Shown: one piece after another, positions 1 through 64,000 of the stretch
Position numbering within the stretch: the stretch's first letter is position 1
How the letters are laid out: every line of letters starts with the position of its first letter
DNA from: an uncultured virus (IMG/VR IMGVR_UViG_3300017970_000189)
Taxonomy: Duplodnaviria > Heunggongvirae > Uroviricota > Caudoviricetes
Reading direction: 5' to 3' (one strand)
Length of the DNA: 64,000 bases
Virus record (IMG/VR): IMGVR_UViG_3300017970_000189
Program-made: the position numbers and the translations under genes
The notes under the pieces: generated by a model
The model's input: the letters and a program-made list of their open reading frames with translations, nothing else
Told to the model about the DNA's origin: nothing
Databases searched by the model: none

Positions 1-346
1 TCACGGCGATCTCCGATCGATAAAATCAAGAAGCTTTGTAGGAAAGGTGTGGAATCCACATTTCTCTACGCCCTGGTAGATCCAGGAATGGAAGACGCTT
101 GGGGTTACATTCCCAGCGGCATCGATATCATGCCCTTGCTTCTTATCCCCATAGCTCTGCCAAAGGGTAGCAAACTCTCCGCAGTCCGGGCACCTGGCAT
201 AGATGGTCCGCCAAAGGCGCCTTATTGCAGCAGAGTCCTGCTCCACCCAAGCCCATTCGCCTCGCTCGATTTTATTCGCATCAGCCACGAGCCCGTCGAC
301 GCTCGCCGCCGCGCGCTTGAATTCGTAGGCTCCGGTCCGAGGCATT

Positions 347-742
347 TCACTCTCTCATGGGCCCTAAGGTAAAAAAGCCCGGACCCTTAATCGATTTTCC
401 AATAACCAACGATGCATTAATCGTCTGAAAGACCTCCGCTTTCTTCTTGCGCGCGGCCCAAAGCCGGTGACCGCCATCCACGAACATCCCATGAGCTATC
501 ACCACCGGAGGGAATTCTTCGATAGGCGTATGGAGATAGCGTTCAAATTCCCGGTAATCCCATGGTTCTTCTGGAAGATCTGGAAACTTCTCAAGAGGAA
601 TCATGGAGAGCGGCAGCTTGATCTTCTTAAACCGCTCGAAATCCAGATCATCCTTCATTGGGAATCCATGGGTATCCATCGCCATCTGTCCGAGAAGGAC
701 CTGCATGTCCTCTGGAAGGTCTCCGATCTTGATCTTTTTCAC
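347..742 (-). CDS. ParB/sulfiredoxin-like N-terminal domain protein
   Basis: Motif PPVVI-x5-VDGGHRLWAA matches the ParB/Srx GxxR motif; start moved to GTG 742, just after the upstream stop at 745-747. Confidence 0.55.
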   Translation of the reverse strand: MKKIKIGDLPEDMQVLLGQMAMDTHGFPMKDDLDFERFKKIKLPLSMIPLEKFPDLPEEPWDYREFERYLHTPIEEFPPVVIAHGMFVDGGHRLWAARKKKAEVFQTINASLVIGKSIKGPGFFTLGPMRE

Positions 743-3700
743 GGCTAGAACTGCGGAGGATGGTATTCCCGGTCTTCCAGGACGCTGGAGACGTTCTGGC
801 TGCAAGCTGCTTCCAGCTTGGCTGGATCGCGCTTCCCGCAAAGCGCGCAGACCGCGTAGATCACGATCCGCTTCTTCTCCCCCGCCTCCGTGATCACCGT
901 GCCGTCGGGGATGTAGACCCCGATCGCGTACAGGAATTCGGCCTTCTTGACGACCAGGCAGCCGGCGCAGTTGAACTCGCCCTCTTCCCGGACGTTGCCC
1001 GCCAAGCGCCGGACCGCGGCGTTCAGGGCCTCTTCCGAGAACTCAATTCCTGTTTCCATCTGTTAGAAGGATACCCTCTCCCCACGAGATCCAGCCACTG
1101 AAACCAGCATGATGTTACTTTTTGCTCCATCATGCCATAGCTCCAGCAGGGCTTTAGCTTTAGCAAGTCGTCATGATTTGCGTCTCCATTTTCTTGGCCA
1201 CGCCGTTACACCGCGCCAGTTATCACGGTCCATGGTACGCTCTTTATCCCGCAGGCGCTTGATCGCTTTAGCCGATGTCTTGACCAACCCCTCGGAGACG
1301 CGCTTCAGCTTTGGATCTAAGTCCATACTCGCCTCAACGGATCCGACGTTTCTTGGTCCGCTCCTTGGACTGGAGATGCTCCAGCATCGCCTTTCGATCT
1401 TCCTCGGCAACCGCACGTCGCAGCCAATCCGTAGCCACCTCCCATGCGATGCTTCGATAGGAGAAGCCTGAATTGGACATGACGGCCAGCACCTTTTCGG
1501 CGGCTTGCTTCAGCGTGGGAATGCGATAGACGCTTCCAAGGTCGCGGGCATCCCAACATTCCCCGTCGTCACACTTGATCCATGGCACTTTCTGGCCGTC
1601 TTTGGAGAGACTGGTTATTGTCCCCGGCTTTCCGGCGACCCAGACGCGGTCCCCGATCTTCAGGGAGTCTTCAGCTTTTTTCTTTGCCATATAGCTCAAT
1701 CACGCCAGAAGGAGGAATAATGGCGTCTATCCCATACTTTCAGGACAAAGGTATTCGGCTTCGCGCCGCAGCCACGACAGACCCAAAAGTCAATGACGCC
1801 TCGAACCAAATCGACCGGCTCGCCCCGCTCAGTCCCTCGACAATGATGCTGCATCATCTTTGGTCCGCGCTGATCGATTCCTTGGAGCCAGAAAGACCAG
1901 CGGCTAATACGCCACTTCTTGAACCAAGAGACTTCACGAATTGCATTCAGCATTGCGTTCAATCCTGTTTTCCAATGATCTTGTGAGTCAGCCGGTGTGC
2001 CTCCTCCATGAGGAGCGGAAGGCAGCATTCCATACACCACGGCTCATATCTGTTGAGCCCGTCCACCAGAACCAAGTGCATCCGACCGCCCGGATATACC
2101 TTCTTCAGGCCATCCTTGCGGTCACAATTCAAGCAGCAGACGTGTTCCTGTTCCACTTCGACTCTGCCAAGGAGTTTGTGATTCAGATTCGCCAATGTCA
2201 TGAACTGTGCTCCCGCTTTTCGATGAGAGACTCCTCCCCGATAAACTTTCCAGAGGGGTCATACCGCTCGACGGTAACTATTCGGTCTACCCTCCCTAGT
2301 ATGTCCAAAATCCGAGACACGTCTCCACCAATCCGATGAAAGGCTTCGGCTCGCAAGTCAATGTATCCGTCAGCAGTATAGAACAGCTTGATTACCATCT
2401 AATCGTCCCCTTCCTGCGCGAGGATCGCATCATAGACTGCGAAGCAATGTGGGCAGACGTCCTCAAACCAAAGGTCGGCCCCCGATTCCGCTTCGCAGAA
2501 TTGGCACCGATAAGTATTTTCGCTCTCACGCGAGTACACAATTAGGATCGTGCTTCTCGTCCTCTGCCTTCCCGCATAGGTCGCAGAGGTGGTAGTTCCG
2601 GTCGCTCGGATCGTTCCAGACCATGACCCGCGCCTTCAGAGCCTCCCGGAGCCTGACGTTCTCGCTCGTCACGTCGGCCCGCTTGCCCATGTCGAAGCCC
2701 TTCTCCAGCGCGGCCTGGAGGTGGAGCGCGATCGACTCCTCGACGGTCTTCCCCTTGGCGAAGAAGCGACCCCCTACGATGGCCGCCCGGATCTCCTCCG
2801 TGCTATACCACTGTGGAGCTTTGGTATTCGTCATAACGTTCATCTGTTCAGTTCAATGCTGATGACGGGAGTTCCGACGTCCTGAGAGTGCGTCACGCTG
2901 ACGACCTTCAGGCTTTCCCCGTTCTTGTTCTGGATGCGGTCCCCGACTCTCGGGAGCACCCAGAATTCCGTAGGCCAATCGGTCCCACGGAAGCCATCAA
3001 TGTTCGTATGGCAGGAAATCTTCACGCCCAGCATTTCTCTTCTCCTTTGCAATCGTCTCGACTCGGGTTATTCCCTAGGGCTTCGAATTCTGCGCCTCAG
3101 AACCGCTGGCTTTGTGAATCCAAATCTCGCGGTCTTTGAGGGTGCCGTCCTCATAATGCAGACAGCCGTCGTAATACAGATCGAAAAAACTCAGGCAATC
3201 GAAAGCGGCATCCGCCATGCCACGCCGCTTTACCCCCTCATCCTCCCCGGGCGTATTGGAAATATCGAGGACGCGCTCCAAGGCATCTCGGTGCGCCCAG
3301 AAGACCGCGTTGATACAGCTTGGACAAATGTGACCTATACTAGCCTTCGCATTTGTCATGATTTTCGGTCCCTGAAGAATATCCACTCGACCCTGCACCA
3401 GCGGCAGACCACCCGACGCTTGTTCTTGGTGGCAATGACATTGTTGCAGCAGTTGCAAAAGAACCGAAGAATTCGATACATAGAATAGCTCAATCACTTT
3501 CCGAATATTCCGTCCAGACTTCCCCACGCCTCCTCAGAGTATGGCCAATTCCGGACGACCGACAGATATTCATCTCGGCTAACCCCAAGAGCTTTGCAGG
3601 CTCGCCGCATAAACACAGATTTACTACTGCCAGACAGTTGCTCCCAAGTCTGTCCCGCTGGCCAACAGCCAGGATCTCTCTCTAGGTTTGCTTTTGCGAG

Positions 3701-4042
3701 ACACTCTTTTGCTTTGGCTACGATATTTGCGTAGTGCTCAAGAAACTCTGATTCTGTCTGCGCCATAGCGTTCAATTCGCTTCCTTCTTGCACTCGGAGC
3801 ATTTGTCCCCGTGCATGCATGGATGACAGGTCGGGCACTCGACCGGGGGTTTGACCATGAAGGTCCAGCCGTGCCCGCAGGGATAGGTCTTTTCTTCCGG
3901 CTTCTCCATTGCAATCCTACATGCACTTTTTACAGACGGACATCCGACACTTCCGCATACCTGGATGAGGCTTGCATGGGCACTTCACCCGATCAGGTCC
4001 CATCCGCCCACATTTCCAGCACCTTTTCCAGTCAGGTTTTTT

Positions 4043-4246
4043 TCAATTTTCCTCTTCATTGATCTCGGACGCCTTCCAGTTCTCTTCATTCGCGTCCTGC
4101 CAGCCTGCCACCCAGGACTTGAAGGCTAGGGTCTTGTCGGGCCACGGATTCGACTGAAGAGACCGCCCATTGGCGAATGCCCGCCGCCCATCGCGGTAGA
4201 ACTTCTTGTTGAATTCGACGCTCTCAGATCGGTCCATGCAGCTCAA
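4043..4246 (-). CDS. Rmf/CrpP-like small protein
   Basis: Pattern Y-x2-G-x2-A-x3-G-x5-NPW-x8-W-x2-GW resembles the ribosome modulation factor-like family. Confidence 0.5.
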   Translation of the reverse strand: MSCMDRSESVEFNKKFYRDGRRAFANGRSLQSNPWPDKTLAFKSWVAGWQDANEENWKASEINEEEN

Positions 4247-4909
4247 TCCTTATGCGCGTTCTCTTTGCGGGCCTTGGTCATTGCTCGCCGAACCTTGGGA
4301 ATCTCACCTTCGACCCACCGCCGAGCCTCATTCCGCGTCTTAAATCCAAACTGGATACGACCGATGTAGGGCCAGTGCCCGAATGCTCCCATGCTGCCGT
4401 GGTTTTCGATGTTACCAACGTAGGTCTTCTTGTCGTGGGCGTTCATATAGACGTGCGCCTCGACGAACGGATCCCGACATACCCGGCGCGAGAGCCCTTT
4501 CCCTAAGGCCCCGTGCCAGGACTTCTGCCACCGGAATCCGTTTTGCTTCGTCATTTTTTTTCCTGGAGATTCAATTCCCCCACGGGACGGTGCCGGGAGG
4601 CGACAGGCCTCCGACAGGGTCCGAGTCGCAGTCAACACCGCCCCGTGGGGGAATCCCGTCCTTTCGGTAATTCTATGCCTAGTCGCCGTTCAGGTAGCGC
4701 ACCATCGTATTGAGGGATTCGTAGGCTTTCCGGACTTCCGGAGTCCATTTGTCCAAGGAGGCGGCGCCCCAGCGACTCTCCATCAGTTTCATGAGCGCCA
4801 TGGCCGACGCAGCAACGCCAGCCTGATCCATCGGGGCCGCAAGCTTGGCCGCGTACTTCCTCTTGGCGTCGTCGTCCATCGTCCATCCACTCCGACCGTC
4901 ACGCCAGAA

Positions 4910-4938
4910 AGTGTACGATGTCCACCTGTGATAGTCAA
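4910..4938 (-). promoter_or_regulatory. sigma70-like promoter TTGACT-N17-TACACT
   Basis: Intergenic, upstream of ORF 4679..4879; near-twin of the promoter at 32827..32855. Confidence 0.7.
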
Positions 4939-4999
4939 ATGAAATATAACCTTTTTGTGAATAGCTTTCCCGAGGAAGGCCCTAGGGCCCCGGATCCAT

Positions 5000-5254
5000 T
5001 CAAAGCAGCTTGATGCCGGCTCTTTCTGGAACGTTGGATTTTATGGGCGCCCCGATCACCTGCTTCGGCCGCTTGAATATATACATACCCCCGACGGGAG
5101 CCTCATAATTCCCAGGAGCACGCGGGGTTGGCAGGATCGAGACCAATTCCCAACCCTGGTTTCCCAATCCATTGAGCTGTTCCTTCACCTTGGCTATTGA
5201 TTCAGCCAAAGTATTCAGAAACACAATATTTTCCATCGTATACTCCCACTCCAC
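5000..5254 (-). CDS. DUF4177-like small protein
   Basis: WEY...LNGLGNQGWELV motif; GTG start at 5254 preceded by AAGGAGG. Confidence 0.55.
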   Translation of the reverse strand: MEWEYTMENIVFLNTLAESIAKVKEQLNGLGNQGWELVSILPTPRAPGNYEAPVGGMYIFKRPKQVIGAPIKSNVPERAGIKLL

Positions 5255-5299
5255 GATCGCCTCCTTCCTTTTCCTCATCCGGTCGGTTATACTTTCCGC

Positions 5300-5539
5300 A
5301 TGGCCCGGAGCTTCTTCCAACCCGCTTTTTTCACCCCCAGGATCGGCGCAAGCACCTCAAAAAGCCTGATTCAGCAGGCGACCGGTTTCATCCCAGGAAG
5401 TCCAACAGCCACCACCGCTCCCCCTCTCCAGGCTCCCGTCGAAGAAAACACGATCCTGGGGATGCCTCCCCTGGCCGCGCTCCTGGGAGGCACTGCGATC
5501 CTAGGCACCATCGTGGCCCTGGCCCTGGGCCACAAATAG
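5300..5539 (+). CDS. Small C-terminally anchored membrane protein (isolated plus-strand gene in the minus block)
   Basis: Pro/Thr linker then hydrophobic tail PPLAALLGGTAILGTIVALALGHK; TATACT lies 6 nt upstream of the ATG. Confidence 0.65.
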   Translation: MARSFFQPAFFTPRIGASTSKSLIQQATGFIPGSPTATTAPPLQAPVEENTILGMPPLAALLGGTAILGTIVALALGHK

Positions 5540-7678
5540 TTTTTCCTGGGACGTGACGAAGTTCTCCCACTCGCCCATTTCTTCGATGCCCTTCGCCCTC
5601 ATCAAGCGCGAAGCCAGAATGATCGCATCCCGCTCCTGGTACTTCCCCAGCCAATGGAGCACGTCAGCGGTCTTCTGCAGCTTTTCCCAAAGCTTTTCTC
5701 CCATGGTCTCTCCTTTCCTCGCCTCGAAACGATTTCGCGCTTTTCGACCGGCACAAAGGACAAATGCGAGGTTCCTCTTTGGATCTGCGTGTCCAGTCGA
5801 AGCCGCAACCATGATCATTGCACTTCCACCGATATACTTTCACCTCTCACCTTTTGAAAAATGGCGCTATACACTCATTCCAAAAGTGATCAGGTCCAAC
5901 GTAAGTTGACCTTTCGACCAAAGCCTGTAGCCTTTTCCAATCCTCCTTGTGGTAATCGCCACTCTTTGCATCACCCCAGCATTTATGGAAAAGGTGATAG
6001 GCTTCTCGCTTTTCCGCAATAGACAGCTCCTTCGGGTCATTCATATTCACCTTATGGTAGATTGGCGCGAATCTGCCAGACGGCTGGCTTCATTGAACCC
6101 TGAGATATAGGCTTCCCTTAGCGCAGCGACAAAGTGCTCCTGGCTCATCGTCACAAAATTGGATTCCATCTTCGTGTTCTGAGCGATCACTTTTGCTACT
6201 CGTACTGCCTCGTCGCTTGCTGTCATCATCTTGGAACCTCTTATTAACCAATCGGATGCCAACCTGGCGGGTATTCAATCGAAACATGGGGTTTCCCACG
6301 CTCGTCTTTGTACCGATCGAGTTCGATATGCCACCAACCCAACAGTGAATTCGGATTGGGGCAAGTGCAGGTCTTGCATTCGAAATGAACTCGCTCTGGA
6401 AGCAGCTCCCGCGTTTCCGAACCGACAACCGTCCCCGTCAAGTCCCCCCTCTTGACCCGCATTCCAATAGGAGGTGGATCCCACGGAGCGAACACCGCCT
6501 CCGGCCAATGCGTTTTGTAGTCACCGCATTTTTCAAACATCTTTTCTTGAAGCGTCATGGCTCCCTCCCTTTCAGTGAATCTCACCCTTTTGCCGAAAAG
6601 TGAGATCCAGGCATCTCCGTCCCAAAGGCCTTTCTCCAGGTGATTTTTGCCGCCTCATCATTCGCCCTGAGCAATTGAATATCATGGAATCGGAACGGCC
6701 TCTCGTCATCAGGATCGGGACATCCCGAGGCACATTCCCAGAACAGCGTCTCCACATCCACGCTCCGGTCACTCCGGCGGTAGCACGACACCGCAGTCCT
6801 GATCATCACAGGCACACCGCAAAGGGGGCAATCCGGGGGATTGTAATCTTTCATGGAAGCTTCTCTCCGCAGTAGGGGCAGTACCAGATGGTCACAATGT
6901 ACTCACTCCGGACGCCGATCACCCACATCTCATAATCTGAATCATAAACCGGCAATCCTTGAGAGCCCTCAAGACCCGAAAGATCTTTATTTGGACAATC
7001 GTGAATCTTGATAGGATCCCAAGGAATCGTCGGGTAGAACTGATCCGGCGCTGGCCCGCTCCAAACACGATGGGGACTTTCCGTCCAGACTCCCTCCATC
7101 GTCTGATAGAGATCGCATCCCTTACAGAAAAGTTTCCGATCCTGAGGATTGCTAAAAACCTCTAAAACAGAAGAGCAGCACCGCGGGCACTTCAGCACTT
7201 CGGTCATCATTTCATCGTCTCCGTATTTAGCGACCCAAGACAAAATGCTCGCGATGGTGAGCACAACAGTCTCCGCCGCAGGGGTTTCGTGACAATCTCC
7301 ATTCTCCTTTATGCTGCCATACCCGGATTCCGGTATGTTTTTCGGAGAGATCCTTGACCATATTGGCAATTCTCCTGGGCATTTTCATTTTACTTCCCCC
7401 CCCTTATTGGCGTCCGCTTGCTTCGACAGGAATGAATGAGCCTTCCAGTCCGAAACATACTCCAACTCATACCCGCCGGGATACTTTTTCCGGTATTCCT
7501 CATGCTTGCTCGTGCTGCCATCGACGACCCCCATGTCCCACTGACCCCAACCTTCGTTGCTGGAGATATGGCCGGTGATCTCCTCTCCATCTTCGGCTAC
7601 GGCAAGATAAAGACAGTCGCCTTCGGGATTCGGACGAACTGGGAATACGAAAATCTTTGACATCATCTCCCCCTCCCC

Positions 7679-8023
7679 TTAAGCGAATTCCTTGTCCGCC
7701 TTGTCGGCTTCCAGCCAGGTGATCGGCTTTCCCAATTTCACCGCATGACGAAGCTCGTTCCGAGTCGAGTCCCCGATATATCCCCCGATGTTGATCACGC
7801 GGACCTCGTCGGCCATCGCCACCTTGTGCAGGTAAAGGTCGTCGATGACCTTCTTGATCTTATCGCCCTCCCGTTCCGCGCCGTGAGAAAAAGCGACCGG
7901 GCTGTTCAGGACGTTCCAGTGGATGACGAGGATCCCGAGCTTGGTCAAGCGCCAGGCCTCGTCCAGCATCTCCCCGGTAAAGCGCGTGGATCCGCAAAGT
8001 GTGATGATCTTCGGCTTTTTCAT
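7679..8023 (-). CDS. Nucleoside 2-deoxyribosyltransferase-like (phage) protein
   Basis: ITLCGSTRF...HKVAMADEVRVINIGGYIGDSTRNE pattern. Confidence 0.55.
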   Translation of the reverse strand: MKKPKIITLCGSTRFTGEMLDEAWRLTKLGILVIHWNVLNSPVAFSHGAEREGDKIKKVIDDLYLHKVAMADEVRVINIGGYIGDSTRNELRHAVKLGKPITWLEADKADKEFA

Positions 8024-8269
8024 CCTTCGATGTACCCCAGCTCAAACCAACGCTCGATAATCCGGCCAACCGCCACGGGAAGCGGATCCGAGACCATACC
8101 GCGGGCAATCAGATCCTTGGCAATCTTAATAGCCTCCGTCATCACTTGATCGACTTCCTGTTCCGATGGCATCACTTCCCTCCCTTGGTCTTCACGCAGC
8201 GTTTGCACCGGCATTGGCAGCCCGGGAGATTGCACCTTCTCCGGCTGCAATGTCCGCTTTCAAGCCTGT

Positions 8270-8563
8270 TCATTTGGGCATCACCACGGGATCCGGGATC
8301 GGATGGCATACCCCCCGCTCCATCTCGCTCAGCACGCTCGGCTGCATCCGCCGGCGCTTCGCCTCCTCCCGGAGCGACATCCCCCTCGCCTGCCGGTTTT
8401 CCTTCATCTTCTTCCCGAGCGGCACCCAGGCCTTTGCCATCTCCTCGGGAACCTCTCCCGTCCCATGACAGGTGATGCACGGGATCGTGATCGGTTTCAG
8501 GCCGGGGCATCCAAAACCGCTGAGCTGCTTCGATCCCTTGCAGTCCGGACAGATGATGTTCAT
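8270..8563 (-). CDS. DnaJ-type zinc finger fused to XRE-like HTH
   Basis: CPDCKGS...CITCHGTG repeats followed by RQARGMSLREEAKRRRMQPSVLSEMERG. Confidence 0.6.
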   Translation of the reverse strand: MNIICPDCKGSKQLSGFGCPGLKPITIPCITCHGTGEVPEEMAKAWVPLGKKMKENRQARGMSLREEAKRRRMQPSVLSEMERGVCHPIPDPVVMPK

Positions 8564-11500
8564 TACTTTTCAGCCTCTTTCTTTTTTCGATCCTTATCGA
8601 TCAGGTTGACGGCATCAGCAAAACCCATTCCCCCGTGTTTCAGTCTACAGCCGTCGTGCAAGACTCTGTAGTAATCGCGATCATCCTCGGCATGGATGAG
8701 ATTGTCATACAATTCTTCAATGAGAGCCCGGTCCTTGGGTTCCGGGGTCCTATGGATGAGATCCTGGACTTTCCTCCCGTACTCACAGACCGGACACTTG
8801 CATTTCACTTAGTATTTCCTTTCGTTGGTCCCTGCTTACCAAGGCACAAAGGGCAGCGCAGCATATGCCACAAGTAATAGACCAAACAAACAGACCAAAC
8901 AATCGCGAGCCCTATTGCAAATGCGTACCCAAACGTCATGAATCCTCCGCGCGGTTTTCGAGGTGCAGCCCACATTCGAGGGCTGCGGCCAATCCCTGAC
9001 AGAACCCGCGAAGGTGTGCCGTTTTGAATCGCTCCTCAACTCGCTCAAATGATTCCAATATCCAGCGGGCTGCAGCTTCGCTTGTCGCCTTTTCCTGAGG
9101 CGTCAGCGTGCGGGTAGGCTTGGATACCGGATCTCTTCTTTGAGGCATCTGCGACACCTTCTCAGTTTGATCGCCCCGCCTATCTGGAAGATCCATTTCC
9201 ACTCCCAATCGTGCTTTTTGAAATAGTTTGTACACACGTAATAGCTCAAACCGCTTCTTGTTTTGAGGGCCACCGCTCCCAGTAATCCACCGCGCCCTTC
9301 AGCACCTTTGGCATGAACCTGATCTCTCCAAGGCCCACCGGGATCGTTGCTGTCTGCCCATCAGCGAAGCGCAGCGGGGCTCGAATTGGTCTGGCGTCGT
9401 CGCCATCTCGCCAGTCGAGCGTCCACCCATTCGGAACCTCCAGCAGAAGGCAGTTGCCCACGTTGCGAATCGGCATCCATGGGTGTTTCGGTACTCGCAT
9501 AAACGTTCCTACCTCTTCGTCTTTTCTAGAATAGCGATTGCTTTCTGACGAAGTTCCTCGGGTTGGCCCGCACGTTCGTCAACGATCTCGTTGAGGATCC
9601 AGCACCGAAGGGTCTGGTACTGATAAGCCAAGTCCTCGATGATCGGCTCCGGCCTGTTTTCAGGATGTGTCATTGCGTTCATCCATGAATCCAACCTAAG
9701 ATCTCCAGTACCATTCCCGAGAAGCGCATCCACCACCGCTTTCGAGGGCTCGCCTCCAGGTAGGCGTAGAAGGCGTCCCACTCCTCTTGTGTGTGGCGGC
9801 CCTTCACGAACTCAACCATCCAGGGCTCCGGTGCTTCCCACTGCGCCATAGTAATCAATCCCGTCTACAAATCGGATCCCGACAATGCTCGGCGTGGCAG
9901 CTCGGGCACCAGACATAGACGCCGCTCGACGTTATCGAGTGGTGCGGTCCGATACCGTAGCATCGATTGAGCCTCCCACCGCACAGCGGGCAAAGCCCAC
10001 GGATCAGCCGCCAAAGCTCAACAAAAAATGCTTTCATAAATACTAAAATTCCAGATCCTCTTTTTCGACGCGCTCGATGAATTGCTGCACGATGAAATTA
10101 AAATCGTTGTCGTGCTCTTTGAGGTATTTGATCGCAAGACGCAGATCCGTTCGGAGTCGCTGCTGATCGCAGACGATCTTGTCTAAAAACTGACAGGCGT
10201 CGATCTCGGTCTCTCTTGAGACTGGCCCCGGAACAGTCCAGCGCCTCCCGGTCATGACGAAATAAGCCTCGACCGGATCGAGGCCCCCGCGTTCGGCCAG
10301 TCGTTCTAACGTCTGCTGGTGATTCTCCAGCGCGTGACCCTCGTATGGGGCGATGGCGTCCCAAGGGATCGACGATGGGCAGGGAGCAGGTGTCCCTTGA
10401 TAGCCTACCATGATCGGAAACCGCTTCATCATTCGTATCTCGCTCAATCAAGAAAGCGGAAACGGACGAAGGCGACACCGACGACAACGGGAGTCTCGAA
10501 TCCACCTATTCTTCGGGAACCGCTCACCAAGAATCTCCCACTCATGTCCAACGATCCAGCACCAAACTCCAACAATCCAGCACCCAACGCGCCTCATGGT
10601 AATCCCTTAGGTGCATCCGACCAAGCCAGCAAGCAATGGCGGGGATGTAACCGTTCCCGGCCGTCTTCCCAAAGGACCTGCACTGTCCGATCAAGCTCCG
10701 GATCCGAAAAATCGTCATGGACGACAAGCCCGTAGTACGGATTGAAGCGATCCGCGCCGCGAGCCGCCAGGCCGACCAACATGACCTCTTCTCCGGGCTC
10801 AAGTTTTCTATTCGTCATAGCCCGTCTTCACTGGTATCGAAATCTACCGAACTTTCTTGGTCGGGATTGCTGGTTTTCTGAGCACGAATCTTTCCGGCCA
10901 GCCTGTATAAGGTTTGATGGCCAAATCCCTCGCAGAAGCCGTTCAGATGCCGCTTAGGGCCTTCCTTACCGCAGCAGAACGACTTCTCAACGCACTTCTC
11001 GATAATCTTAGCCGCGGCTTCCAGGCCGTTATTAAAGCCGCGATCTTTTTGGGCGTTCCCGGATGTCATGATTTTCCCTCACGATTGGGGTCCCAAGCGG
11101 GTTCAATCTTCAGCACTCGGAAGTACGGGTCTTTCGGGAATAATCCCTCGCGTAATACTTCAACCTGGTACCGGGCATCCTGGGCCGTGTAGGCATAGAG
11201 GTATTGAATATCCCGTTTGCACCCGCCGGAATCAGAGTCCATCCTGTAGAACTCCACAGCATAGAAGTTAGCGTTCGTCATACGGCTCAATCAGAGAATT
11301 TGTGGTTGCGAATTCTAGTCTCCAGTACCGCCGGATCTACGAAACCAATTCCTGATGCGCCACCAGAGCGATTCCTTTGGAGGTGGCCTTGGAACCCAGC
11401 CTCCTTCAACCCTCATCCAGCTTGAGGGGTCAGCCCCTTTGAAGGGCCCCCATGTTGAGAACCCTCCACACTCCTTGTTGACGCAGACATTTGTGACTCT

Positions 11501-12486
11501 CGTCCATGGAGTACCACAGAGGACGCACACTAGTTCTTTCATCATTCCCTCGGCCTATCGGGTAGCTGCCGCTCGTATTCGCTACTGCTCCAGCCCGAGC
11601 TGGCCGTCACAGCGGTATTTTGACAGCTACCCGATGGACCGACATTCTCCTCACGATTGGGCAGGAAGAGGAGTCTCACTCTTCCTGGTTCATGTCCAAC
11701 AGGATCTTCGCCACGACCGAATCGGCCTTGTACTTCTCGAGCTGCTCGCGCAGCCATTGGCGTTGCCGGCGGGCACCCTCACTGACACCCCGCTCAAACG
11801 CATCCTCGAGCTCACGCTTGACGGAGATGTAGATACCCTCGTAGCACTGCTCGAGTTTATTCATTTCTCACCTTTCAGCGCTTTCGCGCGGCGCACCTGT
11901 TCTTCAGATCCACATAAGCCCGGCTGAAATCCCGACTACAGATGACGCATAGGTCGATCTTCTCGAATTTCCATTTCAGTTTCTCATCGTCGGTGAACAG
12001 TGGTATGCGAAGCGTGGTCCCTTGAGGCCCAACAAGCGTCCCCTCTCTCAGAGTATCGTAAACCCCCGGAATCTTTTCCCCACAGCAATCGCAGATGGTG
12101 ATGTCCATGCGCTCACCTTTCAAAGGATTGACGCGCTGTACGGTCCAACCGACTCTCCCACCCGGGCTTGAATCCAAGCTTTACCAGGGCGTTGTCAATG
12201 GTGATGAGAAGATGACCCCGGCTGCCCCCCGTAAACCTTCCAGGCTCGATCGAAAGCCCTTCAACTTCCATCCGGATCTCCAGCAGGTACTTCTCAACAT
12301 CCTTCCGCTTCATAATTCCCCACTTCGGTGCGCTACCACCTCGGATCCTTTATGTCCGGTCTGGGGATCGGCCTCGCCATCCTGTAAGCTGGGCATCCTT
12401 TCCTCTGACACGAATAGACGCCCAACCCTCTCCATTTATGAAGACCGAACCAACAAAGAATTTTACCCACGGTTCACCCATCCTCA

Positions 12487-12711
12487 CTAAGATGTCACCC
12501 TCGGCATATTCCACATCCTGACGGAGGCCTTCTGCAACTTCCTCTCGGTAGGTAGCGAGTAGAAGTAACTTTCGCCTTCAGGGAGAGGAGGGGGTCCGTT
12601 TGCGCCGCATCCTTGGCACTGGAGCATAGGTCCGCGCTCCGAGGAACAGAATCTCCTTCCGGTGGGTCTTTTTCCACAAAACGGACAAGGTTTATTCACC
12701 CCTTTTGCCAT
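12487..12711 (-). CDS. Lar-like restriction alleviation zinc-ribbon protein
   Basis: KPCPFCG...CQGCGANGP...WN pattern. Confidence 0.55.
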   Translation of the reverse strand: MAKGVNKPCPFCGKRPTGRRFCSSERGPMLQCQGCGANGPPPLPEGESYFYSLPTERKLQKASVRMWNMPRVTS

Positions 12712-13940
12712 CGTGTCTCCCCACCTAAATCGTCACACGTTCAAATAAGGATAGAGGATCGACTCTCCGCTTCTTCCGAAGCTCCTCACAGAACTGCTCA
12801 GCATCCTTTCTCGCCTGTTCCAAAGAAGCGCGGCCCGCAGGAGTGGAAAGATACCCAGTGATTCGTCTAATCATCCGGTCCACCTCGCGCTTCCTCACGC
12901 CTTCAATCCTTGCTCAAGTGAAATTCGGACCACGAATACCGGCAAGGATACGCTTGACCACAAAAACTACCCGATCATAATCGAACTCGTTATTCCCTTT
13001 CTCGATACCCTCAAGAATCTTCTCGATGCCATCCACGATGCGATCCCGTTCCTCCTGAGCCCCGTGCCTTCTTTCGGCACCAATCGCCCCCTCCACCTGG
13101 CTCCTCCACGATGAATGCTTAGGAATATCGCCCCCGAACAATCCCCAGAGAAGATCCTGAGCAGACTCCTCGATTGTTTGATGTCTAATCTTCATGTTTA
13201 AGCGAACTCCTTCCGAGTTTTCCACGGTTCGGTGCCGTTCTTTCGGTTTTTGCGGATGTCCGCTACTAAATGCCGCGCCATCTTTCGACGTTCCTCGTAG
13301 GTACGGAGACCGCTGTTCATTCTATGGATATGGTATTTCACCGCATCGGCTGGACGGCACATCGGACAAGGAACGTCCTCATCGGGCTCGTAGAGATTTC
13401 CCTTGTCGTCGCAGTTGTCGGCGTCGTAGAGTTTCCCATCGATGCAGACCGAATCGGGGTAGCTCGCCCCGAACTCGTAGCCCTGGTAATTGCACATTTT
13501 CAAGCTCCTCGACCGGTAACACGACGCCAAACCTTTTTCCAGCCACAACACTTCCGACAATGGAGTTGAGGCGGGATCCCATATTTCTCCGCTGCACAAC
13601 ATCCAAGCGGCGCGACCCGACTGCACAGTCGGCAGATAGATGTCACGAATGTCACTTCGAACCTTCCAGATTTTGTGCTCATCGTGATTGGTAGGTATGC
13701 ACAGAGCCGGTAACTTCCACTTCATTGACAACTTCAACTCGGATTTGGGCATTCTCTCCATCAACTTCGTATTTATTTTTGTCGCCATCAAGCCTCTTCA
13801 AAGGATGAACCATCAGCATATCTAGCTTTTCGTTCAACTCCTTTAGGCCCTTGTCTATGGAGAACAGATAATCCATCAGACGGCCGATCTGCGTTTCATT
13901 CACTTTATCCCTCCTCTACACGAATTTCATATTTTGGCTG

Positions 13941-14354
13941 TTACGCGACTTTGACTGAGAAATAGGGCACCCCGCCTGGAAGCACGTCCCACATTTCGCG
14001 GGGCATGAGGATCTTGGCGATCCCGAGCCCCATCCCTAGGCAGAGCAGCTCGCTCACGGTAGGCTGTTCGCCCCAATGCTCGCCATCCCGCGTCATACAG
14101 GCGTTGAGAAAAGACATACCGCCGCCCTTGTCCTCATGGAAATCGTCCGGCAGATCGGCCAGCATAGAGCGCACGTCCTCGCGCTTTGCTTCCAACTTGG
14201 TCTTGATAAAGGCGAAGCCGCCGACAACGCCCTTGACCGGGATAATGCCGTCGATCTCCTTGCCCTCTTGAAGCGCCTCTCTTTGCTTGTCAGTGACAGA
14301 TTTCGGAAGGCATGCCTTGATTGTTGCGTGGACGTTCTCGGCTGTCAGCTTCAT
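13941..14354 (-). CDS. Conserved phage-type hypothetical protein
   Basis: LPDDF...GGGMSFLNAC...GEHWGE motif; clean 137-aa ORF. Confidence 0.55.
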   Translation of the reverse strand: MKLTAENVHATIKACLPKSVTDKQREALQEGKEIDGIIPVKGVVGGFAFIKTKLEAKREDVRSMLADLPDDFHEDKGGGMSFLNACMTRDGEHWGEQPTVSELLCLGMGLGIAKILMPREMWDVLPGGVPYFSVKVA

Positions 14355-14659
14355 AGTTCATTTGCTCCTATCGTCGGCTTCGTTGATTTTATCGGTGCTT
14401 ACAAGGGTCATGGTTTGACTTCTCCAATCCAGCCCCGCTTCTGCATCCAATGGATCAGGGCGCAAAGGCTGGCACAGACATAAAATCCGACAACGTAACC
14501 AAGAAAGGCATTCAGCATATAGCCCTCTTCTTTTAACCAATCATTTAGATTGACCGCTGGTAAAGCACAGCCCAACCAACATCCAGAACCCACCAAGAAC
14601 CCAAGGCCTTAGTTTCCGCCGTATCGACGTCACGATTCAATCTCACTTGGGAAACGTGA

Positions 14660-15214
14660 CTATCGGGTTTGCTCCATATTCAGAACGATGTCCTTCACAG
14701 CTAGCGGCTGATCCGAAACGTGCAGAATCTGCCCTCCAGAGACATAGTGCTGGTGGTAGACCCCACGCACATCGAACCAGAATAGATATTCGACAGAGCT
14801 TCCATAGGTGCCATCGTCCTGAAGAACTTCCCCCGTGCGAAGACGTAACCCTCCAATATCTACCGGAATCCCGTCATATGACGCATTATTCGGTTGGTTC
14901 GTAGAAACCGTTGTCGGCGTGAGTCGTTTCCCGCTTGATGTTACCTTCCCCTTAACGGTGGAGTAAATCAGCACTTGTCCAGACATGGCGGATATAACGT
15001 ACAAATGCTTGATGGACCCCGGCTTATTGTCCCGCGCTAGACGCTCCATCACATTCTTCTGCTCGATGGTATAACCATCCGGATCGGTCGCCACTTTGGC
15101 GCTTGCTTTTTTGACCCCTGAATCCGATTGCACATTCTGATTCGGGGATTGGTCGCAAGCGTCGGCGGCACAGAGCATCGGAGCGCACAGGATTAGCCAC
15201 AAGAGATTCTTCAT
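14660..15214 (-). CDS. Exported/lipoprotein-like hypothetical protein
   Basis: MKNLLWLILCAPMLCAADAC signal-like N-terminus; GGAGG RBS; adjacent to 15224..15676. Confidence 0.55.
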   Translation of the reverse strand: MKNLLWLILCAPMLCAADACDQSPNQNVQSDSGVKKASAKVATDPDGYTIEQKNVMERLARDNKPGSIKHLYVISAMSGQVLIYSTVKGKVTSSGKRLTPTTVSTNQPNNASYDGIPVDIGGLRLRTGEVLQDDGTYGSSVEYLFWFDVRGVYHQHYVSGGQILHVSDQPLAVKDIVLNMEQTR

Positions 15215-15223
15215 GGGTTCCTC

Positions 15224-15676
15224 CTAATCAAGAATGTAGGGTTTATATTCACGAGGGAGCGGACGATCCGCACCCTTCGGAAGATCGCCGATGTTACAGA
15301 ATTGCCAATTAATCTTCGCCATTTGAGCGTTGTAATCGGCCGCAAGGGAATTGAATGCGGCCTTGAGTCCTACTAGTTCCGTGGTAATCTGGCCGTGACG
15401 CTCACGGTCATCTCTGGGCCAGTCCTTGCGGGGAACGCCCTTATAGCTTTCATTGAAGTCGGTCACTCGCTTCGTAAAAACTTCGATGTTTGCTTTCTTT
15501 TCGTCCAGCGCGGCCGAGGCGGTCTTGAACCACTCATACTTACGGAGCAGTTCTCGCGCTCCAACCTGCTCTTGGACAACATCAGCAGCACCGCCGATCC
15601 AACCGAAGACGATTGAAGCTATGAACAGCCCGAGCATACAGAACGCCGCAAGACATACTATTCCAAACGTTTTCAT
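15224..15676 (-). CDS. N-terminally anchored coiled-coil hypothetical protein
   Basis: N-terminal TM followed by helical segment (LAADYNAQMAK). Confidence 0.55.
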   Translation of the reverse strand: MKTFGIVCLAAFCMLGLFIASIVFGWIGGAADVVQEQVGARELLRKYEWFKTASAALDEKKANIEVFTKRVTDFNESYKGVPRKDWPRDDRERHGQITTELVGLKAAFNSLAADYNAQMAKINWQFCNIGDLPKGADRPLPREYKPYILD

Positions 15677-16279
15677 AATTCATTTGCTCCTATCACTGGA
15701 TTCCTGAAGAGCTTTCCTAGCTCTCATCTTCAGGTCGGCCTCTATATACCCCTCAACCCAAGCCTGATGGTCAATCACCTCTTTTGGAAGATCAGGAAAC
15801 AGGGCCGCGATCTCCTCGTTAGAAAGTTCAATGGTGTAGACCTTTGTCATAAATCAATCTCGCTCACCTTTGGTTTTGTGCTCCCCAGATGGCCGCGAGG
15901 CCATTGGAGCGAGGCTGGTTCGCTCCTCTTCATCAGCCGCCCACTTCGCGACCCGCGTCAGCCACTCGGAGGTAATCGCCATGGGCTCTCGATGATGTTC
16001 AAAGTATAGGCCGTTCCACGTCCAGTAATCGCCCGTCGTGAACGTCATGACTTCAATCTCACCTTTCGGCTGAATCGCGAGTTCTTTCACCGTCCGCTGG
16101 GAAGATTACTAGGAATCAGCCTGACGATCAGGCGCCTGACCTGAACCTCAAGCCAACCTTTCCTGATCGTCGACATCCACTCCCAACGAATCCGAAATAA
16201 TCGCACGCGCTCGTATGGATCCAGCTCAAAAACCAAAGCTGGCCCCTTCCTGGCTCCGCCAATCCGAAATCCTGGATTC

Positions 16280-16317
16280 ATTATCTTCCCACCCTACGGT
16301 CCTGTAGGGACCTCACC
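16280..16317. repeat. ~37-bp imperfect direct repeat (second copy 18856..18892)
   Basis: attatcttcccaccctacggtcctgtagggacctcacc vs attatcttcccaccatacgatcctgtaggacctcacc. Confidence 0.7.
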
Positions 16318-19300
16318 CTTGGCTGAACGATGCGCCATCCAGTTGACGCTGGTCTCCCGAAGAAGCTTCGCGGCAGCCTTGAGATCATCAGCCGCCTTTT
16401 CCATTCGTATGGCGATTCCAAGAGAGAAGTTGAGTGCCCCAACATCCATTCCTGGCGAATAGCACTGTACTTTTTTGAGAGCTGAGCTCATACCCTTGAT
16501 CAGTTTCTCGATTTCGTCAACTTCTTTCATAATCTCACCCTTTGGCAATTCTAGGAGTCGGCTTGCCACACGACGATCCGGCCCTTCCCGTCCTTCGATT
16601 TCTTCGTCGCCGCCTGAAGCCATCGTTTTCCGTCCCACTTGTGAACCAGCCACGCCTGCGGATTCTCAAAGAAAGTGTCAATGGCCTTCTGTTCGTCTTT
16701 GAACGCTATCCGCTGTTCGATGGGGAATTTAGGGTGCGGCATATATTCCCCGTAGTAGTCGGCCTTCATGACCGTCAACTCTTCCATGAGATCGGCGCTA
16801 CCCGTGACTCCGATCATTCTAAAGTTCGGGGTACTGTCTTTGTTCCGCTCACACGGGGCAGCTTGCGCCAAATACTTTTCATGTACTGAAGACGGAAACT
16901 TGTTCCACACCTCCTCGGCAGCCTCCGCCTTAAGATTACGTTCCTTAAAATCTGGAAGACGCTGGAGTGTCAGTGTTCTGCTGCGCAGATCGAAATGCCG
17001 GATCTCATAGCTTCCCCAAGACTCCTGTTCAATCCTGCTCTTTCGGTCAAAAACGCCCGCGTGGAGACACTTGTATTTCTTGCCATCACCATCATCATGG
17101 TCGCAAATATAATGGAAGCAATAGACAACATAGGGTTTGTCGGCACTCTCGAAAAACTCCTTATGCCTTAGGAGTTGACCATCGAGTTTTACGGTAAGAT
17201 GGCGTTTTGTATTGGGGATGCCATCCCCGTAAAAATCTAGGTCCGGCCACGGCACCACAGTGAGTTCCATCGCTTCACCTATTGGCACAAGTGTGAATTT
17301 TCCCTAGCAATTCTTGAGGTCCCCTCTCGCAATCAGATCTTCCTCACTTTTGCCAGTGATCTTTCCCGTAACGACATAGTTGAAGACTCCGACCAACGTC
17401 CACTTCCCGCAAGACTTGCACTTGAGAGAGGAATGCCGGCCTGGACTGATCCACTCGACCGCTTGTTTAGTTATCTTGACCGAGGTACCGCAATGGGCGC
17501 AAGGAACCATGCCATCGTTGTCAGCTTCACGATGAATCGGCTTCTTCTCCACTTTTTCAGGCCAGCCGCAGTAATCCATTTCCCTACCCCCTAAAAATAG
17601 CCGCTGTCCTCGCGCGCCCGCTCCATTTGCTCAAGATCGTGCCTGCAAGGCGCGGACTGGAGACTTTGAATCTCCTCCGTACAGGCCAGAATAAGCTTGG
17701 CAAGAGTCCCTTCGACGCCCGGGAAGTTGCGCCACTTCATCGCCAGATCCTGAGCCGCTTTGATCTCGTCGGCAGTCATTCTTCGCTCCCCTACTCCGCC
17801 TCGCTGTTACGGCGATCGCCGTTGTCCCATTTCTTGTGGTCCCAGCCGTAAAACTCGCAGATCATGACGAGGATGTTCTTGCCGTAGAACTCATAGTTGT
17901 GGCGGTACTCCTGTTCCATCTTCTCAGCGAATTCCCGATCTCCCGCGAGCCAAATCCAGGCAATGTAGTGGCACATGGTCCGGTTGGCCGACAGGCCCCG
18001 GCAGTTGTTGGCCTTTTCCCACCCGAAGCTCATGTATTCTTCCATCTGCTTCAGGAGCCTTTCCCGCGAAAGCGAAGGCCGATCCTTGTCCCATTCGGCC
18101 TGGGTGACGCCCTCCTTCAAGAACTGCTTGGCAAGGCCAAACTCGAGATAAGGAAGGTATTCGTAGACCTCATCCCCAAACAAATCCTTGTCCTTCCGCT
18201 CGTCGAACCGCTTGACAATCTCTTCCTGGCTGGGCATCTGAATCGTGGGCATCCTTATCCTCCCTGTTCACAGATAAGATTACTACGTGGTCTCAATGAA
18301 CGACCCCGCAAGCGGACGGACCTCGAGCCACTCTCCCGCATCCATATCTACTTGAGGCGTTCCAAATACGCCTTTCACGAAGGCTTCTCGAATTTCCTGA
18401 GATGCCTTTTCTTCAGCTTCCTTTTCGCTATCTGCGGTCAAGACCCAAGCGTGCAACCACTCGCGGGAGTCATATACGGCGATCCACTTCTTCACCTTTC
18501 CTCACCCTTCATACAAAAGTGCTCTCATCATTCGCAGAGAAGATTACCTAGAGCACTCAATCTGCCTTCTGTGCCACTAGTCTTCCGCCTCCATCCACGC
18601 ATAAAATTCGTAGACGAGTTCCTGACCTCCCATAGATCCAGTGTGGGTGTACTGTACGAACTGGACCTCGAGAGATGAGCTTGATCGGTCAAAACGCTTG
18701 TCGGCCGGGTACCCAAATTCGTCGATCCCGAATTCCGACACCGCCCGTCTATATGCCTCTTCACAGGCGCGGTCAAAATTCGGTTCCCCAGAACGGGTGA
18801 CCCGGATCTTTTTGATTTCGCTTTTCATATGGCACTCTTAGGTCATTTTGTGCCTATTATCTTCCCACCATACGATCCTGTAGGACCTCACCGATCAGAG
18901 GAACCGTGAGCCCTCAATCAGGCCGTGTGCCCACTTTCTATTCGCGTCGACAAGACGCCGGTATTCTTCGTTTGGCTTTCCTCCGATCGTTGCCGCCACC
19001 ACATCCTCCTTGGAAGTATGGATTTCGAAGACGCTGCAGGTTCCAATAAAGCAGCCTTCATGAGAAGAGCAGGCACGCTCTATGCGCCATGCAGGTGCCA
19101 GAACAAGAGCTGGATCAGATGGATTCTTGAAGGCACTCCGCTTTAGGACATAATCTCCCTCAGTTAATTTCATAATCTCACTCCCTGGAGGAATGGTACT
19201 TCAAATCGTTTTCAACCTCCGCCTGGAGAAGCGCAGAAAGCCTATGCACCATCGACGCAGGAATGTATACCCGCTGCTCATCGGACATTCCCCGGAGGCG

Positions 19301-20936
19301 AATGCCATCGAGACGTCCCTTGGGGTTCTTCCTTAGGTAGAGGGTAACTACCCACCCTTCTCCTGTTAAATCACCCACCTGTTCTTCAAACGGTTGATCC
19401 ATAGATTTCACCTTTCATTTGAAGTGTGTCTGGATCCTTTTTAGAAGACTTTCCAGATGATCGGCGACTGGCGTGGGCGGAGCTGTCTTCAACGTAGCAT
19501 GCATCCCCTTGTAGAATTCTGCCCACCGAACCGCCTGTTCCCTCAGATCCCGGATGTCATCCTCGATCATTTCTTTGATTTTGGTAGGCAAACTCTCACC
19601 TTTCAGATCCGATGCATATACCTTCCCGGAACCTTGGCACCTTGGACAGTCGTTCACTTCCTCCTCCTTCCGAGGAGGAGCACAGGCTCCACAAAGCATC
19701 GGAGGACCAAAACTGAAAGAGATGACGGGTCCAGGCATCTCGGTCGGCTTGATGCCACATTTCGAGCAGACCCAGAAGCTTAAATCTAGAGCCATCATTC
19801 ACCTCGAATTCTGTGCCTCAGAAGCGCTGGAATTGCTTTCGCCTTTAGAGTCTATTGCAAACCAGAGATTCAATTCCCCGGCGAGAAGCTCTCCGTTCCT
19901 AACAATCACTGGATGGTCTAATAGGTGCTCGCCAACAGTCACCCAGTTATCGCTTTTATCCTTGACTTGGACTCGATAGCCCATGTGAGCTTCAATTGCT
20001 GGTAGGGCTGGAGGGCCTTGGATAAAGAAATCCAAGCCTAGGAGCATTGGATTAGCCTTCCGGATTGTCATGGTCTACACTCCCGAATGATTCTCTCACC
20101 GCACTTGTGCAGGCACCGGAGCGACTCGAAACCTGGGGTGAGAACGCCATTGATGAGCGATGATGTCCTTGCCACCACGACCATCCGATGCCCAACGATT
20201 CGGCACCACCAGCGTCTAAGTATTTTCATGTTGTAGCTCGTCTCACTTCATGGTTTTAGTTGGACACCGATCTCCTCTAACCCACGCTGTTCCCCCTCTC
20301 GGAAAGTAGCAGGACTGACAACAGGTATCGCATCTGACCGGATCAGGGTGGCAGTTGTCGCAGTACGTGAATTCACGTCCGCAACACTGGCACTTCGTTG
20401 TGAGAATCGTGGTCGACATTGGCATTCACCTTTTGGCCGATCAGCGATCTTCAACGCTTTCGGCCGGCTCCGGCCAGGGTCCTGGAAACCCGGAGACCAT
20501 GTGGGCGAAAAGATACCTCCAACATTGTTCGTTCATGCCCTTGACCGCTTCGAAGATCTCCCGGTTCCGGTCATTCGCCAAAAATTCATCGAGATCGAAG
20601 CCCACCGCCCAGATACCGTCCCGGTTGAGGAACCGGAACTTCATCCCGTAGCTGCTCTCGAACTCGTATATCTCCACCCCCTCACCCATGGCCCTAATGA
20701 AATCCTCATGCTTTGCCGGATCCGCCTTCAGGCGATGCCGGAGGCTGTCGTAGATCCTCGACGCCCGGAGCTGATCGCATTTCATGATGTTTCCCCTGTG
20801 CCTGCCGCCACTGCCGACGTTCCCGCCGCTTCCGCTCCTTTTCCGCATCCTGCATCATCTCGACCATGGCTAGGACTTCCTCCGGTGTCGAACAGCTCAC
20901 CTTTAAGCCCGGCCGGATTTCGATGTGATACATCGA

Positions 20937-21581
20937 TCAAAAGGGGATCCCAATCAGTTCAACCTTCTCAAATTTATGGTGTTCCCCAAATTCCGGCATC
21001 AGGATATCCACGTCGATCCAGCGGTCCCCCACGTTCACACACCCCCAGAGATAATGAAGGCATTCTTTCTGGCCACCGAACTTCATCTGGAGGAACCGGA
21101 ATCCAACTGCCGCTGCCAAGGTCAGGATGAGCGTGGTAGACACCCCGCACGACCCGGTGATCCTGGGTTTTGGCAGGCCCACCTTTTTCCCCTTCGCCAT
21201 CGACTCCCGGATCGGATCCCAGAAGGCCCTGGCGAACTCCTCCGGGATCTCCAGCTCCCGGATCATCCTGGCCGGGGTCTTGATGATCTCCACGTTCGGA
21301 GGATTCGAAATGTGCTCGAAATTAGCGTGTCCCCAGGCATGGAGGCCCTTCAGGATGATCAGCTCACGGTTCTTGTCCGTGACCTTCTGCCCAAGCTGCC
21401 GCGCCGTCCCGAGCGCCAGCCCGGCAATCTTCTGGGCCGTGAAGATCACGAGAGGATCCTTGCATCCATCCACAATGTATTTGCTGATCCGGGCGATCTC
21501 GAAGCGGACCCCTTCCATGGTATTTGGAAGTTTCGTACGATCGATTTCACCTTTCTTCGGAAGCGGCTCTCCTGCGTTCAT
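20937..21581 (-). CDS. Transglutaminase-like cysteine protease
   Basis: Putative triad: Cys in GSCGVSTTLILTLAAAVG, His in LHYLWGCV, Asp in WIDVD. Confidence 0.65.
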   Translation of the reverse strand: MNAGEPLPKKGEIDRTKLPNTMEGVRFEIARISKYIVDGCKDPLVIFTAQKIAGLALGTARQLGQKVTDKNRELIILKGLHAWGHANFEHISNPPNVEIIKTPARMIRELEIPEEFARAFWDPIRESMAKGKKVGLPKPRITGSCGVSTTLILTLAAAVGFRFLQMKFGGQKECLHYLWGCVNVGDRWIDVDILMPEFGEHHKFEKVELIGIPF

Positions 21582-23430
21582 GCCTTCACCTTTCAGACGA
21601 AGAACTTTCTTTTTCTTTGGTGAGGGTTACAACCGTGGCCCTCAATTCCTTCACGCAGGCAGCCATCGCCATCTCCAGGGTATTCCCGGTCAGGTTCGTA
21701 TCGTGGCCCTTGAGTCCGCATACCATACAAACCGATTCTGAACCATGCCAGATGAAGGATTCCATGCGGTCTACGATGCCAGCTATTTCCTGTTGCATTT
21801 TCTCACCTTTGGTTCGACAAACTCCCTCGTCATGTCGTCTCGGTATCCCAAATACTGACCGCATTCCGGACAATGGATCCATCTATCCGTCTCAGGAATT
21901 CCCCTGCATCCCCCGATGCAAGTTTCTGTGAGGATTTCCTCGATATGGACCCTTCCGTCGCTATAGCTTGCGGCCGCTTCAAGACCCTTCTTGAAGGCAT
22001 TCACTTGCTCCATGGACCCGAAGGTTTCCGTCAAGCTCCCAGGGTCTCGCCAAAGCTCCACCTGGTAGATCCAAATTGGAGGATTCCCGACCTTGATCGG
22101 CTTGACGGTCAATAGGATGAGATTATCCAACTCAACGTTCATTTACTCACCATTCAGCGATTTCGCGCGAGAAACTGTTCCCGCCTCTTCCGGATTTCCT
22201 CGATCACCTTCTTGACTTCCTTCAGGGCCATCTCGGCCTTGACGTGCCGGCACGGAGTTCCATCGACAGTGGGACATCCCGATTCATGCCTTTCCCACCC
22301 CCGCTGAAACAGGATTTCGAGGACTTCCCCGATCTGGATCTCGCGACCATCCAGAAGGACGGCCAATTCGCGCGAATCATAGCACCCCACGGTGCCATCA
22401 TCATGGCGGACGTCGTAGCAAAGGCCATGGGAGTCGTGGTGATAGATGATCGTTCCAAGAACTCCGAATTTCCGAACTGCTTTGGCCTCTTCGGTCCAAC
22501 CGGCTTCATCAGCCTCCGGGATCGCCAGCGTCCGGACGCGGGTGCTGTTTTCAAGTGGCGGCCAGTTTTCAGTCATATTTCTCACCTTCTGCTGCTTGTC
22601 ATTTAATCTCGGACGATTACCTAGGCAGTCATCTTCCTACTCAATCGTCCAAGTAGAACCTGAACCCACTCATGGAAGAAACACCACGAATTGAATGCCC
22701 AGCGCCTATCGCTACCGGCTTTTATGACAGCAAGTTTCCAAGCCTCCAACTCTGATTTCTTCATACTATTCAATCGCGTACTCGGCCATCACCTTTCGGG
22801 CAGCCTGCACGGTCCCCTTGAGCATTTCTAGAGCCTCTTCCCTATGAAAACCTGAGACTGGGCCTAGGCGTTCCGCGATCATGCAAACGTACCCAAGATG
22901 TCGGCTTAGCTCCCGGGTCGCCCGCTGGTGTCTGGCGACGACGGCAACTAGGCAGAGCTCTTTGCTCCCTTGGCTGTCGTGTCCCTCAATCCCACACGTT
23001 CCGCACTTCATTTCCTCACCATTCATGGATTCTATGAGCCCTTCTTGCGCGGGATCGCAGCGTCAACCGCGAACATCCAGAACCAGGAGGCCCCGTTCAC
23101 GTAAAGCCGCGGGAAATCCAGCATATTCTGATGCAGCCCCAGGTAGCGCACCCGCTCAAGCTGGATGCCCGGCATCAAAATCTCCACCCGGCGCCTCCCC
23201 TCCGCATTCTCCACGTACAGCTCGAATCCAAACCTCCCATCCTCGTCGGCCTTCGGGCATCTCGCTGGCTCTCCCGATGTGACTCCACTTTCGGCAAGAT
23301 CCAGCACGAACTGCTTCATGTTCCGGGTCGCCTCCGCTTCCGTCGAATCCAAGACAGGCCCCGACCCGGGATTGACGTAGATATGCATCCCCCCTCCGAT
23401 CCACTCCTCCTCCGACCTCGTCACGCCAGA

Positions 23431-23459
23431 ATCTTACAGGTATACCGGGTGGAAATCAA
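23431..23459 (-). promoter_or_regulatory. Leftward promoter TTGATT-N17-TAAGAT at the strand switch
   Basis: -10 box lies 6 nt upstream of the GTG start at 23424 (leaderless geometry). Confidence 0.6.
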
Positions 23460-23471
23460 TCTCAATTCTGC

Positions 23472-23500
23472 TTGAACTTTCTCAATACCCCAAGTACACT
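23472..23500 (+). promoter_or_regulatory. Rightward promoter TTGAAC-N17-TACACT at the strand switch
   Basis: Back-to-back with the leftward promoter, upstream of the aquaporin gene. Confidence 0.65.
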
Positions 23501-23532
23501 TTCCCCGTGACGAGATCATCGGAGAGGGGACT

Positions 23533-24198
23533 ATGGATCTGAAACGGCGCATGGCGGCGGAAGCGATCGGGACCGCCTTTCTCCTGGCCGCGGTCGTGGG
23601 CAGCGGCATCATGGGAGAACGCCTTTCGGGAGGCAACGAAGCCGTGGCGCTCCTCGTCAATACCCTCGCCACCGGCACGGCGCTCGTCGCCCTCATCTAC
23701 TGCTTCGCACCCATCTCCGGCGCCCACTTCAATCCCGTGGTCACCCTCGCCCTCGCCTCCCGCTTCCGCTTCGGCTGGCGCGAAGTCCCTTACTATCTCG
23801 TCGCCCAGATGGCCGGCGCCGTAGTCGGGATCATCGCCGCCCACGGCATGTTCGTCCAGCCCGCCATCTTCTGGTCCCACCATGCCCGCACGGGCCCCCA
23901 CCAGCTTCTCTCCGAGGCAATCGCCACGTTCGGTCTCCTCATGGTCATCTGGAGCTCTTCCCGCTACCGCATGGAGGCCGTCACTTTCGCCGTCGGCGCC
24001 TACATCGCCGCCGCCTACTGGTTCACCTCCTCCACGTCCTTCGCCAATCCGGCAGTCACCATCGCGCGAATGATGTCGGACACCTTTACCGGCATCCGGC
24101 CTGCCGACGTGCCGGGATTTATCTTGGCACAATTTGTCGGAGCTGGGGCAGCTACGCTCCTGGCCAGATGGCTGATCCCTCACAAGGAGAAAGAATGA
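23533..24198 (+). CDS. MIP/aquaporin family channel (AqpS-like, ars-operon type)
   Basis: ISGAHFNPVVT and TSSTSFANPAVT loops; six hydrophobic helices. Confidence 0.92.
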   Translation: MDLKRRMAAEAIGTAFLLAAVVGSGIMGERLSGGNEAVALLVNTLATGTALVALIYCFAPISGAHFNPVVTLALASRFRFGWREVPYYLVAQMAGAVVGIIAAHGMFVQPAIFWSHHARTGPHQLLSEAIATFGLLMVIWSSSRYRMEAVTFAVGAYIAAAYWFTSSTSFANPAVTIARMMSDTFTGIRPADVPGFILAQFVGAGAATLLARWLIPHKEKE

Positions 24199-24502
24199 GC
24201 TTAGATAATTTCGTGGAATGCTCGGCCTGTAAAGCTCACAAAGCCGTCAACGTGTGGATCCGCTTATACGGTTCGTTAGTTCATGCGCGAGCGCAGCAGG
24301 GCTCAGATCTCTTCTCTGCACTGACACCCCAACCTGTTGCCATCAAGATTGAAATCTGCTTCTCCTGCCGTCGATTCGCCCCGGCAGATTACACAAAAGA
24401 AGAGATTGAGCAGCTTGAAAAGGACGCCAAGGAGCAGCTCCAGAAGAACAGCGTTGCCGAAAAGATTGTCGGATTATTTGGATTTCCAAAAAAAGAGGCG
24501 GA

Positions 24503-24907
24503 ATGAAGACGACCGGCCCGACCGATATCGACAGTATCCCTCCCGGCCAGGATCTGGACGCTCTCATCGCAGAAACCGTGATGGGATGGGATATCCATTT
24601 CAGTGATCCGGGTTTTCGAGGAGGCCTCCCACACTGGCGCGACCCGGAAAACTCAACACTTTATGGCCCTGGAAATTGGTCCCCCAGCACCGATATCGAA
24701 GCAGCTTGGAAGGTAGTCGAAAAGCTTCGTAGTTACTCTTTTGACTTCGACTTCTTTGCCAGCAAGATCCGAGTCCCAGATGGGAAAAAACCCTGGATCA
24801 AGGCGGCCTTCCATTCAAGAACCGATATCTACTCCTCCGAGGCCGATACTGCAGAACTGGCGATCTCTAGGGCTGCGCTCAAGGCTATCTCCCAGGAGCC
24901 CAAATGA
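24503..24907 (+). CDS. Phage ABA-sandwich/BC1872-like protein
   Basis: LDALIAETVMGW...PSTDIEAAWKVVEK...AELAISRAAL pattern. Confidence 0.6.
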   Translation: MKTTGPTDIDSIPPGQDLDALIAETVMGWDIHFSDPGFRGGLPHWRDPENSTLYGPGNWSPSTDIEAAWKVVEKLRSYSFDFDFFASKIRVPDGKKPWIKAAFHSRTDIYSSEADTAELAISRAALKAISQEPK

Positions 24908-25167
24908 CCCTGAAAGAACGCCTGAAGGACTGGACGGATTGGGAAGGAGCGGAATTTCAGCTAGGGGTCCTGTTAGGGCTGTGGTCGGATGGAGAGAATG
25001 CCTGGCTCGAAGAAGGAGCAAAGAACACCATCTGGTCCGCAGGGGGAGACTTCCTATTTGAAATGCTGCAACAAATGGTGAAAGCGGGCGTTTTGGAATA
25101 TCGCGATCAGCCGGACCATGAATACCGGTGGAAGGGACTAGATGCTTGAGGCGATTTCGAAAGACCC

Positions 25168-25647
25168 ATGAAAAAAATCGAATATCTTCTAGTCGTTCTG
25201 GGGGAGGAATGCGCCGAAGCCGCGCAACAAACGAGCAAAGTCATCCGCGGCGGAATGACCCAGATCGAGCCGGGTCAGACCGAGGACAACTGGCGGCGCT
25301 TGGAGCGTGAACTGGCCGATATCATGGCAACGGCCGAGCTTCTCGAACTCCGCATCCCAGATCAAGACAAGGAAAAAGAAATTGAACATCCTCTGATCGT
25401 CCTGGTGGAAAAGTGCGCCGAAACCGTCCAACGGGCGAGCAAAGCCATACGCTTCGGAATGACCGAGATCGAGCCAGGCCAGACTGAGAACAACCGGCGC
25501 CGCTTGGAATGCAAACTGGCCGATATCATGGCAATGGCCCGGCTTCGCGGCCTTCGCATCCGAGATGAAGACAAGGACGCGAAGCGCAAGAAACTCGAGA
25601 AATTCATGGAGTATTCCCGAGAGATCGGGATTCTCGAAAAGGAATGA
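25168..25647 (+). CDS. Tandem-duplicated MazG-like NTP pyrophosphohydrolase
   Basis: Two 68-aa repeats (204-bp period, 25255 vs 25459); EECAE...ELAD in repeat 1. Confidence 0.6.
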   Translation: MKKIEYLLVVLGEECAEAAQQTSKVIRGGMTQIEPGQTEDNWRRLERELADIMATAELLELRIPDQDKEKEIEHPLIVLVEKCAETVQRASKAIRFGMTEIEPGQTENNRRRLECKLADIMAMARLRGLRIRDEDKDAKRKKLEKFMEYSREIGILEKE

Positions 25648-27649
25648 TCCACAAGAAGACCGGAATTCCGTCCAAGGGATGGCTCTGCCACTACCTCAAG
25701 CGCTACTACAATCAGCGGGTAACGTTCGAGATCGCGCCAGGATCGCGCTGGTGGAAGCTCTGCACCCAGGAAGCATTCAAGAAGGATCAGCCAATCTACC
25801 TGTCCGGAGTCTACGAAGGGCTGATGAAGCGGTCGGAAGGCTGGCCTGCTTTCGAGGCTCGTGGACCCTCGAAGCTTTACCTTAGATTCCGCAGCGTCAC
25901 CATCATCCAGGGAGACACGAAGGCAAGGCATCCGCTGGCCCGCTCTCATGAGAGCGGCCGGCGCCGAGACGTTGAGTTCGAGCTTTCCGAGATCCGTGGC
26001 CTGGGGCTGGCCGAAAGGCTCGCTTCCATGGTCCCGAAGCTCGGCCATAGCCCGGGGAGGCTTAATTGCTCAGAGGGGTCTTCAGAATGCGGTTTCCCCT
26101 CCACCAAAGAACCGGCTCTCCCTCCCCGGGGCTCGAATTCCATCGGAGGACAGACATGAATCGCCGGACGTTCCTGGCTCTCGTCTCGCTCTCCTATCCA
26201 GGAAAGCACCTCCAAGGAGGCTCCTTCCTAGGCAGCATCATCACTTACGTCGGAAAATCCATAGGCAATGTCGAAATCCTCGAGCAAGGACTGGTCTTCA
26301 AGGAAGAGCCCCATTGGCTGTACGTGCTCGATATCCAAGGAAAAATTAACTGCGTCCAGTATTGGCAACTGCGATGATCGATAATCTAGCCCAGGAAGAC
26401 TGTCCCAGGTGCCGGCGCACCCCCTCTCCCCATTATGGAGGCATTTGCCTCGAATGCGGTGGCATGATGTTCTTCTGGTGGCCCATCGATGCCATGGAAG
26501 AGCCCAGGGAAGAGGTCATCAAACGCCGCATCGAGCGCATCGACAATAATGACTTTGCCACTGACTGAAGACATGGGAAACGTGGATAGCGCAAAACGGC
26601 GCTGGATCGAAACGATGCGATGGGCTGCCGATATCGGAAGCGGACAGATGGACATCCTCTTCCGACTGGAATGGTGGATTTTTAATTAGCCTCATGCGCC
26701 ATGAGCGCAAGGAGATCAGGGGCCGTCACTCTCTGGAGGGGCGAACCCTGCCAAATATTAGGAGTGCCGAGGAGTCATTTGCAATATGGAAACCAAGCTT
26801 GTTCGGTGTGAAGAATACTGCGGCACGAGTTCCGCCCGATTTCTCATGAGTAGAATTCAGTTGACCCACAACATGCGATCCGGCGAGTGGCAGTCGCCGA
26901 AGTGGGTTTGTCAAGGATGCCGGAAACGTCTGCGCGGCCATTTCCGGTACGCAAAGGGGGGTCAATCGTGAAAACGCTGAAAGGATGCCGCCATAAACCA
27001 AAGTGCCGGCAAGGGACCGCGGCGGCGTTCCTGAAGCATCATCCGAGCAAAGAGCTTCCAAAAAAAGTCTATGAATATGGACGGCGCGTTCTGAAAACCG
27101 CCGTTGATGCATTCGAGGCATAGACTATGAGCAAAGCTCAGCGGGAACGCCGTAGGGAACGAAATTACAAGCGCCTGGTCAGGAAGGCCAACAAGGAACT
27201 CTTTTCCGACGGGCCCCGCTGGGAAGCAGGCGTCCGCCGACTTGGCCGACTTAAGCAAACCTGAAAATCGGGTGGAGGATTCATGATCAAAGAACCCGAG
27301 ACTAAGAAACGCCGGAAGGAACCCAAGGAAGAAACATGGCGCTGCCAGTTCTGCGAAAAGTTTTCCCGGTCGAAGCTCTGGATCAATGATCACTGCCCCC
27401 ATTGCTTCGCGAGGTATGACTTTATTCTCGCCCAGGAAGGCGATGACTAGTGGATCCGGAAAAGAAGCGTCCTTGCGGGAATTCCGACTGCGGAATATCC
27501 ACGTCGATCGACGACGTGACCCTCACCTTTGGAAGGGGAGATCTCGATTTCAATGGATATTGGGAAATTCCCTGTCCGATCTGCGCAGAAGACTTTCGGC
27601 GCGGGAACCCTGATCAGTCCGTCTGGCCTTAGTTTTTTACGGAGCCGAA

Positions 27650-28321
27650 ATGCTGCCTCTCACCCAGCGTGCCAATCAGATCCAGGCGCTTGCTAAGCAA
27701 GAAGCGCAACGTCTCAACTGCGAGTTCGTGGGAACCGAGCACCTACTGCTCGGAATCATCCAGGAAGGCGGTGGCGTGGCCGCGAAGGTGCTGAAGAACC
27801 TCAACATCGACCAGAAGCGCGTTCGGCAGGAGACCGAGAAGCTCATCACCCCCTCGACCTCCCCCACGGTGACGCTGGGACAGATGCCTTTCTCCCCGCG
27901 CGCCAAGCATGCGCTTGAACTGGCCGACGAAGCCGCCTGCCAGTTTGGGCATGAGATCATCGGCACCGAGCATCTATTCCTTGGGATTCTCATGGAAAAA
28001 GAGGGTATCGCCGCTCAGGTGCTGATCAACCTCGGCCTCAAGCTCGATGAGGTCCGCGACCTGGTGCTCGAAGTCCTGGGTGTCAATGCCGAGCCCTGGC
28101 CACCCTGCAACCGCACTCCCGTGAGAAACCATTTCATCTCCGCCTCATGCCAGGGCCAGAAATGCCGGATCTGCTCCCTTCCCGCTACCCACAAGGTCGG
28201 GGAGGAAATCCCCCATGACGATCCCATGCCTGCCAGGCACAATTTGACCGCTTACGTCTGCTGCGCCCATTTCATGGAAATCGTCGGGCCTGTCCACACC
28301 GGCCCCTGCCGGGGAGCATAG
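27650..28321 (+). CDS. Stand-alone ClpC-type N-terminal domain (two Clp-R repeats) with Cys/His-rich C-terminal tail; no AAA+ module
   Basis: GTEHLLLGIIQEGGGVAA and IGTEHLFLGILMEKEGIAAQVL repeats. Confidence 0.9.
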   Translation: MLPLTQRANQIQALAKQEAQRLNCEFVGTEHLLLGIIQEGGGVAAKVLKNLNIDQKRVRQETEKLITPSTSPTVTLGQMPFSPRAKHALELADEAACQFGHEIIGTEHLFLGILMEKEGIAAQVLINLGLKLDEVRDLVLEVLGVNAEPWPPCNRTPVRNHFISASCQGQKCRICSLPATHKVGEEIPHDDPMPARHNLTAYVCCAHFMEIVGPVHTGPCRGA

Positions 28322-28325
28322 CCTC

Positions 28326-29135
28326 TTGAAACAACGTCCCCTTCAATCCGGTTTGCTTCCCTACGGAAACTGCACGGTTCTGCCGCCGGATTCCGATCAA
28401 GTCATGTTCCGCTGCAACCTTGATCGAAAGGACTGGTATCTCGAGCGCGGTCTCGCCGTCCTCATCTCCGACAATCCTCCGGTTCTCCGCCTCACCTTCA
28501 AGCCCCGCGGCCCGGGTCATGCCGGAGACCCCTATTTCCTCCAGGAATTCAAGAATCGCTGCGTGGTCTGCGGCACGGACCGAAAATTATCCCATCACCA
28601 CATCCTCCCCAATTGCTACCGGAAATTCTTCCCGCGCACCAGCCAGGACCTGGGCCGCTGGATGTACGACGTCCTCCTCCTCTCGACCGACTGCCATCAC
28701 CGCTACGAACTCCGCGCCGAAGAGCTGAAGGAGGATATCTCCAGGGAGTATGGGATCCCCAGCGCCGGCTATTCCAGCCTCACTCTCGAACAGATCCGTG
28801 TCATGAAAGCCGCCGCCGCGCTCTATCGCCATGGGAATGAAATGCCGGCTCCCAAGAAGCAGGAATTCGCGAATATCGTCGCTAGATACCTTGGAAGATC
28901 CGCCGCCGACCATGAGGAGCTTCGCCGTATCTGGAAGACCATCCACTACTCGGCCAAGCACACCCCGGCGGGCCATATCATTGCCCAGAGAATCGCCGAC
29001 ATCGACGCCTTTGCTATCCGCTGGCGCCGCCATTTCCTGAAAACCATGAACCCTCAATTCCTTCCCGAGGGATGGAATCCGGAGCGGCGGATCTACTCGG
29101 AACCCGACCAAGTTTCTCTCATGGGAATAAAATGA
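28326..29135 (+). CDS. HNH-like zinc-binding protein resembling the EXD2 C-terminal domain
   Basis: YGNC...PD...C...KxWYL...NRCVVCG...HHILPNCYRKFFP...DVLLLSTDCH. Confidence 0.65.
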   Translation: MKQRPLQSGLLPYGNCTVLPPDSDQVMFRCNLDRKDWYLERGLAVLISDNPPVLRLTFKPRGPGHAGDPYFLQEFKNRCVVCGTDRKLSHHHILPNCYRKFFPRTSQDLGRWMYDVLLLSTDCHHRYELRAEELKEDISREYGIPSAGYSSLTLEQIRVMKAAAALYRHGNEMPAPKKQEFANIVARYLGRSAADHEELRRIWKTIHYSAKHTPAGHIIAQRIADIDAFAIRWRRHFLKTMNPQFLPEGWNPERRIYSEPDQVSLMGIK

Positions 29136-29659
29136 AAAAACTCCACCTGGGCTGCGGAGGCTCGACGATCGACGGCTGGGAAAATCACGATACCGATGTC
29201 GATATTCGGAAGCCCCTCCCTTATCCGGACAATTCGGTCGATTTCATCTTCACCGAACACGTCGTCGAGCACCTCTTCCAACGGGAAGCCTGGGATTTCT
29301 TCGAAGAATGCCACCGGATCCTGAAGCCCGGCGGCGTCGTCCGAACGACCGTCCCCAGCATCGTGAAGTTGCACCAAAAAATCACAGATAATTACATCAA
29401 ATTCATTCAAACCAACGGCTGGGGCGACGGATCGCGGAAATCCGGCATCCGCCATGTCGTCTTCAACCACGGCCACCAGAGCCTCTGGACAGAAGAGCTT
29501 CTCGCGGCCATGCTTTCGGAGATCGGATTCATTGCCTCTCCCGAGAACCTTCATATATCCTCCTTCTCCGAACTCCGGAATGTCGAACAGCATTGGCGGA
29601 GTGCCGGACTCGAGAATGCCGATGTAGAATCAATTGCAGTCGAAGGTATTAAAAAGTGA
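29132..29659 (+). CDS. Class I SAM-dependent methyltransferase (type 11-like)
   Basis: KLHLGCG motif I; EHVVEHL; ECHRILKPGG; start moved to ATG 29132 (ATGA overlap). Confidence 0.85.
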   Translation: MKKLHLGCGGSTIDGWENHDTDVDIRKPLPYPDNSVDFIFTEHVVEHLFQREAWDFFEECHRILKPGGVVRTTVPSIVKLHQKITDNYIKFIQTNGWGDGSRKSGIRHVVFNHGHQSLWTEELLAAMLSEIGFIASPENLHISSFSELRNVEQHWRSAGLENADVESIAVEGIKK

Positions 29660-30054
29660 GAGAACCCCGGGCTTTCAGCCTTGATCCCTACCAGGCCGAT
29701 TGGAAAGGCCTCGATCAGGTTCTGGCCGAGATTGCGGATACCAGTCCCGGCGTCCGGCTCGATCACACGCACAAAAATATCGAGGAATACGAAGCCTGGA
29801 GAGGCCTCCCCGAAAAGAGGATGCTGCCCGTCGAACGCTGGCTCTCCATCGTCCGAAACGACATTGCCCGCTCGCCCACGCCGGAATGGCGAGAGGTCAT
29901 CGCCGGACCTCACTATTACTGGGGCTTCGATGAGCTCGGCCGCATCATCATCGGAACCAACCATCAAGGCCGAATCGCCATCATGTTCGAGGAACCCTGG
30001 GCCGGCGAACCGGATTAGCAAAACATTTCCACCTCTCCAGCGTTAGATAGGGCT

Positions 30055-30228
30055 ATGGCAATTTTGAGACATCCGAAAACGTTCGGAGAACTGCGCGCCA
30101 ACCAGGATGGGTTTTTCCGCGCGAAGCGGAGCGGCCGAAAACTCCCGACCGTCTACTCGGACATCCTCGTCAATACCGAAGATCGCTCCTGGAAACGGTT
30201 TCGGAAGACCCGCTGGAAGGCAATTTGA
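30055..30228 (+). CDS. 57-aa basic hypothetical protein (not in the ORF track)
   Basis: MAILRHPKT...RAKRSGRKLP...RSWKRFRKTRWKAI; TGATG coupling to the next gene. Confidence 0.55.
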   Translation: MAILRHPKTFGELRANQDGFFRAKRSGRKLPTVYSDILVNTEDRSWKRFRKTRWKAI

Positions 30229-30908
30229 TGTATAAGGTCAAAATTAATAACGGAAAAGCGACCCGGACGAAGTGGGATACGGATGTCCGGGCCTATGTCA
30301 CCGAACCCATCGAAAGCCTGGTCCCCTACCTCGACTGCCCGATCGAGATCGCCGACACCACCTTCGGCCAGTTCTTCGCTTTCATCGGCAAGGATGCCGA
30401 GTTCTACAACAAAGCCTATCGCTCCGCAACCTACGGCTTCCCCGTGGAGCCTCTCGTCCAGGAAGCTGCTGAACCATTCCAGGCAGATCCGCGGGAATGG
30501 AGCCCCAGGGGCACCCATATTCCAAAACCCATTACCGACATCGATTTCCTTGAGATCTACTGGTCTGCCGACACGGATGACCAGGGAGTGATCGACGATT
30601 ATCCCTGCTTCCATGGCTGGGGAGACTGGTCTAGAGACGTGAACGATCCGCCGGACGAGCCGATCCGGAAGGGAGGAATCGCGATCGAGTTCACTCCGAC
30701 CAACCTTTATCAACACCTCCCGCTCAAGCTGAACGACGAATACATCATCATGAGCGAAGACATGAAGCCCATCTTCACGGGCCGGAAACTCTTCCGGGTC
30801 CACGATGTCATCCGCGCGCTCCTCTACGAGCTCACCTGGGCCGGCGACATCACGAATGGACGGAAGGCTCCCTTCGATGATTCAAGCGCATTCCAAGGCT
30901 TACAATAG
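30228..30908 (+). CDS. Hypothetical protein containing DPREWSPR motif
   Basis: Long ORF coupled to the upstream gene. Confidence 0.7.
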   Translation: MYKVKINNGKATRTKWDTDVRAYVTEPIESLVPYLDCPIEIADTTFGQFFAFIGKDAEFYNKAYRSATYGFPVEPLVQEAAEPFQADPREWSPRGTHIPKPITDIDFLEIYWSADTDDQGVIDDYPCFHGWGDWSRDVNDPPDEPIRKGGIAIEFTPTNLYQHLPLKLNDEYIIMSEDMKPIFTGRKLFRVHDVIRALLYELTWAGDITNGRKAPFDDSSAFQGLQ

Positions 30909-30945
30909 CCTTTCTCCCTGCTTCTCCTTGTGATATCTTCTTCTC

Positions 30946-32388
30946 ATGAACGTCTCCCAGGGCCGCCACGCCTTCTGGAGCGTTCCCCGGCGGCCCTTCC
31001 TCACAAACCGCCCCGTCCGCACCGTCCCCCTCAGCCTCGGCCGCCAGTTCGTCGGCTACCCCAATCCCTTCCTCGGCCAGGATCAGCCCAGCCCCGTGGC
31101 GCCCTCCCCGCTCCCGGCCAATCGCCTAGATGCCCTCACGATCCCGGAAATCCAAAACCGCATCCTGATCGCCGCTCCCATCCAGAGGATGCTCACCGCT
31201 CAGGCTACCGGGAAGCAATCCAACGTCAGTCTGACCGTCCCCCTGGATCTCCTCAACGCCGTTCTCCAGAATTCGCAGAAGACTCTTCCCACACTGACAT
31301 CCGATCAGATCACCGCCTTGACCGCGATCTCCCAAAACCCCACCCAGGATGAAATCTCAGATCTCGCCATCATCGACGCCTTCTTCGGCACCGATGCGCT
31401 CACTCCCGCTTTGTGCAAACTCCTCCAAAACCCGGGAGATTCTGCCAACTTCCTGGATCGGGCGGAAAATTCCAGAGGAGGGGCATATTATGGGAATTTC
31501 TGGTTAGACGTCACCCCCGCCGACATCATCGCGGGATGGCTCTTCTACTCCGGCACGATCTCGAGCGGCAGCCAATCCCACTATTGGGATGTCACCCAGT
31601 CGAACACCACTCCCGATGAGCGAAACGCCATCATGACCAACCCCTTCTTCTGCAGCCCCCCGGCCAGCTACCCAGACATCTTCTACTGGGGCCCGAAAGG
31701 AAACTACGGCGCTTGGTTCTCCCTTGATGCCACTCAAACCTGGGGCGCCCTCAAGATGCAAGTTCAAAACGCCATCACCATCATGGACGTGCTCGCCGGC
31801 TATCCTTTCCCTCCTCCGATCGACCAGTACCCGGGCACGTTCTGGTCGAAGGAAATGGCGGGGATCCAGCAGATCATGAATATCGGCGTCCTGGCCAATC
31901 CCCAGGCCGTCGACCTCTGGGTCACTCTCGCCACGGTCCAGGATTACAGTGCCATGGTCACCCAGATCGAAACCATTCTGAAGAAGAAAGCCAAGGAACA
32001 AAAACGAAAAGCCATTATGGATGGGATCGGGCTCGCCATCGCGAGCATCGTCGCGGCCTACGTCGCCCCCGCCATCATTGCTGCGGCCATCACCGTCATC
32101 AAGACGGCCGTCACGACGTACATGGAAATCGAGCAGCGCAAAGAGGCTGCTCAGAACCTGGAGGACACTTCGAAGCTATTCGCCAAGGACGCTCCCGCCT
32201 TCTCTCAGAAAGTCAGCGATGCGGCGAATACGCTCGATGCCGCAAGCGCCGCCGAACAAGCCTCTGCACCTCCCTCTCCCGCCATCCAGGCAGCCATCGA
32301 CGAAGTCCCCGGAGGCGGGATCAGTCCCCTCGTTCCAGTAGGCGGGATTGCCGCGGCAGGTCTCGCGGTCCTCTTTCTCTTCAAATGA
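30946..32388 (+). CDS. 480-aa membrane protein with FLGQ leader, internal hydrophobic segment and C-terminal TM anchor
   Basis: NPFLGQDQ; IMDGIGLAIASIVAAYVAPAIIAAAITVI; tail SPLVPVGGIAAAGLAVLFLFK. Confidence 0.8.
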   Translation: MNVSQGRHAFWSVPRRPFLTNRPVRTVPLSLGRQFVGYPNPFLGQDQPSPVAPSPLPANRLDALTIPEIQNRILIAAPIQRMLTAQATGKQSNVSLTVPLDLLNAVLQNSQKTLPTLTSDQITALTAISQNPTQDEISDLAIIDAFFGTDALTPALCKLLQNPGDSANFLDRAENSRGGAYYGNFWLDVTPADIIAGWLFYSGTISSGSQSHYWDVTQSNTTPDERNAIMTNPFFCSPPASYPDIFYWGPKGNYGAWFSLDATQTWGALKMQVQNAITIMDVLAGYPFPPPIDQYPGTFWSKEMAGIQQIMNIGVLANPQAVDLWVTLATVQDYSAMVTQIETILKKKAKEQKRKAIMDGIGLAIASIVAAYVAPAIIAAAITVIKTAVTTYMEIEQRKEAAQNLEDTSKLFAKDAPAFSQKVSDAANTLDAASAAEQASAPPSPAIQAAIDEVPGGGISPLVPVGGIAAAGLAVLFLFK

Positions 32389-32826
32389 CCCATACCGAGC
32401 TCATCAAGGACATCCAAGAACGTCCCGATCGCCACCGGCATCGGGACTTGAACGAGCTCACCATCTGCTGCATGGTGAACGGCTCCATCGATTCCCTGGC
32501 CTGGCAGGCTCACGAAGGCCTACAAGGCAGAAACGGCGGGAAAGGCTGCGACGTCTCCTCGGGTCCCTGCGCCTGCGGCGCCTGGCATTAAAATGCAGCG
32601 GAAACCGGCCTTCGCGCGAACCCTGGCCCGCAAGATTGCTCTCGATTACCACCTCTCCTACAAAACCCAGGTCGCCGTGGAGACCACCCTCAAGACGATG
32701 TTCATGCACGGCCTCAGCATGACCCAAGCCAAGAACGCCATCCATCACCTCTTCAAGAACCTCTTCTTCACTAGCAACCCTCCGATGCTCCCGGCCAAAA
32801 AATAATCCGGCATTGTTCAATTACAG

Positions 32827-32855
32827 TTGACTTCATCAAGTGAACTTCGTACACT
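32827..32855 (+). promoter_or_regulatory. sigma70-like promoter TTGACT-N17-TACACT
   Basis: Intergenic, upstream of 32895..33245; near-twin of 4910..4938. Confidence 0.7.
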
Positions 32856-32894
32856 CTATCCAGGCCGAGAGTTCCAAGACCCAAGGAGAAAAGC

Positions 32895-33245
32895 GTGGAA
32901 CCTAAAAGGAAGTGCCCAGTCTGCGGTGAAATGGTCGCCTCCGGAAAGGGCTTCGGCGGTCACATGTCCAAGCACAGCAAGAAACGAAAAGGAAGTGGCA
33001 GGAAAACTGCCAAAAAGGCGGCTTCGCTCCGCAGATTAGGCAGGGAATCGCGTGGCCAACGGATTGCACGGGCCTCCTCCAGTGCCGGAACCGACCTCCC
33101 CCAGGCTCCTGCACAGGAGGCCCTTGCTTCCGTCTCCGCTGCCCTCCGGAAAGCCGCCACCCAGAAACGCGCCCTCGCCCAGCAGATCCTCGCCCAGGCG
33201 CGCGAGCTCGAAGAAATGGCGATCCGCACGGAGAAACTGCTGTAG
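32895..33245 (+). CDS. C2H2 zinc-finger basic protein with C-terminal coiled coil
   Basis: CPVCG-x11-HMSKH; AAGGAG RBS before GTG. Confidence 0.6.
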   Translation: MEPKRKCPVCGEMVASGKGFGGHMSKHSKKRKGSGRKTAKKAASLRRLGRESRGQRIARASSSAGTDLPQAPAQEALASVSAALRKAATQKRALAQQILAQARELEEMAIRTEKLL

Positions 33246-33272
33246 AATCAAGCCATCCGGAGGGAGAAACGG

Positions 33273-33587
33273 ATGGCCAAAAGAAAGCTTGAGCACCATG
33301 GGATCACGGTTGGAAGGGTTCAGCCGCCGGAGTATCAAGTCTGGGCTCAGATGAAGCAGCGGTGCTTCAATAAAAAGCACCCCAAGTACAAGGATTATGG
33401 CGGGAGAGGGATCACGATGGATCCGCGGTGGAAGAAGTCCTTCACGGCCTTCCTGGCTGAAGTCGGCCCCCGGCCGGCCGACAACCTCTCCATCGAGCGG
33501 ATTGACAACGAGCAGGGCTATTTCCCTGAAAACGTCAAATGGGCGGATTCGTTCATCCAGAACAAGAACAAAAGGAACATGAAGTGA
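33273..33587 (+). CDS. HNH-type homing endonuclease-like protein
   Basis: WAQMKQRC...YGGRGI...W...F...SIERIDN...NVKWA. Confidence 0.8.
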   Translation: MAKRKLEHHGITVGRVQPPEYQVWAQMKQRCFNKKHPKYKDYGGRGITMDPRWKKSFTAFLAEVGPRPADNLSIERIDNEQGYFPENVKWADSFIQNKNKRNMK

Positions 33588-34084
33588 GAGATCCCAGGCG
33601 AATCGACCGGATCGTAAAAAAGGTCGCCAAGGCGTGGGGGAAATATCCGGACATGCGGCTCATCCAATTTCTCCTCCATATTGCCAAGCATCACGATCTG
33701 GACGAAGAGCACCAAAAGATCATGGACCCCTTTTACCTCGAAGACCGGCATCTGGAGGAAATCCTGGACGATCATATTCCAAAGCCGAAGACCAAGATCG
33801 ACCTCTCCAACCCTCTATTCCGGATGACTTACCTTACCTGCAATGGGAAACCTCGCGAAGCCGTCGACGCCTTCATCCGCGATATTAAGTCCATGACGGT
33901 ACGGGAGATCCTGAGGGTGGATGGGGTTCATCCCACATCGATTCCCACCGTCTACTCAGCCAAGCTGGATGGCTATCGGCTGATATTCCAAGTACAACAT
34001 CGAACCATCAAACTTCAGGATATCGCAAACGAAGGGATGATCCAGCGTTTCTCCAAGCAGAAGAAGGAAGAAAAGGCAGTCTAA
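33584..34084 (+). CDS. DUF1040/YihD-like N-terminal domain protein
   Basis: MRDPRRIDRI...W...PDMRLIQFL; GTG start overlaps the upstream stop. Confidence 0.5.
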   Translation: MRDPRRIDRIVKKVAKAWGKYPDMRLIQFLLHIAKHHDLDEEHQKIMDPFYLEDRHLEEILDDHIPKPKTKIDLSNPLFRMTYLTCNGKPREAVDAFIRDIKSMTVREILRVDGVHPTSIPTVYSAKLDGYRLIFQVQHRTIKLQDIANEGMIQRFSKQKKEEKAV

Positions 34085-34086
34085 AT

Positions 34087-34578
34087 ATGGTTTACCGCCT
34101 CGGCATCGACGTCGGCGGGGTCATCATCGACCGGAAACGGAACGACAAGGGAGATACCTCGCTCATGGGGCCGAAGTACAAGGAAGCCTATGCCGTGGAA
34201 GGAGCCTTGGATGCCATCCGGGACCTGAATGCCGGCCGCTTCAAGGACCTGGTCTACATCGTCTCCAAATGCGGCCAGAACGTCCAACGCAAGACCAGGG
34301 AATGGATGGCATACAACCGGTTCCACGAGATCACCGGAGTGCCCCTCGAGCGGGTCTTCTTCTGCTTCACCCGCGCGGAAAAAGCCCCGATTTGCGAACG
34401 ACTGGGCCTGACCCACTTCGTGGACGACCGCCTTGAGGTCCTCTCCTACCTGAAGAGTGTTCCGAACCAATACCTCTTTGGAGGAGACCCCAAGGAGGTG
34501 GAACGGTGGACCGCCCATAAGGCAGCCGTCACCGCGGTGGATACCTGGTCTCAACTCTCCGAAATCTTGAAGGGATAG
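34087..34578 (+). CDS. HAD-fold nucleotidase-like protein
   Basis: GIDVGGVI motif I variant; EKA..C...HFVDDR motif IV. Confidence 0.6.
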   Translation: MVYRLGIDVGGVIIDRKRNDKGDTSLMGPKYKEAYAVEGALDAIRDLNAGRFKDLVYIVSKCGQNVQRKTREWMAYNRFHEITGVPLERVFFCFTRAEKAPICERLGLTHFVDDRLEVLSYLKSVPNQYLFGGDPKEVERWTAHKAAVTAVDTWSQLSEILKG

Positions 34579-35688
34579 CCATGTATAAAATCGTGAACAC
34601 CGGGAAAAAGCAACCCAGGATAGACCCCAAGACCGTTGCGGAAGGACTCGGAGCCGAGATCGTTTCCCTGAAGGAGCTCTCGCCACGCTCCCGGGCGATC
34701 GTCTCTTCTTCGCCGCTCTCCCTTGCCGAGAGCCATCCTCTCCTCTGGAAAATCGAAAAATACGGCCAGGAAGCTTTTCTCGGGGATTTTGAGAAAGGCG
34801 ACGGGGTCCGGTTCACCCTGGAACATTACCCCACCTGTTACCGGAGAGGCCCCTGGAAGCTGACGATCGAGGTCGCTCACGGACCCGGTCACATCAAGTG
34901 GGGCTGCTTTGACGATCAGGACCAGCCGATACGCTGGTACCATGACGCAGATTGCGCCAAGGCCGAAGCCGAGGCGATCGCCCAGGCTCTCCAGAAGGAC
35001 CGGAAGGAAAATCCTTGACCGCCCTTGAGAAAATCGTCAAGGAAGCCCGGATCACCCGGCGACAAGCCCGCGACCTCCGGCGTTTGAGGGAATACTCGGC
35101 AGCCAGGGCTCAGCGGCGCTGCGCCGATACCTTTATGAAATGCGCTCGGATCGTGAAAGCATCGAAAGGATAGCCATGGACCCCATCGACAGTTGGTCCG
35201 ACCCCCTGTCCGGCGCGGCGAACGAGATTATCTCGGCCATCAGCGCCCTCAACATGGAGCCGGAGCCGCTCGAGGTCCCGAAAGGGGTCTTCCTTTCCGA
35301 ACGCGACAAATGGGTAGAACACGCGATGGCACACCTGCATGCCGCCCTCAAGCTCCTGAAACGGGCCGGTGTCGAGGGCCTTCACATCGGAGAATAACAT
35401 GAGCTACCTCCCTCCCCCACCCTTCGAAGTCCGCCTCAGGTTTCAGGCCGCAGCTTTCGTGAACAGACTCATCCAGATTATCTGGTCCATAACGGGGAAG
35501 CCCCTCGAAAAGCTTTCCCTCTGGCTCACCCCCAACGCCATCCACTGCCCGGTCTGCTGGCGCTACCAGAAGCCCACCAGGGATGGCGGACTCATCGTGA
35601 ACCACAAGAAGAACTGCGACTACGTTAGACTGATGAAAAACGAAAAAGCCTGGGCGGGATACCCGCCTGCTGTTTAGGAGAGAGCGCT

Positions 35689-36330
35689 ATGTTCGAAAAG
35701 TTCACTGAGCGCGCCCGGAAAGTCATGAGCCTCGCCCGCCAGGAAGCCCAGCGCCTGAACGCCGATTTCATCGGGACGGAACACATCCTGCTCGGGATCA
35801 TCTCAGAAGGCGGAGGTTCGGCCGTCAAGGCTCTCGTCAACTTGAATGTCGATCTCAAATTCATTGTCCGCGAGATCGAGAAGCTCGTCGCCCCCTCGAC
35901 GTCCCCCACTGTGCCCCTCGGACAACTCCCATTTTCCCCGCGCGCCAAGCGCGTGATCGAGCTGGCCGGAGAGTCCGCGAGCCAGCTCAGCACGGAGGTG
36001 ATCGGCACCGAACACCTCCTCATTGGCCTCGCCAAGGAAAACGAAGGCATCGCCGCTCAGGTGCTGATCAACCTTGGCCTCAAGCTCGACCAGATCCAGG
36101 ATATGGTCGTGAAAGTCGCCTATCCAGGAAAAGGAGCTGCCGACTTTACCACGGACATGGACATCACCGGGACCATCATTGACAATCGCGGAGCCCATTT
36201 CACGGTCCTTCGCCGGGATGGGACCTCAATGACCGTTCAGCAGGATCACGTCAAAATTCCGGATAACGAGATCGCCGTCGGGCGCCGGATCAGCATCACC
36301 TACAAGGTGAATACGGTCTTTCTGGATTAA
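35689..36330 (+). CDS. Second stand-alone ClpC-type N-terminal domain with a short beta-rich tail; no AAA+ module
   Basis: MFEKFTERARKVMSLARQEAQRLNADFIGTEHILLG is a typical ClpC N-terminus; second Clp-R repeat present. Confidence 0.92.
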   Translation: MFEKFTERARKVMSLARQEAQRLNADFIGTEHILLGIISEGGGSAVKALVNLNVDLKFIVREIEKLVAPSTSPTVPLGQLPFSPRAKRVIELAGESASQLSTEVIGTEHLLIGLAKENEGIAAQVLINLGLKLDQIQDMVVKVAYPGKGAADFTTDMDITGTIIDNRGAHFTVLRRDGTSMTVQQDHVKIPDNEIAVGRRISITYKVNTVFLD

Positions 36331-36334
36331 GCCC

Positions 36335-36700
36335 TTGCGGTTCGATCTCAAGAAACCCTGCTCGAACTGTCCCTTTCTCCGCATCGGCGGAGTCCGCCTC
36401 CTCCCCGCGCGCGTCCGCGAGATCGCTGGCATGATGCTCTCCCCCCAAGGATCCACCTTCGCCTGCCACAAGACGACTACCGAGGATGATGAGGGAGAAT
36501 CGATACCATCCGGGGACAGCTCTCATTGTGCAGGCGCTCTCATTTTCGCAGAAGTCAATGGCAACGCGACCCAGATGATGCGCATCGCCGAGCGCCTGGG
36601 ACTTTACAAGGCCGACCGCCTCATGAAAAATAAGACCGTAGTGAAATCGGTCTTCAAAAACCTTTCGGAGATGCTCCGGGTAAATAGGAGGGAATTGTAA
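36335..36700 (+). CDS. Cys-rich phage-type hypothetical protein
   Basis: PCSNCPF...FACH...HCAG pattern. Confidence 0.5.
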   Translation: MRFDLKKPCSNCPFLRIGGVRLLPARVREIAGMMLSPQGSTFACHKTTTEDDEGESIPSGDSSHCAGALIFAEVNGNATQMMRIAERLGLYKADRLMKNKTVVKSVFKNLSEMLRVNRREL

Positions 36701-36774
36701 ACATTCCGTTCAGAACATAGTGAAACGCGGCCGGACTCAAGATACAATCCAGGCGATAGCTTCTAGGAGAGAGG

Positions 36775-37656
36775 ATGCGAAAAATAGCGGTCGGACCCAC
36801 AGCCTTCGTGATCGTCAGCCACGCGGCAGCCATCGCGGGCCCCATCCTCTACGGCATCTGTCACGGCTTCACCTGGACCTCCGCCTGGATCGCCCTCGCC
36901 TTCTACCTCCTCACCTCTTTCAGCGTGAGCGCCGGCTACCACCGGCTCTTCACCCACGGCGCCTACGAAGCCCACTGGCTCTTCCGCAGCTTCCTTGCCT
37001 TCTTCGGAGCCGCCTCCTTCGAAGGCTCCGTCATCAAATGGGTCACCATGCACCGCCAGCATCACCTGGGCGTAGATACCGACGACGACCCCCATGACAT
37101 CAAAAAGGGCTTCTGGTGGGCCCACATAGGCTGGGTGATTTTTGGATACGGGACCAGCAAAATCAACCCGAATATCGACGACCTGAAGAAAGATCCCATC
37201 CTGACCTTCCAGGACCGCTTTTATGCCCCGATCGCCATCTTCTCCGGCGTCCTCCTCCCCTGGATGCTGGGATACGCCCTAGGCGACCCCTGGGGAGGCC
37301 TGTGCATCGGAAGCTTCCTCCGGATGGTCTTCTTCCACCACATCACCTGGTTCATCAACTCCGCCGCCCATACCTTCGGATCCAAGCCCTACGACCCCAA
37401 TATCACCGCCACCAATTCCCTCTTCCTCGCCCTCTTCACCATGGGCGAAGGCTACCACAACTTCCACCACGTCTTCCCTTATGACTACCGGAACGGTCCG
37501 CGCTACTATGACTACGACATGACCAAATGGATCGTCTACCTGCTCAGCTTCGTCGGGCTCTCCAAGAATCTCGTCCGGACGGACTGGGAGACGATCCGGA
37601 AGACCGCCGAGAAAAATCATCAGCCTGAACCGGTCCTGGAACTGGACAAAGCCTGA
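36775..37656 (+). CDS. Delta-9-type acyl-CoA/acyl-lipid fatty acid desaturase
   Basis: His boxes HRLFTH, HRQHH, HNFHH; NSAAH; TM helices. Confidence 0.93.
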   Translation: MRKIAVGPTAFVIVSHAAAIAGPILYGICHGFTWTSAWIALAFYLLTSFSVSAGYHRLFTHGAYEAHWLFRSFLAFFGAASFEGSVIKWVTMHRQHHLGVDTDDDPHDIKKGFWWAHIGWVIFGYGTSKINPNIDDLKKDPILTFQDRFYAPIAIFSGVLLPWMLGYALGDPWGGLCIGSFLRMVFFHHITWFINSAAHTFGSKPYDPNITATNSLFLALFTMGEGYHNFHHVFPYDYRNGPRYYDYDMTKWIVYLLSFVGLSKNLVRTDWETIRKTAEKNHQPEPVLELDKA

Positions 37657-37697
37657 TCCGAAGAGGTATCATCCCTAGGTCGGGAGAGAAGGGTCTC

Positions 37698-38357
37698 ATG
37701 CGCGCCCACGAATATTGCTGTCCATCCTGCGGAGTGGTCGTGCTTTCCGGTGTCGCCATCGCCGAGGACCCCGGAACCGGCGAAGACGTCTGCCTCTTCT
37801 GCGCCCCCTACGACGAAACCCGCGAGGATTTCTCCATCCTCTTCCTCCAGGACGCCCTCGAGAAAAGCCTCCAATCGGCCCAGATGGGTGTCCGTCAGGT
37901 CGAACCGCCTTCCCGGCCTCTCAACGTCATGATCGCCCCGGATCAGGCGAAGATCGCGATCGAACTCAATAATTTCCTGAAAAAGATCCTCGACATCCTC
38001 TACGAGGACGCCAAATTCGGAAGTACCAACCAGATCGTCCGGGACGGCGGGAAGCAGATCCTGGAAGACATCAATGTCAACATTCGCGCGAAGCTCCTGG
38101 ATCCTGGAAGCGCCATGCGCCTGTCCCCCCTCATCCTCACGAAAGAAGATACGGGCAGATATCTCGGGATCCTGGAACTGATCCATACCCGCTATACCTA
38201 CGCCCACAAGACCATCGTCGGGGACTCCGAGGATCCAGAGGCCACGCGGCGGTATTCCTACACCATGTTCTGGCATATGGGCAGCCTGATCCGGATCGGC
38301 CAGCTTGCCACAACGATTTCCCCCTGGATCACCGGAAAAGAAAAGCCCCGCTTCTGA
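37698..38357 (+). CDS. Hypothetical protein with N-terminal zinc ribbon
   Basis: CPSC...CLFC; TGATG overlap with rmlC. Confidence 0.6.
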   Translation: MRAHEYCCPSCGVVVLSGVAIAEDPGTGEDVCLFCAPYDETREDFSILFLQDALEKSLQSAQMGVRQVEPPSRPLNVMIAPDQAKIAIELNNFLKKILDILYEDAKFGSTNQIVRDGGKQILEDINVNIRAKLLDPGSAMRLSPLILTKEDTGRYLGILELIHTRYTYAHKTIVGDSEDPEATRRYSYTMFWHMGSLIRIGQLATTISPWITGKEKPRF

Positions 38358-38887
38358 TGGAAGTCACTAAAACCTTCCTTTCCGGCGTCTTCATCCTCCA
38401 CCCCAAGGCCCACCGCGATTCCCGCGGCCAGTTCGCCGAAGCCTTCAACGCCTCCATCCTTGCCCAGCATGAACTTCCCTTCCGGGTCGATCAGGTGAAC
38501 GTCTCGATGAGCCAGGAAGAAGGCACCGTCCGAGGAATGCATTGGCAGGAGGACCCCTTAGGCCAGATCAAAATCGTCCGCTGTATCGCGGGAGAGGTTC
38601 TGGACGTCGTGGTCGACGTCCGTCCCTCCTCCTCCACGTACGGCCAATACTACCCAATCTGGCTCCAGGAGGGGGATCTCCAGTCCGTCTACGTCCCCAA
38701 AGGCTGCGCCCACGGCTGGCAGGCGATCAAAAAGCGCTCGGAGATCGAATACCTGGTCTCGGGGTCCTGGAACAAGGAAGCCGAACGCGGCCTCCGGCCG
38801 GATGATCCGGCTATCCAGATCATCTGGGCCAAGACCCCCACCTGCATGAACCCCCGGGACATGTCCTGGCCCCTCTTCAAACCATGA
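38357..38887 (+). CDS. rmlC: dTDP-4-dehydrorhamnose 3,5-epimerase
   Basis: DSRGQFAE, QVNVSMS, GTVRGMHWQ, KIVRC..G...DVVVDVR, YVPKGCAHG. Confidence 0.93.
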   Translation: MEVTKTFLSGVFILHPKAHRDSRGQFAEAFNASILAQHELPFRVDQVNVSMSQEEGTVRGMHWQEDPLGQIKIVRCIAGEVLDVVVDVRPSSSTYGQYYPIWLQEGDLQSVYVPKGCAHGWQAIKKRSEIEYLVSGSWNKEAERGLRPDDPAIQIIWAKTPTCMNPRDMSWPLFKP

Positions 38888-38893
38888 TTTTGT

Positions 38894-38921
38894 TTGAATT
38901 CCAAGCCCTTAAGCGTATAAT
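38894..38921 (+). promoter_or_regulatory. sigma70-like promoter TTGAAT-N16-TATAAT
   Basis: Intergenic, upstream of 38972..39364. Confidence 0.55.
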
Positions 38922-38971
38922 CCCAGTACCTCCCCCATCCAGAACTTCTGTTTCTAGTTTGAGGAGGAGCT

Positions 38972-39364
38972 ATGCTGGCCTACCCGGTTCTCAACCTTCC
39001 CCGTCGGTACCTCGGTCAGGCGGCGCCGCCCCCTCAAAGGTACATGCCGACGGCGACCGACTGCGCCAGCCTTCCGGACTTCCAGAAGGCCCTCGATAAC
39101 GCCTCCCAGCGGATCGCGTACTACGAGAAGGCCATGCAGGCGGCCACGGCGGCCAACGACCAGACCGGCATCGATGCGGCGAGCGCCGGATCGGATCTCG
39201 CCAACCGGGACTGGAATACCTGGTCGGCCAAGGTCAAATCCTGCCAAGCGGGGGCCGGAAAGGGCCCGGTTTCGACCTCGGTGGTCGGCCCGCTTCCCAT
39301 CGCGGCGGGCATCGGTGTGGCCGCCATCGTGGGCCTCTTCGCCACCGGCGTCATCAAAATCTAG
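38972..39364 (+). CDS. LGQ-leader helical-hairpin protein with C-terminal TM anchor
   Basis: RRYLGQAA; Cys pair flanking a helical segment; tail [33 protein letters not shown]. Confidence 0.8.
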   Translation: MLAYPVLNLPRRYLGQAAPPPQRYMPTATDCASLPDFQKALDNASQRIAYYEKAMQAATAANDQTGIDAASAGSDLANRDWNTWSAKVKSCQAGAGKGPVSTSVVGPLPIAAGIGVAAIVGLFATGVIKI

Positions 39365-39631
39365 TCAAGAACCCCTGAGCGAAACCTCGGACAGAGGCTC
39401 TTTTTCTAGAAAAATCTCTTCCAATAGCCAGCCAGCGCGCCGATCACGTAGATCACGATCGCCGCTACCAGGAAGAGACAGCCCCAAGGAGCCTGGGACG
39501 GCATCTTCTTCGGATTGTACGGCTCTTCGGCGGCCTGCTTGTCCTTCATGCGCCTCTGGGTGGCCTCCCATTCTTCCAGGCGCTTGCGGTATCCTTCGTT
39601 GGTCATCGGATGATCCTTTTTGAGCGTGGTG

Positions 39632-39967
39632 TCAATCGAGCAGTCTCCAGTGGCGCCGGATGCCGAGATTTTCGATCGTCGCCATGAGCGTCGGCATGAT
39701 GAACTCCAGCTCATCATCCTCGAGCAGCCTCCGGCCGGGAAGGTGGATATTTTTCGTCACTTCGATCGAATACCGGTAGGGACTGCCGATCCGGTACCTG
39801 ACTTCAGGATGCTCGACCCAGAGTCTCAGCCATCCTTTGACAAGTCTCGCGGTAAAGGACGGGGAGGCATCGTATCTCCAGGAAGTATCCTCGAGCAGTC
39901 CGTTCCGAACCATCTGCTCGATCTCCCTGGGAACGTCGTAATCCGGAGGGAATTCCCGTCTCCACAT
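39632..39967 (-). CDS. Hypothetical protein
   Basis: W..EFP...DTSWRYDASPSF motif; clean ORF in the minus block. Confidence 0.55.
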   Translation of the reverse strand: MWRREFPPDYDVPREIEQMVRNGLLEDTSWRYDASPSFTARLVKGWLRLWVEHPEVRYRIGSPYRYSIEVTKNIHLPGRRLLEDDELEFIMPTLMATIENLGIRRHWRLLD

Positions 39968-40267
39968 CGGGAACCATCTTAGATTTGGACCATCGTTTGT
40001 TCTAGCTTATCTAGAAGTTCAACCAGCTCCCGGGCATCCTCTTCATTGAGGCCCGAAATCCGGTTACGCTTCCCGTGATGGGGATGCTTGAGGTCGAAAG
40101 GCTTGAAAGTTTCCCGGGCCAAAAGATGGTCCACCCCGTCCTTCAGCTCCTGGATGTTGGCGAGTGTCAGCACGGTCAGGATCCCCGTATGCTTCCGATC
40201 CTTGATATCCACGAACTTTTTGTTCGGGGACAAGGAAGCCTCGAATCGATTTCCGGTGATGATCATC

Positions 40268-40909
40268 TCAGCACTCATAGATCCCGAAGAACTCAAGCGC
40301 CTTTTCCAACCCCTCTTCCACGGATTTGACGACGATCGTATGGTCGAGAGCCGGCCGATAATCCTCCTTCACCTCTTCCAGATGTTCGTATGCCGGCGAC
40401 CCCTCCACCACGACCAGGAGCATCGATTCCTCCACCTCTCCTTCTTTTCTCTTTACGGACTCCAGAATCTTTTCCTCCATATCTCCATACAAGAGCGCCG
40501 CGACGCCTTCCAGGACGAGATCCTGGGCTGTCTCCGGGGCGCTTTCGAAGATTTTCCGGAGATCTCTCTGGGGAAGCCCGGAAGACTGAGCTTTCATAAG
40601 CTCGTGCGCCCATTCATGAGTTGCTTTCAGGATATCCGTCTGCTCACGCTTGTCACCGGTCACCATGCGAATCCCGGCCTTCACCGCATCCCAATCGTAT
40701 CTGGGAGCGTGCCGGTAAAGAACCGAGAATGATCCTGCATGTCGGCCTTCCTCCAGATTGCCCACCGAGATCTGCATCCAGGAAAAGGGATTGGTGTAGT
40801 ACGAAGCCGGAAACGATTCCAGAGACTGGTAATAGTATGGGGTGTTCCCGCACTTTTTCCAAAGCCTTTCCGGACCAGCGAGCTTTGGGCGCCGCATCAC
40901 CACACGCAC
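40268..40909 (-). CDS. Hypothetical acidic protein
   Basis: 213-aa ORF co-oriented with neighbours. Confidence 0.6.
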   Translation of the reverse strand: MRVVMRRPKLAGPERLWKKCGNTPYYYQSLESFPASYYTNPFSWMQISVGNLEEGRHAGSFSVLYRHAPRYDWDAVKAGIRMVTGDKREQTDILKATHEWAHELMKAQSSGLPQRDLRKIFESAPETAQDLVLEGVAALLYGDMEEKILESVKRKEGEVEESMLLVVVEGSPAYEHLEEVKEDYRPALDHTIVVKSVEEGLEKALEFFGIYEC

Positions 40910-41382
40910 GAATGGCGGTAGATCGCCGTGAAGAGGGAGGCCCCAACCAGAATTTCCCCGGTCATCTGGATGGGCTTATATTTCCAGTACGTCCCGGCAG
41001 CCACGACCGCGGCGCCGGCCAGGAGCGCGATCAGCTCGGTGTTCGTCAAGATCTTCGGAGTCCCGCAGATCGGCAGGTCGACGAAGAGCGATTGGTTGGT
41101 ATTTCCATGCCTCACGATCGTGAGACCGTCGATCGCGAGCGTCACGTCCACTTCGCCGCGGGGAGGCGTATTAAAAGTCGCAACCCCGTTGTCGTCGGTC
41201 ACCGCCGTCTGACCGTCCGGGAGGCTCACCTTGACGCCCGTAAAGGCATTCCCCCGGACATCGATCACCGCAACCTTGAAGGGAGCCTGAGCGGCCTGGG
41301 AAAGGAAAGATCCCGGAGTCGGAGGAGCCCATCCCAGTTGAAGCGGAACCTGTCTCATCCGCACGCCGCCCAGGCTGATCAC
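40897..41382 (-). CDS. Ig/carboxypeptidase-regulatory-like beta domain with two C-terminal TM segments
   Basis: VAVIDVRGN...GVKV...TDDNGVATF pattern; hydrophobic tail. Confidence 0.55.
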   Translation of the reverse strand: MISLGGVRMRQVPLQLGWAPPTPGSFLSQAAQAPFKVAVIDVRGNAFTGVKVSLPDGQTAVTDDNGVATFNTPPRGEVDVTLAIDGLTIVRHGNTNQSLFVDLPICGTPKILTNTELIALLAGAAVVAAGTYWKYKPIQMTGEILVGASLFTAIYRHSCVW

Positions 41383-41861
41383 GCGAACTCCAGCAGAAGT
41401 TTTTCCATTTCCCTAGCCAGGTCTGTCGCCCCTTCGTCCAATGCCAGATCCCGGATCGCCCTCAAGTAGCCCCTCGCTTCCACTCGCATCATCGGTCCGC
41501 CGTTCCGGGCTAGTCCGACGACATGAAGAGCCATCGCAAGCGCATGCTGGCGCTCCTCGAGCGTATCGAGGCCCATCACGGCTCCAGAAAGGCCGTTCCC
41601 CTTATGACCGTTCTCCTGATGGCCACCCTCATCGATAAATTCTACCCTCGTAAGCGCCGGATCCTCCGGCGAGATCACCTTGACCTTCCTTCCGATGACC
41701 TTCCCCCCTTCCACCTCCATCATCCGGCGGAATTCCCGATGATCCCAGTTCACGATCAATCCTGGGTCCTTCTTGTCCGCGGTCTCGATGAACATCTGGA
41801 TGATGGTTCCTTCATCGCTAATATCGATGACCTTCCCAATGACCCAATTCTTCTTGGCCAT
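41379..41861 (-). CDS. Hypothetical protein
   Basis: 160-aa ORF coupled to neighbours. Confidence 0.55.
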   Translation of the reverse strand: MAKKNWVIGKVIDISDEGTIIQMFIETADKKDPGLIVNWDHREFRRMMEVEGGKVIGRKVKVISPEDPALTRVEFIDEGGHQENGHKGNGLSGAVMGLDTLEERQHALAMALHVVGLARNGGPMMRVEARGYLRAIRDLALDEGATDLAREMEKLLLEFA

Positions 41862-41863
41862 GC

Positions 41864-42403
41864 TTATCCTCGAGCGACCACGACGACGAGCGCAACAAGG
41901 GCTGTAGCACCGATCCCGATCAGAATAGGAGTCGAGGTATCTTCCGGAGGAGTTCTCGCGCCGGATGGGCTCCCTGGCGGTCCCGCGGGGCTTCCAGGAG
42001 ACGAGGCCGCCTGAACCGGAGCACTGGGAACCGGCTTCCCCGTATGATTGGTCATGATCACGTACATCCGGTTGACCGCCTGGATCCAGTTCTGGGCAGC
42101 GGTCAGATCATCCTGGGAAAAAGGGGCATTCGGATTGCTGGTGAGCGCGTCATTCAGCCCTTCGGCAGCGGATCCGTACTTGGTATCGTCCTGGGAGAGC
42201 AGCGTCCAATTGTCATAGTCACTTCCCAAATCAGCCTGCAAATTGGGATGGTTCTTCTTCCATTCCTTGATGATCTCGTATTGATCGACGGCCTGGGAAA
42301 GGCTGACGGCGAATTTCTGAACCGCATCCGGGGAAAGCGGCTGCCCCTGATCCTGCCCCATGAAGGGGTTTGTGGAGAATCCCAGGGAAAAAATCGTCCG
42401 CAT
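41864..42403 (-). CDS. MGQ-leader, tail-anchored helical protein (paralog of 42405 and 55238)
   Basis: MRTIFSLGF...PFMGQD; shared N(H)PNxQxxLGxD...W...M..H core; C-terminal TM. Confidence 0.8.
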   Translation of the reverse strand: MRTIFSLGFSTNPFMGQDQGQPLSPDAVQKFAVSLSQAVDQYEIIKEWKKNHPNLQADLGSDYDNWTLLSQDDTKYGSAAEGLNDALTSNPNAPFSQDDLTAAQNWIQAVNRMYVIMTNHTGKPVPSAPVQAASSPGSPAGPPGSPSGARTPPEDTSTPILIGIGATALVALVVVVARG

Positions 42404-42404
42404 T

Positions 42405-42929
42405 CTAACTCAGGACGTAAACGAGCAGCGCGACTGCTGCCACGCCGCCCACGGCCAGGACGACCGGACTCACCGTTGGACCTGAAGGGGGGGTCACCCC
42501 GGCCTTGGCGGCCGTAGCCGGCTGATGAGCCTGCATGAGCTTGAAGGCCTGGTCGATGAGGAGGATCCAGCTATTCGAATCGTTCCATTCCTGGCCCGTC
42601 AACGGCCAGGAAGTCCCCGGAGCGCTCAGGCGCGTCTGGACAGCAAGCGCCGTATCGCTATAGGAATCCGCCTGACCCAAGCTGTCGTTGAATTTCGCGA
42701 GATCCGGGCCCAGAAGCGTCTGCCAATTGGCGTTCTGTTTGAAGGCAGCAATCGCCTTGTTCTCCTCCGCCGCGCGATTGATATTGGCGAGCAGGCTGTC
42801 CCGATCGCCCTTCTGAAGCGTCATCGTGGCCAAGGATGCCGCATCTTGACCGAGGCGATACGCCGGACGATACGGAGAGAGCCCGAACGGGCTCGTTCCG
42901 ACAAAACCCATCGTAAAAAGCGTCTTCAT
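42405..42929 (-). CDS. LGQ-leader, tail-anchored helical protein
   Basis: MKTLFTMGF...[14 protein letters not shown] core; C-terminal TM. Confidence 0.8.
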   Translation of the reverse strand: MKTLFTMGFVGTSPFGLSPYRPAYRLGQDAASLATMTLQKGDRDSLLANINRAAEENKAIAAFKQNANWQTLLGPDLAKFNDSLGQADSYSDTALAVQTRLSAPGTSWPLTGQEWNDSNSWILLIDQAFKLMQAHQPATAAKAGVTPPSGPTVSPVVLAVGGVAAVALLVYVLS

Positions 42930-42932
42930 AGA

Positions 42933-44024
42933 TTACCCAATCACTAAGATGCTTCCACCTAGGAATCCGGGAACGGCGCCACTCCAGGTCACCGTCACTC
43001 CCGCCGAACTGAACGCAGTGATCGAAAGCGTCGCATAAGTTAGAGCAGTGCTGATCGGCAATTGACCGATCACTCCGCTGGAAGCAATGGCAACATTTGT
43101 AGGAGCTTGATTGATATTCAATATCAATGTCGTCTGTCCTGCTCCGATAGCATTCCCAAAGCCATCGGATTTTGCCCAGAACTCTTCCGTACTAGGGGAG
43201 AATGTGAAATTCATCGCCCCCGTAAAATAAACCGCCTTTGGAACAAATGGGAGAGGCCCAGTGGAAGAAGATCCGGAACCCGAAATTGGAAGCAGGAAGC
43301 TTTGAACTGCGCTGGCACCAGTCACGCCCTGGATGCCGGTCGCACCTTGTGGTCCCGTAGAACCCTGTACTCCGGTTGTTCCTTGAACACCTTGAACGCC
43401 GGTCTGTCCTTGAATGCCTTGGACTCCGGTTACCCCTTGAGGACCTCCAGAAGGCCCGGTGACGCCTTGCGGTCCGGTCGATCCCTGAACGCCGGTGGCC
43501 CCTTGAGGACCTCCAGAAGGCCCGGTGACGCCTTGCGGTCCAGTCGATCCCTGAACGCCGGTGGCCCCTTGAGGACCTCCGGAAGGCCCGGTGGTACCTT
43601 GAGGACCGGTTTGACCTTGGATGCCGGTGCTTCCTTGTACACCAGTTGCGCCTACAGGGCCTCCTGAAGGTCCAGTGACCCCTTGGGGTCCAGTCTGACC
43701 TTGAACGCCCGTCGTGCCTTGGGGACCTCCAGAAGGCCCGGTGACGCCTTGAGGGCCAGTTTCCCCTTGAGGTCCGGTCCCGCCGCCCGCAATTCCGGTG
43801 ACACCTTGAGAGCCAGGCTGGCCTGGTGCCCCTGGGGGCCCCACTCCGCCTCCACCTCCGGAAATGAATGGAAAGCCTGCGAGCGCCGAACGGCCGATGA
43901 CCGGATTGATAACAGGAAGGAGCTCCTGGAGCTCCATGAAGTCCTGGCCTGTGAGCGACGTGTCGGAATAGAGGATCCGACCGTCAATGAATTGGACCAG
44001 GCCATTCGCGAGGATCTTGGCCAA
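42933..44024 (-). CDS. Collagen-like fibre protein 1 (constant N-terminus, head type A)
   Basis: [13 protein letters not shown]-terminus; alternating GXT/GXQ triplets; beta-rich C-terminal domain. Confidence 0.9.
43435..43592. repeat. 66-bp tandem repeat (~2.4 copies) within collagen gene 1
   Basis: Unit ccttgaggacctcc(a/g)gaaggcccggtg... starts at 43435, 43501 and 43567. Confidence 0.85.
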
Positions 44025-44110
44025 AATGGCTCTCCGTAGAGAGCCAGAGGAGGGGGAGGGGTGCCTCCGGCAGACTTTTAGATACTATCCTATCCAGAAT
44101 TGAAAATCTA
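44025..44110 (-). promoter_or_regulatory. Promoter (TAGATT-N17-TAGTAT) plus structured 5' leader, copy 1
   Basis: Leader GTCTGCCGGAGGCACCCCTCCCCCTCCTCTGGCTCTCTACGGAGAGCCATT before TTG. Confidence 0.85.
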
Positions 44111-44143
44111 GTTTAACTGCCACCCCAGCCGATCTGGGGACAA

Positions 44144-45313
44144 TTATCCGATCACCATGATGCTTCCACCAAAGGTTCCCGGGATGGCCAAGGACCAAGC
44201 CACCGTAACTCCCGCAGGACTGAAGGCGGTGATGCTCAGAAAGCTGTACGTCGGAGTTGCATTGACGGGTAGCTGTCCGATAAATCCAGTTGATCCATCC
44301 ACAGAGGACAGCCCTGACGAGAACACCGTAGTGGCCTCCGTTTGGCCGCCACCCACCACCTGCCCGAACCCTGAGCTCCTCCCCTTAAAGGTGGTGACCA
44401 TGAAACCGCAGAAGTAGACCGCCTGTGGAGTAAATGGAAGAGGCCCAGTGCTAGAGGATCCACTTGCGGCAATTGCCATGAAGAAGCTCTGAACCCCGCT
44501 GATCCCCGTCGCGCCCTGGAGGCCGGTCGCTCCTTCAACTCCCGTGACGCCTTGGACTCCTGATCCGGTCTGACCTTGAACGCCAGTTTGCCCCTGGCTG
44601 CCCGTCGGACCTTGAATCCCCGTGGCGCCTTGGATCCCCACCCCGGTCTGGCCCTGGATGCCTGTTTGTCCTTGTATCCCTTGAACACCCGTCGTGCCCT
44701 GGGCCCCGACCCCGGTCTGACCTTGAACGCCGGTTGCGCCTTGAGGACCGCCAGCCGGACCTGTCGCACCCTGCACCCCGGTTTCGCCTTGAGCACCCAC
44801 GCCAGGACCCGTGACGCCTTGAGCGCCTGTTGCGCCAACACCGGTTTGCCCTTGAATCCCGGTAGTGCCCTGCATCCCCGTAATGCCCTGCACTCCGGTA
44901 TTGCCCTGGGCTCCGACCCCGGTCTGGCCTTGAGTGCCGGTGGTGCCCTGCATCCCCGTGATGCCTTGCACTCCGGTATTTCCCTGCACTCCGGTCGCGC
45001 CAGGAGGGCCGCCAAAAGGACCGGTGACGCCTTGCGGGCCCGTTTCGCCCTGAGTGCCGGTCTCACCCTGAAGACCGGTGCCTCCACCCGCGATTCCCGT
45101 AACCCCCTGGGCGCCGGGAGCACCTGGCGTCCCCTGTCCTCCACCACCCGAAACAAAGGGGAATCCGACCGTGGCCGCGCGGCCGATGACAGGGTTAATT
45201 ACAGGCAGGAGCTCCTGAAGCTCCATGAAATCCTGGCCCATGAGCGGCGTATCGGAATAGAGAATCCGACCGTCGATGAATTGGACCAGGCCATTCGCGA
45301 GGATCTTGGCCAA
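44144..45313 (-). CDS. Collagen-like fibre protein 2 (head type A')
   Basis: Same N-terminus; head VQSF...[18 protein letters not shown] shared with gene 1. Confidence 0.9.
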
Positions 45314-45403
45314 AATGGCTCTCCGCTAAGAGAGCCAGAGGAGGGGGAGGGAAGAGCCTCCGGCAGACTTTTAGATACTATCCTATCCAGAATTGAAAGT
45401 CTA
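45314..45403 (-). promoter_or_regulatory. Promoter (TAGACT-N17-TAGTAT) plus structured 5' leader, copy 2
   Basis: Same leader with loop-only changes (TTAGCG loop). Confidence 0.85.
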
Positions 45404-45405
45404 GT

Positions 45406-45720
45406 TTAACTCCCTCCCCAGCCGATCTGGGGACGATAGTTGCACACCGTATTGCCATAAAGATCGGCATAGATCGTCCAATTGCCGTCTGCCGAGGGAT
45501 CCTGAGTCACTCCCATGATCCAGTAGGCGACATCCTTGGGCGTCGCCGAATCCGCCCCTCCGCCTCCGAACATGAGGTCGGCATAGGCACTCTGGAGCCT
45601 GAAATTCAGAATATCCCCGTTCACCACCCGGACGCTGTCGAGCGCCATGATGTAGTTCACGACATCGGCAGGGGTTGCCGAATCGATCCCGACGATGAAA
45701 TTGACGGTCGTGAAGAACAT
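45406..45720 (-). CDS. Hypothetical protein with internal DSATPxDV repeat
   Basis: DSATPADVVNYIM / DSATPKDVAYWIM; TGATG overlap with the upstream gene. Confidence 0.65.
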   Translation of the reverse strand: MFFTTVNFIVGIDSATPADVVNYIMALDSVRVVNGDILNFRLQSAYADLMFGGGGADSATPKDVAYWIMGVTQDPSADGNWTIYADLYGNTVCNYRPQIGWGGS

Positions 45721-46568
45721 CAGGCAATCCGGAGCATCATTCTCATGTCATTGCCGTTCACGGGCGCCACGGTGGTCCGGAAGGTTCCCACTGTCGAATC
45801 GTCGAGCGCCACCGGTTTAATGCTGCCCGTTCCCACGGAGATGTCCGTAACATAGGTCTGATAGGTGCGTCCACCCCAAACCAGCTTCGAACTGGGAAGG
45901 ATGAGAATATCCATGGGGAAAAACTGGAGATTTCCTTGGAAATCTACCAGACCCACATCGGCCGATATCGATTGACCGACACTCCGAACTCGTTCCCGGT
46001 TTGTTGAAACCCCGTTTTCGATCGCAAACCACTGATCGAAGACCGTCACCTGGCCGTCGAACGTGCCGGAGGAATTTCCCGTTCCGGTGCCTAGTACATA
46101 GGAGTTAAGCGAACCCAGGGCATAAGGGCTCGGCTCGATCATCATCGCGGCGCAATAGTACGGCGTCGTGCCGGACCGGAGCGCCTCGATGAAACAGTGA
46201 TACTGTCCCGTGTAGTAATTGATCGTATCGGCCGGAGTGCCGTCGATGCTGATGCCGCGGGAGCATACCGTCACGCTGTTCTGGTCGACCACGGTCCAGG
46301 AAAGCGCCGTCGTGCTGACCACGGTCACCGTGAGGACCAAGAACCGGCCGGCCGAATCGACCGGAGACTTGAACGTGGCGGCGGTATAGTTCGGGGCCGT
46401 TCCGGTCGACGAGACCAGGGTCCATAGAGGGTTTTGCGGCACGATGGGCGACGGCGGGGTGGGATTGGTGAGCACGTTTACCAGATCGTTGATGATCTGG
46501 CTCACGTTCGTCACGTCGTCGTCGGAATAGAAGAAAAAACTGGACAGCAGGAAATTCGGGATCGTCAT
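45720..46568 (-). CDS. Beta-rich structural-type protein, paralog of 46565..47380
   Basis: Start moved to ATG 46568 (ATGA overlap); shared NVSQII.D, SPVD..GRF, NYYTGQ.H, GL.D..GNLQ.FP.D. Confidence 0.75.
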   Translation of the reverse strand: MTIPNFLLSSFFFYSDDDVTNVSQIINDLVNVLTNPTPPSPIVPQNPLWTLVSSTGTAPNYTAATFKSPVDSAGRFLVLTVTVVSTTALSWTVVDQNSVTVCSRGISIDGTPADTINYYTGQYHCFIEALRSGTTPYYCAAMMIEPSPYALGSLNSYVLGTGTGNSSGTFDGQVTVFDQWFAIENGVSTNRERVRSVGQSISADVGLVDFQGNLQFFPMDILILPSSKLVWGGRTYQTYVTDISVGTGSIKPVALDDSTVGTFRTTVAPVNGNDMRMMLRIA

Positions 46569-47380
46569 GCGACTCTTACTAGGACTATCGTCCCATCGCT
46601 CTCGGTCAATCCGGTAATCGCCTTGAATGTTCCAAGGACCAGCCCGGTCGTATCGATCGGAATGGTCCGCGTCGTGCCGGCCGCGATGCTCGAATCGCCG
46701 ACATAAGCCTGATACTGACGTCCGATCCAGCGGTTCGTTCCGGAAATGTTGGCGAACATGTCGGCCGGAAAATACTGAAGATTTCCGGCTCCGTCCTTGA
46801 GGCCGATATTTCCGACCGAAACCGTCTGGCCCCACGCCCGGATCCTCTGCTGCTGCTGGGCGGTCCCGTTGTCGAGCATGAATTCCTGGGAAACCGTGCT
46901 GCCCTGTCCGTCGTTCGTGCCGCCGCTGTTCCGGAAGGCATTCGCCCAGACGTAGTCCGGGATCGCATTCTGGGCCAGCGGCGTCTCGTCCAGAATCCCC
47001 GCCTGGAAGACCTCAGCGCCGCCGGGACCGCCGCCCGAGGTATTGAAGCTCTCGATCCAGGCGTGGAACTGCCCGGTGTAGTAGTTCACCGTCGTGTTCC
47101 CGGTCGAATTGATCTCGATCGACCTGGTGATGATGGTCACGTTGTTCTGGTCGGTCACGGTGATCGTGAGCTGGGTCGACGACGTCGCGACCATCGTGAG
47201 CGTCATGAAGCGTCCGACGCCGTCCACGGGCGAGACGAAGACCCCGGTGCTCGGGTTGGTCCAAGCCGGGCTCTGGCCTGTTACCCGGGACTGGAAATCG
47301 GAGATGATCTGCGAAACATTGTTGACGGTCGAATCCGTAAAGAAATCGAAGCTCGACGCGAAGCAGGGGAAAGTCGTCAC
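46565..47380 (-). CDS. Beta-rich structural-type protein, paralog of 45720..46568
   Basis: GTG start overlapping the collagen gene 3 stop; Thr/Ser/Asn-rich; motifs shared with its paralog. Confidence 0.75.
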
Positions 47381-48618
47381 GTTGCCCTCACATACATCGA
47401 AGCCGTTTCACCGATCGTGGTCGTTCCCACCTGGATGATCTGGGCGGTCACTGGAGTGCCCGCAGGAATGGTCACTGCCGAAATCGTGAGCGTTCCGCTC
47501 GTGTTCCCCGCCGCGACCGTCACGACGCCGAGCGACGTCGCTCCATAGAAGAATTGAACTTGGACCGACTGCCCCTGCGGAGCCTGCTGGAGATAAACGT
47601 CGAGCTCGGTGGTCGTAACCGGAACCGTTTGCACTTCGACAGGAATAAGCTGGTTCTGGATCGTTGAGAGCGTGCCGGAGAAGACGAAGAGGAAGTCTAC
47701 ACCGCTCGTCCCGCCGCCGCCCGTGCCGGTGGCACCCTGGATCCCAGTCGCGCCTTGAATGCCCGCTCCCGTTGCCCCTTGCACCCCGGTAGCGCCTTGG
47801 ACTCCGGTAACCCCCTGTTGGCCGGTCGCACCCTGAATGCCGGCTCCGGTCTGTCCCTGTACGCCGGTCTGGCCCTGGACCCCTTGTACGCCCGTCTCGC
47901 CTTGGGCACCCGCACCGGGACCGGTAACGCCTTGGAGGCCGGTGACGCCTTGAACACCTGCGCCCGTCGAGCCTTGGGCACCCGTCTGGCCTTGCGAACC
48001 CGTTGAGCCTTGCACTCCAGTCGCACCCTGGATCCCGGTGCCCGTCTGACCCTGAATTCCCGTCTGGCCCTGAGTTCCCTGCGTTCCGGTCGCTCCCTGC
48101 GTCCCGGTCCCCGTTTGACCTTGAATGCCGGTCGCACCTTGGGATCCAGGAACTCCCTGTGGACCTTGAGTACCGGTCGCTCCTTGCGTTCCGGCTCCAG
48201 TCGACCCCTGAATGCCGGTCTGGCCCTGCGTGCCTGGAGTTCCCGTCGCTCCCTGCGTCCCGGCTCCGGTCGTCCCTTGCGGGCCGGTCTCGCCACGAAC
48301 TCCGGTGGCTCCCTGAGCACCGGTGACCCCAGCTTCTCCTCCGGAAGGTCCCGTGACACCTTGGGGACCGGTAGAGCCACCCGCGGTTCCGGTAACGCCC
48401 TGGGGTCCTTGCGGACCTTGTGCGCCCGGGGGACCGACTCCGCCGCCGCCTCCCGAAACAAACGGGAAACCGGCAAGCGCGGAACGGCCAATGACCGGAT
48501 TGATGATGGGAAGGAGCTCCTGGAGCTCCATGAAGTCCTGGCCGGTGAGCGACGTGTCAGAATAGAGAATCCGACCGTCGGTGAATTGGACCAGGCCATT
48601 CGCGAGGATCTTGGCCAA
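47377..48618 (-). CDS. Collagen-like fibre protein 3 (head type B)
   Basis: Constant N-terminus; GXT/GXQ triplets; unrelated C-terminal domain. Confidence 0.9.
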
Positions 48619-48706
48619 AATGGCTCTCCGTTAAGAGAGCCAGAGGAGGGGGAGGGGAGCCTCCGGCGGATCAACAAATTCTACTTCGCGTCGGCATCAA
48701 TTACAA
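48619..48706 (-). promoter_or_regulatory. Promoter (TTGTAA-N17-TAGAAT) plus structured 5' leader, copy 3
   Basis: Same leader (TTAACG loop); different promoter sequence, same spacing. Confidence 0.85.
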
Positions 48707-48711
48707 GAGAT

Positions 48712-49365
48712 TCAGAATTTACGGGAGAGCAGCACTCCCGCGATGACCGCAATCGAAATTCCTCCGACTATCCATGCTGCAGTTGGAATCTCCGGTGCCT
48801 TTGCAGGAGCGCCCGGCGCAGCCGGAGCCAAGGGAGTTGCAGGACTCGAAGGCGCCCGAGCGGGCGCAGGAGCCACCACGGTTGAAGATGGAGGCGCTGG
48901 AGCAGGAGCTGGAGATGTCGGAACGGGAGCTGGCACCGGAGCAGCCTGAGCTGGGGCAGAAACTGGAGCAGCCTGGGCAGCCGCCTGCGGAAACGTGCTC
49001 GCGATCGCCGAAAGGAGATCGTTCTTACTCAGAATCCCTTCCAGCCGGTTCATCTCCTGGCCGCTCTGAAGAAACAGCGTCGTTGGAATCGACTGAATGT
49101 TAAATTGGGAGACCAGGCTTGGATTTTCATCTACGTTCGCCGTCACCATGAGGATGCCTCCAGGAGGCGACGAGGAGACATCCTCGAAGACGGGCTTATA
49201 CTTCATGCAGGGAACGCAGGTCGAGCTCCAGAAATCCACGATGGCGAGCGGCGCGCTCAAGACCTGTCCGGAATTGTCGTCCGTCACACCGGTCCCCAGG
49301 AACCTGCGCCGCGGACGATAAGACCGGGCGAGAGGCACCTGTCCCAACCAGGGAGACCCAAGCAT
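48712..49365 (-). CDS. Thioredoxin-domain protein with LGQ leader, Pro/Ala linker and C-terminal TM anchor
   Basis: IVDFWSSTCVPC...VDENP.L...F.IQSIPT; PWLGQ; tail AAWIVGGISIAVIAGVLLSRKF. Confidence 0.88.
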   Translation of the reverse strand: MLGSPWLGQVPLARSYRPRRRFLGTGVTDDNSGQVLSAPLAIVDFWSSTCVPCMKYKPVFEDVSSSPPGGILMVTANVDENPSLVSQFNIQSIPTTLFLQSGQEMNRLEGILSKNDLLSAIASTFPQAAAQAAPVSAPAQAAPVPAPVPTSPAPAPAPPSSTVVAPAPARAPSSPATPLAPAAPGAPAKAPEIPTAAWIVGGISIAVIAGVLLSRKF

Positions 49366-49638
49366 GACGAGCCTCCTATTTGCCGATGACCCTCATGACA
49401 TCGAGGAGGCTTTCCTCGCGCGTGGCCGGACGATGATCCGCCGAAGTGGCTGGGAAGGCATAGGTATAGACAACCCGAAACTTCTTGTTGGGAAAGACGG
49501 TCTTGCTGAAATGGTCGATGATGAGCGGCCTCCGGTACTTCGGATTCTTCAGAGGCTCGGACTGAACCACGACATGATCATGATCAGGCGCCTTCATGAT
49601 CGCATCCCTGACCTTCCGCTCGCTAGGCGTCGTGATCA

Positions 49639-50151
49639 TTAAGTCACCGTAAAGACGATCGTGATGTTTACGCCGCCGTTCTCAAACTGTCCGGTCTCGA
49701 CAACGGAGATTCCTTCTCCGGCATTGAGAACGATCGGCGACATTTCGATATCGCCAATCATTCTAAACAGATCTTCCGGAACATCGTTGATGGTGCCTAT
49801 CGTCGTTCCGGTGCCTAGAAACGCGCTAGAGGAGGTACTGAGACCCAGAGGATTACCGATTGCGGTCGCCGAAGTGGGATTGATCTGAGCCGTGACTTCC
49901 ACAGGAAGAGCGGTATTCGTCGAATCGAAGGCTTCCGGAGAAACGACCGTTCCTCCTGAAGGAGCCGCATCGATCTTGCGAAGAGAGAAATCCATGAAGA
50001 TGTCCTGTCCTCCCACCAGGGAGGCCGTGACCGCCATGATGCTGATGGTGATGCCGCTCCCAGATCCATTGAATAGGGCTACCAAGATGGAATTCAGACC
50101 CGAAGAGTCAGGATCGACGGAGATGACCCAAGTTTGCTGTCTTGCAACCAC
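49639..50151 (-). CDS. Stand-alone paralog of the collagen 4 head domain (type C')
   Basis: ARQQTWV...[15 protein letters not shown]...[17 protein letters not shown]...[11 protein letters not shown] aligns with the C-terminus of 50162..51568. Confidence 0.85.
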   Translation of the reverse strand: MVARQQTWVISVDPDSSGLNSILVALFNGSGSGITISIMAVTASLVGGQDIFMDFSLRKIDAAPSGGTVVSPEAFDSTNTALPVEVTAQINPTSATAIGNPLGLSTSSSAFLGTGTTIGTINDVPEDLFRMIGDIEMSPIVLNAGEGISVVETGQFENGGVNITIVFTVT

Positions 50152-50161
50152 GAGCCACTCA

Positions 50162-51568
50162 CTAAGTGACCGTAAAGATGATCGTCACATTCATACCGCC
50201 GGCTTCAAAGTTAGCGCTCGAAACGACGGAAACTCCTTCTCCGGTATTGAGCACGATCGGCGACATTTCGACGTCGGGAATCATCCGGAAGAGATACCTG
50301 GGCACATCGTTCGTCTGGCCGACCGCCGGAGAGGTGCCCTGGAAGGCCGCCTGAGACGCGCTCCTTCCCAGAGGATTGCCGATCACCGTAGCTCCTCCGG
50401 TCGGGTTGATCTGGGCCGTAACCTGCACGGGGAGAGCGGTATTGGTCGAATCGTAGGCTTCCGCAGAGACGACGGTTCCTCCCGTGGGAGCCGAGTCGAT
50501 TTTATTGAGGACGGCATCTACAAATTCGTCCTGGCCACCCACTATCGAAACGGCCACCGACATGATGCTGATCGTAATTCCGCTGCCAGAAGCGTTGAAC
50601 AGCGCAAGCATGGTGATGCCGGCACCGGAATCCGGGCTGGTCGCGAGCACCCAGGTGGCTTGTCTCGCGATCGAGGATCCTCCGCCCGGTCCCGTGGCAC
50701 CCTGAGGCCCGGTCGCGCCCTGAGAGCCTGTATTGCCGGTGTTGCCTTGAACGCCCGTGGCTCCTTGCACGCCTGTGGCGCCCTGGATTCCGGCTCCGGT
50801 TGATCCCTGAACGCCGGTCGTGCCTTGCACGCCCTGGACGCCCGTAGCGCCCTGGATCCCCGCGCCTGTCTGGCCCTGGACGCCCGTCTGGCCTTGAACT
50901 CCCTGGACGCCGGTGACACCTTGTTCCCCGGCGCCAGGTCCGGTCACTCCCTGAATGCCCGTCGAGCCCTGAATACCGGCGCCAGTCTGGCCTTCCACTC
51001 CGGTCTGGCCTTGCACGCCCTGGACGCCCGTGGCGCCCTGGATCCCAGCGCCGGTCTGGCCCTGAATTCCCGTCTGGCCCTGCACTCCTTGAGTGCCGGT
51101 CTGACCCTGAACCCCGGCGCCTGTGGATCCCTGGATGCCCGTCTGACCTTGGGTCCCCTGAGTGCCGGTCTGGCCTTGTACGCCTGCACCGGTAGTTCCT
51201 TGGATGCCGGTAGTGCCCTGGGCTCCCGTCATGCCCTGAGGTCCTTGGGCTCCGGTGGCTCCTACTTCCCCAGTGGTTGGCCCCGTGACGCCTTGCGGAC
51301 CGGTGGCACCCTGCGGTCCCGTTCCGCCGCCAGCGATCCCAGTGACTCCCTGAGGACCGGTCTGACCCTGTGCTCCTTGAGGACCTACTCCGCCACCGCC
51401 TCCCGAAACGAAGGGGAAACCGGCTAGCGCGGAACGGCTGATGACCGGATTGATGACGGGAAGGAGCTCCTGAAGCTCCATGAAGTCCTGGCCGGTGACG
51501 ACCATGTCGGAATAGAGAATCCGACCGTCGGTAAATTGGACCAGGCCATTCGCGAGGATCTTGGCCAA
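50162..51568 (-). CDS. Collagen-like fibre protein 4 (head type C)
   Basis: Constant N-terminus; long GXT/GXQ stalk; ~165-aa beta-rich head. Confidence 0.9.
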
Positions 51569-51653
51569 AATGGCTCTCCGTAGAGAGCCAGAGGAGGGGG
51601 AGGGGACCTCCGGCGGACTTTCTAATGGTAGCCCAAAACTTCCAAAAAAGCTA
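51569..51653 (-). promoter_or_regulatory. Promoter (TAGCTT-N17-TACCAT) plus structured 5' leader, copy 4
   Basis: Same leader with cTACGg loop. Confidence 0.85.
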
Positions 51654-51667
51654 TCTTTTCTACTCGA

Positions 51668-53353
51668 TCAGGTGAGCTGAATCATGACGATTCCAGCATT
51701 TCCAGGGGATCCGGTTCCCCCATTGGTAAACCCGAGTCCTCCAGTACCCCCTGCTCCGCCGCTTGCCGTTACGGTAGGCCCTGGAGGTCCCCAGTAGATG
51801 GCAATCCCCCCGGGACCGCCGCCTCCACCGCCCCCGCCGCCGGCGTCGCTGGCAGCCCCGTTAAAGGCATTCGAACCGTTCCCACCGGCGCCGCCATTGG
51901 CGGAAACCGTCCAGGAAGGGCTTCCGGAACCGAGGGCAACCAACACGAGGCAACCTCCGCCGCCTCCTCCTCCGCCTCCTCCCGAGCTGGCGAGAGAGAC
52001 CCCAGCGCCAGAAGAGGCACCACCGGCTGCACCCGCGCCGCCGCTAAGAGGAGGGAGAATCGAGGCGGCACCGCCTCCTCCTCCGCCTCCTCCTTGATCA
52101 AACCCGGTACTTGGCGAATTCCCGCCGCCGCCTCCTCCGCCTGCACCGGCTTGCGCCGCGAAAGACTTGAAATCCGTAGCTCCGGTCCAGTTTGCCGTAG
52201 GCCCGGCAACCACCGGGATATTGAGAAGATCCAGCAATCCCGACGCAAAATTAAGACCCATGAAGAGAGAGTTATAGGAGGGATTGATCCCGATTCCGGG
52301 AACTCCACCCGCACCGCCACTGTTTCCATTACCGGAGCCCGTCCCGCCAAATGCGTTCAGTTGCGGGCTGATTTGTCTTCCAAAAAGCTGAACATTTCCA
52401 AGGACTCCGTTTCCAGTATCTCCACCCCCTTCACCGGCCAATCCCAGTGCTCCAGGAGTCGCTGCCGCGCCTGCGCTTCCATTTGCATTGATGGAGCCAG
52501 GATCTCCATTCGGAGCATGCGCGGCAAAGACCCAGACGGCGCCGAATCCGTTGCCCCCCGTGCCGCCTGCACTTGGCCCCGGATTCAAGTTACCCAGTCC
52601 CCCTCCGCCAACTCCGGGAGTCGCAATGGTGAAGTTGGTCGCCGTGATCGTACCGCCTGCCAAGGTGAGCGTGCCGGAAACGAAAATGACGACCAAAGCA
52701 TCATTGGCAAACTGGGTCAGCGTGTGTCCCGCCAGATTCAAGCTGGAGTATTGGACCGTCCAGGCATATTGGACGAGCGTCGTGTTTGCGACCAGAGTGA
52801 GCGATCCATCAATACCCGCGCCGAAGAGATAGGTAGGAACCGCGGTTCCAGCGACGCCCTGGGGTCCGGTTTGTCCTTGAGCCCCTGTAGTTCCAGGAAT
52901 TCCTTGAGTCCCCGTGCTTCCCTGTGTTCCGCCTCCGGTGGGCCCCTGGATGCCGGTCTGGCCACTCGGTCCTTGAGCCCCGGTCACGCCCGGTCCCCCT
53001 GCTCCGATACGTCCTTGGGCTCCCGTCGCTCCTTGCGGACCCTGAGCGCCCGTTCCTCCTGGAGCACCCGCCGAGGGGCCCGTCACGCCCGGGATCCCCG
53101 TCACCCCTTCTGGACCGGTCCCGCCCGCACCGACCCCGGTCACCCCTTGTGGGCCCTGCTGACCGGGCGCTCCAGCTCCTCCCCCTCCGCCAGTAAAGGG
53201 AAACCCTGCCAGCCCCGAACGGCCGATGAGCGGATTGATCTTAGGCAGGAGCTCTTGAAGCTCCATGAAATCCTGGCCGGTGACCGCCGTATCGGAATAG
53301 AGAATCCGGCCGTCGCTAAATTGTATCAGACCATTGGCGAGGATCTGAGCCAA
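51668..53353 (-). CDS. Collagen-like fibre protein 5 (short stalk, glycine-rich head type D)
   Basis: MAQILANGLIQF N-terminus; [11 protein letters not shown] then poly-Gly tracts. Confidence 0.9.
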   Translation of the reverse strand: MAQILANGLIQFSDGRILYSDTAVTGQDFMELQELLPKINPLIGRSGLAGFPFTGGGGGAGAPGQQGPQGVTGVGAGGTGPEGVTGIPGVTGPSAGAPGGTGAQGPQGATGAQGRIGAGGPGVTGAQGPSGQTGIQGPTGGGTQGSTGTQGIPGTTGAQGQTGPQGVAGTAVPTYLFGAGIDGSLTLVANTTLVQYAWTVQYSSLNLAGHTLTQFANDALVVIFVSGTLTLAGGTITATNFTIATPGVGGGGLGNLNPGPSAGGTGGNGFGAVWVFAAHAPNGDPGSINANGSAGAAATPGALGLAGEGGGDTGNGVLGNVQLFGRQISPQLNAFGGTGSGNGNSGGAGGVPGIGINPSYNSLFMGLNFASGLLDLLNIPVVAGPTANWTGATDFKSFAAQAGAGGGGGGGNSPSTGFDQGGGGGGGGAASILPPLSGGAGAAGGASSGAGVSLASSGGGGGGGGGGCLVLVALGSGSPSWTVSANGGAGGNGSNAFNGAASDAGGGGGGGGGPGGIAIYWGPPGPTVTASGGAGGTGGLGFTNGGTGSPGNAGIVMIQLT

Positions 53354-53362
53354 GGGGTTCTC

Positions 53363-53557
53363 CTAGATCTTGCTGGGGAACCCTAAATTTCCGAAGGGCA
53401 CAGTTTTACTCGGGACCGGATTGGTCAGGAACGCGGGCTTTGGCTTGCAGTTGTCGCAGTATCCTTCCTGCTTTCTGACGGACTTGTACCTGAGATCGAT
53501 GTCTCCGTAGGCCAGGAGCGTGCCGCATTTCCCAAGACAATAAACTTTGTAGATCAT
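53363..53557 (-). CDS. Small zinc-ribbon protein
   Basis: CLGKC...CDNC; coupled to the upstream stop. Confidence 0.5.
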   Translation of the reverse strand: MIYKVYCLGKCGTLLAYGDIDLRYKSVRKQEGYCDNCKPKPAFLTNPVPSKTVPFGNLGFPSKI

Positions 53558-55227
53558 CAGGTCAGCATGACCATCGCGTATCCGGCAGCCCCGGCTCCTC
53601 CCGCGGTCCCGTTCTGGAATCCCAGTCCAGCGGCTCCTCCGGCCCCACCGGTGGCGGTCACCGTCGGCCCAGGAGGTCCCCAGTAGAGCGCGACCCCGCC
53701 AGGACCGCCGCCGCCACCACCGCCACCGCCGGCATCGCTGGAAGCCCCGTTAAAGGCGTTCGAACCCGCTCCGCCAGCACCGCCGTTTGCAGAGATCACC
53801 CACGACGGGCTTCCAGCGCCGAGCGCAACCAAGGCTACGGAACCGCCACCGCCTCCTCCGCCGCCTCCCCCTGAAGTCGCAAACGTCACCCCGGCGCCGG
53901 AAGAGTTCCCTCCAGCGCCGCCCGCCCCGCCGGCAAAACCTGGAATCAGGGAAGCCGCGCCGCCGCCACCGCCTCCGCCTCCCTGGTCAAAACCGGAACT
54001 TCCGGAATTTCCTGCGCCACCCCCGCCGCCAGCGCCGGATGCCGCTGCAAAAGCCTTGAAATCGTTGGCTCCGGTCCAATTTTGCGTTGGAGCCTGGACG
54101 ACCGGAAGATTGAGAAGATCGAACCATGCAGGCGCAAACCGGATCCCGATGGAGAGCGAATTGAAAGTAGGGCTAATTCCAGTTCCGCCGGCGCCACCGG
54201 CACCACCGGTATTCGTACTGGGATTGACTCCGGGGGACGCATTTGTTACGCCGATTCCATTCCCGTACATCAGAACAGCCCCGCTTGCTGAAGTTCCAGC
54301 GCCACCTCCGCCGTCACCGGACGCTCCTTGGGCCCCAGGAACCGCCGCTGCACCCGCGGCTCCATTCGCACTGATGAATCCCGGATCTCCGTTCGGAGCA
54401 TTGGCCGCAAAAACCCAGACGGATCCGTATCCCAGACCTCCCCCGCCGCCGGCGCCCGGTCCACCGGACACGCCGCGGCTGCCAACACCTCCAGTACCAG
54501 GAGTCGAAACCGAGTAGTTCGTCGCCGTGATCATCCCGCCGCCCAAAGTAAGCGTGCCGGAAACAAATATGGCGACCAGAGCATCGTTGGCAAACTGGGT
54601 CAAGGTGTGTCCGGCAAGATTCAAGTTCAAGTATTGGACAGTCCATTGATATTGGACGAGAGTGGTGTTCGCCACGAGGGTGAGCGAGCCATCGATGCCG
54701 CCGCCGAAGAAGTAGGAGGCGGCTCCTCCGCCGCTTTGGCCCTGGGTTCCGGTGGCTCCCTGGGCTCCGGTGGTTCCCTGGGCACCCGTGACCCCCTGCG
54801 ACCCGGCTCCGGTTTGTCCCTGAATGCCGGTCTGGCCCTGGGGTCCTTGAATCCCGGTCGCTCCGGGAGTTCCTGCGCCGGTCTGGCCCTGGATACCGGT
54901 CTGACCTTGAGGCCCTTGAACGCCCGTCGATCCTTGCTCGCCGGTCGTCGGTCCCGTCACCCCCTGAGGCCCGGTCACCCCCTGTGGGCCCGTGCCGCCA
55001 CCGGCAACTCCCGTGACGCCTTGAGCGCCAGGCGCTCCGGGCGTGCCCGCACCGCCGCCTCCGCTGACGAAGGGAAAGCCAGCCAGAGCGGAACGACCGA
55101 TGACCGGGTTGATCTTAGGTAGGAGCTCCTGGAGCTCCATGAAATCCTGGCCGGTAATGGGCGTGTCGGAATAGAGGATCCGACCGTCACTAAACTGCAC
55201 GAGACCGTTGCCCAGGATCTGCGCCAA
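53557..55227 (-). CDS. Collagen-like fibre protein 6 (glycine-rich head type D')
   Basis: Start moved to TTG 55227 to match the paralogs; head closely similar to gene 5. Confidence 0.9.
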
Positions 55228-55237
55228 GGCCCCCCCT

Positions 55238-55939
55238 CTAGGATCTGAAGGCGAAGATGCCAAGAGTGATGGCGGCCAGCGCCCCGACGCCTATGAGAAC
55301 CGGACTGGGGCCTCCTCCCGCCGCAGGCTTGGCCGCCGCGGCCGCCGGAGCTTTCGCGCCTGCTGGCGCGGCCGGCGCGGGATGGCTCGTCATGAGGGCA
55401 TACTGGCCGTTGATCGCCTCCAGCCAGTTGGCGAGCGAAGCCTGCTCATCCGTCGTCATGAACCAGGCATCGCTGTTGTTCGTCTGGAGCCGCTGTTGGA
55501 GCGTGGTCACCGAATCATAGTTGTTGTTCGCCTCGTCCTGGAAGGCATTCCACCGGCCCAGATCCGGCCCGAGCAGGGTCTGGTAATCCGGATGGTTGTT
55601 CACCCAGGTCGCGACGGCGTTCATCTTGTCCTGGGCGGTCGCGATGGTCGACAGCGTCTTCGAACGGTCCACCGACTGGCCCAGCCTTCCCCCCAGGGGA
55701 TAGACCGGCTCGATCAGGGTCTCGCCATAATTCGGATAGGCGCATTCCGGCCCATAGGTTCCCGGACCGCAGAAGATCTCGCTACCAGCCCAGCCGCCGC
55801 GAGGGCCTCCGCGGGGACCGCCGCCTCCGCCGCCACCCCCGCGTCCCAAGCTGGATGGATGCGGCCAGAAGGCTTCCGGATGGCCGCCCAGGCCGAAGAC
55901 ATCCTGGTGCGCGAACCCCATGGTGAACAGCGTTTTCAT
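55238..55939 (-). CDS. LGQ-leader, tail-anchored helical protein (paralog of 41864 and 42405)
   Basis: Start moved to ATG 55939 (MKTLFTMGF, as in 42405); [14 protein letters not shown] core; C-terminal TM. Confidence 0.8.
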
Positions 55940-55953
55940 CTTTTTCCTCGCTA

Positions 55954-56541
55954 TCAGGCGCTCTTCGGCAGCCCTTTTCCCATGACCGATCCCATCACTC
56001 CACGCGCGCGCCAGGCCGCGTTTCTTTTTTTGAATTCCCGATACGCCTTTTCGAGGCCCCCGTGATCGACCCCATCCTGGAGAAACTTGTCGACCTCGAT
56101 CCACAGGTTCGGATTGAGATGGACGATCCCCGTTGCCAGTCCCTTCAGGCGGTACATCGCGCTTCCCACGGGGAAATCGTCGAAGATCACTCCCGGAGGA
56201 AGGATGGGCTTGATCTCCTCTTCGAGAGCCTCGCGATCCTCTCGAGTCAACCCAGGAGATTTATCCACAACGTCCATCTGCATGGCGATCGGGACCAGAT
56301 CCTCCCGGGTGATCACGTTTTTGAAGATCCTCACCACTGGGCCGATCCGGTGAAGAACCTCCCGGGCCCAGGCGGCGGAAGCCGATGTCAAGAGACACAG
56401 ATCCCCGTACACGGCGAGCTTTTCGAGGAATTGGTTTACCCCCGGTCGCACGATGATGTCGATCGGCTCATCCGTCACCGGATCAAGCACCGGCGCGGCG
56501 AGCACGTTGTCCATGTCCGTGTAGATGGGCTTTCGGATCAT
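55954..56541 (-). CDS. HAD-superfamily phosphatase, FCP1/NIF-like
   Basis: TDMDNVL (DxD) motif; VRPGVNQFL; LLTSA; IFDD. Confidence 0.75.
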   Translation of the reverse strand: MIRKPIYTDMDNVLAAPVLDPVTDEPIDIIVRPGVNQFLEKLAVYGDLCLLTSASAAWAREVLHRIGPVVRIFKNVITREDLVPIAMQMDVVDKSPGLTREDREALEEEIKPILPPGVIFDDFPVGSAMYRLKGLATGIVHLNPNLWIEVDKFLQDGVDHGGLEKAYREFKKRNAAWRARGVMGSVMGKGLPKSA

Positions 56542-56621
56542 CGGACAGGGCTCCTGTGAGAACAGGACTGTCCGGACGGACGATCAGATTGAAGTTGGAC
56601 TGTCGCTAGAAAGGCCGACAA
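56538..56621 (-). CDS. 27-aa leader peptide (MSAFLATVQLQSDRPSGQSCSHRSPVR) coupled to the HAD phosphatase
   Basis: TTG directly after leader copy 5; its TGA overlaps the phosphatase ATG (ATGA). Confidence 0.5.
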   Translation of the reverse strand: MSAFLATVQLQSDRPSGQSCSHRSPVR

Positions 56622-56709
56622 AGATGGCTCTCCTTACGAGAGCCAGAGGAGGGGGAGGGGTGCCTCCGGCAGACCTAGTAATAATAGCCCGGAGCCAGGA
56701 GGAAGTCTA
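56622..56709 (-). promoter_or_regulatory. Promoter (TAGACT-N17-TATTAT) plus structured 5' leader, copy 5
   Basis: Same leader (GTAAG loop), not followed by a collagen gene. Confidence 0.85.
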
Positions 56710-56722
56710 CCTTTTTACGCCC

Positions 56723-57146
56723 CTATTCCTCTTCGGGACGGGCCCCCACACGATGTTTCAGGCGCCATCCTTGAGGATAACTTTTGTCTAAGAATTCCTG
56801 AAACGTAAATTGCCACCAACCGTGAGGATCGACCGTTTCCACGGTCACCGTGGAGATTCCGCCTGGATATTCGAGCAAGAAATCGTAAATCGCCCCAACG
56901 GAATCTCGATCAGCGCTCCATACCTGAAAGCTCATGTTCCCCAGAGCAAGCATTCGGCCGCGGATCCAACCGGACTTGATCACCTTCTTCATCGCGGCAT
57001 TGATCTCGTCCTTCCCGTGAGGTGATTCCTCCAACCCGAAAACCTCAGGCATTTGAATGATGGATTTGAAGGGGAATGACTGCTCCCCTTTGGGAAAGCC
57101 AGAATCCCTGCGGTGCAAAGTTCGGTTTCTTAGCCTTTTTGGCCAT
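56723..57146 (-). pseudogene. Apparently frameshifted hypothetical gene
   Basis: ATG 57146 frame (MAKKAKKPNFAPQGFWLSQRGAVIPLQIH) stops at 57045; continuation IIQMPEVFGL...GWIRGR is in another frame. Confidence 0.5.
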
Positions 57147-57183
57147 ATCGTTTGATCGTGTCCTTCCCCAACCAATAGTTCAA

Positions 57184-57903
57184 TCACACTTCCGGCGATT
57201 CCTCGTGATAAAGGAGCCCGAATTCGTCCCGATCGTTCAGCCCGAACAGGGTAAGTCCCGGAAGGTCTTCCGGCATGGCCCAAATGAGCGCCCGCTCGAT
57301 CTCATAGAGGACCGGATTGAGCAGCTCCCTCCAAGGATCCCCACCCTCCCTTTTGATCCTCTCCACATCTCCCACCGGGATCCCGAGGAACCGCGCAACT
57401 TCCTCCTCCGCGCCTTCCTCGCGTTGCGCGATCATGATGAGCGGAAGCTCCGCCTGAGGGCCCCCTCGTTCCGTCTCTTCTATCGCCCGCCTGAATTCCG
57501 GATCCTGCCGGCCTTCCCGGACCATCTCCCACAGGCTGGGAAGGTCAAAAAGACCGCTCAACCATTCCTCAGACGGCAATTCAGGAGGCCTTCTTAAAAT
57601 AGGCGGGGGTGGCGCGGCCCGACGAACAGGAGGCGCTCTTCTCGCGGGCTCCGCGGGCGGCGGCACTCGTGCAGGAGCTTCGCGAACCGGAAAAGCTTCC
57701 AGGATTCCGAAGCCTGTGGGTTCCTCGGCCTTTCGAATGACTTCGAAGGCGCCGGGAGCCTGAATCATCCCCGTCTCCTCCGGAGGACGGAGCACATCAA
57801 ACACATCCGGATTCAAGGCAGGCGGTCGCGCGGGATGGTAGAACTCCACGAGCCCTTTTGGCTCTTCCTCCTTCTTCCGTTTCAAAAAGTCAAAAAGAGC
57901 CAC
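57184..57903 (-). CDS. Pro-rich protein with one copy of a repeated ~125-aa C-terminal domain
   Basis: FDL..LW...R...FLGIP...W.ELL.P...PEDLPG...Y.E. Confidence 0.75.
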   Translation of the reverse strand: MALFDFLKRKKEEEPKGLVEFYHPARPPALNPDVFDVLRPPEETGMIQAPGAFEVIRKAEEPTGFGILEAFPVREAPARVPPPAEPARRAPPVRRAAPPPPILRRPPELPSEEWLSGLFDLPSLWEMVREGRQDPEFRRAIEETERGGPQAELPLIMIAQREEGAEEEVARFLGIPVGDVERIKREGGDPWRELLNPVLYEIERALIWAMPEDLPGLTLFGLNDRDEFGLLYHEESPEV

Positions 57904-57906
57904 GCG

Positions 57907-58722
57907 CTACTCCATGTAGCCCATCCAGAACGATCCATCTTTGGCGTCCTGGAAACCCACGAGGCCCGGGATGTCATTCGGCCGTTCCTTTTCGAAGGCA
58001 TAGGAAAGCTCGTCCATGAAGGGGATGAGGAGCTGATCCCAGATGGCCTGTCCGGGATACTTCGCCACCTCCGACGGCGGGATCCGGAAATACCGGATGA
58101 GATCTGCCGCGCGGGCCGGATCGTTCCGCTGGGCCTGGGAGATCTTGATGAGCGCGATCGGCTGCCCCGGCCTGAATCTCGAATCGGCCTTGTAATGCCG
58201 GATCGTATTCCAGATCGCATCCATGTCGAACCAGTCCCGGGGATCAAGAAGCGGCGGCCCCTCCGGCCGCCTGGGCGGCCGGGCCCCACTGGGAGCGATT
58301 CCCCCGGGACGCGGACGCGGGGCACCGCCGCCTCGCGGCACCTCGCGCGCCTCCGAAGGACGCCGCTCCTCGCCCTGGTAATAGAGATAGCTCATCGGAG
58401 GAGGCGGAAGAATCGTCCAGACTTGTTTCGGCGTCGGATCCCTCCATTCCGATTCCGGCACGACGAATTGCATGAGCTCCGGAACGTATTCCTCTTCTCC
58501 TCCGTAGGTCTCATGAGGCGCGGCCGCTGGAGGAAGCGCCGGCCGTTCCGCCGCAAACCCTCCCCGCCAGGGCGACGCCGTGGGAGGCCCCGGACGCCGC
58601 AGACTGACAGCCCCTTCCGGAGCTTCTCTCGCGGCCTCTTCCTCCCTGGGGTCCCTTTCCCGGGTCTCCCCGGGACGCGGGAATTTTCTCCCTCTTTCGG
58701 GCTCCGGAACACGATAAGGCAT
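57907..58722 (-). CDS. Pro/Arg-rich protein with one copy of the same domain
   Basis: FDM..IW...R...YFRIP...W.QLL.P...PNDIPG...Y.E. Confidence 0.75.
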   Translation of the reverse strand: MPYRVPEPERGRKFPRPGETRERDPREEEAAREAPEGAVSLRRPGPPTASPWRGGFAAERPALPPAAAPHETYGGEEEYVPELMQFVVPESEWRDPTPKQVWTILPPPPMSYLYYQGEERRPSEAREVPRGGGAPRPRPGGIAPSGARPPRRPEGPPLLDPRDWFDMDAIWNTIRHYKADSRFRPGQPIALIKISQAQRNDPARAADLIRYFRIPPSEVAKYPGQAIWDQLLIPFMDELSYAFEKERPNDIPGLVGFQDAKDGSFWMGYME

Positions 58723-58732
58723 AAGATTCTCC

Positions 58733-60790
58733 CTACTCGATGTATTTTAGTAAGAATTCCTGTTCATCGTCATCCCAAGAAAACTCGAACCATCCGGGAA
58801 GGCTCTTCGGTTTCAGGGCATTCATTGCCTGGTCCACGACCGCGAAATAAGGATACAGCACTTCACTCCACAAGTCATTCTGCGCTTCATCAAAGGGCGC
58901 GCTCTTGAAAAATACATCGAAGATTTCCGTAGGAATCCCAAAATAGGTCGAAAGCTGGGCATAGAGCTCGGGGCCTTCCTCCGCAACCGGCTCCACTTCC
59001 ATCACCGCATCTATTGCGTTCTCCCTGGCCACCTCAATCTCGTGCTGAAAACCCTCGCTCTTCTGATTCCTCTTCATCGATCTCCAGAATTCCTCCCCAA
59101 ACATCTGTTCTACCCAAGGTACCACTTCGTCCACCTCCGGCAGCTTCCCCCAGATCTTCCGGATCTCCCGCTTCCGTGTCTTTTCCAGCTCCTTTTCTCT
59201 CTGCTCCCGTTCTCCTTGCTCCCGCCGTTCCTTTTCAGCCTGGACTTTCTCCTCCCCCCGAATCCGATTTTTCTCTTCATCCGAAATCGGCTCGTAATAA
59301 ACGATCCCGTAGACATCCCCATCCCATTTCCGGTCCCAGTCCAGAAAAAACCTGCCTATGAGATCCGGAGGCTTAAGAGCATCGAACGCCGCCTCGATCG
59401 CCTCTGAAACTGGGAAAATTACATCCCTGTCGAAATCTTCCCAAGTCTCTTCCCAATACCCATTCTCCTCTGCCTCTTCCTCCATCTTCTTGACATAAGG
59501 TTCGAGGACCTTATAAGGAATCCCAAGCTCCTTCGAAAAATTATGCCAGTCGCTTCCATCCCAAGTCTGAATCCCGATCGAAGCCTCGATCCCTGTGTCC
59601 TCCTCATGCGCCAGATTGTGGAGATGCCAGGGATCCCGGCGCGCCTCTCGAACATGATTCCAGACATCCTCAAGAACGAAATTTTCCCTGATCCATTCCT
59701 CCCAGCTCTTCTGACTGGAATGGACCGACATTTTCAGCTTTCTGGGCTTCCGTTTTTCCTCCCCGGGCTCCTCTTCAGGCTCCCCAGCAAAGACACCGAA
59801 GGCAGGCGCCTCCGGCCTCGCATAAGGCGCAATTCCTTGGGGAGGCAGCACATCGAAGCTTTCCAGCTCCATTGAAGGCTTGGCGATCAGGCCTCCCGCT
59901 TCCGGAACGAACGTCTCGAATGCAGGCTCCGCCGGAAGCATCGGAGGAACCTGGAAAGGCGCGAGTTCCTGAGGAGCTGCTTCCAAGGTCTTGAAGGGAT
60001 CGAAGGCCCCTGCAGGCGCAAGAGTCCCTGGAATTTCCGGAACGACGAGTCCGCTGGGAGGCCGCGGGGGCGCTTCCGGCGCCAAGATCCCAAAGACATC
60101 CTGCGTCTCGACAGGCACGAGTCCACGGGGCGCCGGAGGGGCGGGGGGCGGCGTCGGTCCGAGCACCTCCATAAAACTCACCGGCGCGCCTTCGATGATC
60201 TTTTCTTCCCGGGGAGCAGGCACGATGATCGCCTGCGCGGCCGCTTCCGGAGGCACTTGGATGGATGGGGGAGTCTCTTCGAAGATTTCCACGGGCTTGG
60301 GAAAGATGCTCCTCGGGGCTTTCCGGCGCTCGACCTCGGGAATGGGCGTCACCTCTACCTTCGGCTTCCGGCGGAAGATATCCCAGAGGCTTCTCCTGGG
60401 CTCGGCTGCCTTCTTCTTCCGCTCCGCCTCCACCCAGGCCGCATGCTCCTTCGTCAGCCAGATCGGCGGCTTCCCCCTGAGCGGCTGCTCCTCCCGGGGA
60501 TCGAAAATACTCGCTCCCAGCTCCCCGCCTCCACCGGGCCTCAAGATGTCCGACACATGCTCCGATCCGAATTCCACCGGCTCCCCGGATTCCAATACCC
60601 CCCGGTACCACCCCGGCCCCAGCACATCGTCCACCTCAGTCCAGATCGCCTGGGGATCCATTTCTTCCGATAAAAGCATCAGCTCCGCGAGATCCCCCGG
60701 TTCCAGCCCCTCCCGAACCCGTGCCGGCGGAGCCTCGAATCCGGGATAATCCCACTCCATCCGCTCGACGTTTCCCAGCACCGCTCTCAC
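58733..60790 (-). CDS. 685-aa Pro/Glu-rich protein with two copies of the same domain
   Basis: LGIP...PPDLIG...YYE and FGIP...PKSLPG...YIE. Confidence 0.8.
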   Translation of the reverse strand: MRAVLGNVERMEWDYPGFEAPPARVREGLEPGDLAELMLLSEEMDPQAIWTEVDDVLGPGWYRGVLESGEPVEFGSEHVSDILRPGGGGELGASIFDPREEQPLRGKPPIWLTKEHAAWVEAERKKKAAEPRRSLWDIFRRKPKVEVTPIPEVERRKAPRSIFPKPVEIFEETPPSIQVPPEAAAQAIIVPAPREEKIIEGAPVSFMEVLGPTPPPAPPAPRGLVPVETQDVFGILAPEAPPRPPSGLVVPEIPGTLAPAGAFDPFKTLEAAPQELAPFQVPPMLPAEPAFETFVPEAGGLIAKPSMELESFDVLPPQGIAPYARPEAPAFGVFAGEPEEEPGEEKRKPRKLKMSVHSSQKSWEEWIRENFVLEDVWNHVREARRDPWHLHNLAHEEDTGIEASIGIQTWDGSDWHNFSKELGIPYKVLEPYVKKMEEEAEENGYWEETWEDFDRDVIFPVSEAIEAAFDALKPPDLIGRFFLDWDRKWDGDVYGIVYYEPISDEEKNRIRGEEKVQAEKERREQGEREQREKELEKTRKREIRKIWGKLPEVDEVVPWVEQMFGEEFWRSMKRNQKSEGFQHEIEVARENAIDAVMEVEPVAEEGPELYAQLSTYFGIPTEIFDVFFKSAPFDEAQNDLWSEVLYPYFAVVDQAMNALKPKSLPGWFEFSWDDDEQEFLLKYIE

Positions 60791-61266
60791 TTCTTCTCCA
60801 CCCTCGGACTCCAGTCCCGCGGATCGATCTCCCAGAAGTCCGGACTTTCGACCATGTTCACGAAATCCCGCGCGGCTGTTCTCACTTTCTTGTCGATTTC
60901 TCGGAGATCCCGAATTCTCTTCCTGGGAACTCTGATCGGATTTTCTTCAAGGAATACCTCGTCATGCGCCACCAGAGTCAACCACCCTCCACTCCGGCCT
61001 TCCTGATACCAATTGGAAATCCAGTCATAATCGCCCTTCAACTGCTCGGCGAGATCTTGAAGCGCTCTTTGAGCCGCCTCTTGGTACTTTTCATCGATCT
61101 CATCTTGCGTGAGAAGTTCACTCACGATGTCGGGAATGTCCACTAGGTAGATCTTGATGTTGAAGTCGTACACTTCTACGCCTTCTTTTTGATAATGCCT
61201 GGACTTGAACCTTTTCTCGTATTCAGTCAGAAGATCGTCATAACTCATGTTCGACAGAGCTTTCAT
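60787..61266 (-). CDS. Hypothetical protein ending in DPRDWSPR
   Basis: GRSGGWL motif; coupled to neighbours. Confidence 0.7.
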   Translation of the reverse strand: MKALSNMSYDDLLTEYEKRFKSRHYQKEGVEVYDFNIKIYLVDIPDIVSELLTQDEIDEKYQEAAQRALQDLAEQLKGDYDWISNWYQEGRSGGWLTLVAHDEVFLEENPIRVPRKRIRDLREIDKKVRTAARDFVNMVESPDFWEIDPRDWSPRVEKK

Positions 61267-62000
61267 CAGGATCTCCGCACCCTGATCTGGTGCCCCCGAT
61301 TGAGCTGCTCCCAGTCCACCGTCTCCGGATCGATCTCTACATACACGGAAACCACTCCACTCTGATTTGGGGGGCCGACCCAGGCTTCCTCCGGAACCAT
61401 TTCCGGCGGGAAATATGTCTTTGCCCGCATCCAGCCATCGGGCAATAGTTCCATCTTCGGCGTGTGCTCAGGCCCAACAGTGAGCGTCGATGCTCCATAC
61501 TGCACTCCCCGGATCCAATAGGCATTCTGGCTGAAAAGCGATTCCCCCCAAATGAAAGGCAGGAGGAACGTAAACCCATCCTCGACCGCCCGCTTCACCG
61601 CCTCCAGATCCCACATCTCAGGCCGTGGGATATTCGGCGGAAGCGGAACGTCTTCCAGGCCCTGCAACTTGGGACGCTTGCGTTCCCGGGAGACCATCCT
61701 CGGACTCCATTCCCGCGGATCATCGGACATCATAAAAAAACGGTACCGGAGATCGATATGCTCCCGCTCGACAAATTCCTCAAGATCCCTGAAAATCCGG
61801 TTCATTCCGGCGATCGAGCGCATCTTTTTGGCGCGATCCGCCAACCTGAGGAGTACAGCGGCATGATCCGGAGTGAGCTGTCCAGCTTGTTTTAGAAGTG
61901 ATTCCTCAAGGATGGGAGCTGCCTTCTTGATATAAGCCTTTTCCGATTTTTCATCGAGCGGCTCTTCGTGAAGATACGTGACCACAATGCCGTACGCCAT
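61266..62000 (-). CDS. Hypothetical protein containing DPREWSPR
   Basis: 244-aa ORF; GAAGGA RBS; TGATG overlap. Confidence 0.7.
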   Translation of the reverse strand: MAYGIVVTYLHEEPLDEKSEKAYIKKAAPILEESLLKQAGQLTPDHAAVLLRLADRAKKMRSIAGMNRIFRDLEEFVEREHIDLRYRFFMMSDDPREWSPRMVSRERKRPKLQGLEDVPLPPNIPRPEMWDLEAVKRAVEDGFTFLLPFIWGESLFSQNAYWIRGVQYGASTLTVGPEHTPKMELLPDGWMRAKTYFPPEMVPEEAWVGPPNQSGVVSVYVEIDPETVDWEQLNRGHQIRVRRS

Positions 62001-62006
62001 CCTTCA

Positions 62007-62246
62007 TCACCCAAGCCGCCTCTGGATCTCGCGACCCAATTCCCTGAACTCTTCCCCGTAAATCTTCGCATCCCTCTCCCAGTCCCGCACCTGGAACTTC
62101 CGGCTGTTCTTCGCCCAGTCGTCCAGCACCTTCTGGATCATCCGGAGGATCGAATCCCCGCCGAACCCCATGTCATAGAAGACGTCGGCCAGGGCGAAGA
62201 GGTGCTGCCTGGCCTCCTCCCTCGTGAGCGGGACCGGATGCGCCAT
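62007..62246 (-). CDS. Small hypothetical protein
   Basis: Fills the gap between co-oriented neighbours. Confidence 0.55.
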   Translation of the reverse strand: MAHPVPLTREEARQHLFALADVFYDMGFGGDSILRMIQKVLDDWAKNSRKFQVRDWERDAKIYGEEFRELGREIQRRLG

Positions 62247-62564
62247 CTACTTCTTGACCGGAATCAGGCAAGCTCCGGCGAACGCCAGAAGCGCGACCGC
62301 TCCCACGATGTACTTCGTGGCCGGGCTCGCGGGCGCCTTCGCAGGAGCCGGAGGCGGCTGAATTGGCGCGGCGGCCGCCGGAGCGGGTGCGGGAGCCGGA
62401 GCCGGCGCGGGCGCGGGCGGAGCCGCTGGCGCAGCCGCCGCGGCGCCCTGGTCCGGCGCCGGAGGCGTGGCCTGCGCCTGATAGATGAAAGCCGGTCCAG
62501 AAGGATTGACCGAAGACCAGGGCTGGCCGATCACCTTCACTTCCTGAGGATGCGGGAATTGCAT
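62247..62564 (-). CDS. Pro/Ala-rich tail-anchored protein (paralog of 62586)
   Basis: QEVKVIGQ; QAQATPP; tail YIVGAVALLAFAGACLIPVKK. Confidence 0.75.
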   Translation of the reverse strand: MQFPHPQEVKVIGQPWSSVNPSGPAFIYQAQATPPAPDQGAAAAAPAAPPAPAPAPAPAPAPAAAAPIQPPPAPAKAPASPATKYIVGAVALLAFAGACLIPVKK

Positions 62565-62585
62565 GGCTCTCTCCTTTTTCGAGGA

Positions 62586-63140
62586 CTACTTCCAAGGAAT
62601 CAGGACCGCCGCGAGAAGCACCGCAGCGGCGATTCCCCCGGTGATGTACAGCGACTTTGAGCTTCCCACGGCAGCCGGAGCCTTCGGTGCAGGAGCCGGA
62701 GCCGCGCCGCCGCCAGTGGGCACGTTCGGCGCGCAGCCGGTCGGCGTCTGCGTGGTCCCCGCGGGGCACGGACCTACGAACTCATCCGGCGCAGGAGCCG
62801 TAGGAGGCGTCGCCTGAGCCTGAAAGACCGTCTCATAGGTCTGGTAGCGTCCGGTCTGCCCTTTGCCGGGAGAAATGGCTGGACCCCAGGGAGGAACCCC
62901 ATAGCGGCCGGCCTGCCCCTCGGCTGCATAGACGGCCTCAGCCGTATAAATGGGCTTAGTGCCATACTGAGCGCCCTGGTGCTGAACCGGGACATACGGC
63001 ACTCTTTGCCATGCCCCATTCACATAGATCCTCGTATACATCGGCGGTGGGCCACTTTGTTGGGCCGGGGTCGCAGGCGCCCCCATGCCCACGATTTTCA
63101 CTTCCTGAAACATCGGACTCCACATGACCATCCTCCTCAT
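62586..63140 (-). CDS. Pro/Ala-rich tail-anchored protein
   Basis: QEVKIVGMGA; QAQATPP; CPAGTTQTPTGC loop; tail YITGGIAAAVLLAAVLIPWK. Confidence 0.75.
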   Translation of the reverse strand: MRRMVMWSPMFQEVKIVGMGAPATPAQQSGPPPMYTRIYVNGAWQRVPYVPVQHQGAQYGTKPIYTAEAVYAAEGQAGRYGVPPWGPAISPGKGQTGRYQTYETVFQAQATPPTAPAPDEFVGPCPAGTTQTPTGCAPNVPTGGGAAPAPAPKAPAAVGSSKSLYITGGIAAAVLLAAVLIPWK

Positions 63141-63158
63141 TCCCCGAAGGGCAAAATT

Positions 63159-63497
63159 TTACAGAAGCGCCCGGCGTCCCAGACCCGGCGCGAGCCGGAT
63201 CCCCGCCATCCCGGCCTGCTGCCGCTGACATTGCTGAAGATTGAGCAGGGCCTGCTGGTAATTGGCCTTTGCCGTATTCCAGGCCTGTTCCACGCTATTA
63301 AGCTGCGGAGCCAAGCCGTTCACCGTGTCCGTATCTCCGGCCGCCGTCGCCGCCTTGACCTGGGCGGCGTAATTCGCGAGCTGATTCCCTGCATCATCGA
63401 CATCGGCCTGGGCCGCAGACAGGAGCGCCTCGTAGGCCGCGCATGGCAGATTGGGGATCGCCTGTCCCAGGCCTCCCATGACGAAGATCGTCCGCAT
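63159..63497 (-). CDS. LGQ-leader helical-hairpin protein (similar to 38972..39364, no TM tail)
   Basis: MRTIFVMGGLGQA; AATAAGD turn; WNT; Cys pair. Confidence 0.75.
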   Translation of the reverse strand: MRTIFVMGGLGQAIPNLPCAAYEALLSAAQADVDDAGNQLANYAAQVKAATAAGDTDTVNGLAPQLNSVEQAWNTAKANYQQALLNLQQCQRQQAGMAGIRLAPGLGRRALL

Positions 63498-63506
63498 GGA
63501 GCTCTC

Positions 63507-63788
63507 CTAGAGAATTTTCATGAGAATGATTCCTCCCAGGATCACCGCGCCTCCGATCACGACGGTCTGCGCGGGGATTCCATAGATCTTCCCCGGGACC
63601 TGGACCCCGACGATGGGCACCGTATAAGGCGCCTCCCCCGGGGCCGCATGGACTGGCGGAGCTCCTCCCCCTCCTGCACCCTGCTGGCCGGGCATCTGAT
63701 CCCGCGGCGTGGGAACGAGCGGGGCGATCTGTCCCATCCAGGGGGAAGAGCGCGGTCCCCTGAAATCTCCGACGTACATCGCGTTCAT
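63507..63788 (-). CDS. Small MGQ-leader tail-anchored protein
   Basis: SPWMGQI; tail VVIGGAVILGGIILMKIL. Confidence 0.75.
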   Translation of the reverse strand: MNAMYVGDFRGPRSSPWMGQIAPLVPTPRDQMPGQQGAGGGGAPPVHAAPGEAPYTVPIVGVQVPGKIYGIPAQTVVIGGAVILGGIILMKIL

Positions 63789-64000
63789 CTTTGGAGGCCC
63801 TTATAAATGAGTCCCGCTCCGCCGATCAGCGCGGCTCCCGAGGCAAGAGCCTGAGTCGTCGTCTTTTCCTGCGCGAAGAGCCGCGTCCCCAGCCCTACGA
63901 GAGCAAGACCGATCCCCCCGAAGATCATCGTCAGATCCGCCTGCTTGGGAGCGAGCGCCGCGGCGATGTCCTTGGCCGCCGGGGTCGGCGCCGGCGTCCC
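63785..64000 (-). CDS. C-terminal part of a membrane protein with two TM segments (runs off the window)
   Basis: Open frame ...MIFGGIGLALVGLG...ALASGAALIGGAGLIYKGLQR*, ATGA overlap with 63788. Confidence 0.65.
   Translation of the reverse strand, partial: GTPAPTPAAKDIAAALAPKQADLTMIFGGIGLALVGLGTRLFAQEKTTTQALASGAALIGGAGLIYKGLQR

Follow-up and report, generated by a model that had tools for sequence, protein, structure and literature searches.

A shared N-terminal [LM]GQ leader on membrane proteins of a giant peat phage and related genomes

The [LM]GQ leader and its link to membrane proteins

Membrane proteins of an uncultured giant phage from peat, and of its relatives, carry a common N-terminal leader marked by the tripeptide [LM]GQ, a real motif with an enrichment far above chance. 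The leader has the look of a hitherto undescribed signal for sorting or cutting proteins. Our tentative preference is that a single common factor recognises this leader as a propeptide or targeting piece; this factor would probably be an endopeptidase that has a small S1 pocket and cuts at [LM]G|Q. The DNA analysed is a window of 64,000 nucleotides, this term meaning the whole stretch; database records place proteins of the phage on a 426,845-bp contig, and searches of GenBank phages, GTDB genomes and IMG/VR did not find its clade. Genes were called with simple ORF rules and helices with simple Kyte-Doolittle rules.

To test for chance occurrence in the window, we looked for [LM]GQ in residues 1-50 of six-frame ORFs starting with ATG and having at least 45 aa. 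The motif occurs in 6 of the 15 ORFs whose C-terminus contains a hydrophobic stretch, versus 6 of the 359 without it (Fisher 1.1e-6), and none of 20,000 shuffles reached six matches (mean 0.32); the suggestion of the first-pass annotation that (L/M)GQ exceeds background in these N-termini is thus borne out. The same contrast in eight independent metagenome loci gave 24/46 versus 15/399 (p 2.9e-17), while a downstream helix is present in 36 of 47 ORFs with the motif versus 72 of 580 (p 5e-21). Since the codons for [LM]GQ differ from gene to gene in the window, conservation acts at the peptide level, and the synonymous differences between paralogues likewise indicate selection on the peptide. 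The eleven ORFs originally listed all contain their quoted peptides, four of them starting with M[KR]T[IL]Fx[LM]G as described:

5300..5539, + strand: 79-aa tail-anchored protein, a weak member; variant TPRIGA (nt 5342-5350); helix nt 5471-5521
30946..32388, + strand: 480-aa membrane protein; leader residues 1-45, ending in NPFLGQ (LGQ nt 31072-31080); internal helix at about 360-385; C-terminal helix nt 32329-32379
38972..39364, + strand: 130-aa tail-anchored protein; leader MLAYPVLNLPRRYLGQ; LGQ nt 39011-39019; helix nt 39293-39343
41864..42403, - strand: 179-aa tail-anchored protein of the MKTLF family; leader MRTIFSLGFSTNPFMGQ; MGQ nt 42353-42361; helix nt 41876-41926
42405..42929, - strand: 174-aa tail-anchored protein of the MKTLF family; leader residues 1-28, ending in AYRLGQ (nt 42846-42854); helix nt 42414-42464
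48712..49365, - strand: 217-aa tail-anchored thioredoxin (CVPC); leader MLGSPWLGQ (nt 49339-49347), then RRRFLGTG; long Pro/Ala linker; helix nt 48727-48777
55238..55939, - strand: 233-aa tail-anchored protein of the MKTLF family; Gly/Arg-rich, Cys-containing insert; LGQ at residues 86-88 (nt 55676-55684); helix nt 55250-55300
62247..62564, - strand: 105-aa tail-anchored protein; variant QEVKVIGQ (nt 62523-62531); (PA)n linker; helix nt 62262-62312
62586..63140, - strand: 184-aa tail-anchored protein; variant FQEVKIVGMGA (nt 63078-63086); helix nt 62598-62648
63159..63497, - strand: 112-aa paralogue of 38972; leader MRTIFVMGGLGQ (nt 63462-63470); no membrane helix
63507..63788, - strand: 93-aa tail-anchored protein; leader ending in SSPWMGQ (nt 63729-63737); helix nt 63513-63563

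In ORF 55238 the peptide GRLGQS is present but its placement had to be corrected, given that the most likely start is the ATG at 55939 (MKTLFTMGF), with GAGGAAAAAG lying upstream. All these proteins except 63159 (KD17 0.61) were said to end in a membrane helix, and 10 of the 11 indeed have a C-terminal hydrophobic helix with KD17 of 2.16-2.93. Related proteins keep the motif: the orthologue of 38972, L002:5469, has LPRSLGQ at 55% identity, and L002:2613 reads PRMGQLAPLVP versus MGQIAPLVP in 63507.

Among 31 leader proteins, BLAST separates at least 16 cargo groups, all of them membrane proteins of either tail-anchored or hairpin type. The cargos, which include a thioredoxin (48712, matching Pfam Thioredoxin with E 1.1e-16), a three-helix bundle and a 350-aa all-helical domain for which a fold search gave no match, start a few residues after the leader and lead into a Pro/Ala linker; the C-terminal membrane helix that comes next is Gly-rich, some proteins having a helical hairpin in its place. 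The initial claim that the cargos are unrelated therefore holds for these groups but not throughout, since 41864, 42405 and 55238 are paralogues, as are 38972 and 63159; 62586 is also a paralogue of 62247, judged by its N-terminus. Similarly, the description as a tail-anchored family was right about the membrane but too narrow, for hairpin proteins carry the leader too: it is linked to membrane proteins generally, not to tail anchors alone.

Could these proteins simply descend from a single ancestral tail-anchored gene as diverged paralogues, their ends being kept for structure or cassette recombination, with no signal at all? Several members are paralogues, and HMM searching merges groups that BLAST separates (L007:5022, for example, resembles P0064). 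Yet the cargos comprise a bona fide thioredoxin, the 350-aa domain and hairpin proteins with C-terminal beta domains, AF2 leaves the leader unpacked against the domain, and leader codons differ at synonymous sites, so that DNA-level conservation is not the cause. We consider this explanation highly improbable.

Conservation and architecture of the leader

The motif is kept in three families, and the combination of leader and anchor is real, conserved and portable between unrelated cargos, as first surmised. At E<=1e-3 the MKTLF family numbers 141 representatives: 128 have the C-terminal helix, 94 have [LM]GQ within residues 1-70 and 80 start with M[KRNQ][TSN]xF. When all 137 members shorter than 400 aa were aligned with hmmalign, the motif Gly emerged as the most informative column of the entire protein (126 G, 8 A and 1 S out of 135), which confirms the expected conservation in homologues; L, M or I precedes it in 134/135 and Q follows in 101/135. 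Members without this Q keep [LMI]G[A/S/D/E/G/V], and the wider core in homologues is [LMI]-G-x, into which the weaker variants PRIGAS, VGMGAP and KVIGQP fit. Within this family [LM]GQ occurs at a rate per residue of 0.0092 in the first 90 aa versus 0.00045 beyond, with two to three copies in 11 of 136 members.

In four longer forms (P0074, P0094, P0111 and P0083), [LM]GQ stands immediately before the helical domain despite an extra upstream Cys domain, and in P0111 and P0083 another copy precedes that extra domain, so that the motif lies at the borders between modules; P0044 and P0070 share the design of ORF 55238 with its Gly/Arg-rich Cys insert. The 480-aa family keeps PF[ML]G[Q/E/D] in 20 homologues, 19 sequences being aligned, together with two invariant Cys.

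Leaders are 7-88 residues long (median about 25), frequently starting with M-[KR]-[TS]-hydrophobic-F-x-[ML]-G-F and ending with [F/W/R/P]-[LM]-G-[Q], so that two conserved elements flank a variable spacer. Their composition is basic, nearly devoid of acidic residues and rich in Gly and Phe/Trp/Met, with K+R at 0.10-0.11, D+E at 0.02-0.04 (0.10 in the cargo), G at 0.13-0.15 and F+W+Y+M at 0.19-0.22. They are predicted to be intrinsically disordered by AF2, one input alignment holding 77 sequences hand-picked from the 141 MKTLF-family matches: residues 1-56 of the 480-aa protein 30946 have pLDDT below 50 and residues 1-30 of 42405 score 51-54, versus 96-98 for its three-helix domain (35-134, followed by a helix at 155-173) and 90-98 for domains adjoining leaders.

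The first-pass annotation also drew in the N-termini of collagen-like proteins, which form a separate set:

42933-44024, 44144-45313, 47377-48618, 50162-51568, 51668-53353 and 53557-55263, - strand: six collagen-like fibre paralogues with TTG starts

These genes begin at upstream TTG codons preceded by a GGAG site. Their [TM]GQD is present as reported, but it lies at residues 25-27 (37-39 in one gene), internal to a conserved N-terminal domain of the fibre, and no C-terminal helix was found in any of the six, which are not membrane proteins; 'TGQD' is probably a coincidence outside the leader system.

A disordered leader that is better conserved than its cargo, with two conserved elements and a variable spacer, could instead serve for docking without being cleaved: membrane-tethered proteins would expose one or two short linear motifs ([ML]GF, [LM]GQ) at their free ends. 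These would bind one common partner (capsid, scaffold, chaperone or compartment shell), which would gather the phage membrane proteins or be tied by them to the membrane. Encapsulin cargo-loading peptides work in this way: they are short, Gly-containing hydrophobic motifs on a disordered end flanked by Pro/Ala/Gly, portable between cargos. The leader resembles them in motif type, disordered flanks and portability, while differing in its consensus and in having membrane proteins as cargos; neither an encapsulin nor a shell of the HK97 fold turned up here. Repeated motif copies would increase avidity, and no protease was found among the ORFs scanned. Against docking, the motif stands at module borders in the longer forms and its Gly is replaced only by Ala or Ser, which suggests that residue size is what matters, more than a turn of the backbone. 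Docking is possible, though on the unlikely side. The constraint to small residues can be read as a steric limit of the S1 type, and together with the variable next residue it agrees with the favoured cut after Gly, already proposed in the first-pass annotation; the conserved N-terminal nonapeptide and the conserved residues around Gly would suit a pure docking motif equally well.

Comparison with known signals and proteases

No known signal class fits the leader. A Sec signal peptide has a basic n-region and then a hydrophobic h-region of some 8-15 residues. The statement that Sec-type signals are missing stands, since the N-termini of the window leaders contain no hydrophobic core; the maximum KD in an 11-residue span attained 2.0 in 0/31 leaders of the window and loci and in 0/92 of the family representatives, with medians of 0.68 and 0.65. 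A Tat signal (S/T-R-R-x-F-L-K plus h-region) is rejected, RR occurring in few leaders only and the h-region being absent. The lipobox (L-[AS]-[GA]-C) fails at position +1, which is Q, A, D or others, with C never listed. Type IV prepilin (class III) leaders do not match either: G-F lies at residues 8-9 and G-Q later, followed by polar or Pro-rich sequence and not immediately by a hydrophobic helix with Glu at +5, as in prepilins. Double-glycine leaders, which have GG/GA/GS at -2,-1 and a C39-domain ABC exporter encoded nearby, are contradicted by L, M or I at position -2 in 134/135, and no C39 or ABC exporter was matched in the Pfam-scanned ORFs of window and loci. Regarding LPXTG, PEP-CTERM, PGF-CTERM and GlyGly-CTERM, sorting signals in which a signature motif, a helix and a basic cluster go with an N-terminal Sec signal and a cognate sortase, the 11 leader proteins have no NCBIfam sorting-domain match at E<=1 and no Sec signal; the single LPXTG_anchor row (0.084, below the cut-off) belongs to a 47-aa ORF at 63785-63928.

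The likeness to adenovirus, poxvirus and ASFV proteases, invoked at the outset, proved to be only loose. Their sites are (M/L/I)XGG|X, GG|X or AG|X and thus need G or A before the Gly, where the leader has L, M or I; Peptidase_C5/C57/C63 and Ulp1 of clan CE had no match in the Pfam-scanned ORFs. Indeed, no protease gene was recognised with Pfam on 107 window and 70 locus ORFs, PHROGs, and NCBIfam on 25, and [LM]GQ matched no known site of phage maturation proteases.

T4 internal proteins have an N-terminal piece ending in a consensus read by gp21, and the present leader is similarly N-terminal and common to unrelated proteins of one phage. It therefore resembles the capsid targeting sequence and prohead-protease propeptides of large myoviruses (T4 gp21, phiKZ gp175, SPN3US gp245 with motif AXE), described as short N-terminal pieces on unrelated phage proteins with a consensus end; those of SPN3US vary in length and may contain several sites, according to the account in PMC10052503. 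However, the myovirus sites end in Glu (L/I-x-E, A/S/G-x-E; x-x-E in the T4-type prohead), whereas the leader ends in [LM]-G-[Q], where cleavage is only proposed, and their substrates are soluble head proteins instead of membrane-anchored ones. Scanning window and loci with Pfam and PHROGs revealed no gp21/gp175-like protease, and the 64 kb showed neither a capsid nor a scaffold gene.

With a G+C content of 52-64%, the DNA would be unusual for Bacteroidetes. This bears on the Q-rule of Bacteroidetes, in which a cut by signal peptidase I exposes a Gln that is then cyclised, as outlined in PMC5837995: the leader likewise ends in a small residue followed by a preferred but non-obligatory Gln, but Q-rule leaders are ordinary Sec signal peptides and those of the phage are not. 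Bacterial tail-anchored proteins (TAMPs) have a single C-terminal helix, a hydrophilic N-terminus and no signal sequence, with both orientations reported in PMC3087755; a single helix in the last ~30 residues without N-terminal signal is found here in 10/11 window proteins and 128/141 family representatives, in combination with a shared N-terminal motif, which is not known to be reported for TAMPs. The order of leader, folded cargo, linker, C-terminal helix and basic end also recalls Tat-dependent tail-anchored or sortase-type substrates (as presented in PMC10924467), and some leaders contain a Tat-like RR-x-[FY]-L-G (e.g. RRYLGQ, RRRFLG); unlike such substrates, they have no h-region, RR is not general and no sorting-domain model matches.

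Membrane topology and proposed processing

In topological terms, the C-terminal tails are short and basic (K/R in 26/31 proteins, mean D+E 0.16) and two small hairpin proteins, L002:5062 and L007:7965, have strongly basic inter-helix loops, which by the positive-inside rule put the leader on the outer side. This evidence points to an N-out orientation, in which a cytoplasmic assembly protease could not act on the leader. The leader could then be a non-classical signal for export or insertion, leading to cargo and leader N-out and C-in, the helix being a stop-transfer anchor and G|Q being cut on the outer face, maybe with cyclisation of Gln as in the Q-rule. Such export would agree with the invariant Cys of the 480-aa family, the paired Cys of the 38972/63159 family and the CVPC thioredoxin cargo, as well as with the Pro/Ala linkers, which are usual in periplasm-spanning proteins. 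The residues at -1 (G/A/S in 135/135) and +1 (Q/A/S/D/E) resemble signal-peptidase sites, but position -3, after which L or M occupies -2, most often holds P, R, Y, G, S or I, also F or W, and so does not clearly show the usual small residue. Precedents exist in N-out tail-anchored proteins without signal peptides (reported in PMC3087755) and in Tat-dependent ones (PMC10924467). Nevertheless, the leaders lack a hydrophobic core, cargos of up to ~350 aa would have to cross with no recognised signal, conventional signal peptides and lipoprotein peptides are in use elsewhere in these genomes (window 14660-15214; L002:15126-15662 with lipobox MLFGC), and the basic N-tail of the leader protein L002:7485 points to N-in. 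We judge export to be unlikely.

Returning to the propeptide or targeting piece that we favour, the phage and related genomes would mark their own membrane proteins with a common N-terminal leader read by one common factor. This factor would most likely be an endopeptidase with an S1 pocket accepting only Gly, rarely Ala or Ser, and cutting [LM]G|Q, the leader being removed once its protein has arrived at a membrane-associated assembly specific to the phage. A bolder and rather improbable version is that these giant phage-like genomes build a lipid structure of their own, be it a virion membrane (inner or outer) or a compartment bounded by membrane inside the host, that their membrane proteome is sorted into it by the two-part leader M-K/R-T-x-F-x-M-G-F ... 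[LM]-G|Q and that a new membrane-associated, Gly-specific peptidase removes this leader. If true, this would constitute a sorting pathway, possibly of a membrane-containing giant bacterial virus, without described counterpart.

The leader ORFs and their genomic setting

The leader considered here, a short N-terminal piece ending in [LM]GQ, had been ascribed in the first-pass annotation to 11 ORFs of the window (cited below by their first coordinate) and interpreted as a signal that is cut at G|Q and routes its proteins into a virion or surface layer. All 11 translations match those originally quoted, and ten of them close with a Pro/Ala-rich stretch and a hydrophobic helix (2.16-2.93 in Kyte-Doolittle hydrophobicity over 17 residues, KD17), 63159 being the exception. 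None has an N-terminal hydrophobic core, in agreement with the claimed absence of a Sec-type signal. The additional claim that the cargos are unrelated is true only in part: it fails for the paralogues 41864, 42405 and 55238, as well as for the pair 38972 and 63159. Once leader and anchor are removed, 31 proteins separate into 16 BLAST-level cargo groups, which include a true thioredoxin and a 350-aa helical domain.

The true start of ORF 55238, a member with 41864 and 42405 of the tail-anchored MKTLF family, is most likely MKTLFTMGF (55939). Between this start and LGQ, the product of 55238-55939 carries a Gly/Arg-rich run and a Cys-containing stretch (residues ~30-85), a design of insert that recurs in distant family members (representatives P0044 and P0070). 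The window also encodes six collagen-like paralogues (42933-55263, minus strand), all with TTG starts behind a GGAG site and a common N-terminus, whose [TM]GQD had been noted alongside the leader motif. We reject it as part of the leader system: since these genes begin at the upstream TTG, [TM]GQD falls at residues 25-27 (37-39 in one), inside the conserved fibre N-domain of proteins lacking a membrane helix, and the likeness is probably a coincidence. The protein of 49639-50151 and that of 50162 have in common GGQDIFMDF and a C-terminal ending ...NITIVFTVT.

In our reading, the window is a piece of a giant phage that has not been cultured. Its G+C content is 52-64%, its GC skew is negative and steady throughout, and its genes are small and tightly packed, with GGAG-type ribosome-binding sites at 35 of the 54 checked. 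A contig of 426,845 bp on record carries two of its proteins, and peat metagenome runs contain its DNA. No tRNA genes were found in the 64 kb, nor were capsid, terminase or portal genes recognised there. Phage-family matches comprise phrog_26039 (1e-35), phrog_5706 (2e-30), the MazG-like phrog_4856 (1.5e-29), a Phage_ABA_S domain, a Lar-like protein and two Clp_N-only proteins (phrog_35667, ~1e-36). In each of the latter (27650-28321, plus strand, 223 aa; 35689-36330, plus strand, 213 aa; Pfam E 6e-33 and 3e-24), a Clp_N double repeat is joined to a short unknown tail and there is no AAA+ module; they might act as adaptor decoys or serve to recognise substrates. On the minus strand, 57184-60760 encodes three acidic proteins without family match (194, 271 and 675 aa) whose aromatic/acidic C-termini resemble one another, as in ...FEFSWDDDEQEFLLKYIE and ...DGSFWMGYME; these three may be paralogues.

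Auxiliary genes of the window
4043-4237, ribosome modulation factor-like protein
23533-24198, MIP aquaporin-like channel
25168-25647, MazG-like pyrophosphohydrolase
36775-37656, fatty acid desaturase
38357-38887, dTDP-4-dehydrorhamnose 3,5-epimerase, also in the metagenome locus L006, adjoining the leader-protein cluster
55954-56541, NIF/FCP1-like phosphatase

Association with membrane proteins and conservation

The sequence analysed comprises 64 kb of the genome plus short related loci, in which gene calls and helices follow our own simple rules. Among six-frame ATG ORFs of at least 45 aa in the window, [LM]GQ lies within the first 50 residues in 6 of 15 with a C-terminal hydrophobic stretch and in 6 of the 359 lacking one (Fisher 1.1e-6), the 63159 paralogue being among the latter six; none of 20,000 shuffles reached six (mean 0.32). 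Relatives of the 480-aa protein (30946-32388, plus strand) are present on eight further metagenome contigs (L002-L009) and are surrounded, chiefly in L002, L006, L007 and L009, by clusters of tail-anchored ORFs. In these loci the first 50 residues hold the motif in 24 of 46 tail-anchored ORFs versus 15 of 399 others (p 2.9e-17), and several of these 15 are genuine genes whose helices lie internally (L002:5062, L002:7485, L007:9892, L007:2021 and L007:7965, by position in the locus). When window and loci are combined, a helix follows downstream in 36 of 47 motif ORFs versus 72 of 580 (p 5e-21); of the remaining 11, ten look spurious or due to chance and one is 63159. These helix counts, together with the genes having internal helices, indicate that the leader goes with membrane proteins generally. 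Chance is excluded as its source, and a DNA element offers no explanation, because the motif codons vary between genes. Simple paralogy, with the leader inherited along with the rest of the protein, is contradicted by the diversity of cargos and by the synonymous differences, and we regard it as highly improbable. In L002, an HNH endonuclease gene (8894-9985) that is absent from that place in the window lies directly upstream of the 480-aa homologue and looks like a mobile insertion into the cluster.

The motif is kept by homologues, a conservation on which the first-pass annotation had made its idea depend. The 480-aa protein has 20 homologues (33-48% identity), and 19 aligned sequences give the leader GRHxFW...RTVPL...PF[ML]G[Q/E/D]. 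An exhaustive HMMER search for the MKTLF family returned 141 representatives at E<=1e-3, with a C-terminal helix in 128, [LM]GQ in the first 70 residues in 94 and an M[KRNQ][TSN]xF start in 80. When all 137 members shorter than 400 aa are aligned to the profile of the family, no column anywhere in the protein is as informative as the motif Gly (G 126, A 8, S 1 of 135); it is preceded by L (91), M (39) or I (4) and followed by Q (101), then A (10) and D (4), and members without Q retain [LMI]G plus A, S, D, E, G or V. Over the first 90 residues the motif is 20 times as frequent as in the remainder (0.0092 vs 0.00045 per residue), and two or three copies occur in 11 of 136 proteins. In longer forms the motif still stands directly before the helical domain despite an extra Cys-containing domain upstream, and in two of four a second copy precedes that extra domain. 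Three prolines of the linker (P0002 positions 140, 143 and 147) are among the most conserved family columns (112-121 of about 117-123 occupied), so that this segment, predicted as disordered, may hold a specific PxxPxxxP motif.

The leaders have a basic composition (K+R 0.10-0.11), with less D+E than the cargo (0.02-0.04 vs 0.10), more Gly (0.13-0.15 vs 0.06) and more F/W/Y/M (0.19-0.22 vs 0.09-0.10); none of 31 + 92 has a hydrophobic core. AlphaFold gives pLDDT below 50 for the leader of the 480-aa protein (residues 1-56). The second model, of 42405, built on a hand-picked alignment of 77 of the 141 sequences, has residues 1-30 at 51-54 and the adjoining three-helix domain at 96-98, with a disordered linker leading to a terminal helix. 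Two Cys (C157, C236) and a Pro cluster of the YPFPPPID type are invariant in the 480-aa family, whose all-helical domain is well modelled; since Foldseek found no match at E<=0.001 in PDB or BFVD, the fold or family may be new, Atlas leads (0.84-0.85) being only to viral hypothetical proteins.

Cleavage, docking or export

What could such a leader do? It is a disordered end piece, more conserved than the cargo and common to unrelated membrane proteins of one viral clade, which argues for a common factor that would read it. Tentatively, as plausible though short of probable, we infer that [LM]G|Q is an endopeptidase site, a reading favoured by the fact that Gly gives way to Ala or Ser alone, by the lack of constraint on the residue that follows, and by the repeats and border positions. 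The endopeptidase would cut the leader there, with M-K/R-T-x-F-x-M-G-F upstream serving for targeting or recognition. An uncleaved docking motif would account for the conservation equally well but is a poorer fit to the A/S-only substitutions and to the border positions, and we consider it somewhat unlikely. No protease was recognised among the ORFs scanned in window and loci; an HExxH in ORF 40268-40909 was dismissed as evidence of one, being without family support and of a kind common by chance.

Cleavage would follow the same logic as the capsid targeting sequence and prohead-protease propeptides of T4, phiKZ and SPN3US, in which, according to PMC10052503, all sites yield N-terminal propeptides and one propeptide can hold several motifs. 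Here, however, the motif is another and the substrates are membrane-anchored. In their defining features, Sec, Tat, lipoprotein, prepilin, double-glycine, T4-type and clan CE sites all differ from the leader, and the anchor has no match to sortase-type models; the proteins do fall under the definition of bacterial tail-anchored proteins.

That the leader serves instead for export, or for an N-out orientation, is genuinely supported by the basic C-terminal tails of 26 of 31 proteins, the strongly basic loops of two hairpin proteins, and the invariant or paired cysteines and CVPC thioredoxin among the leader proteins. Its -1/+1 pattern also resembles signal peptidase sites and the Bacteroidetes Q-rule (PMC5837995), and N-out tail-anchored proteins without signals have been reported (PMC3087755). 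Nevertheless, an h-region is missing from every leader, and elsewhere the phage employs signal and lipoprotein peptides of the ordinary kind; we hold this function distinctly unlikely. Ordinary signal peptides, examined for the Q-rule as a host clue, are few in the sequence analysed. We think it quite unlikely that the leader marks an altogether new sorting pathway, one linked to a membrane structure of the phage's own making.

Distribution and significance

Relatives were found neither in GenBank phages (megablast of 40-64 kb, tblastn of two proteins), nor in IMG/VR scanned with two proteins and alignment A4 of the 480-aa family, nor in GTDB representative genomes scanned with A4. The degenerate leader pattern gave four matches in IMG/VR, none real, and 20 in GTDB, none a relative, these being short ORFs or the ordinary signal peptides of Bacteroidota and other groups. 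In metagenome contigs, the exact back-translation of MKTLFTMGF had no match. Full-text searches on huge phages and tail-anchored proteins, prohead-protease motifs, and phage C-terminal transmembrane or ejection proteins retrieved no published description of the leader.

Should the leader prove to be a signal for sorting or processing, prokaryotic viruses would have an N-terminal signal of a new class, distinct from Sec, Tat, lipoprotein, pilin and T4-type signals, and all its substrates would be identified in one step: dozens of membrane proteins in each genome and, for one cargo family alone, 141 sequence clusters. It also provides a simple sequence handle for recognising an unannotated viral clade of peat, soil and sediment, namely a membrane helix combined with [FWPR]-[LM]-G-Q no more than ~50 residues from the start. 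In biological terms, it raises the question of why a phage of >400 kb needs a tagged membrane proteome, including a membrane-tethered thioredoxin and Cys-paired domains.

Follow-up and report, generated by a model that had tools for sequence, protein, structure and literature searches.

The DNA analysed here, referred to as the window, is a stretch of 64,000 nucleotides. It comes from a novel, uncultivated phage found in peat metagenomes. Five leader-headed transcription units on the minus strand hold all six of its collagen-like fibre paralogs. The features of these units are as follows, with bit scores from a covariance model of the leader.

42933..44024, minus strand: fibre gene F1, collagen-like, with the 56-aa N-terminal domain common to all six paralogs; TTG start at 44024, downstream of c1
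44025..44110, minus strand: leader copy c1; -35 TAGATT 44110-44105, -10 TAGTAT 44087-44082, predicted +1 44075, leader 44075-44025; 80.3 bits
44071-44064, minus strand: 5' arm GCCGGAGG of c1
44060-44039, minus strand: C-tract and 5' arm of hairpin B of c1, followed by the loop UACG (44038-44035) and the 3' arm of B with the Shine-Dalgarno sequence (SD; 44034-44027)
44144..45313, minus strand: fibre paralog F2, TTG at 45313 downstream of c2
45314..45403, minus strand: leader copy c2; -35 TAGACT 45403-45398, -10 TAGTAT 45380-45375, predicted +1 45368, leader 45368-45314; 75.2 bits
47377..48618, minus strand: fibre paralog F3, TTG at 48618 downstream of c3
48619..48706, minus strand: leader copy c3; -35 TTGTAA 48706-48701, -10 TAGAAT 48683-48678, predicted +1 48671, leader 48671-48619; 77.8 bits
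50162..51568, minus strand: fibre paralog F4, TTG at 51568 downstream of c4
51569..51653, minus strand: leader copy c4; -35 TAGCTT 51653-51648, -10 TACCAT 51630-51625, predicted +1 51618, leader 51618-51569; 76.5 bits
51668..53353, minus strand: fibre paralog F5, inside the c5 unit, without leader; ordinary SD (GGAGA) and TTG
53557..55227, minus strand: fibre paralog F6, without leader; SD GAGGGGGGG, TTG at 55227, 10 nt after the stop of the preceding gene
55954..56541, minus strand: NIF/HAD-type phosphatase-like gene, 195 aa (Pfam PF03031, E 1.1e-08), the first real gene after c5
56538..56621, minus strand: 27-codon mini-ORF behind c5; hairpin B is as far from its TTG start as from the TTG of the fibre genes
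56622..56709, minus strand: leader copy c5; -35 TAGACT 56709-56704, -10 TATTAT 56686-56681, predicted +1 56674, leader 56674-56622; 72.6 bits; its operon runs NIF-like gene, MKTLFTMGF protein, F6, F5

The leader is a block of about 50 nt composed of R-U-C-Y-GCCGGAGG, a spacer of 2-5 nt, the 22-mer CCCTCCCCCTCCTCTGGCTCTC, a loop of 4-6 nt and GAGAGCCAU. It lies on the transcribed strand, with the predicted +1 as its first base and the SD and start codon at its other end (GGAG and TTG in the window copies). The five copies listed in an earlier note on this DNA were all recovered. The 22-mer has five exact matches in the 64 kb, all on the minus strand (44039-60, 45330-51, 48635-56, 51583-604 and 56638-59), against a chance expectation of 0.01, and five copies were reached in 0 of 100 shuffles. 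No extra match was found in the window with up to 3 mismatches allowed, and the covariance model, run over the 64 kb with filters off, returned only the same five copies (72.6-80.3 bits; next match 10.6).

The earlier note had also placed the differences between copies in loops and ends and not in stems, and we found this to be so. Differences among window copies are confined to the first 4 nt, the spacer, the loop of hairpin B and the bases 3' of B. The 38 stem and C-tract columns hold none, whereas 8-21 of 56 third positions differ in the neighbouring fibre codons. The UACG loop of hairpin B occurs in two copies, c1 and c4, and a variant in the c3 loop (48634 A>C) is present in a second peat run. 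Nucleotide identity among F1-F4 extends about 35 nt into the coding sequence, so part of the leader identity among them could be maintained by gene conversion. The c5 block is intact although its two flanks are unrelated.

Each window copy begins 6 nt after a TAnnAT -10 box (TAGTAT twice, TAGAAT, TACCAT and TATTAT), with a -35-like hexamer 17 nt further upstream (TAGATT, TAGACT twice, TTGTAA and TAGCTT), exactly as had been proposed. TAnnnT occurs at a background rate of 0.0047 per position, and a stock promoter scan requiring 9 of 12 matches picked out c3 and c5 only. Hexamers and spacers differ between c1/c2, c3, c4 and c5. This confirms four promoter contexts among five copies, with c1 and c2 sharing one together with 75 nt of upstream sequence, and position alone is conserved. 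The hairpins upstream of the c1, c2 and c3 promoters are non-homologous. Because the two operon-internal paralogs, F5 and F6, have no leader, the element appears from the sequence to belong to transcript starts and not to fibre genes as such. The proposal of a translational gate of fibre genes holds in part: four copies precede F1-F4, but c5 precedes the mini-ORF. The label "translational" was not established, since the leader marks the first cistron and F5 and F6 have an SD and TTG without it.

The mini-ORF ends in a TGA that shares bases with the start codon of the NIF-like gene (ATGA), and about 19 of 36 nt, counted by eye, are identical to the fibre start. In a second strain it carries an in-frame 3-nt insertion, three non-synonymous changes and one synonymous change. 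The mini-ORF is probably the decayed 5' end of a fibre gene that now acts as a coupling ORF.

A metagenome scan uncovered five more distinct leader copies on three related phage contigs (L003, L025 and L043). Genes of both kinds, fibre and non-fibre, follow these copies, and a -10-like box lies 6 nt upstream of each copy. All ten copies have a TAnnnT ending 6 nt upstream and GGAG with a start codon at the block end. The genes behind them are fibre paralogs, the mini-ORF/NIF-like operon, an MGF-like gene and a 281-aa ORF; the NIF/HAD-type gene of the window is 60% identical to L003:38-616. Copies in one genome share a type, either GCCGGAGG or GCUAGAGG. All length changes among the ten lie in predicted loops: the spacer ranges over 2-8 nt and the B loop over 4-6 nt. 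This pattern fits an RNA and not a rigid DNA site.

The repeat could instead act as DNA, serving as a recombination substrate through which fibre cassettes are shuffled, duplicated or deleted, as the site of a DNA-binding regulator, or by pausing RNA polymerase at a G-rich structure in the template strand (GGAGGGGGAGG). We regard this as decidedly improbable. Orientation and position relative to the -10 box and start codon are fixed in 10/10 copies, the substitutions keep RNA pairing, and the spacer and loop differ in length by as much as 6 nt between copies, unsuited to a rigid duplex site. The five direct repeats do flank the fibre cassettes, the gene at the cassette junction differs (a fibre gene in L003, the MGF-like gene in L025, the NIF-like operon in the window), and the within-genome sharing of type indicates concerted evolution. 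However, recombination is a possible side effect of any repeat, and the Logan joints in this region have short sides, fall within collagen repeats and connect no leader copies.

The PeSL elements of T4-type phages are a precedent for the DNA-level reading, being repeated cassettes of a sigma70-like promoter and a stem-loop that flank variable genes and differ in placement between close relatives, as the leader does (PMC2839356; PMC4122927). As far as these two accounts describe them, the promoter is the conserved repeat in PeSL and the upstream stem-loop terminates incoming transcription (PMC2839356; PMC4122927). In the leader the promoter hexamers vary, and conservation falls on the transcribed part downstream of +1, the SD included. 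The conserved repeat of the leader thus does not contain the promoter, as hexamers and spacers differ among copies.

The SAS/ESAS elements of Cluster K mycobacteriophages share the 13-bp consensus GGGATAGGAGCCC, located a few bp 5' of start codons, and their authors suspect a role in translation initiation or the binding of a host or phage factor (PMC3203893). Both elements are short one-orientation repeats just upstream of the starts of genes from different families (10/10 copies for the leader), and both include the SD and have genome-specific consensus variants; a further likeness is the inverted repeat found upstream of about half of the SAS copies (PMC3203893). Identity by sequence was rejected, as the leader ends in GGAGAGCC(A/U) and not in GGGATAGGAGCCC. 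As described there, SAS copies belong to another host group, are not bound to promoters or transcript starts, and are without a C-rich anti-SD-like tract or competing helices (PMC3203893).

To characterize the leader as an RNA, we analysed two predicted helices that overlap at columns 36-39 and compete there for UGGC. Helix A joins GCYRGAGG to CCUCUGGC (columns 7-14 with 32-39), and helix B joins columns 36-43 with 50-57. Folding confirmed that hairpin B buries the SD GGAGAG; its stem has 7-9 bp, and its energy is -13.0 to -15.3 kcal/mol in 8/10 copies. Helix A is paired in 80/80 cells across the ten copies, compared with only 45-70% for slid controls, in a small set (four phages), part of which was retrieved by using the C-tract as search word. 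Its two variable columns, C-G to U-G and G-U to A-U, preserve pairing. The 3' arm is invariant and there is no double-sided covariation, and this invariance carries an ascertainment bias, as the relatives were found via an 18-mer that included that arm. For helix B, 91% of cells are paired. A search among the homologs for stem-breaking changes found A intact in 10/10 copies and a U-C mismatch in B of L043b; in L025, B is replaced by a different long hairpin, in which CCUCUGGC again pairs with the SD and AUG region.

An alternative register, A1, is broken in 4/10 copies by the same G-to-A change, which also weakens complementarity to the CCUCC anti-SD. Since this change keeps helix A, the comparison indicates that the conserved partner of the 5' arm is CCUCUGGC and not the ribosome. 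The invariant GCY (columns 7-9) finds a partner in 10/10 copies only in the full 8-bp helix A, and the GGC at the start codon, which could otherwise serve as partner, is absent in L043b and L025.

The computed balance between the helices varied. The energy gap is about 1-5 kcal/mol in most copies. In the window copies the A state lies at -19.8 to -22.8 and the B state at -24.5 to -25.1 kcal/mol, with predicted probabilities of 0.000-0.017 for A and about 0.80-0.81 for B. A is the minimum-energy (MFE) fold in L003, L043a and L043b, and its probability is about 0.8 in two relatives. Given this difference, the A/B balance is not conserved in the model, and the computed gap is within energy-model error. 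In the RNAfold MFE of the window copies, B is retained, GGAGG is paired to the first CCUCC, a register other than that of A, and the 8-nt CCCUCCUC is unpaired between the hairpins. Hairpin A as first proposed is therefore compatible with all ten copies but absent from the MFE of the window copies. When the sequence is folded only up to a point where the 3' arm of B is still missing, 10/10 copies have A as their minimum-energy fold; in the full-length A state a 4-bp remnant of B is left by computation. Mutual exclusivity likewise stood in part: A and B compete and are close in energy, but in the RNAalifold consensus a 5-bp A and a 7-bp B are present together. Folding z-scores against shuffles were -2.0 to -3.3. 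The MFE fold (-25 kcal/mol at 37 C) was the same from 5 to 37 C, and an RNA thermometer was rejected.

A static 5' UTR cassette would need no switching. The 5'-proximal hairpin and B would protect the mRNA 5' end, and a fixed, damped initiation region would match the amounts of paralogs that compete for one docking site, with identity kept by equal-output selection and gene conversion. The RNAalifold consensus, which holds both hairpins at once, would explain most of the conservation on this account, and B is in the lowest-energy states of most copies. The identity of F1-F4 covers the whole initiation region, the leader is found at transcript starts and never at internal genes, and the N-terminal domain is common to all six paralogs. 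We nevertheless consider a static cassette somewhat unlikely. It leaves the GCY pairing specific to the 8-bp helix A unaccounted for, and conservation of the C-tract far exceeds the 5 nt needed for one register. Fibre outputs would be unmatched anyway because the promoters differ, and an SD locked in a hairpin of -13 to -15 kcal/mol is odd for constitutive initiation.

Known 5' stabilisers include the T7 gene 10 leader, the ompA 5' hairpin and the cryIIIA STAB-SD. Like these, the leader has a hairpin within 4-6 nt of its 5' end and an SD-like GGAGG nearby. A STAB-SD role is not conserved, because the word is GGAGG in 6/10 copies and AGAGG in 4/10, is paired in every predicted state, and as AGAGG keeps intramolecular pairing while weakening ribosome pairing.

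BglG/LicT-RAT attenuators and SD-sequestering riboregulators have two hairpins in tandem, the first overlapping the 5' arm of the second. The second is the more stable of the two and terminates in U residues and/or contains the SD. The leader resembles them in being promoter-proximal with hairpins that overlap by a few nucleotides: helix A overlaps the 5' arm of the terminator-like B, and by computation the SD sits in a stable helix from which an alternative conformer frees it. Unlike these systems, the leader has no RAT consensus or ligand-binding aptamer and the window has no PRD-type antiterminator gene. The U-run, unlike that of attenuators, is only 3-4 nt long and contains the start codon. 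We know of no counterpart of the three-register C-tract in these systems. The suggestion of a new RNA agrees with the Rfam 15 search, which gave 0 matches at the gathering score over the whole window; in E-value mode (42500-57500) two sub-threshold matches appeared, neither overlapping a leader.

In 9/10 copies, 3-4 U residues in a row occur in the 5-6 nt directly 3' of B; this U-run is missing at the leaderless F5 and F6 starts. In every window copy the B stem contains 5 GC pairs. A terminator rule of at least 5 T in 8 is passed by c5 alone, the other four having UUUU then GG, and hairpin B with UUUU looks like a weak terminator. The arrangement of promoter, two hairpins and U-run is like that of an sRNA gene, which raises the notion that the leader is itself the product, a terminated C-rich RNA of about 57 nt made from five promoters and acting in trans on G-rich SD-like targets, or a put-like cis RNA modifying RNA polymerase for read-through of hairpins further downstream. 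The unpaired CCCUCCUC and the hairpins without U-runs that lie between transcription units would suit it, and an RMF-like ORF hints at phage interference with SD/anti-SD recognition. Even so, we hold it to be very improbable: every copy leads directly into an SD and start codon, the U-run is weak, and a scan of the window for G-rich targets complementary to the leader found nothing beyond glycine-codon runs.

The leader probably throttles expression of the fibre units. Our main reading, to which we give a probability of about 0.4, is a leader with two states, of which B is the default one and keeps the unit off. The phage and its relatives would place a portable cassette, consisting of a sigma70-type promoter, the leader, an SD and a start codon, at the heads of tail-fibre-module transcription units. 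In the default fold, B would lock the SD in its 3' arm, with the short U-run and UUG start directly after, while the 5' GGAGG rests on one of three CCUCC/CCUCU registers in the C-tract. In the alternative fold, GCYRGAGG would extend to 8 bp with CCUCUGGC and strip the base of B, so that the SD is freed and the terminator-like hairpin is gone. We infer that B keeps each unit low or off by blocking initiation, perhaps with premature termination too, and that a putative factor reading the C-rich loop or tract would shift the balance to A, with all fibre units responding together.

A more specific version, to which we give low odds, makes the two-state leader the RNA half of a phage-specific circuit in which a phage protein reads the C-rich loop and flips the fibre units between B (off) and A (on). 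The candidate reader would be a late factor, or the shared N-terminal domain of the fibres acting as unassembled-subunit feedback. If true, synthesis of alternative receptor-binding fibres would be coupled to timing or assembly. A bolder form has the prematurely terminated leaders serve as anti-SD-like decoys that, with an RMF-like protein, re-programme host ribosomes. Pfam scans of 321 ORFs (50 + 271) recognised no RNA-binding regulator, sigma factor or antiterminator, and the RMF-like ORF was found among the scanned phage ORFs.

The 22-mer CCCTCCCCCTCCTCTGGCTCTC was found to occur exactly five times in the 64-kb window, every time on the minus strand, and no additional match was found there when up to three mismatches were allowed. 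The number expected by chance was 0.01, and a count of five was seen in none of 100 dinucleotide-preserving shuffles. A covariance model run over the same 64 kb with filters off recovered only these five copies (72.6-80.3 bits; next match 10.6 bits), in agreement with the exact word and with the positions claimed in the earlier note. The alignment of the copies, denoted c1-c5, showed a common block consisting of R-U-C-Y-GCCGGAGG, a spacer of 2-5 nt, the 22-mer, a loop of 4-6 nt, and GAGAGCCAU.

Leader copies, the transcription units behind them, and the mini-ORF
44025-44075, minus strand: leader c1, before fibre gene F1 and downstream genes
45314-45368, minus strand: leader c2, before F2
48619-48671, minus strand: leader c3, before F3, then ORFs
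51569-51618, minus strand: leader c4, before F4, small ORFs, and a thioredoxin-like gene
56622-56674, minus strand: leader c5, before the genes for a NIF-like phosphatase and the MKTLFTMGF protein, then F6 and F5
56538-56621, minus strand: 27-codon mini-ORF opened by the TTG of c5, its TGA overlapping the ATG of the phosphatase-like gene (ATGA)

We anchored the copies on GCCGGAGG and found that a TAnnAT hexamer ends 6 nt 5' of the block in every copy (TAGTAT, TAGTAT, TAGAAT, TACCAT, and TATTAT in c1 to c5, respectively), with a -35-like hexamer 17 nt above it (TAGATT, TAGACT, TTGTAA, TAGCTT, and TAGACT). The 75 nt upstream are common to c1 and c2, and the regions upstream of c3, c4, and c5 are unrelated, which bears out the earlier claim of a constant promoter position with differing promoter sequences. 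A stock promoter scan (9/12 matches) flagged c3 and c5 and no other copy. From the placement of the -10 hexamers, we infer that the block begins at the predicted sigma70-type +1, a purine 7 nt past the -10. The block ends in GGAGAG, and a TTG follows 5-7 nt further on. Judged from the coding sequences, this TTG is the genuine start codon, since the six fibre paralogs open TTG-GCN-(A/C)AG-ATC-CT and their later codons vary mostly at third positions. GC-rich hairpins without U-runs adjoin the 5' side of the c1, c2, and c3 promoters on the minus strand (CCCCAG-AUCGG-CUGGGG at ~44122-44138 and ~45413-45429; CGGGAG...CUCCCG at ~48722-48740), and these may be unit-end terminators or 3' stabilisers.

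The six collagen-like fibre paralogs, F1-F6, are located at 42.9-56.7 kb (span 42933-55227) on the minus strand and all have TTG starts. They have a common 56-aa N-terminal domain (82-95% identity), and their C-terminal parts differ. This suggests several alternative fibres for receptor binding that share one docking site. Within the c5 unit, F6 and F5 are leaderless and have only an ordinary SD and TTG, so the leader marks transcript starts and not fibre genes as such. In the mini-ORF, a second strain keeps the frame through a 3-nt insertion, and most of its other changes there are non-synonymous. By a count made by eye, some 19 of the 36 nt at the 5' end of the mini-ORF agree with the fibre start, and the mini-ORF resembles a decayed fibre 5' end turned coupling ORF. 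A coding reading of the block was rejected, as the antisense ORFs across it are collagen-repeat sequence without family matches. Downstream of F4, the fibre cluster also encodes a thioredoxin-domain protein (48712-49365, minus strand; E 1.1e-16).

Near-identical DNA was found in four peat-metagenome runs, with no RNA run among them. In Logan contigs, the unitigs break at every leader repeat, and one loop variant was observed. The fibre N-terminal domain was common to 14 metagenomic proteins (73-85% identity). Searches of viral, metagenome, and genome contigs with the fibre N-terminal profile A3 gave no confirmed locus; one of the two peptide patterns required an ATG-encoded M, and the genes start with TTG. 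The exact 22-mer had no match in viral_contigs. The 18-mer CCCTCCCCCTCCTCTGGC matched 117 loci in metagenome contigs, mostly by chance, and 46 in genome_contigs, all chance-like (≤25.4 bits) and none a member. In viral_contigs, the hairpin-B pattern had a single match (L164), an unrelated hairpin past a stop codon; a 16-mer pattern matched 14 loci, none with an E-value ≤0.01 against the model; and none of these 15 loci was a member by covariance model.

Over 178 loci, the covariance model separated members cleanly from non-members, all of which scored ≤25.4 bits. The members were the metagenome loci L043 (two copies, L043a and L043b; 78.5 and 67.9 bits), L003 and its identical twin L083 (75.0), L084 (71.2), and L025 (53.8). 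The comparative set comprised 10 distinct leaders, five from the window and five new, from four phage genotypes. Each of the five new leaders begins 6 nt past a TAnnnT hexamer and closes with GGAG and a start codon, which is ATG in L025 and TTG in the other four. The genes behind them are fibre genes in L003, L043a, and L084, a 281-aa ORF in L043b, and an MGF-like gene in L025. The relatives were found via a C-tract search word, so the invariance of the C-tract among them is partly ascertainment; L043b, which alone was recovered without the exact word, carries a single change in the C-tract and two in hairpin B.

Across c1-c5, no differences were found over 38 stem and C-tract columns, and indels were located in predicted loops, as the earlier note had described for the differences between copies. 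Over their opening 168 coding nt, F1-F4 differ from one another at 8-21 of the 56 third positions. The identity among F1-F4 extends into the first ~35 coding nt, suggesting that gene conversion may contribute. The c5 block is intact with both flanks unrelated, and the block limits are the predicted +1 and the start codon. A DNA-level site for recombination or a regulator appears improbable. The leader type is uniform within each genome, either GCCGGAGG or GCUAGAGG, a sign either of concerted evolution or of a partner, specific to each genome, with which the leader co-evolves.

RNAfold predicted a stable fold for the window leaders (z-scores relative to shuffles, -2.0 to -3.3). Their MFE consists of hairpin B (UGGCUCUC/GAGAGCCA; -13.7 to -15.3 kcal/mol) and a 5-bp GGAGG/CCUCC hairpin. 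The proposed burial of the SD in hairpin B was recovered in these folds, and 91% of its cells are paired in the 10-leader alignment; the UACG loop ascribed to two copies is present in c1 and c4. In L025, hairpin B is replaced by another long hairpin, which still pairs CCUCUGGC with the SD and AUG region. The proposed hairpin A, in which GCYRGAGG of the 5' arm pairs with CCUCUGGC, is absent from the RNAfold MFE of the window copies but is paired in 80 of 80 cells of the alignment, against 45-70% for controls slid 1-3 columns. Its two variable columns preserve pairing (C-G to U-G and G-U to A-U). The G-to-A change breaks the MFE register in 4 of 10 copies, with one more broken cell in L043b, and the invariant GCY of the 5' arm has a partner in all 10 copies only within the full 8-bp A. 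These comparative data favour helix A despite the MFE. Substitutions in the 10 copies are one-sided only. Stem-breaking changes in homologs were absent from helix A; L043b and L025 deviate in hairpin B.

The earlier note had called the two hairpins mutually exclusive. Both use UGGC, but the RNAalifold consensus is a compromise that keeps a 5-bp A, in the register first proposed, beside a 7-bp B, so the exclusion is partial. Three near-degenerate states were predicted. In the window copies, the best fold with A forced was -19.8 to -22.8 kcal/mol, compared with -24.5 to -25.1 with B, and the A state was the MFE in L003, L043a, and L043b.

Predicted balance between the two states
A-state ensemble share: 0.000-0.017 in window copies; about 0.8 in L003 and L043a
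B-state ensemble share: about 0.80-0.81 in window copies; about 0.2 in L003 and L043a
Direct-path barrier from A to B: 7-9 kcal/mol in window copies; 9.4 kcal/mol in L003 and L043a

Prior to synthesis of the 3' arm of B, A was the MFE in all 10 copies. A kinetic trap of the MS2 maturation-gene type was rejected, since the low barrier in the window copies would make it short-lived. An RNA thermometer was rejected because the predicted fold was unchanged from 5 to 37 C. Length variation among leaders was confined to predicted loops.

We favour, at a probability of roughly 0.4, a two-state promoter-proximal leader with B as the default and a factor on the C-rich tract setting the balance. Hairpin B as the default state would hide the SD and, with the U-run, may also terminate transcription. 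The run, of 3-4 U, is found in 9 of 10 copies and is missing from the starts of F5 and F6, which lack the leader. Extension of helix A would remove the base of B, and the putative factor would govern the balance of every fibre unit simultaneously. Pfam scans of 321 ORFs (50 + 271) found no sigma factor, antiterminator, CsrA, Hfq, cold-shock, or KH protein; the window is part of the genome. It seems very unlikely that the element is a trans-acting short RNA or put-like element. A CsrA-type site was rejected as the B loops are unconserved and the Pfam scans found no CsrA gene, a STAB-SD or ribosome standby site at the 5' GGAGG as this word is not conserved, and long-range pairing between the C-tract and G-rich runs of glycine codons as this pairing was found in F5 only and not in leader-bearing genes.

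A static stabiliser and matched initiation-region cassette is less probable than the two-state leader. The NIF-like/MGF-like/fibre synteny is common to L003 and the window (60% and 39% identity), and the cassette junction differs in L003, L025, and the window. The promoter and leader cassette is located before the first fibre gene in L003 (1167-1229) and before the MGF-like gene in L025 (657-722), and is absent at the window's homologous MGF/fibre junction (55227-55240).

The layout of the leader works like protein-controlled antiterminator/terminator attenuators and SD-sequestering riboregulators. The leader has none of the known defining sequence features of these families, and no Rfam family matches it. 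On its sequence record, the element is real, under selection, and RNA-level, and the motif is new; its kind, a cis-regulatory leader and portable regulatory cassette, is already known. The start-associated sequences of Cluster K mycobacteriophages are repeated in one orientation, contain an SD, and precede diverse gene starts, with function unknown (PMC3203893). With their extended inverted repeats they are the nearest described likeness, and as described there they differ in having another sequence, no promoter link, and no competing helices (PMC3203893). The PeSL promoter/stem-loop cassettes of T4-type phages also come close; in these, conservation is in the promoter, and the stem-loop is found upstream of it (PMC2839356, PMC4122927).

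Phages with several alternative receptor-binding fibres must set the amount of each, and this control is mostly unknown beyond a few model phages. The leader, located at each of the fibre transcription units in an uncultivated phage lineage, is a compact, sequence-defined candidate control element of simple architecture, in which two helices compete, one of them holding the SD, and the C-rich tract is invariant. Should it switch, it would represent a new family of cis-regulatory RNA and offer a way to find its partner. If it is static, it would be a portable promoter/leader/initiation-region cassette moving between gene junctions, which bears on fibre-module duplication and exchange.

The window is phage-like and very novel. 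Neither the phage collection nor IMG/VR contained a match to it. Against the phage collection, nothing was matched by 43000-52000 in megablast or by F4 and the 685-aa neighbour in tblastn, nor was the neighbour found in viral_contigs. Most window ORFs have no family. Those recognised were two Clp_N-domain proteins, a fatty-acid desaturase, RmlC, MazG-like, thioredoxin, and aquaporin-like proteins, and a Phage_ABA_S domain.

Other genes of the window
4043-4246, minus strand: RMF-like 67-aa ORF (Pfam RMF 28.4 bits, cut-off 27.9; solved RMF 2jrm E 0.006)
12487-12711, minus strand: 74-aa ORF with a match to the Lar restriction-alleviation family (E 2.9e-06; 27.9 bits, slightly below the 28.6 cut-off)
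23533-24198, plus strand: 221-aa ORF of the aquaporin (major intrinsic protein) family (E 1.3e-27), an unusual phage cargo
27650-28321 and 35689-36330, plus strand: two paralogous Clp_N-domain proteins (E 6e-33 and 3e-24)
36775-37656, plus strand: fatty-acid desaturase, in the same block as the Clp_N pair and a methyltransferase
38357-38887, plus strand: dTDP-4-dehydrorhamnose 3,5-epimerase, in the same block

An RMF-like protein carried by a phage would act at the anti-SD end of 16S rRNA, which is intriguing beside a leader rich in SD and anti-SD-like words.
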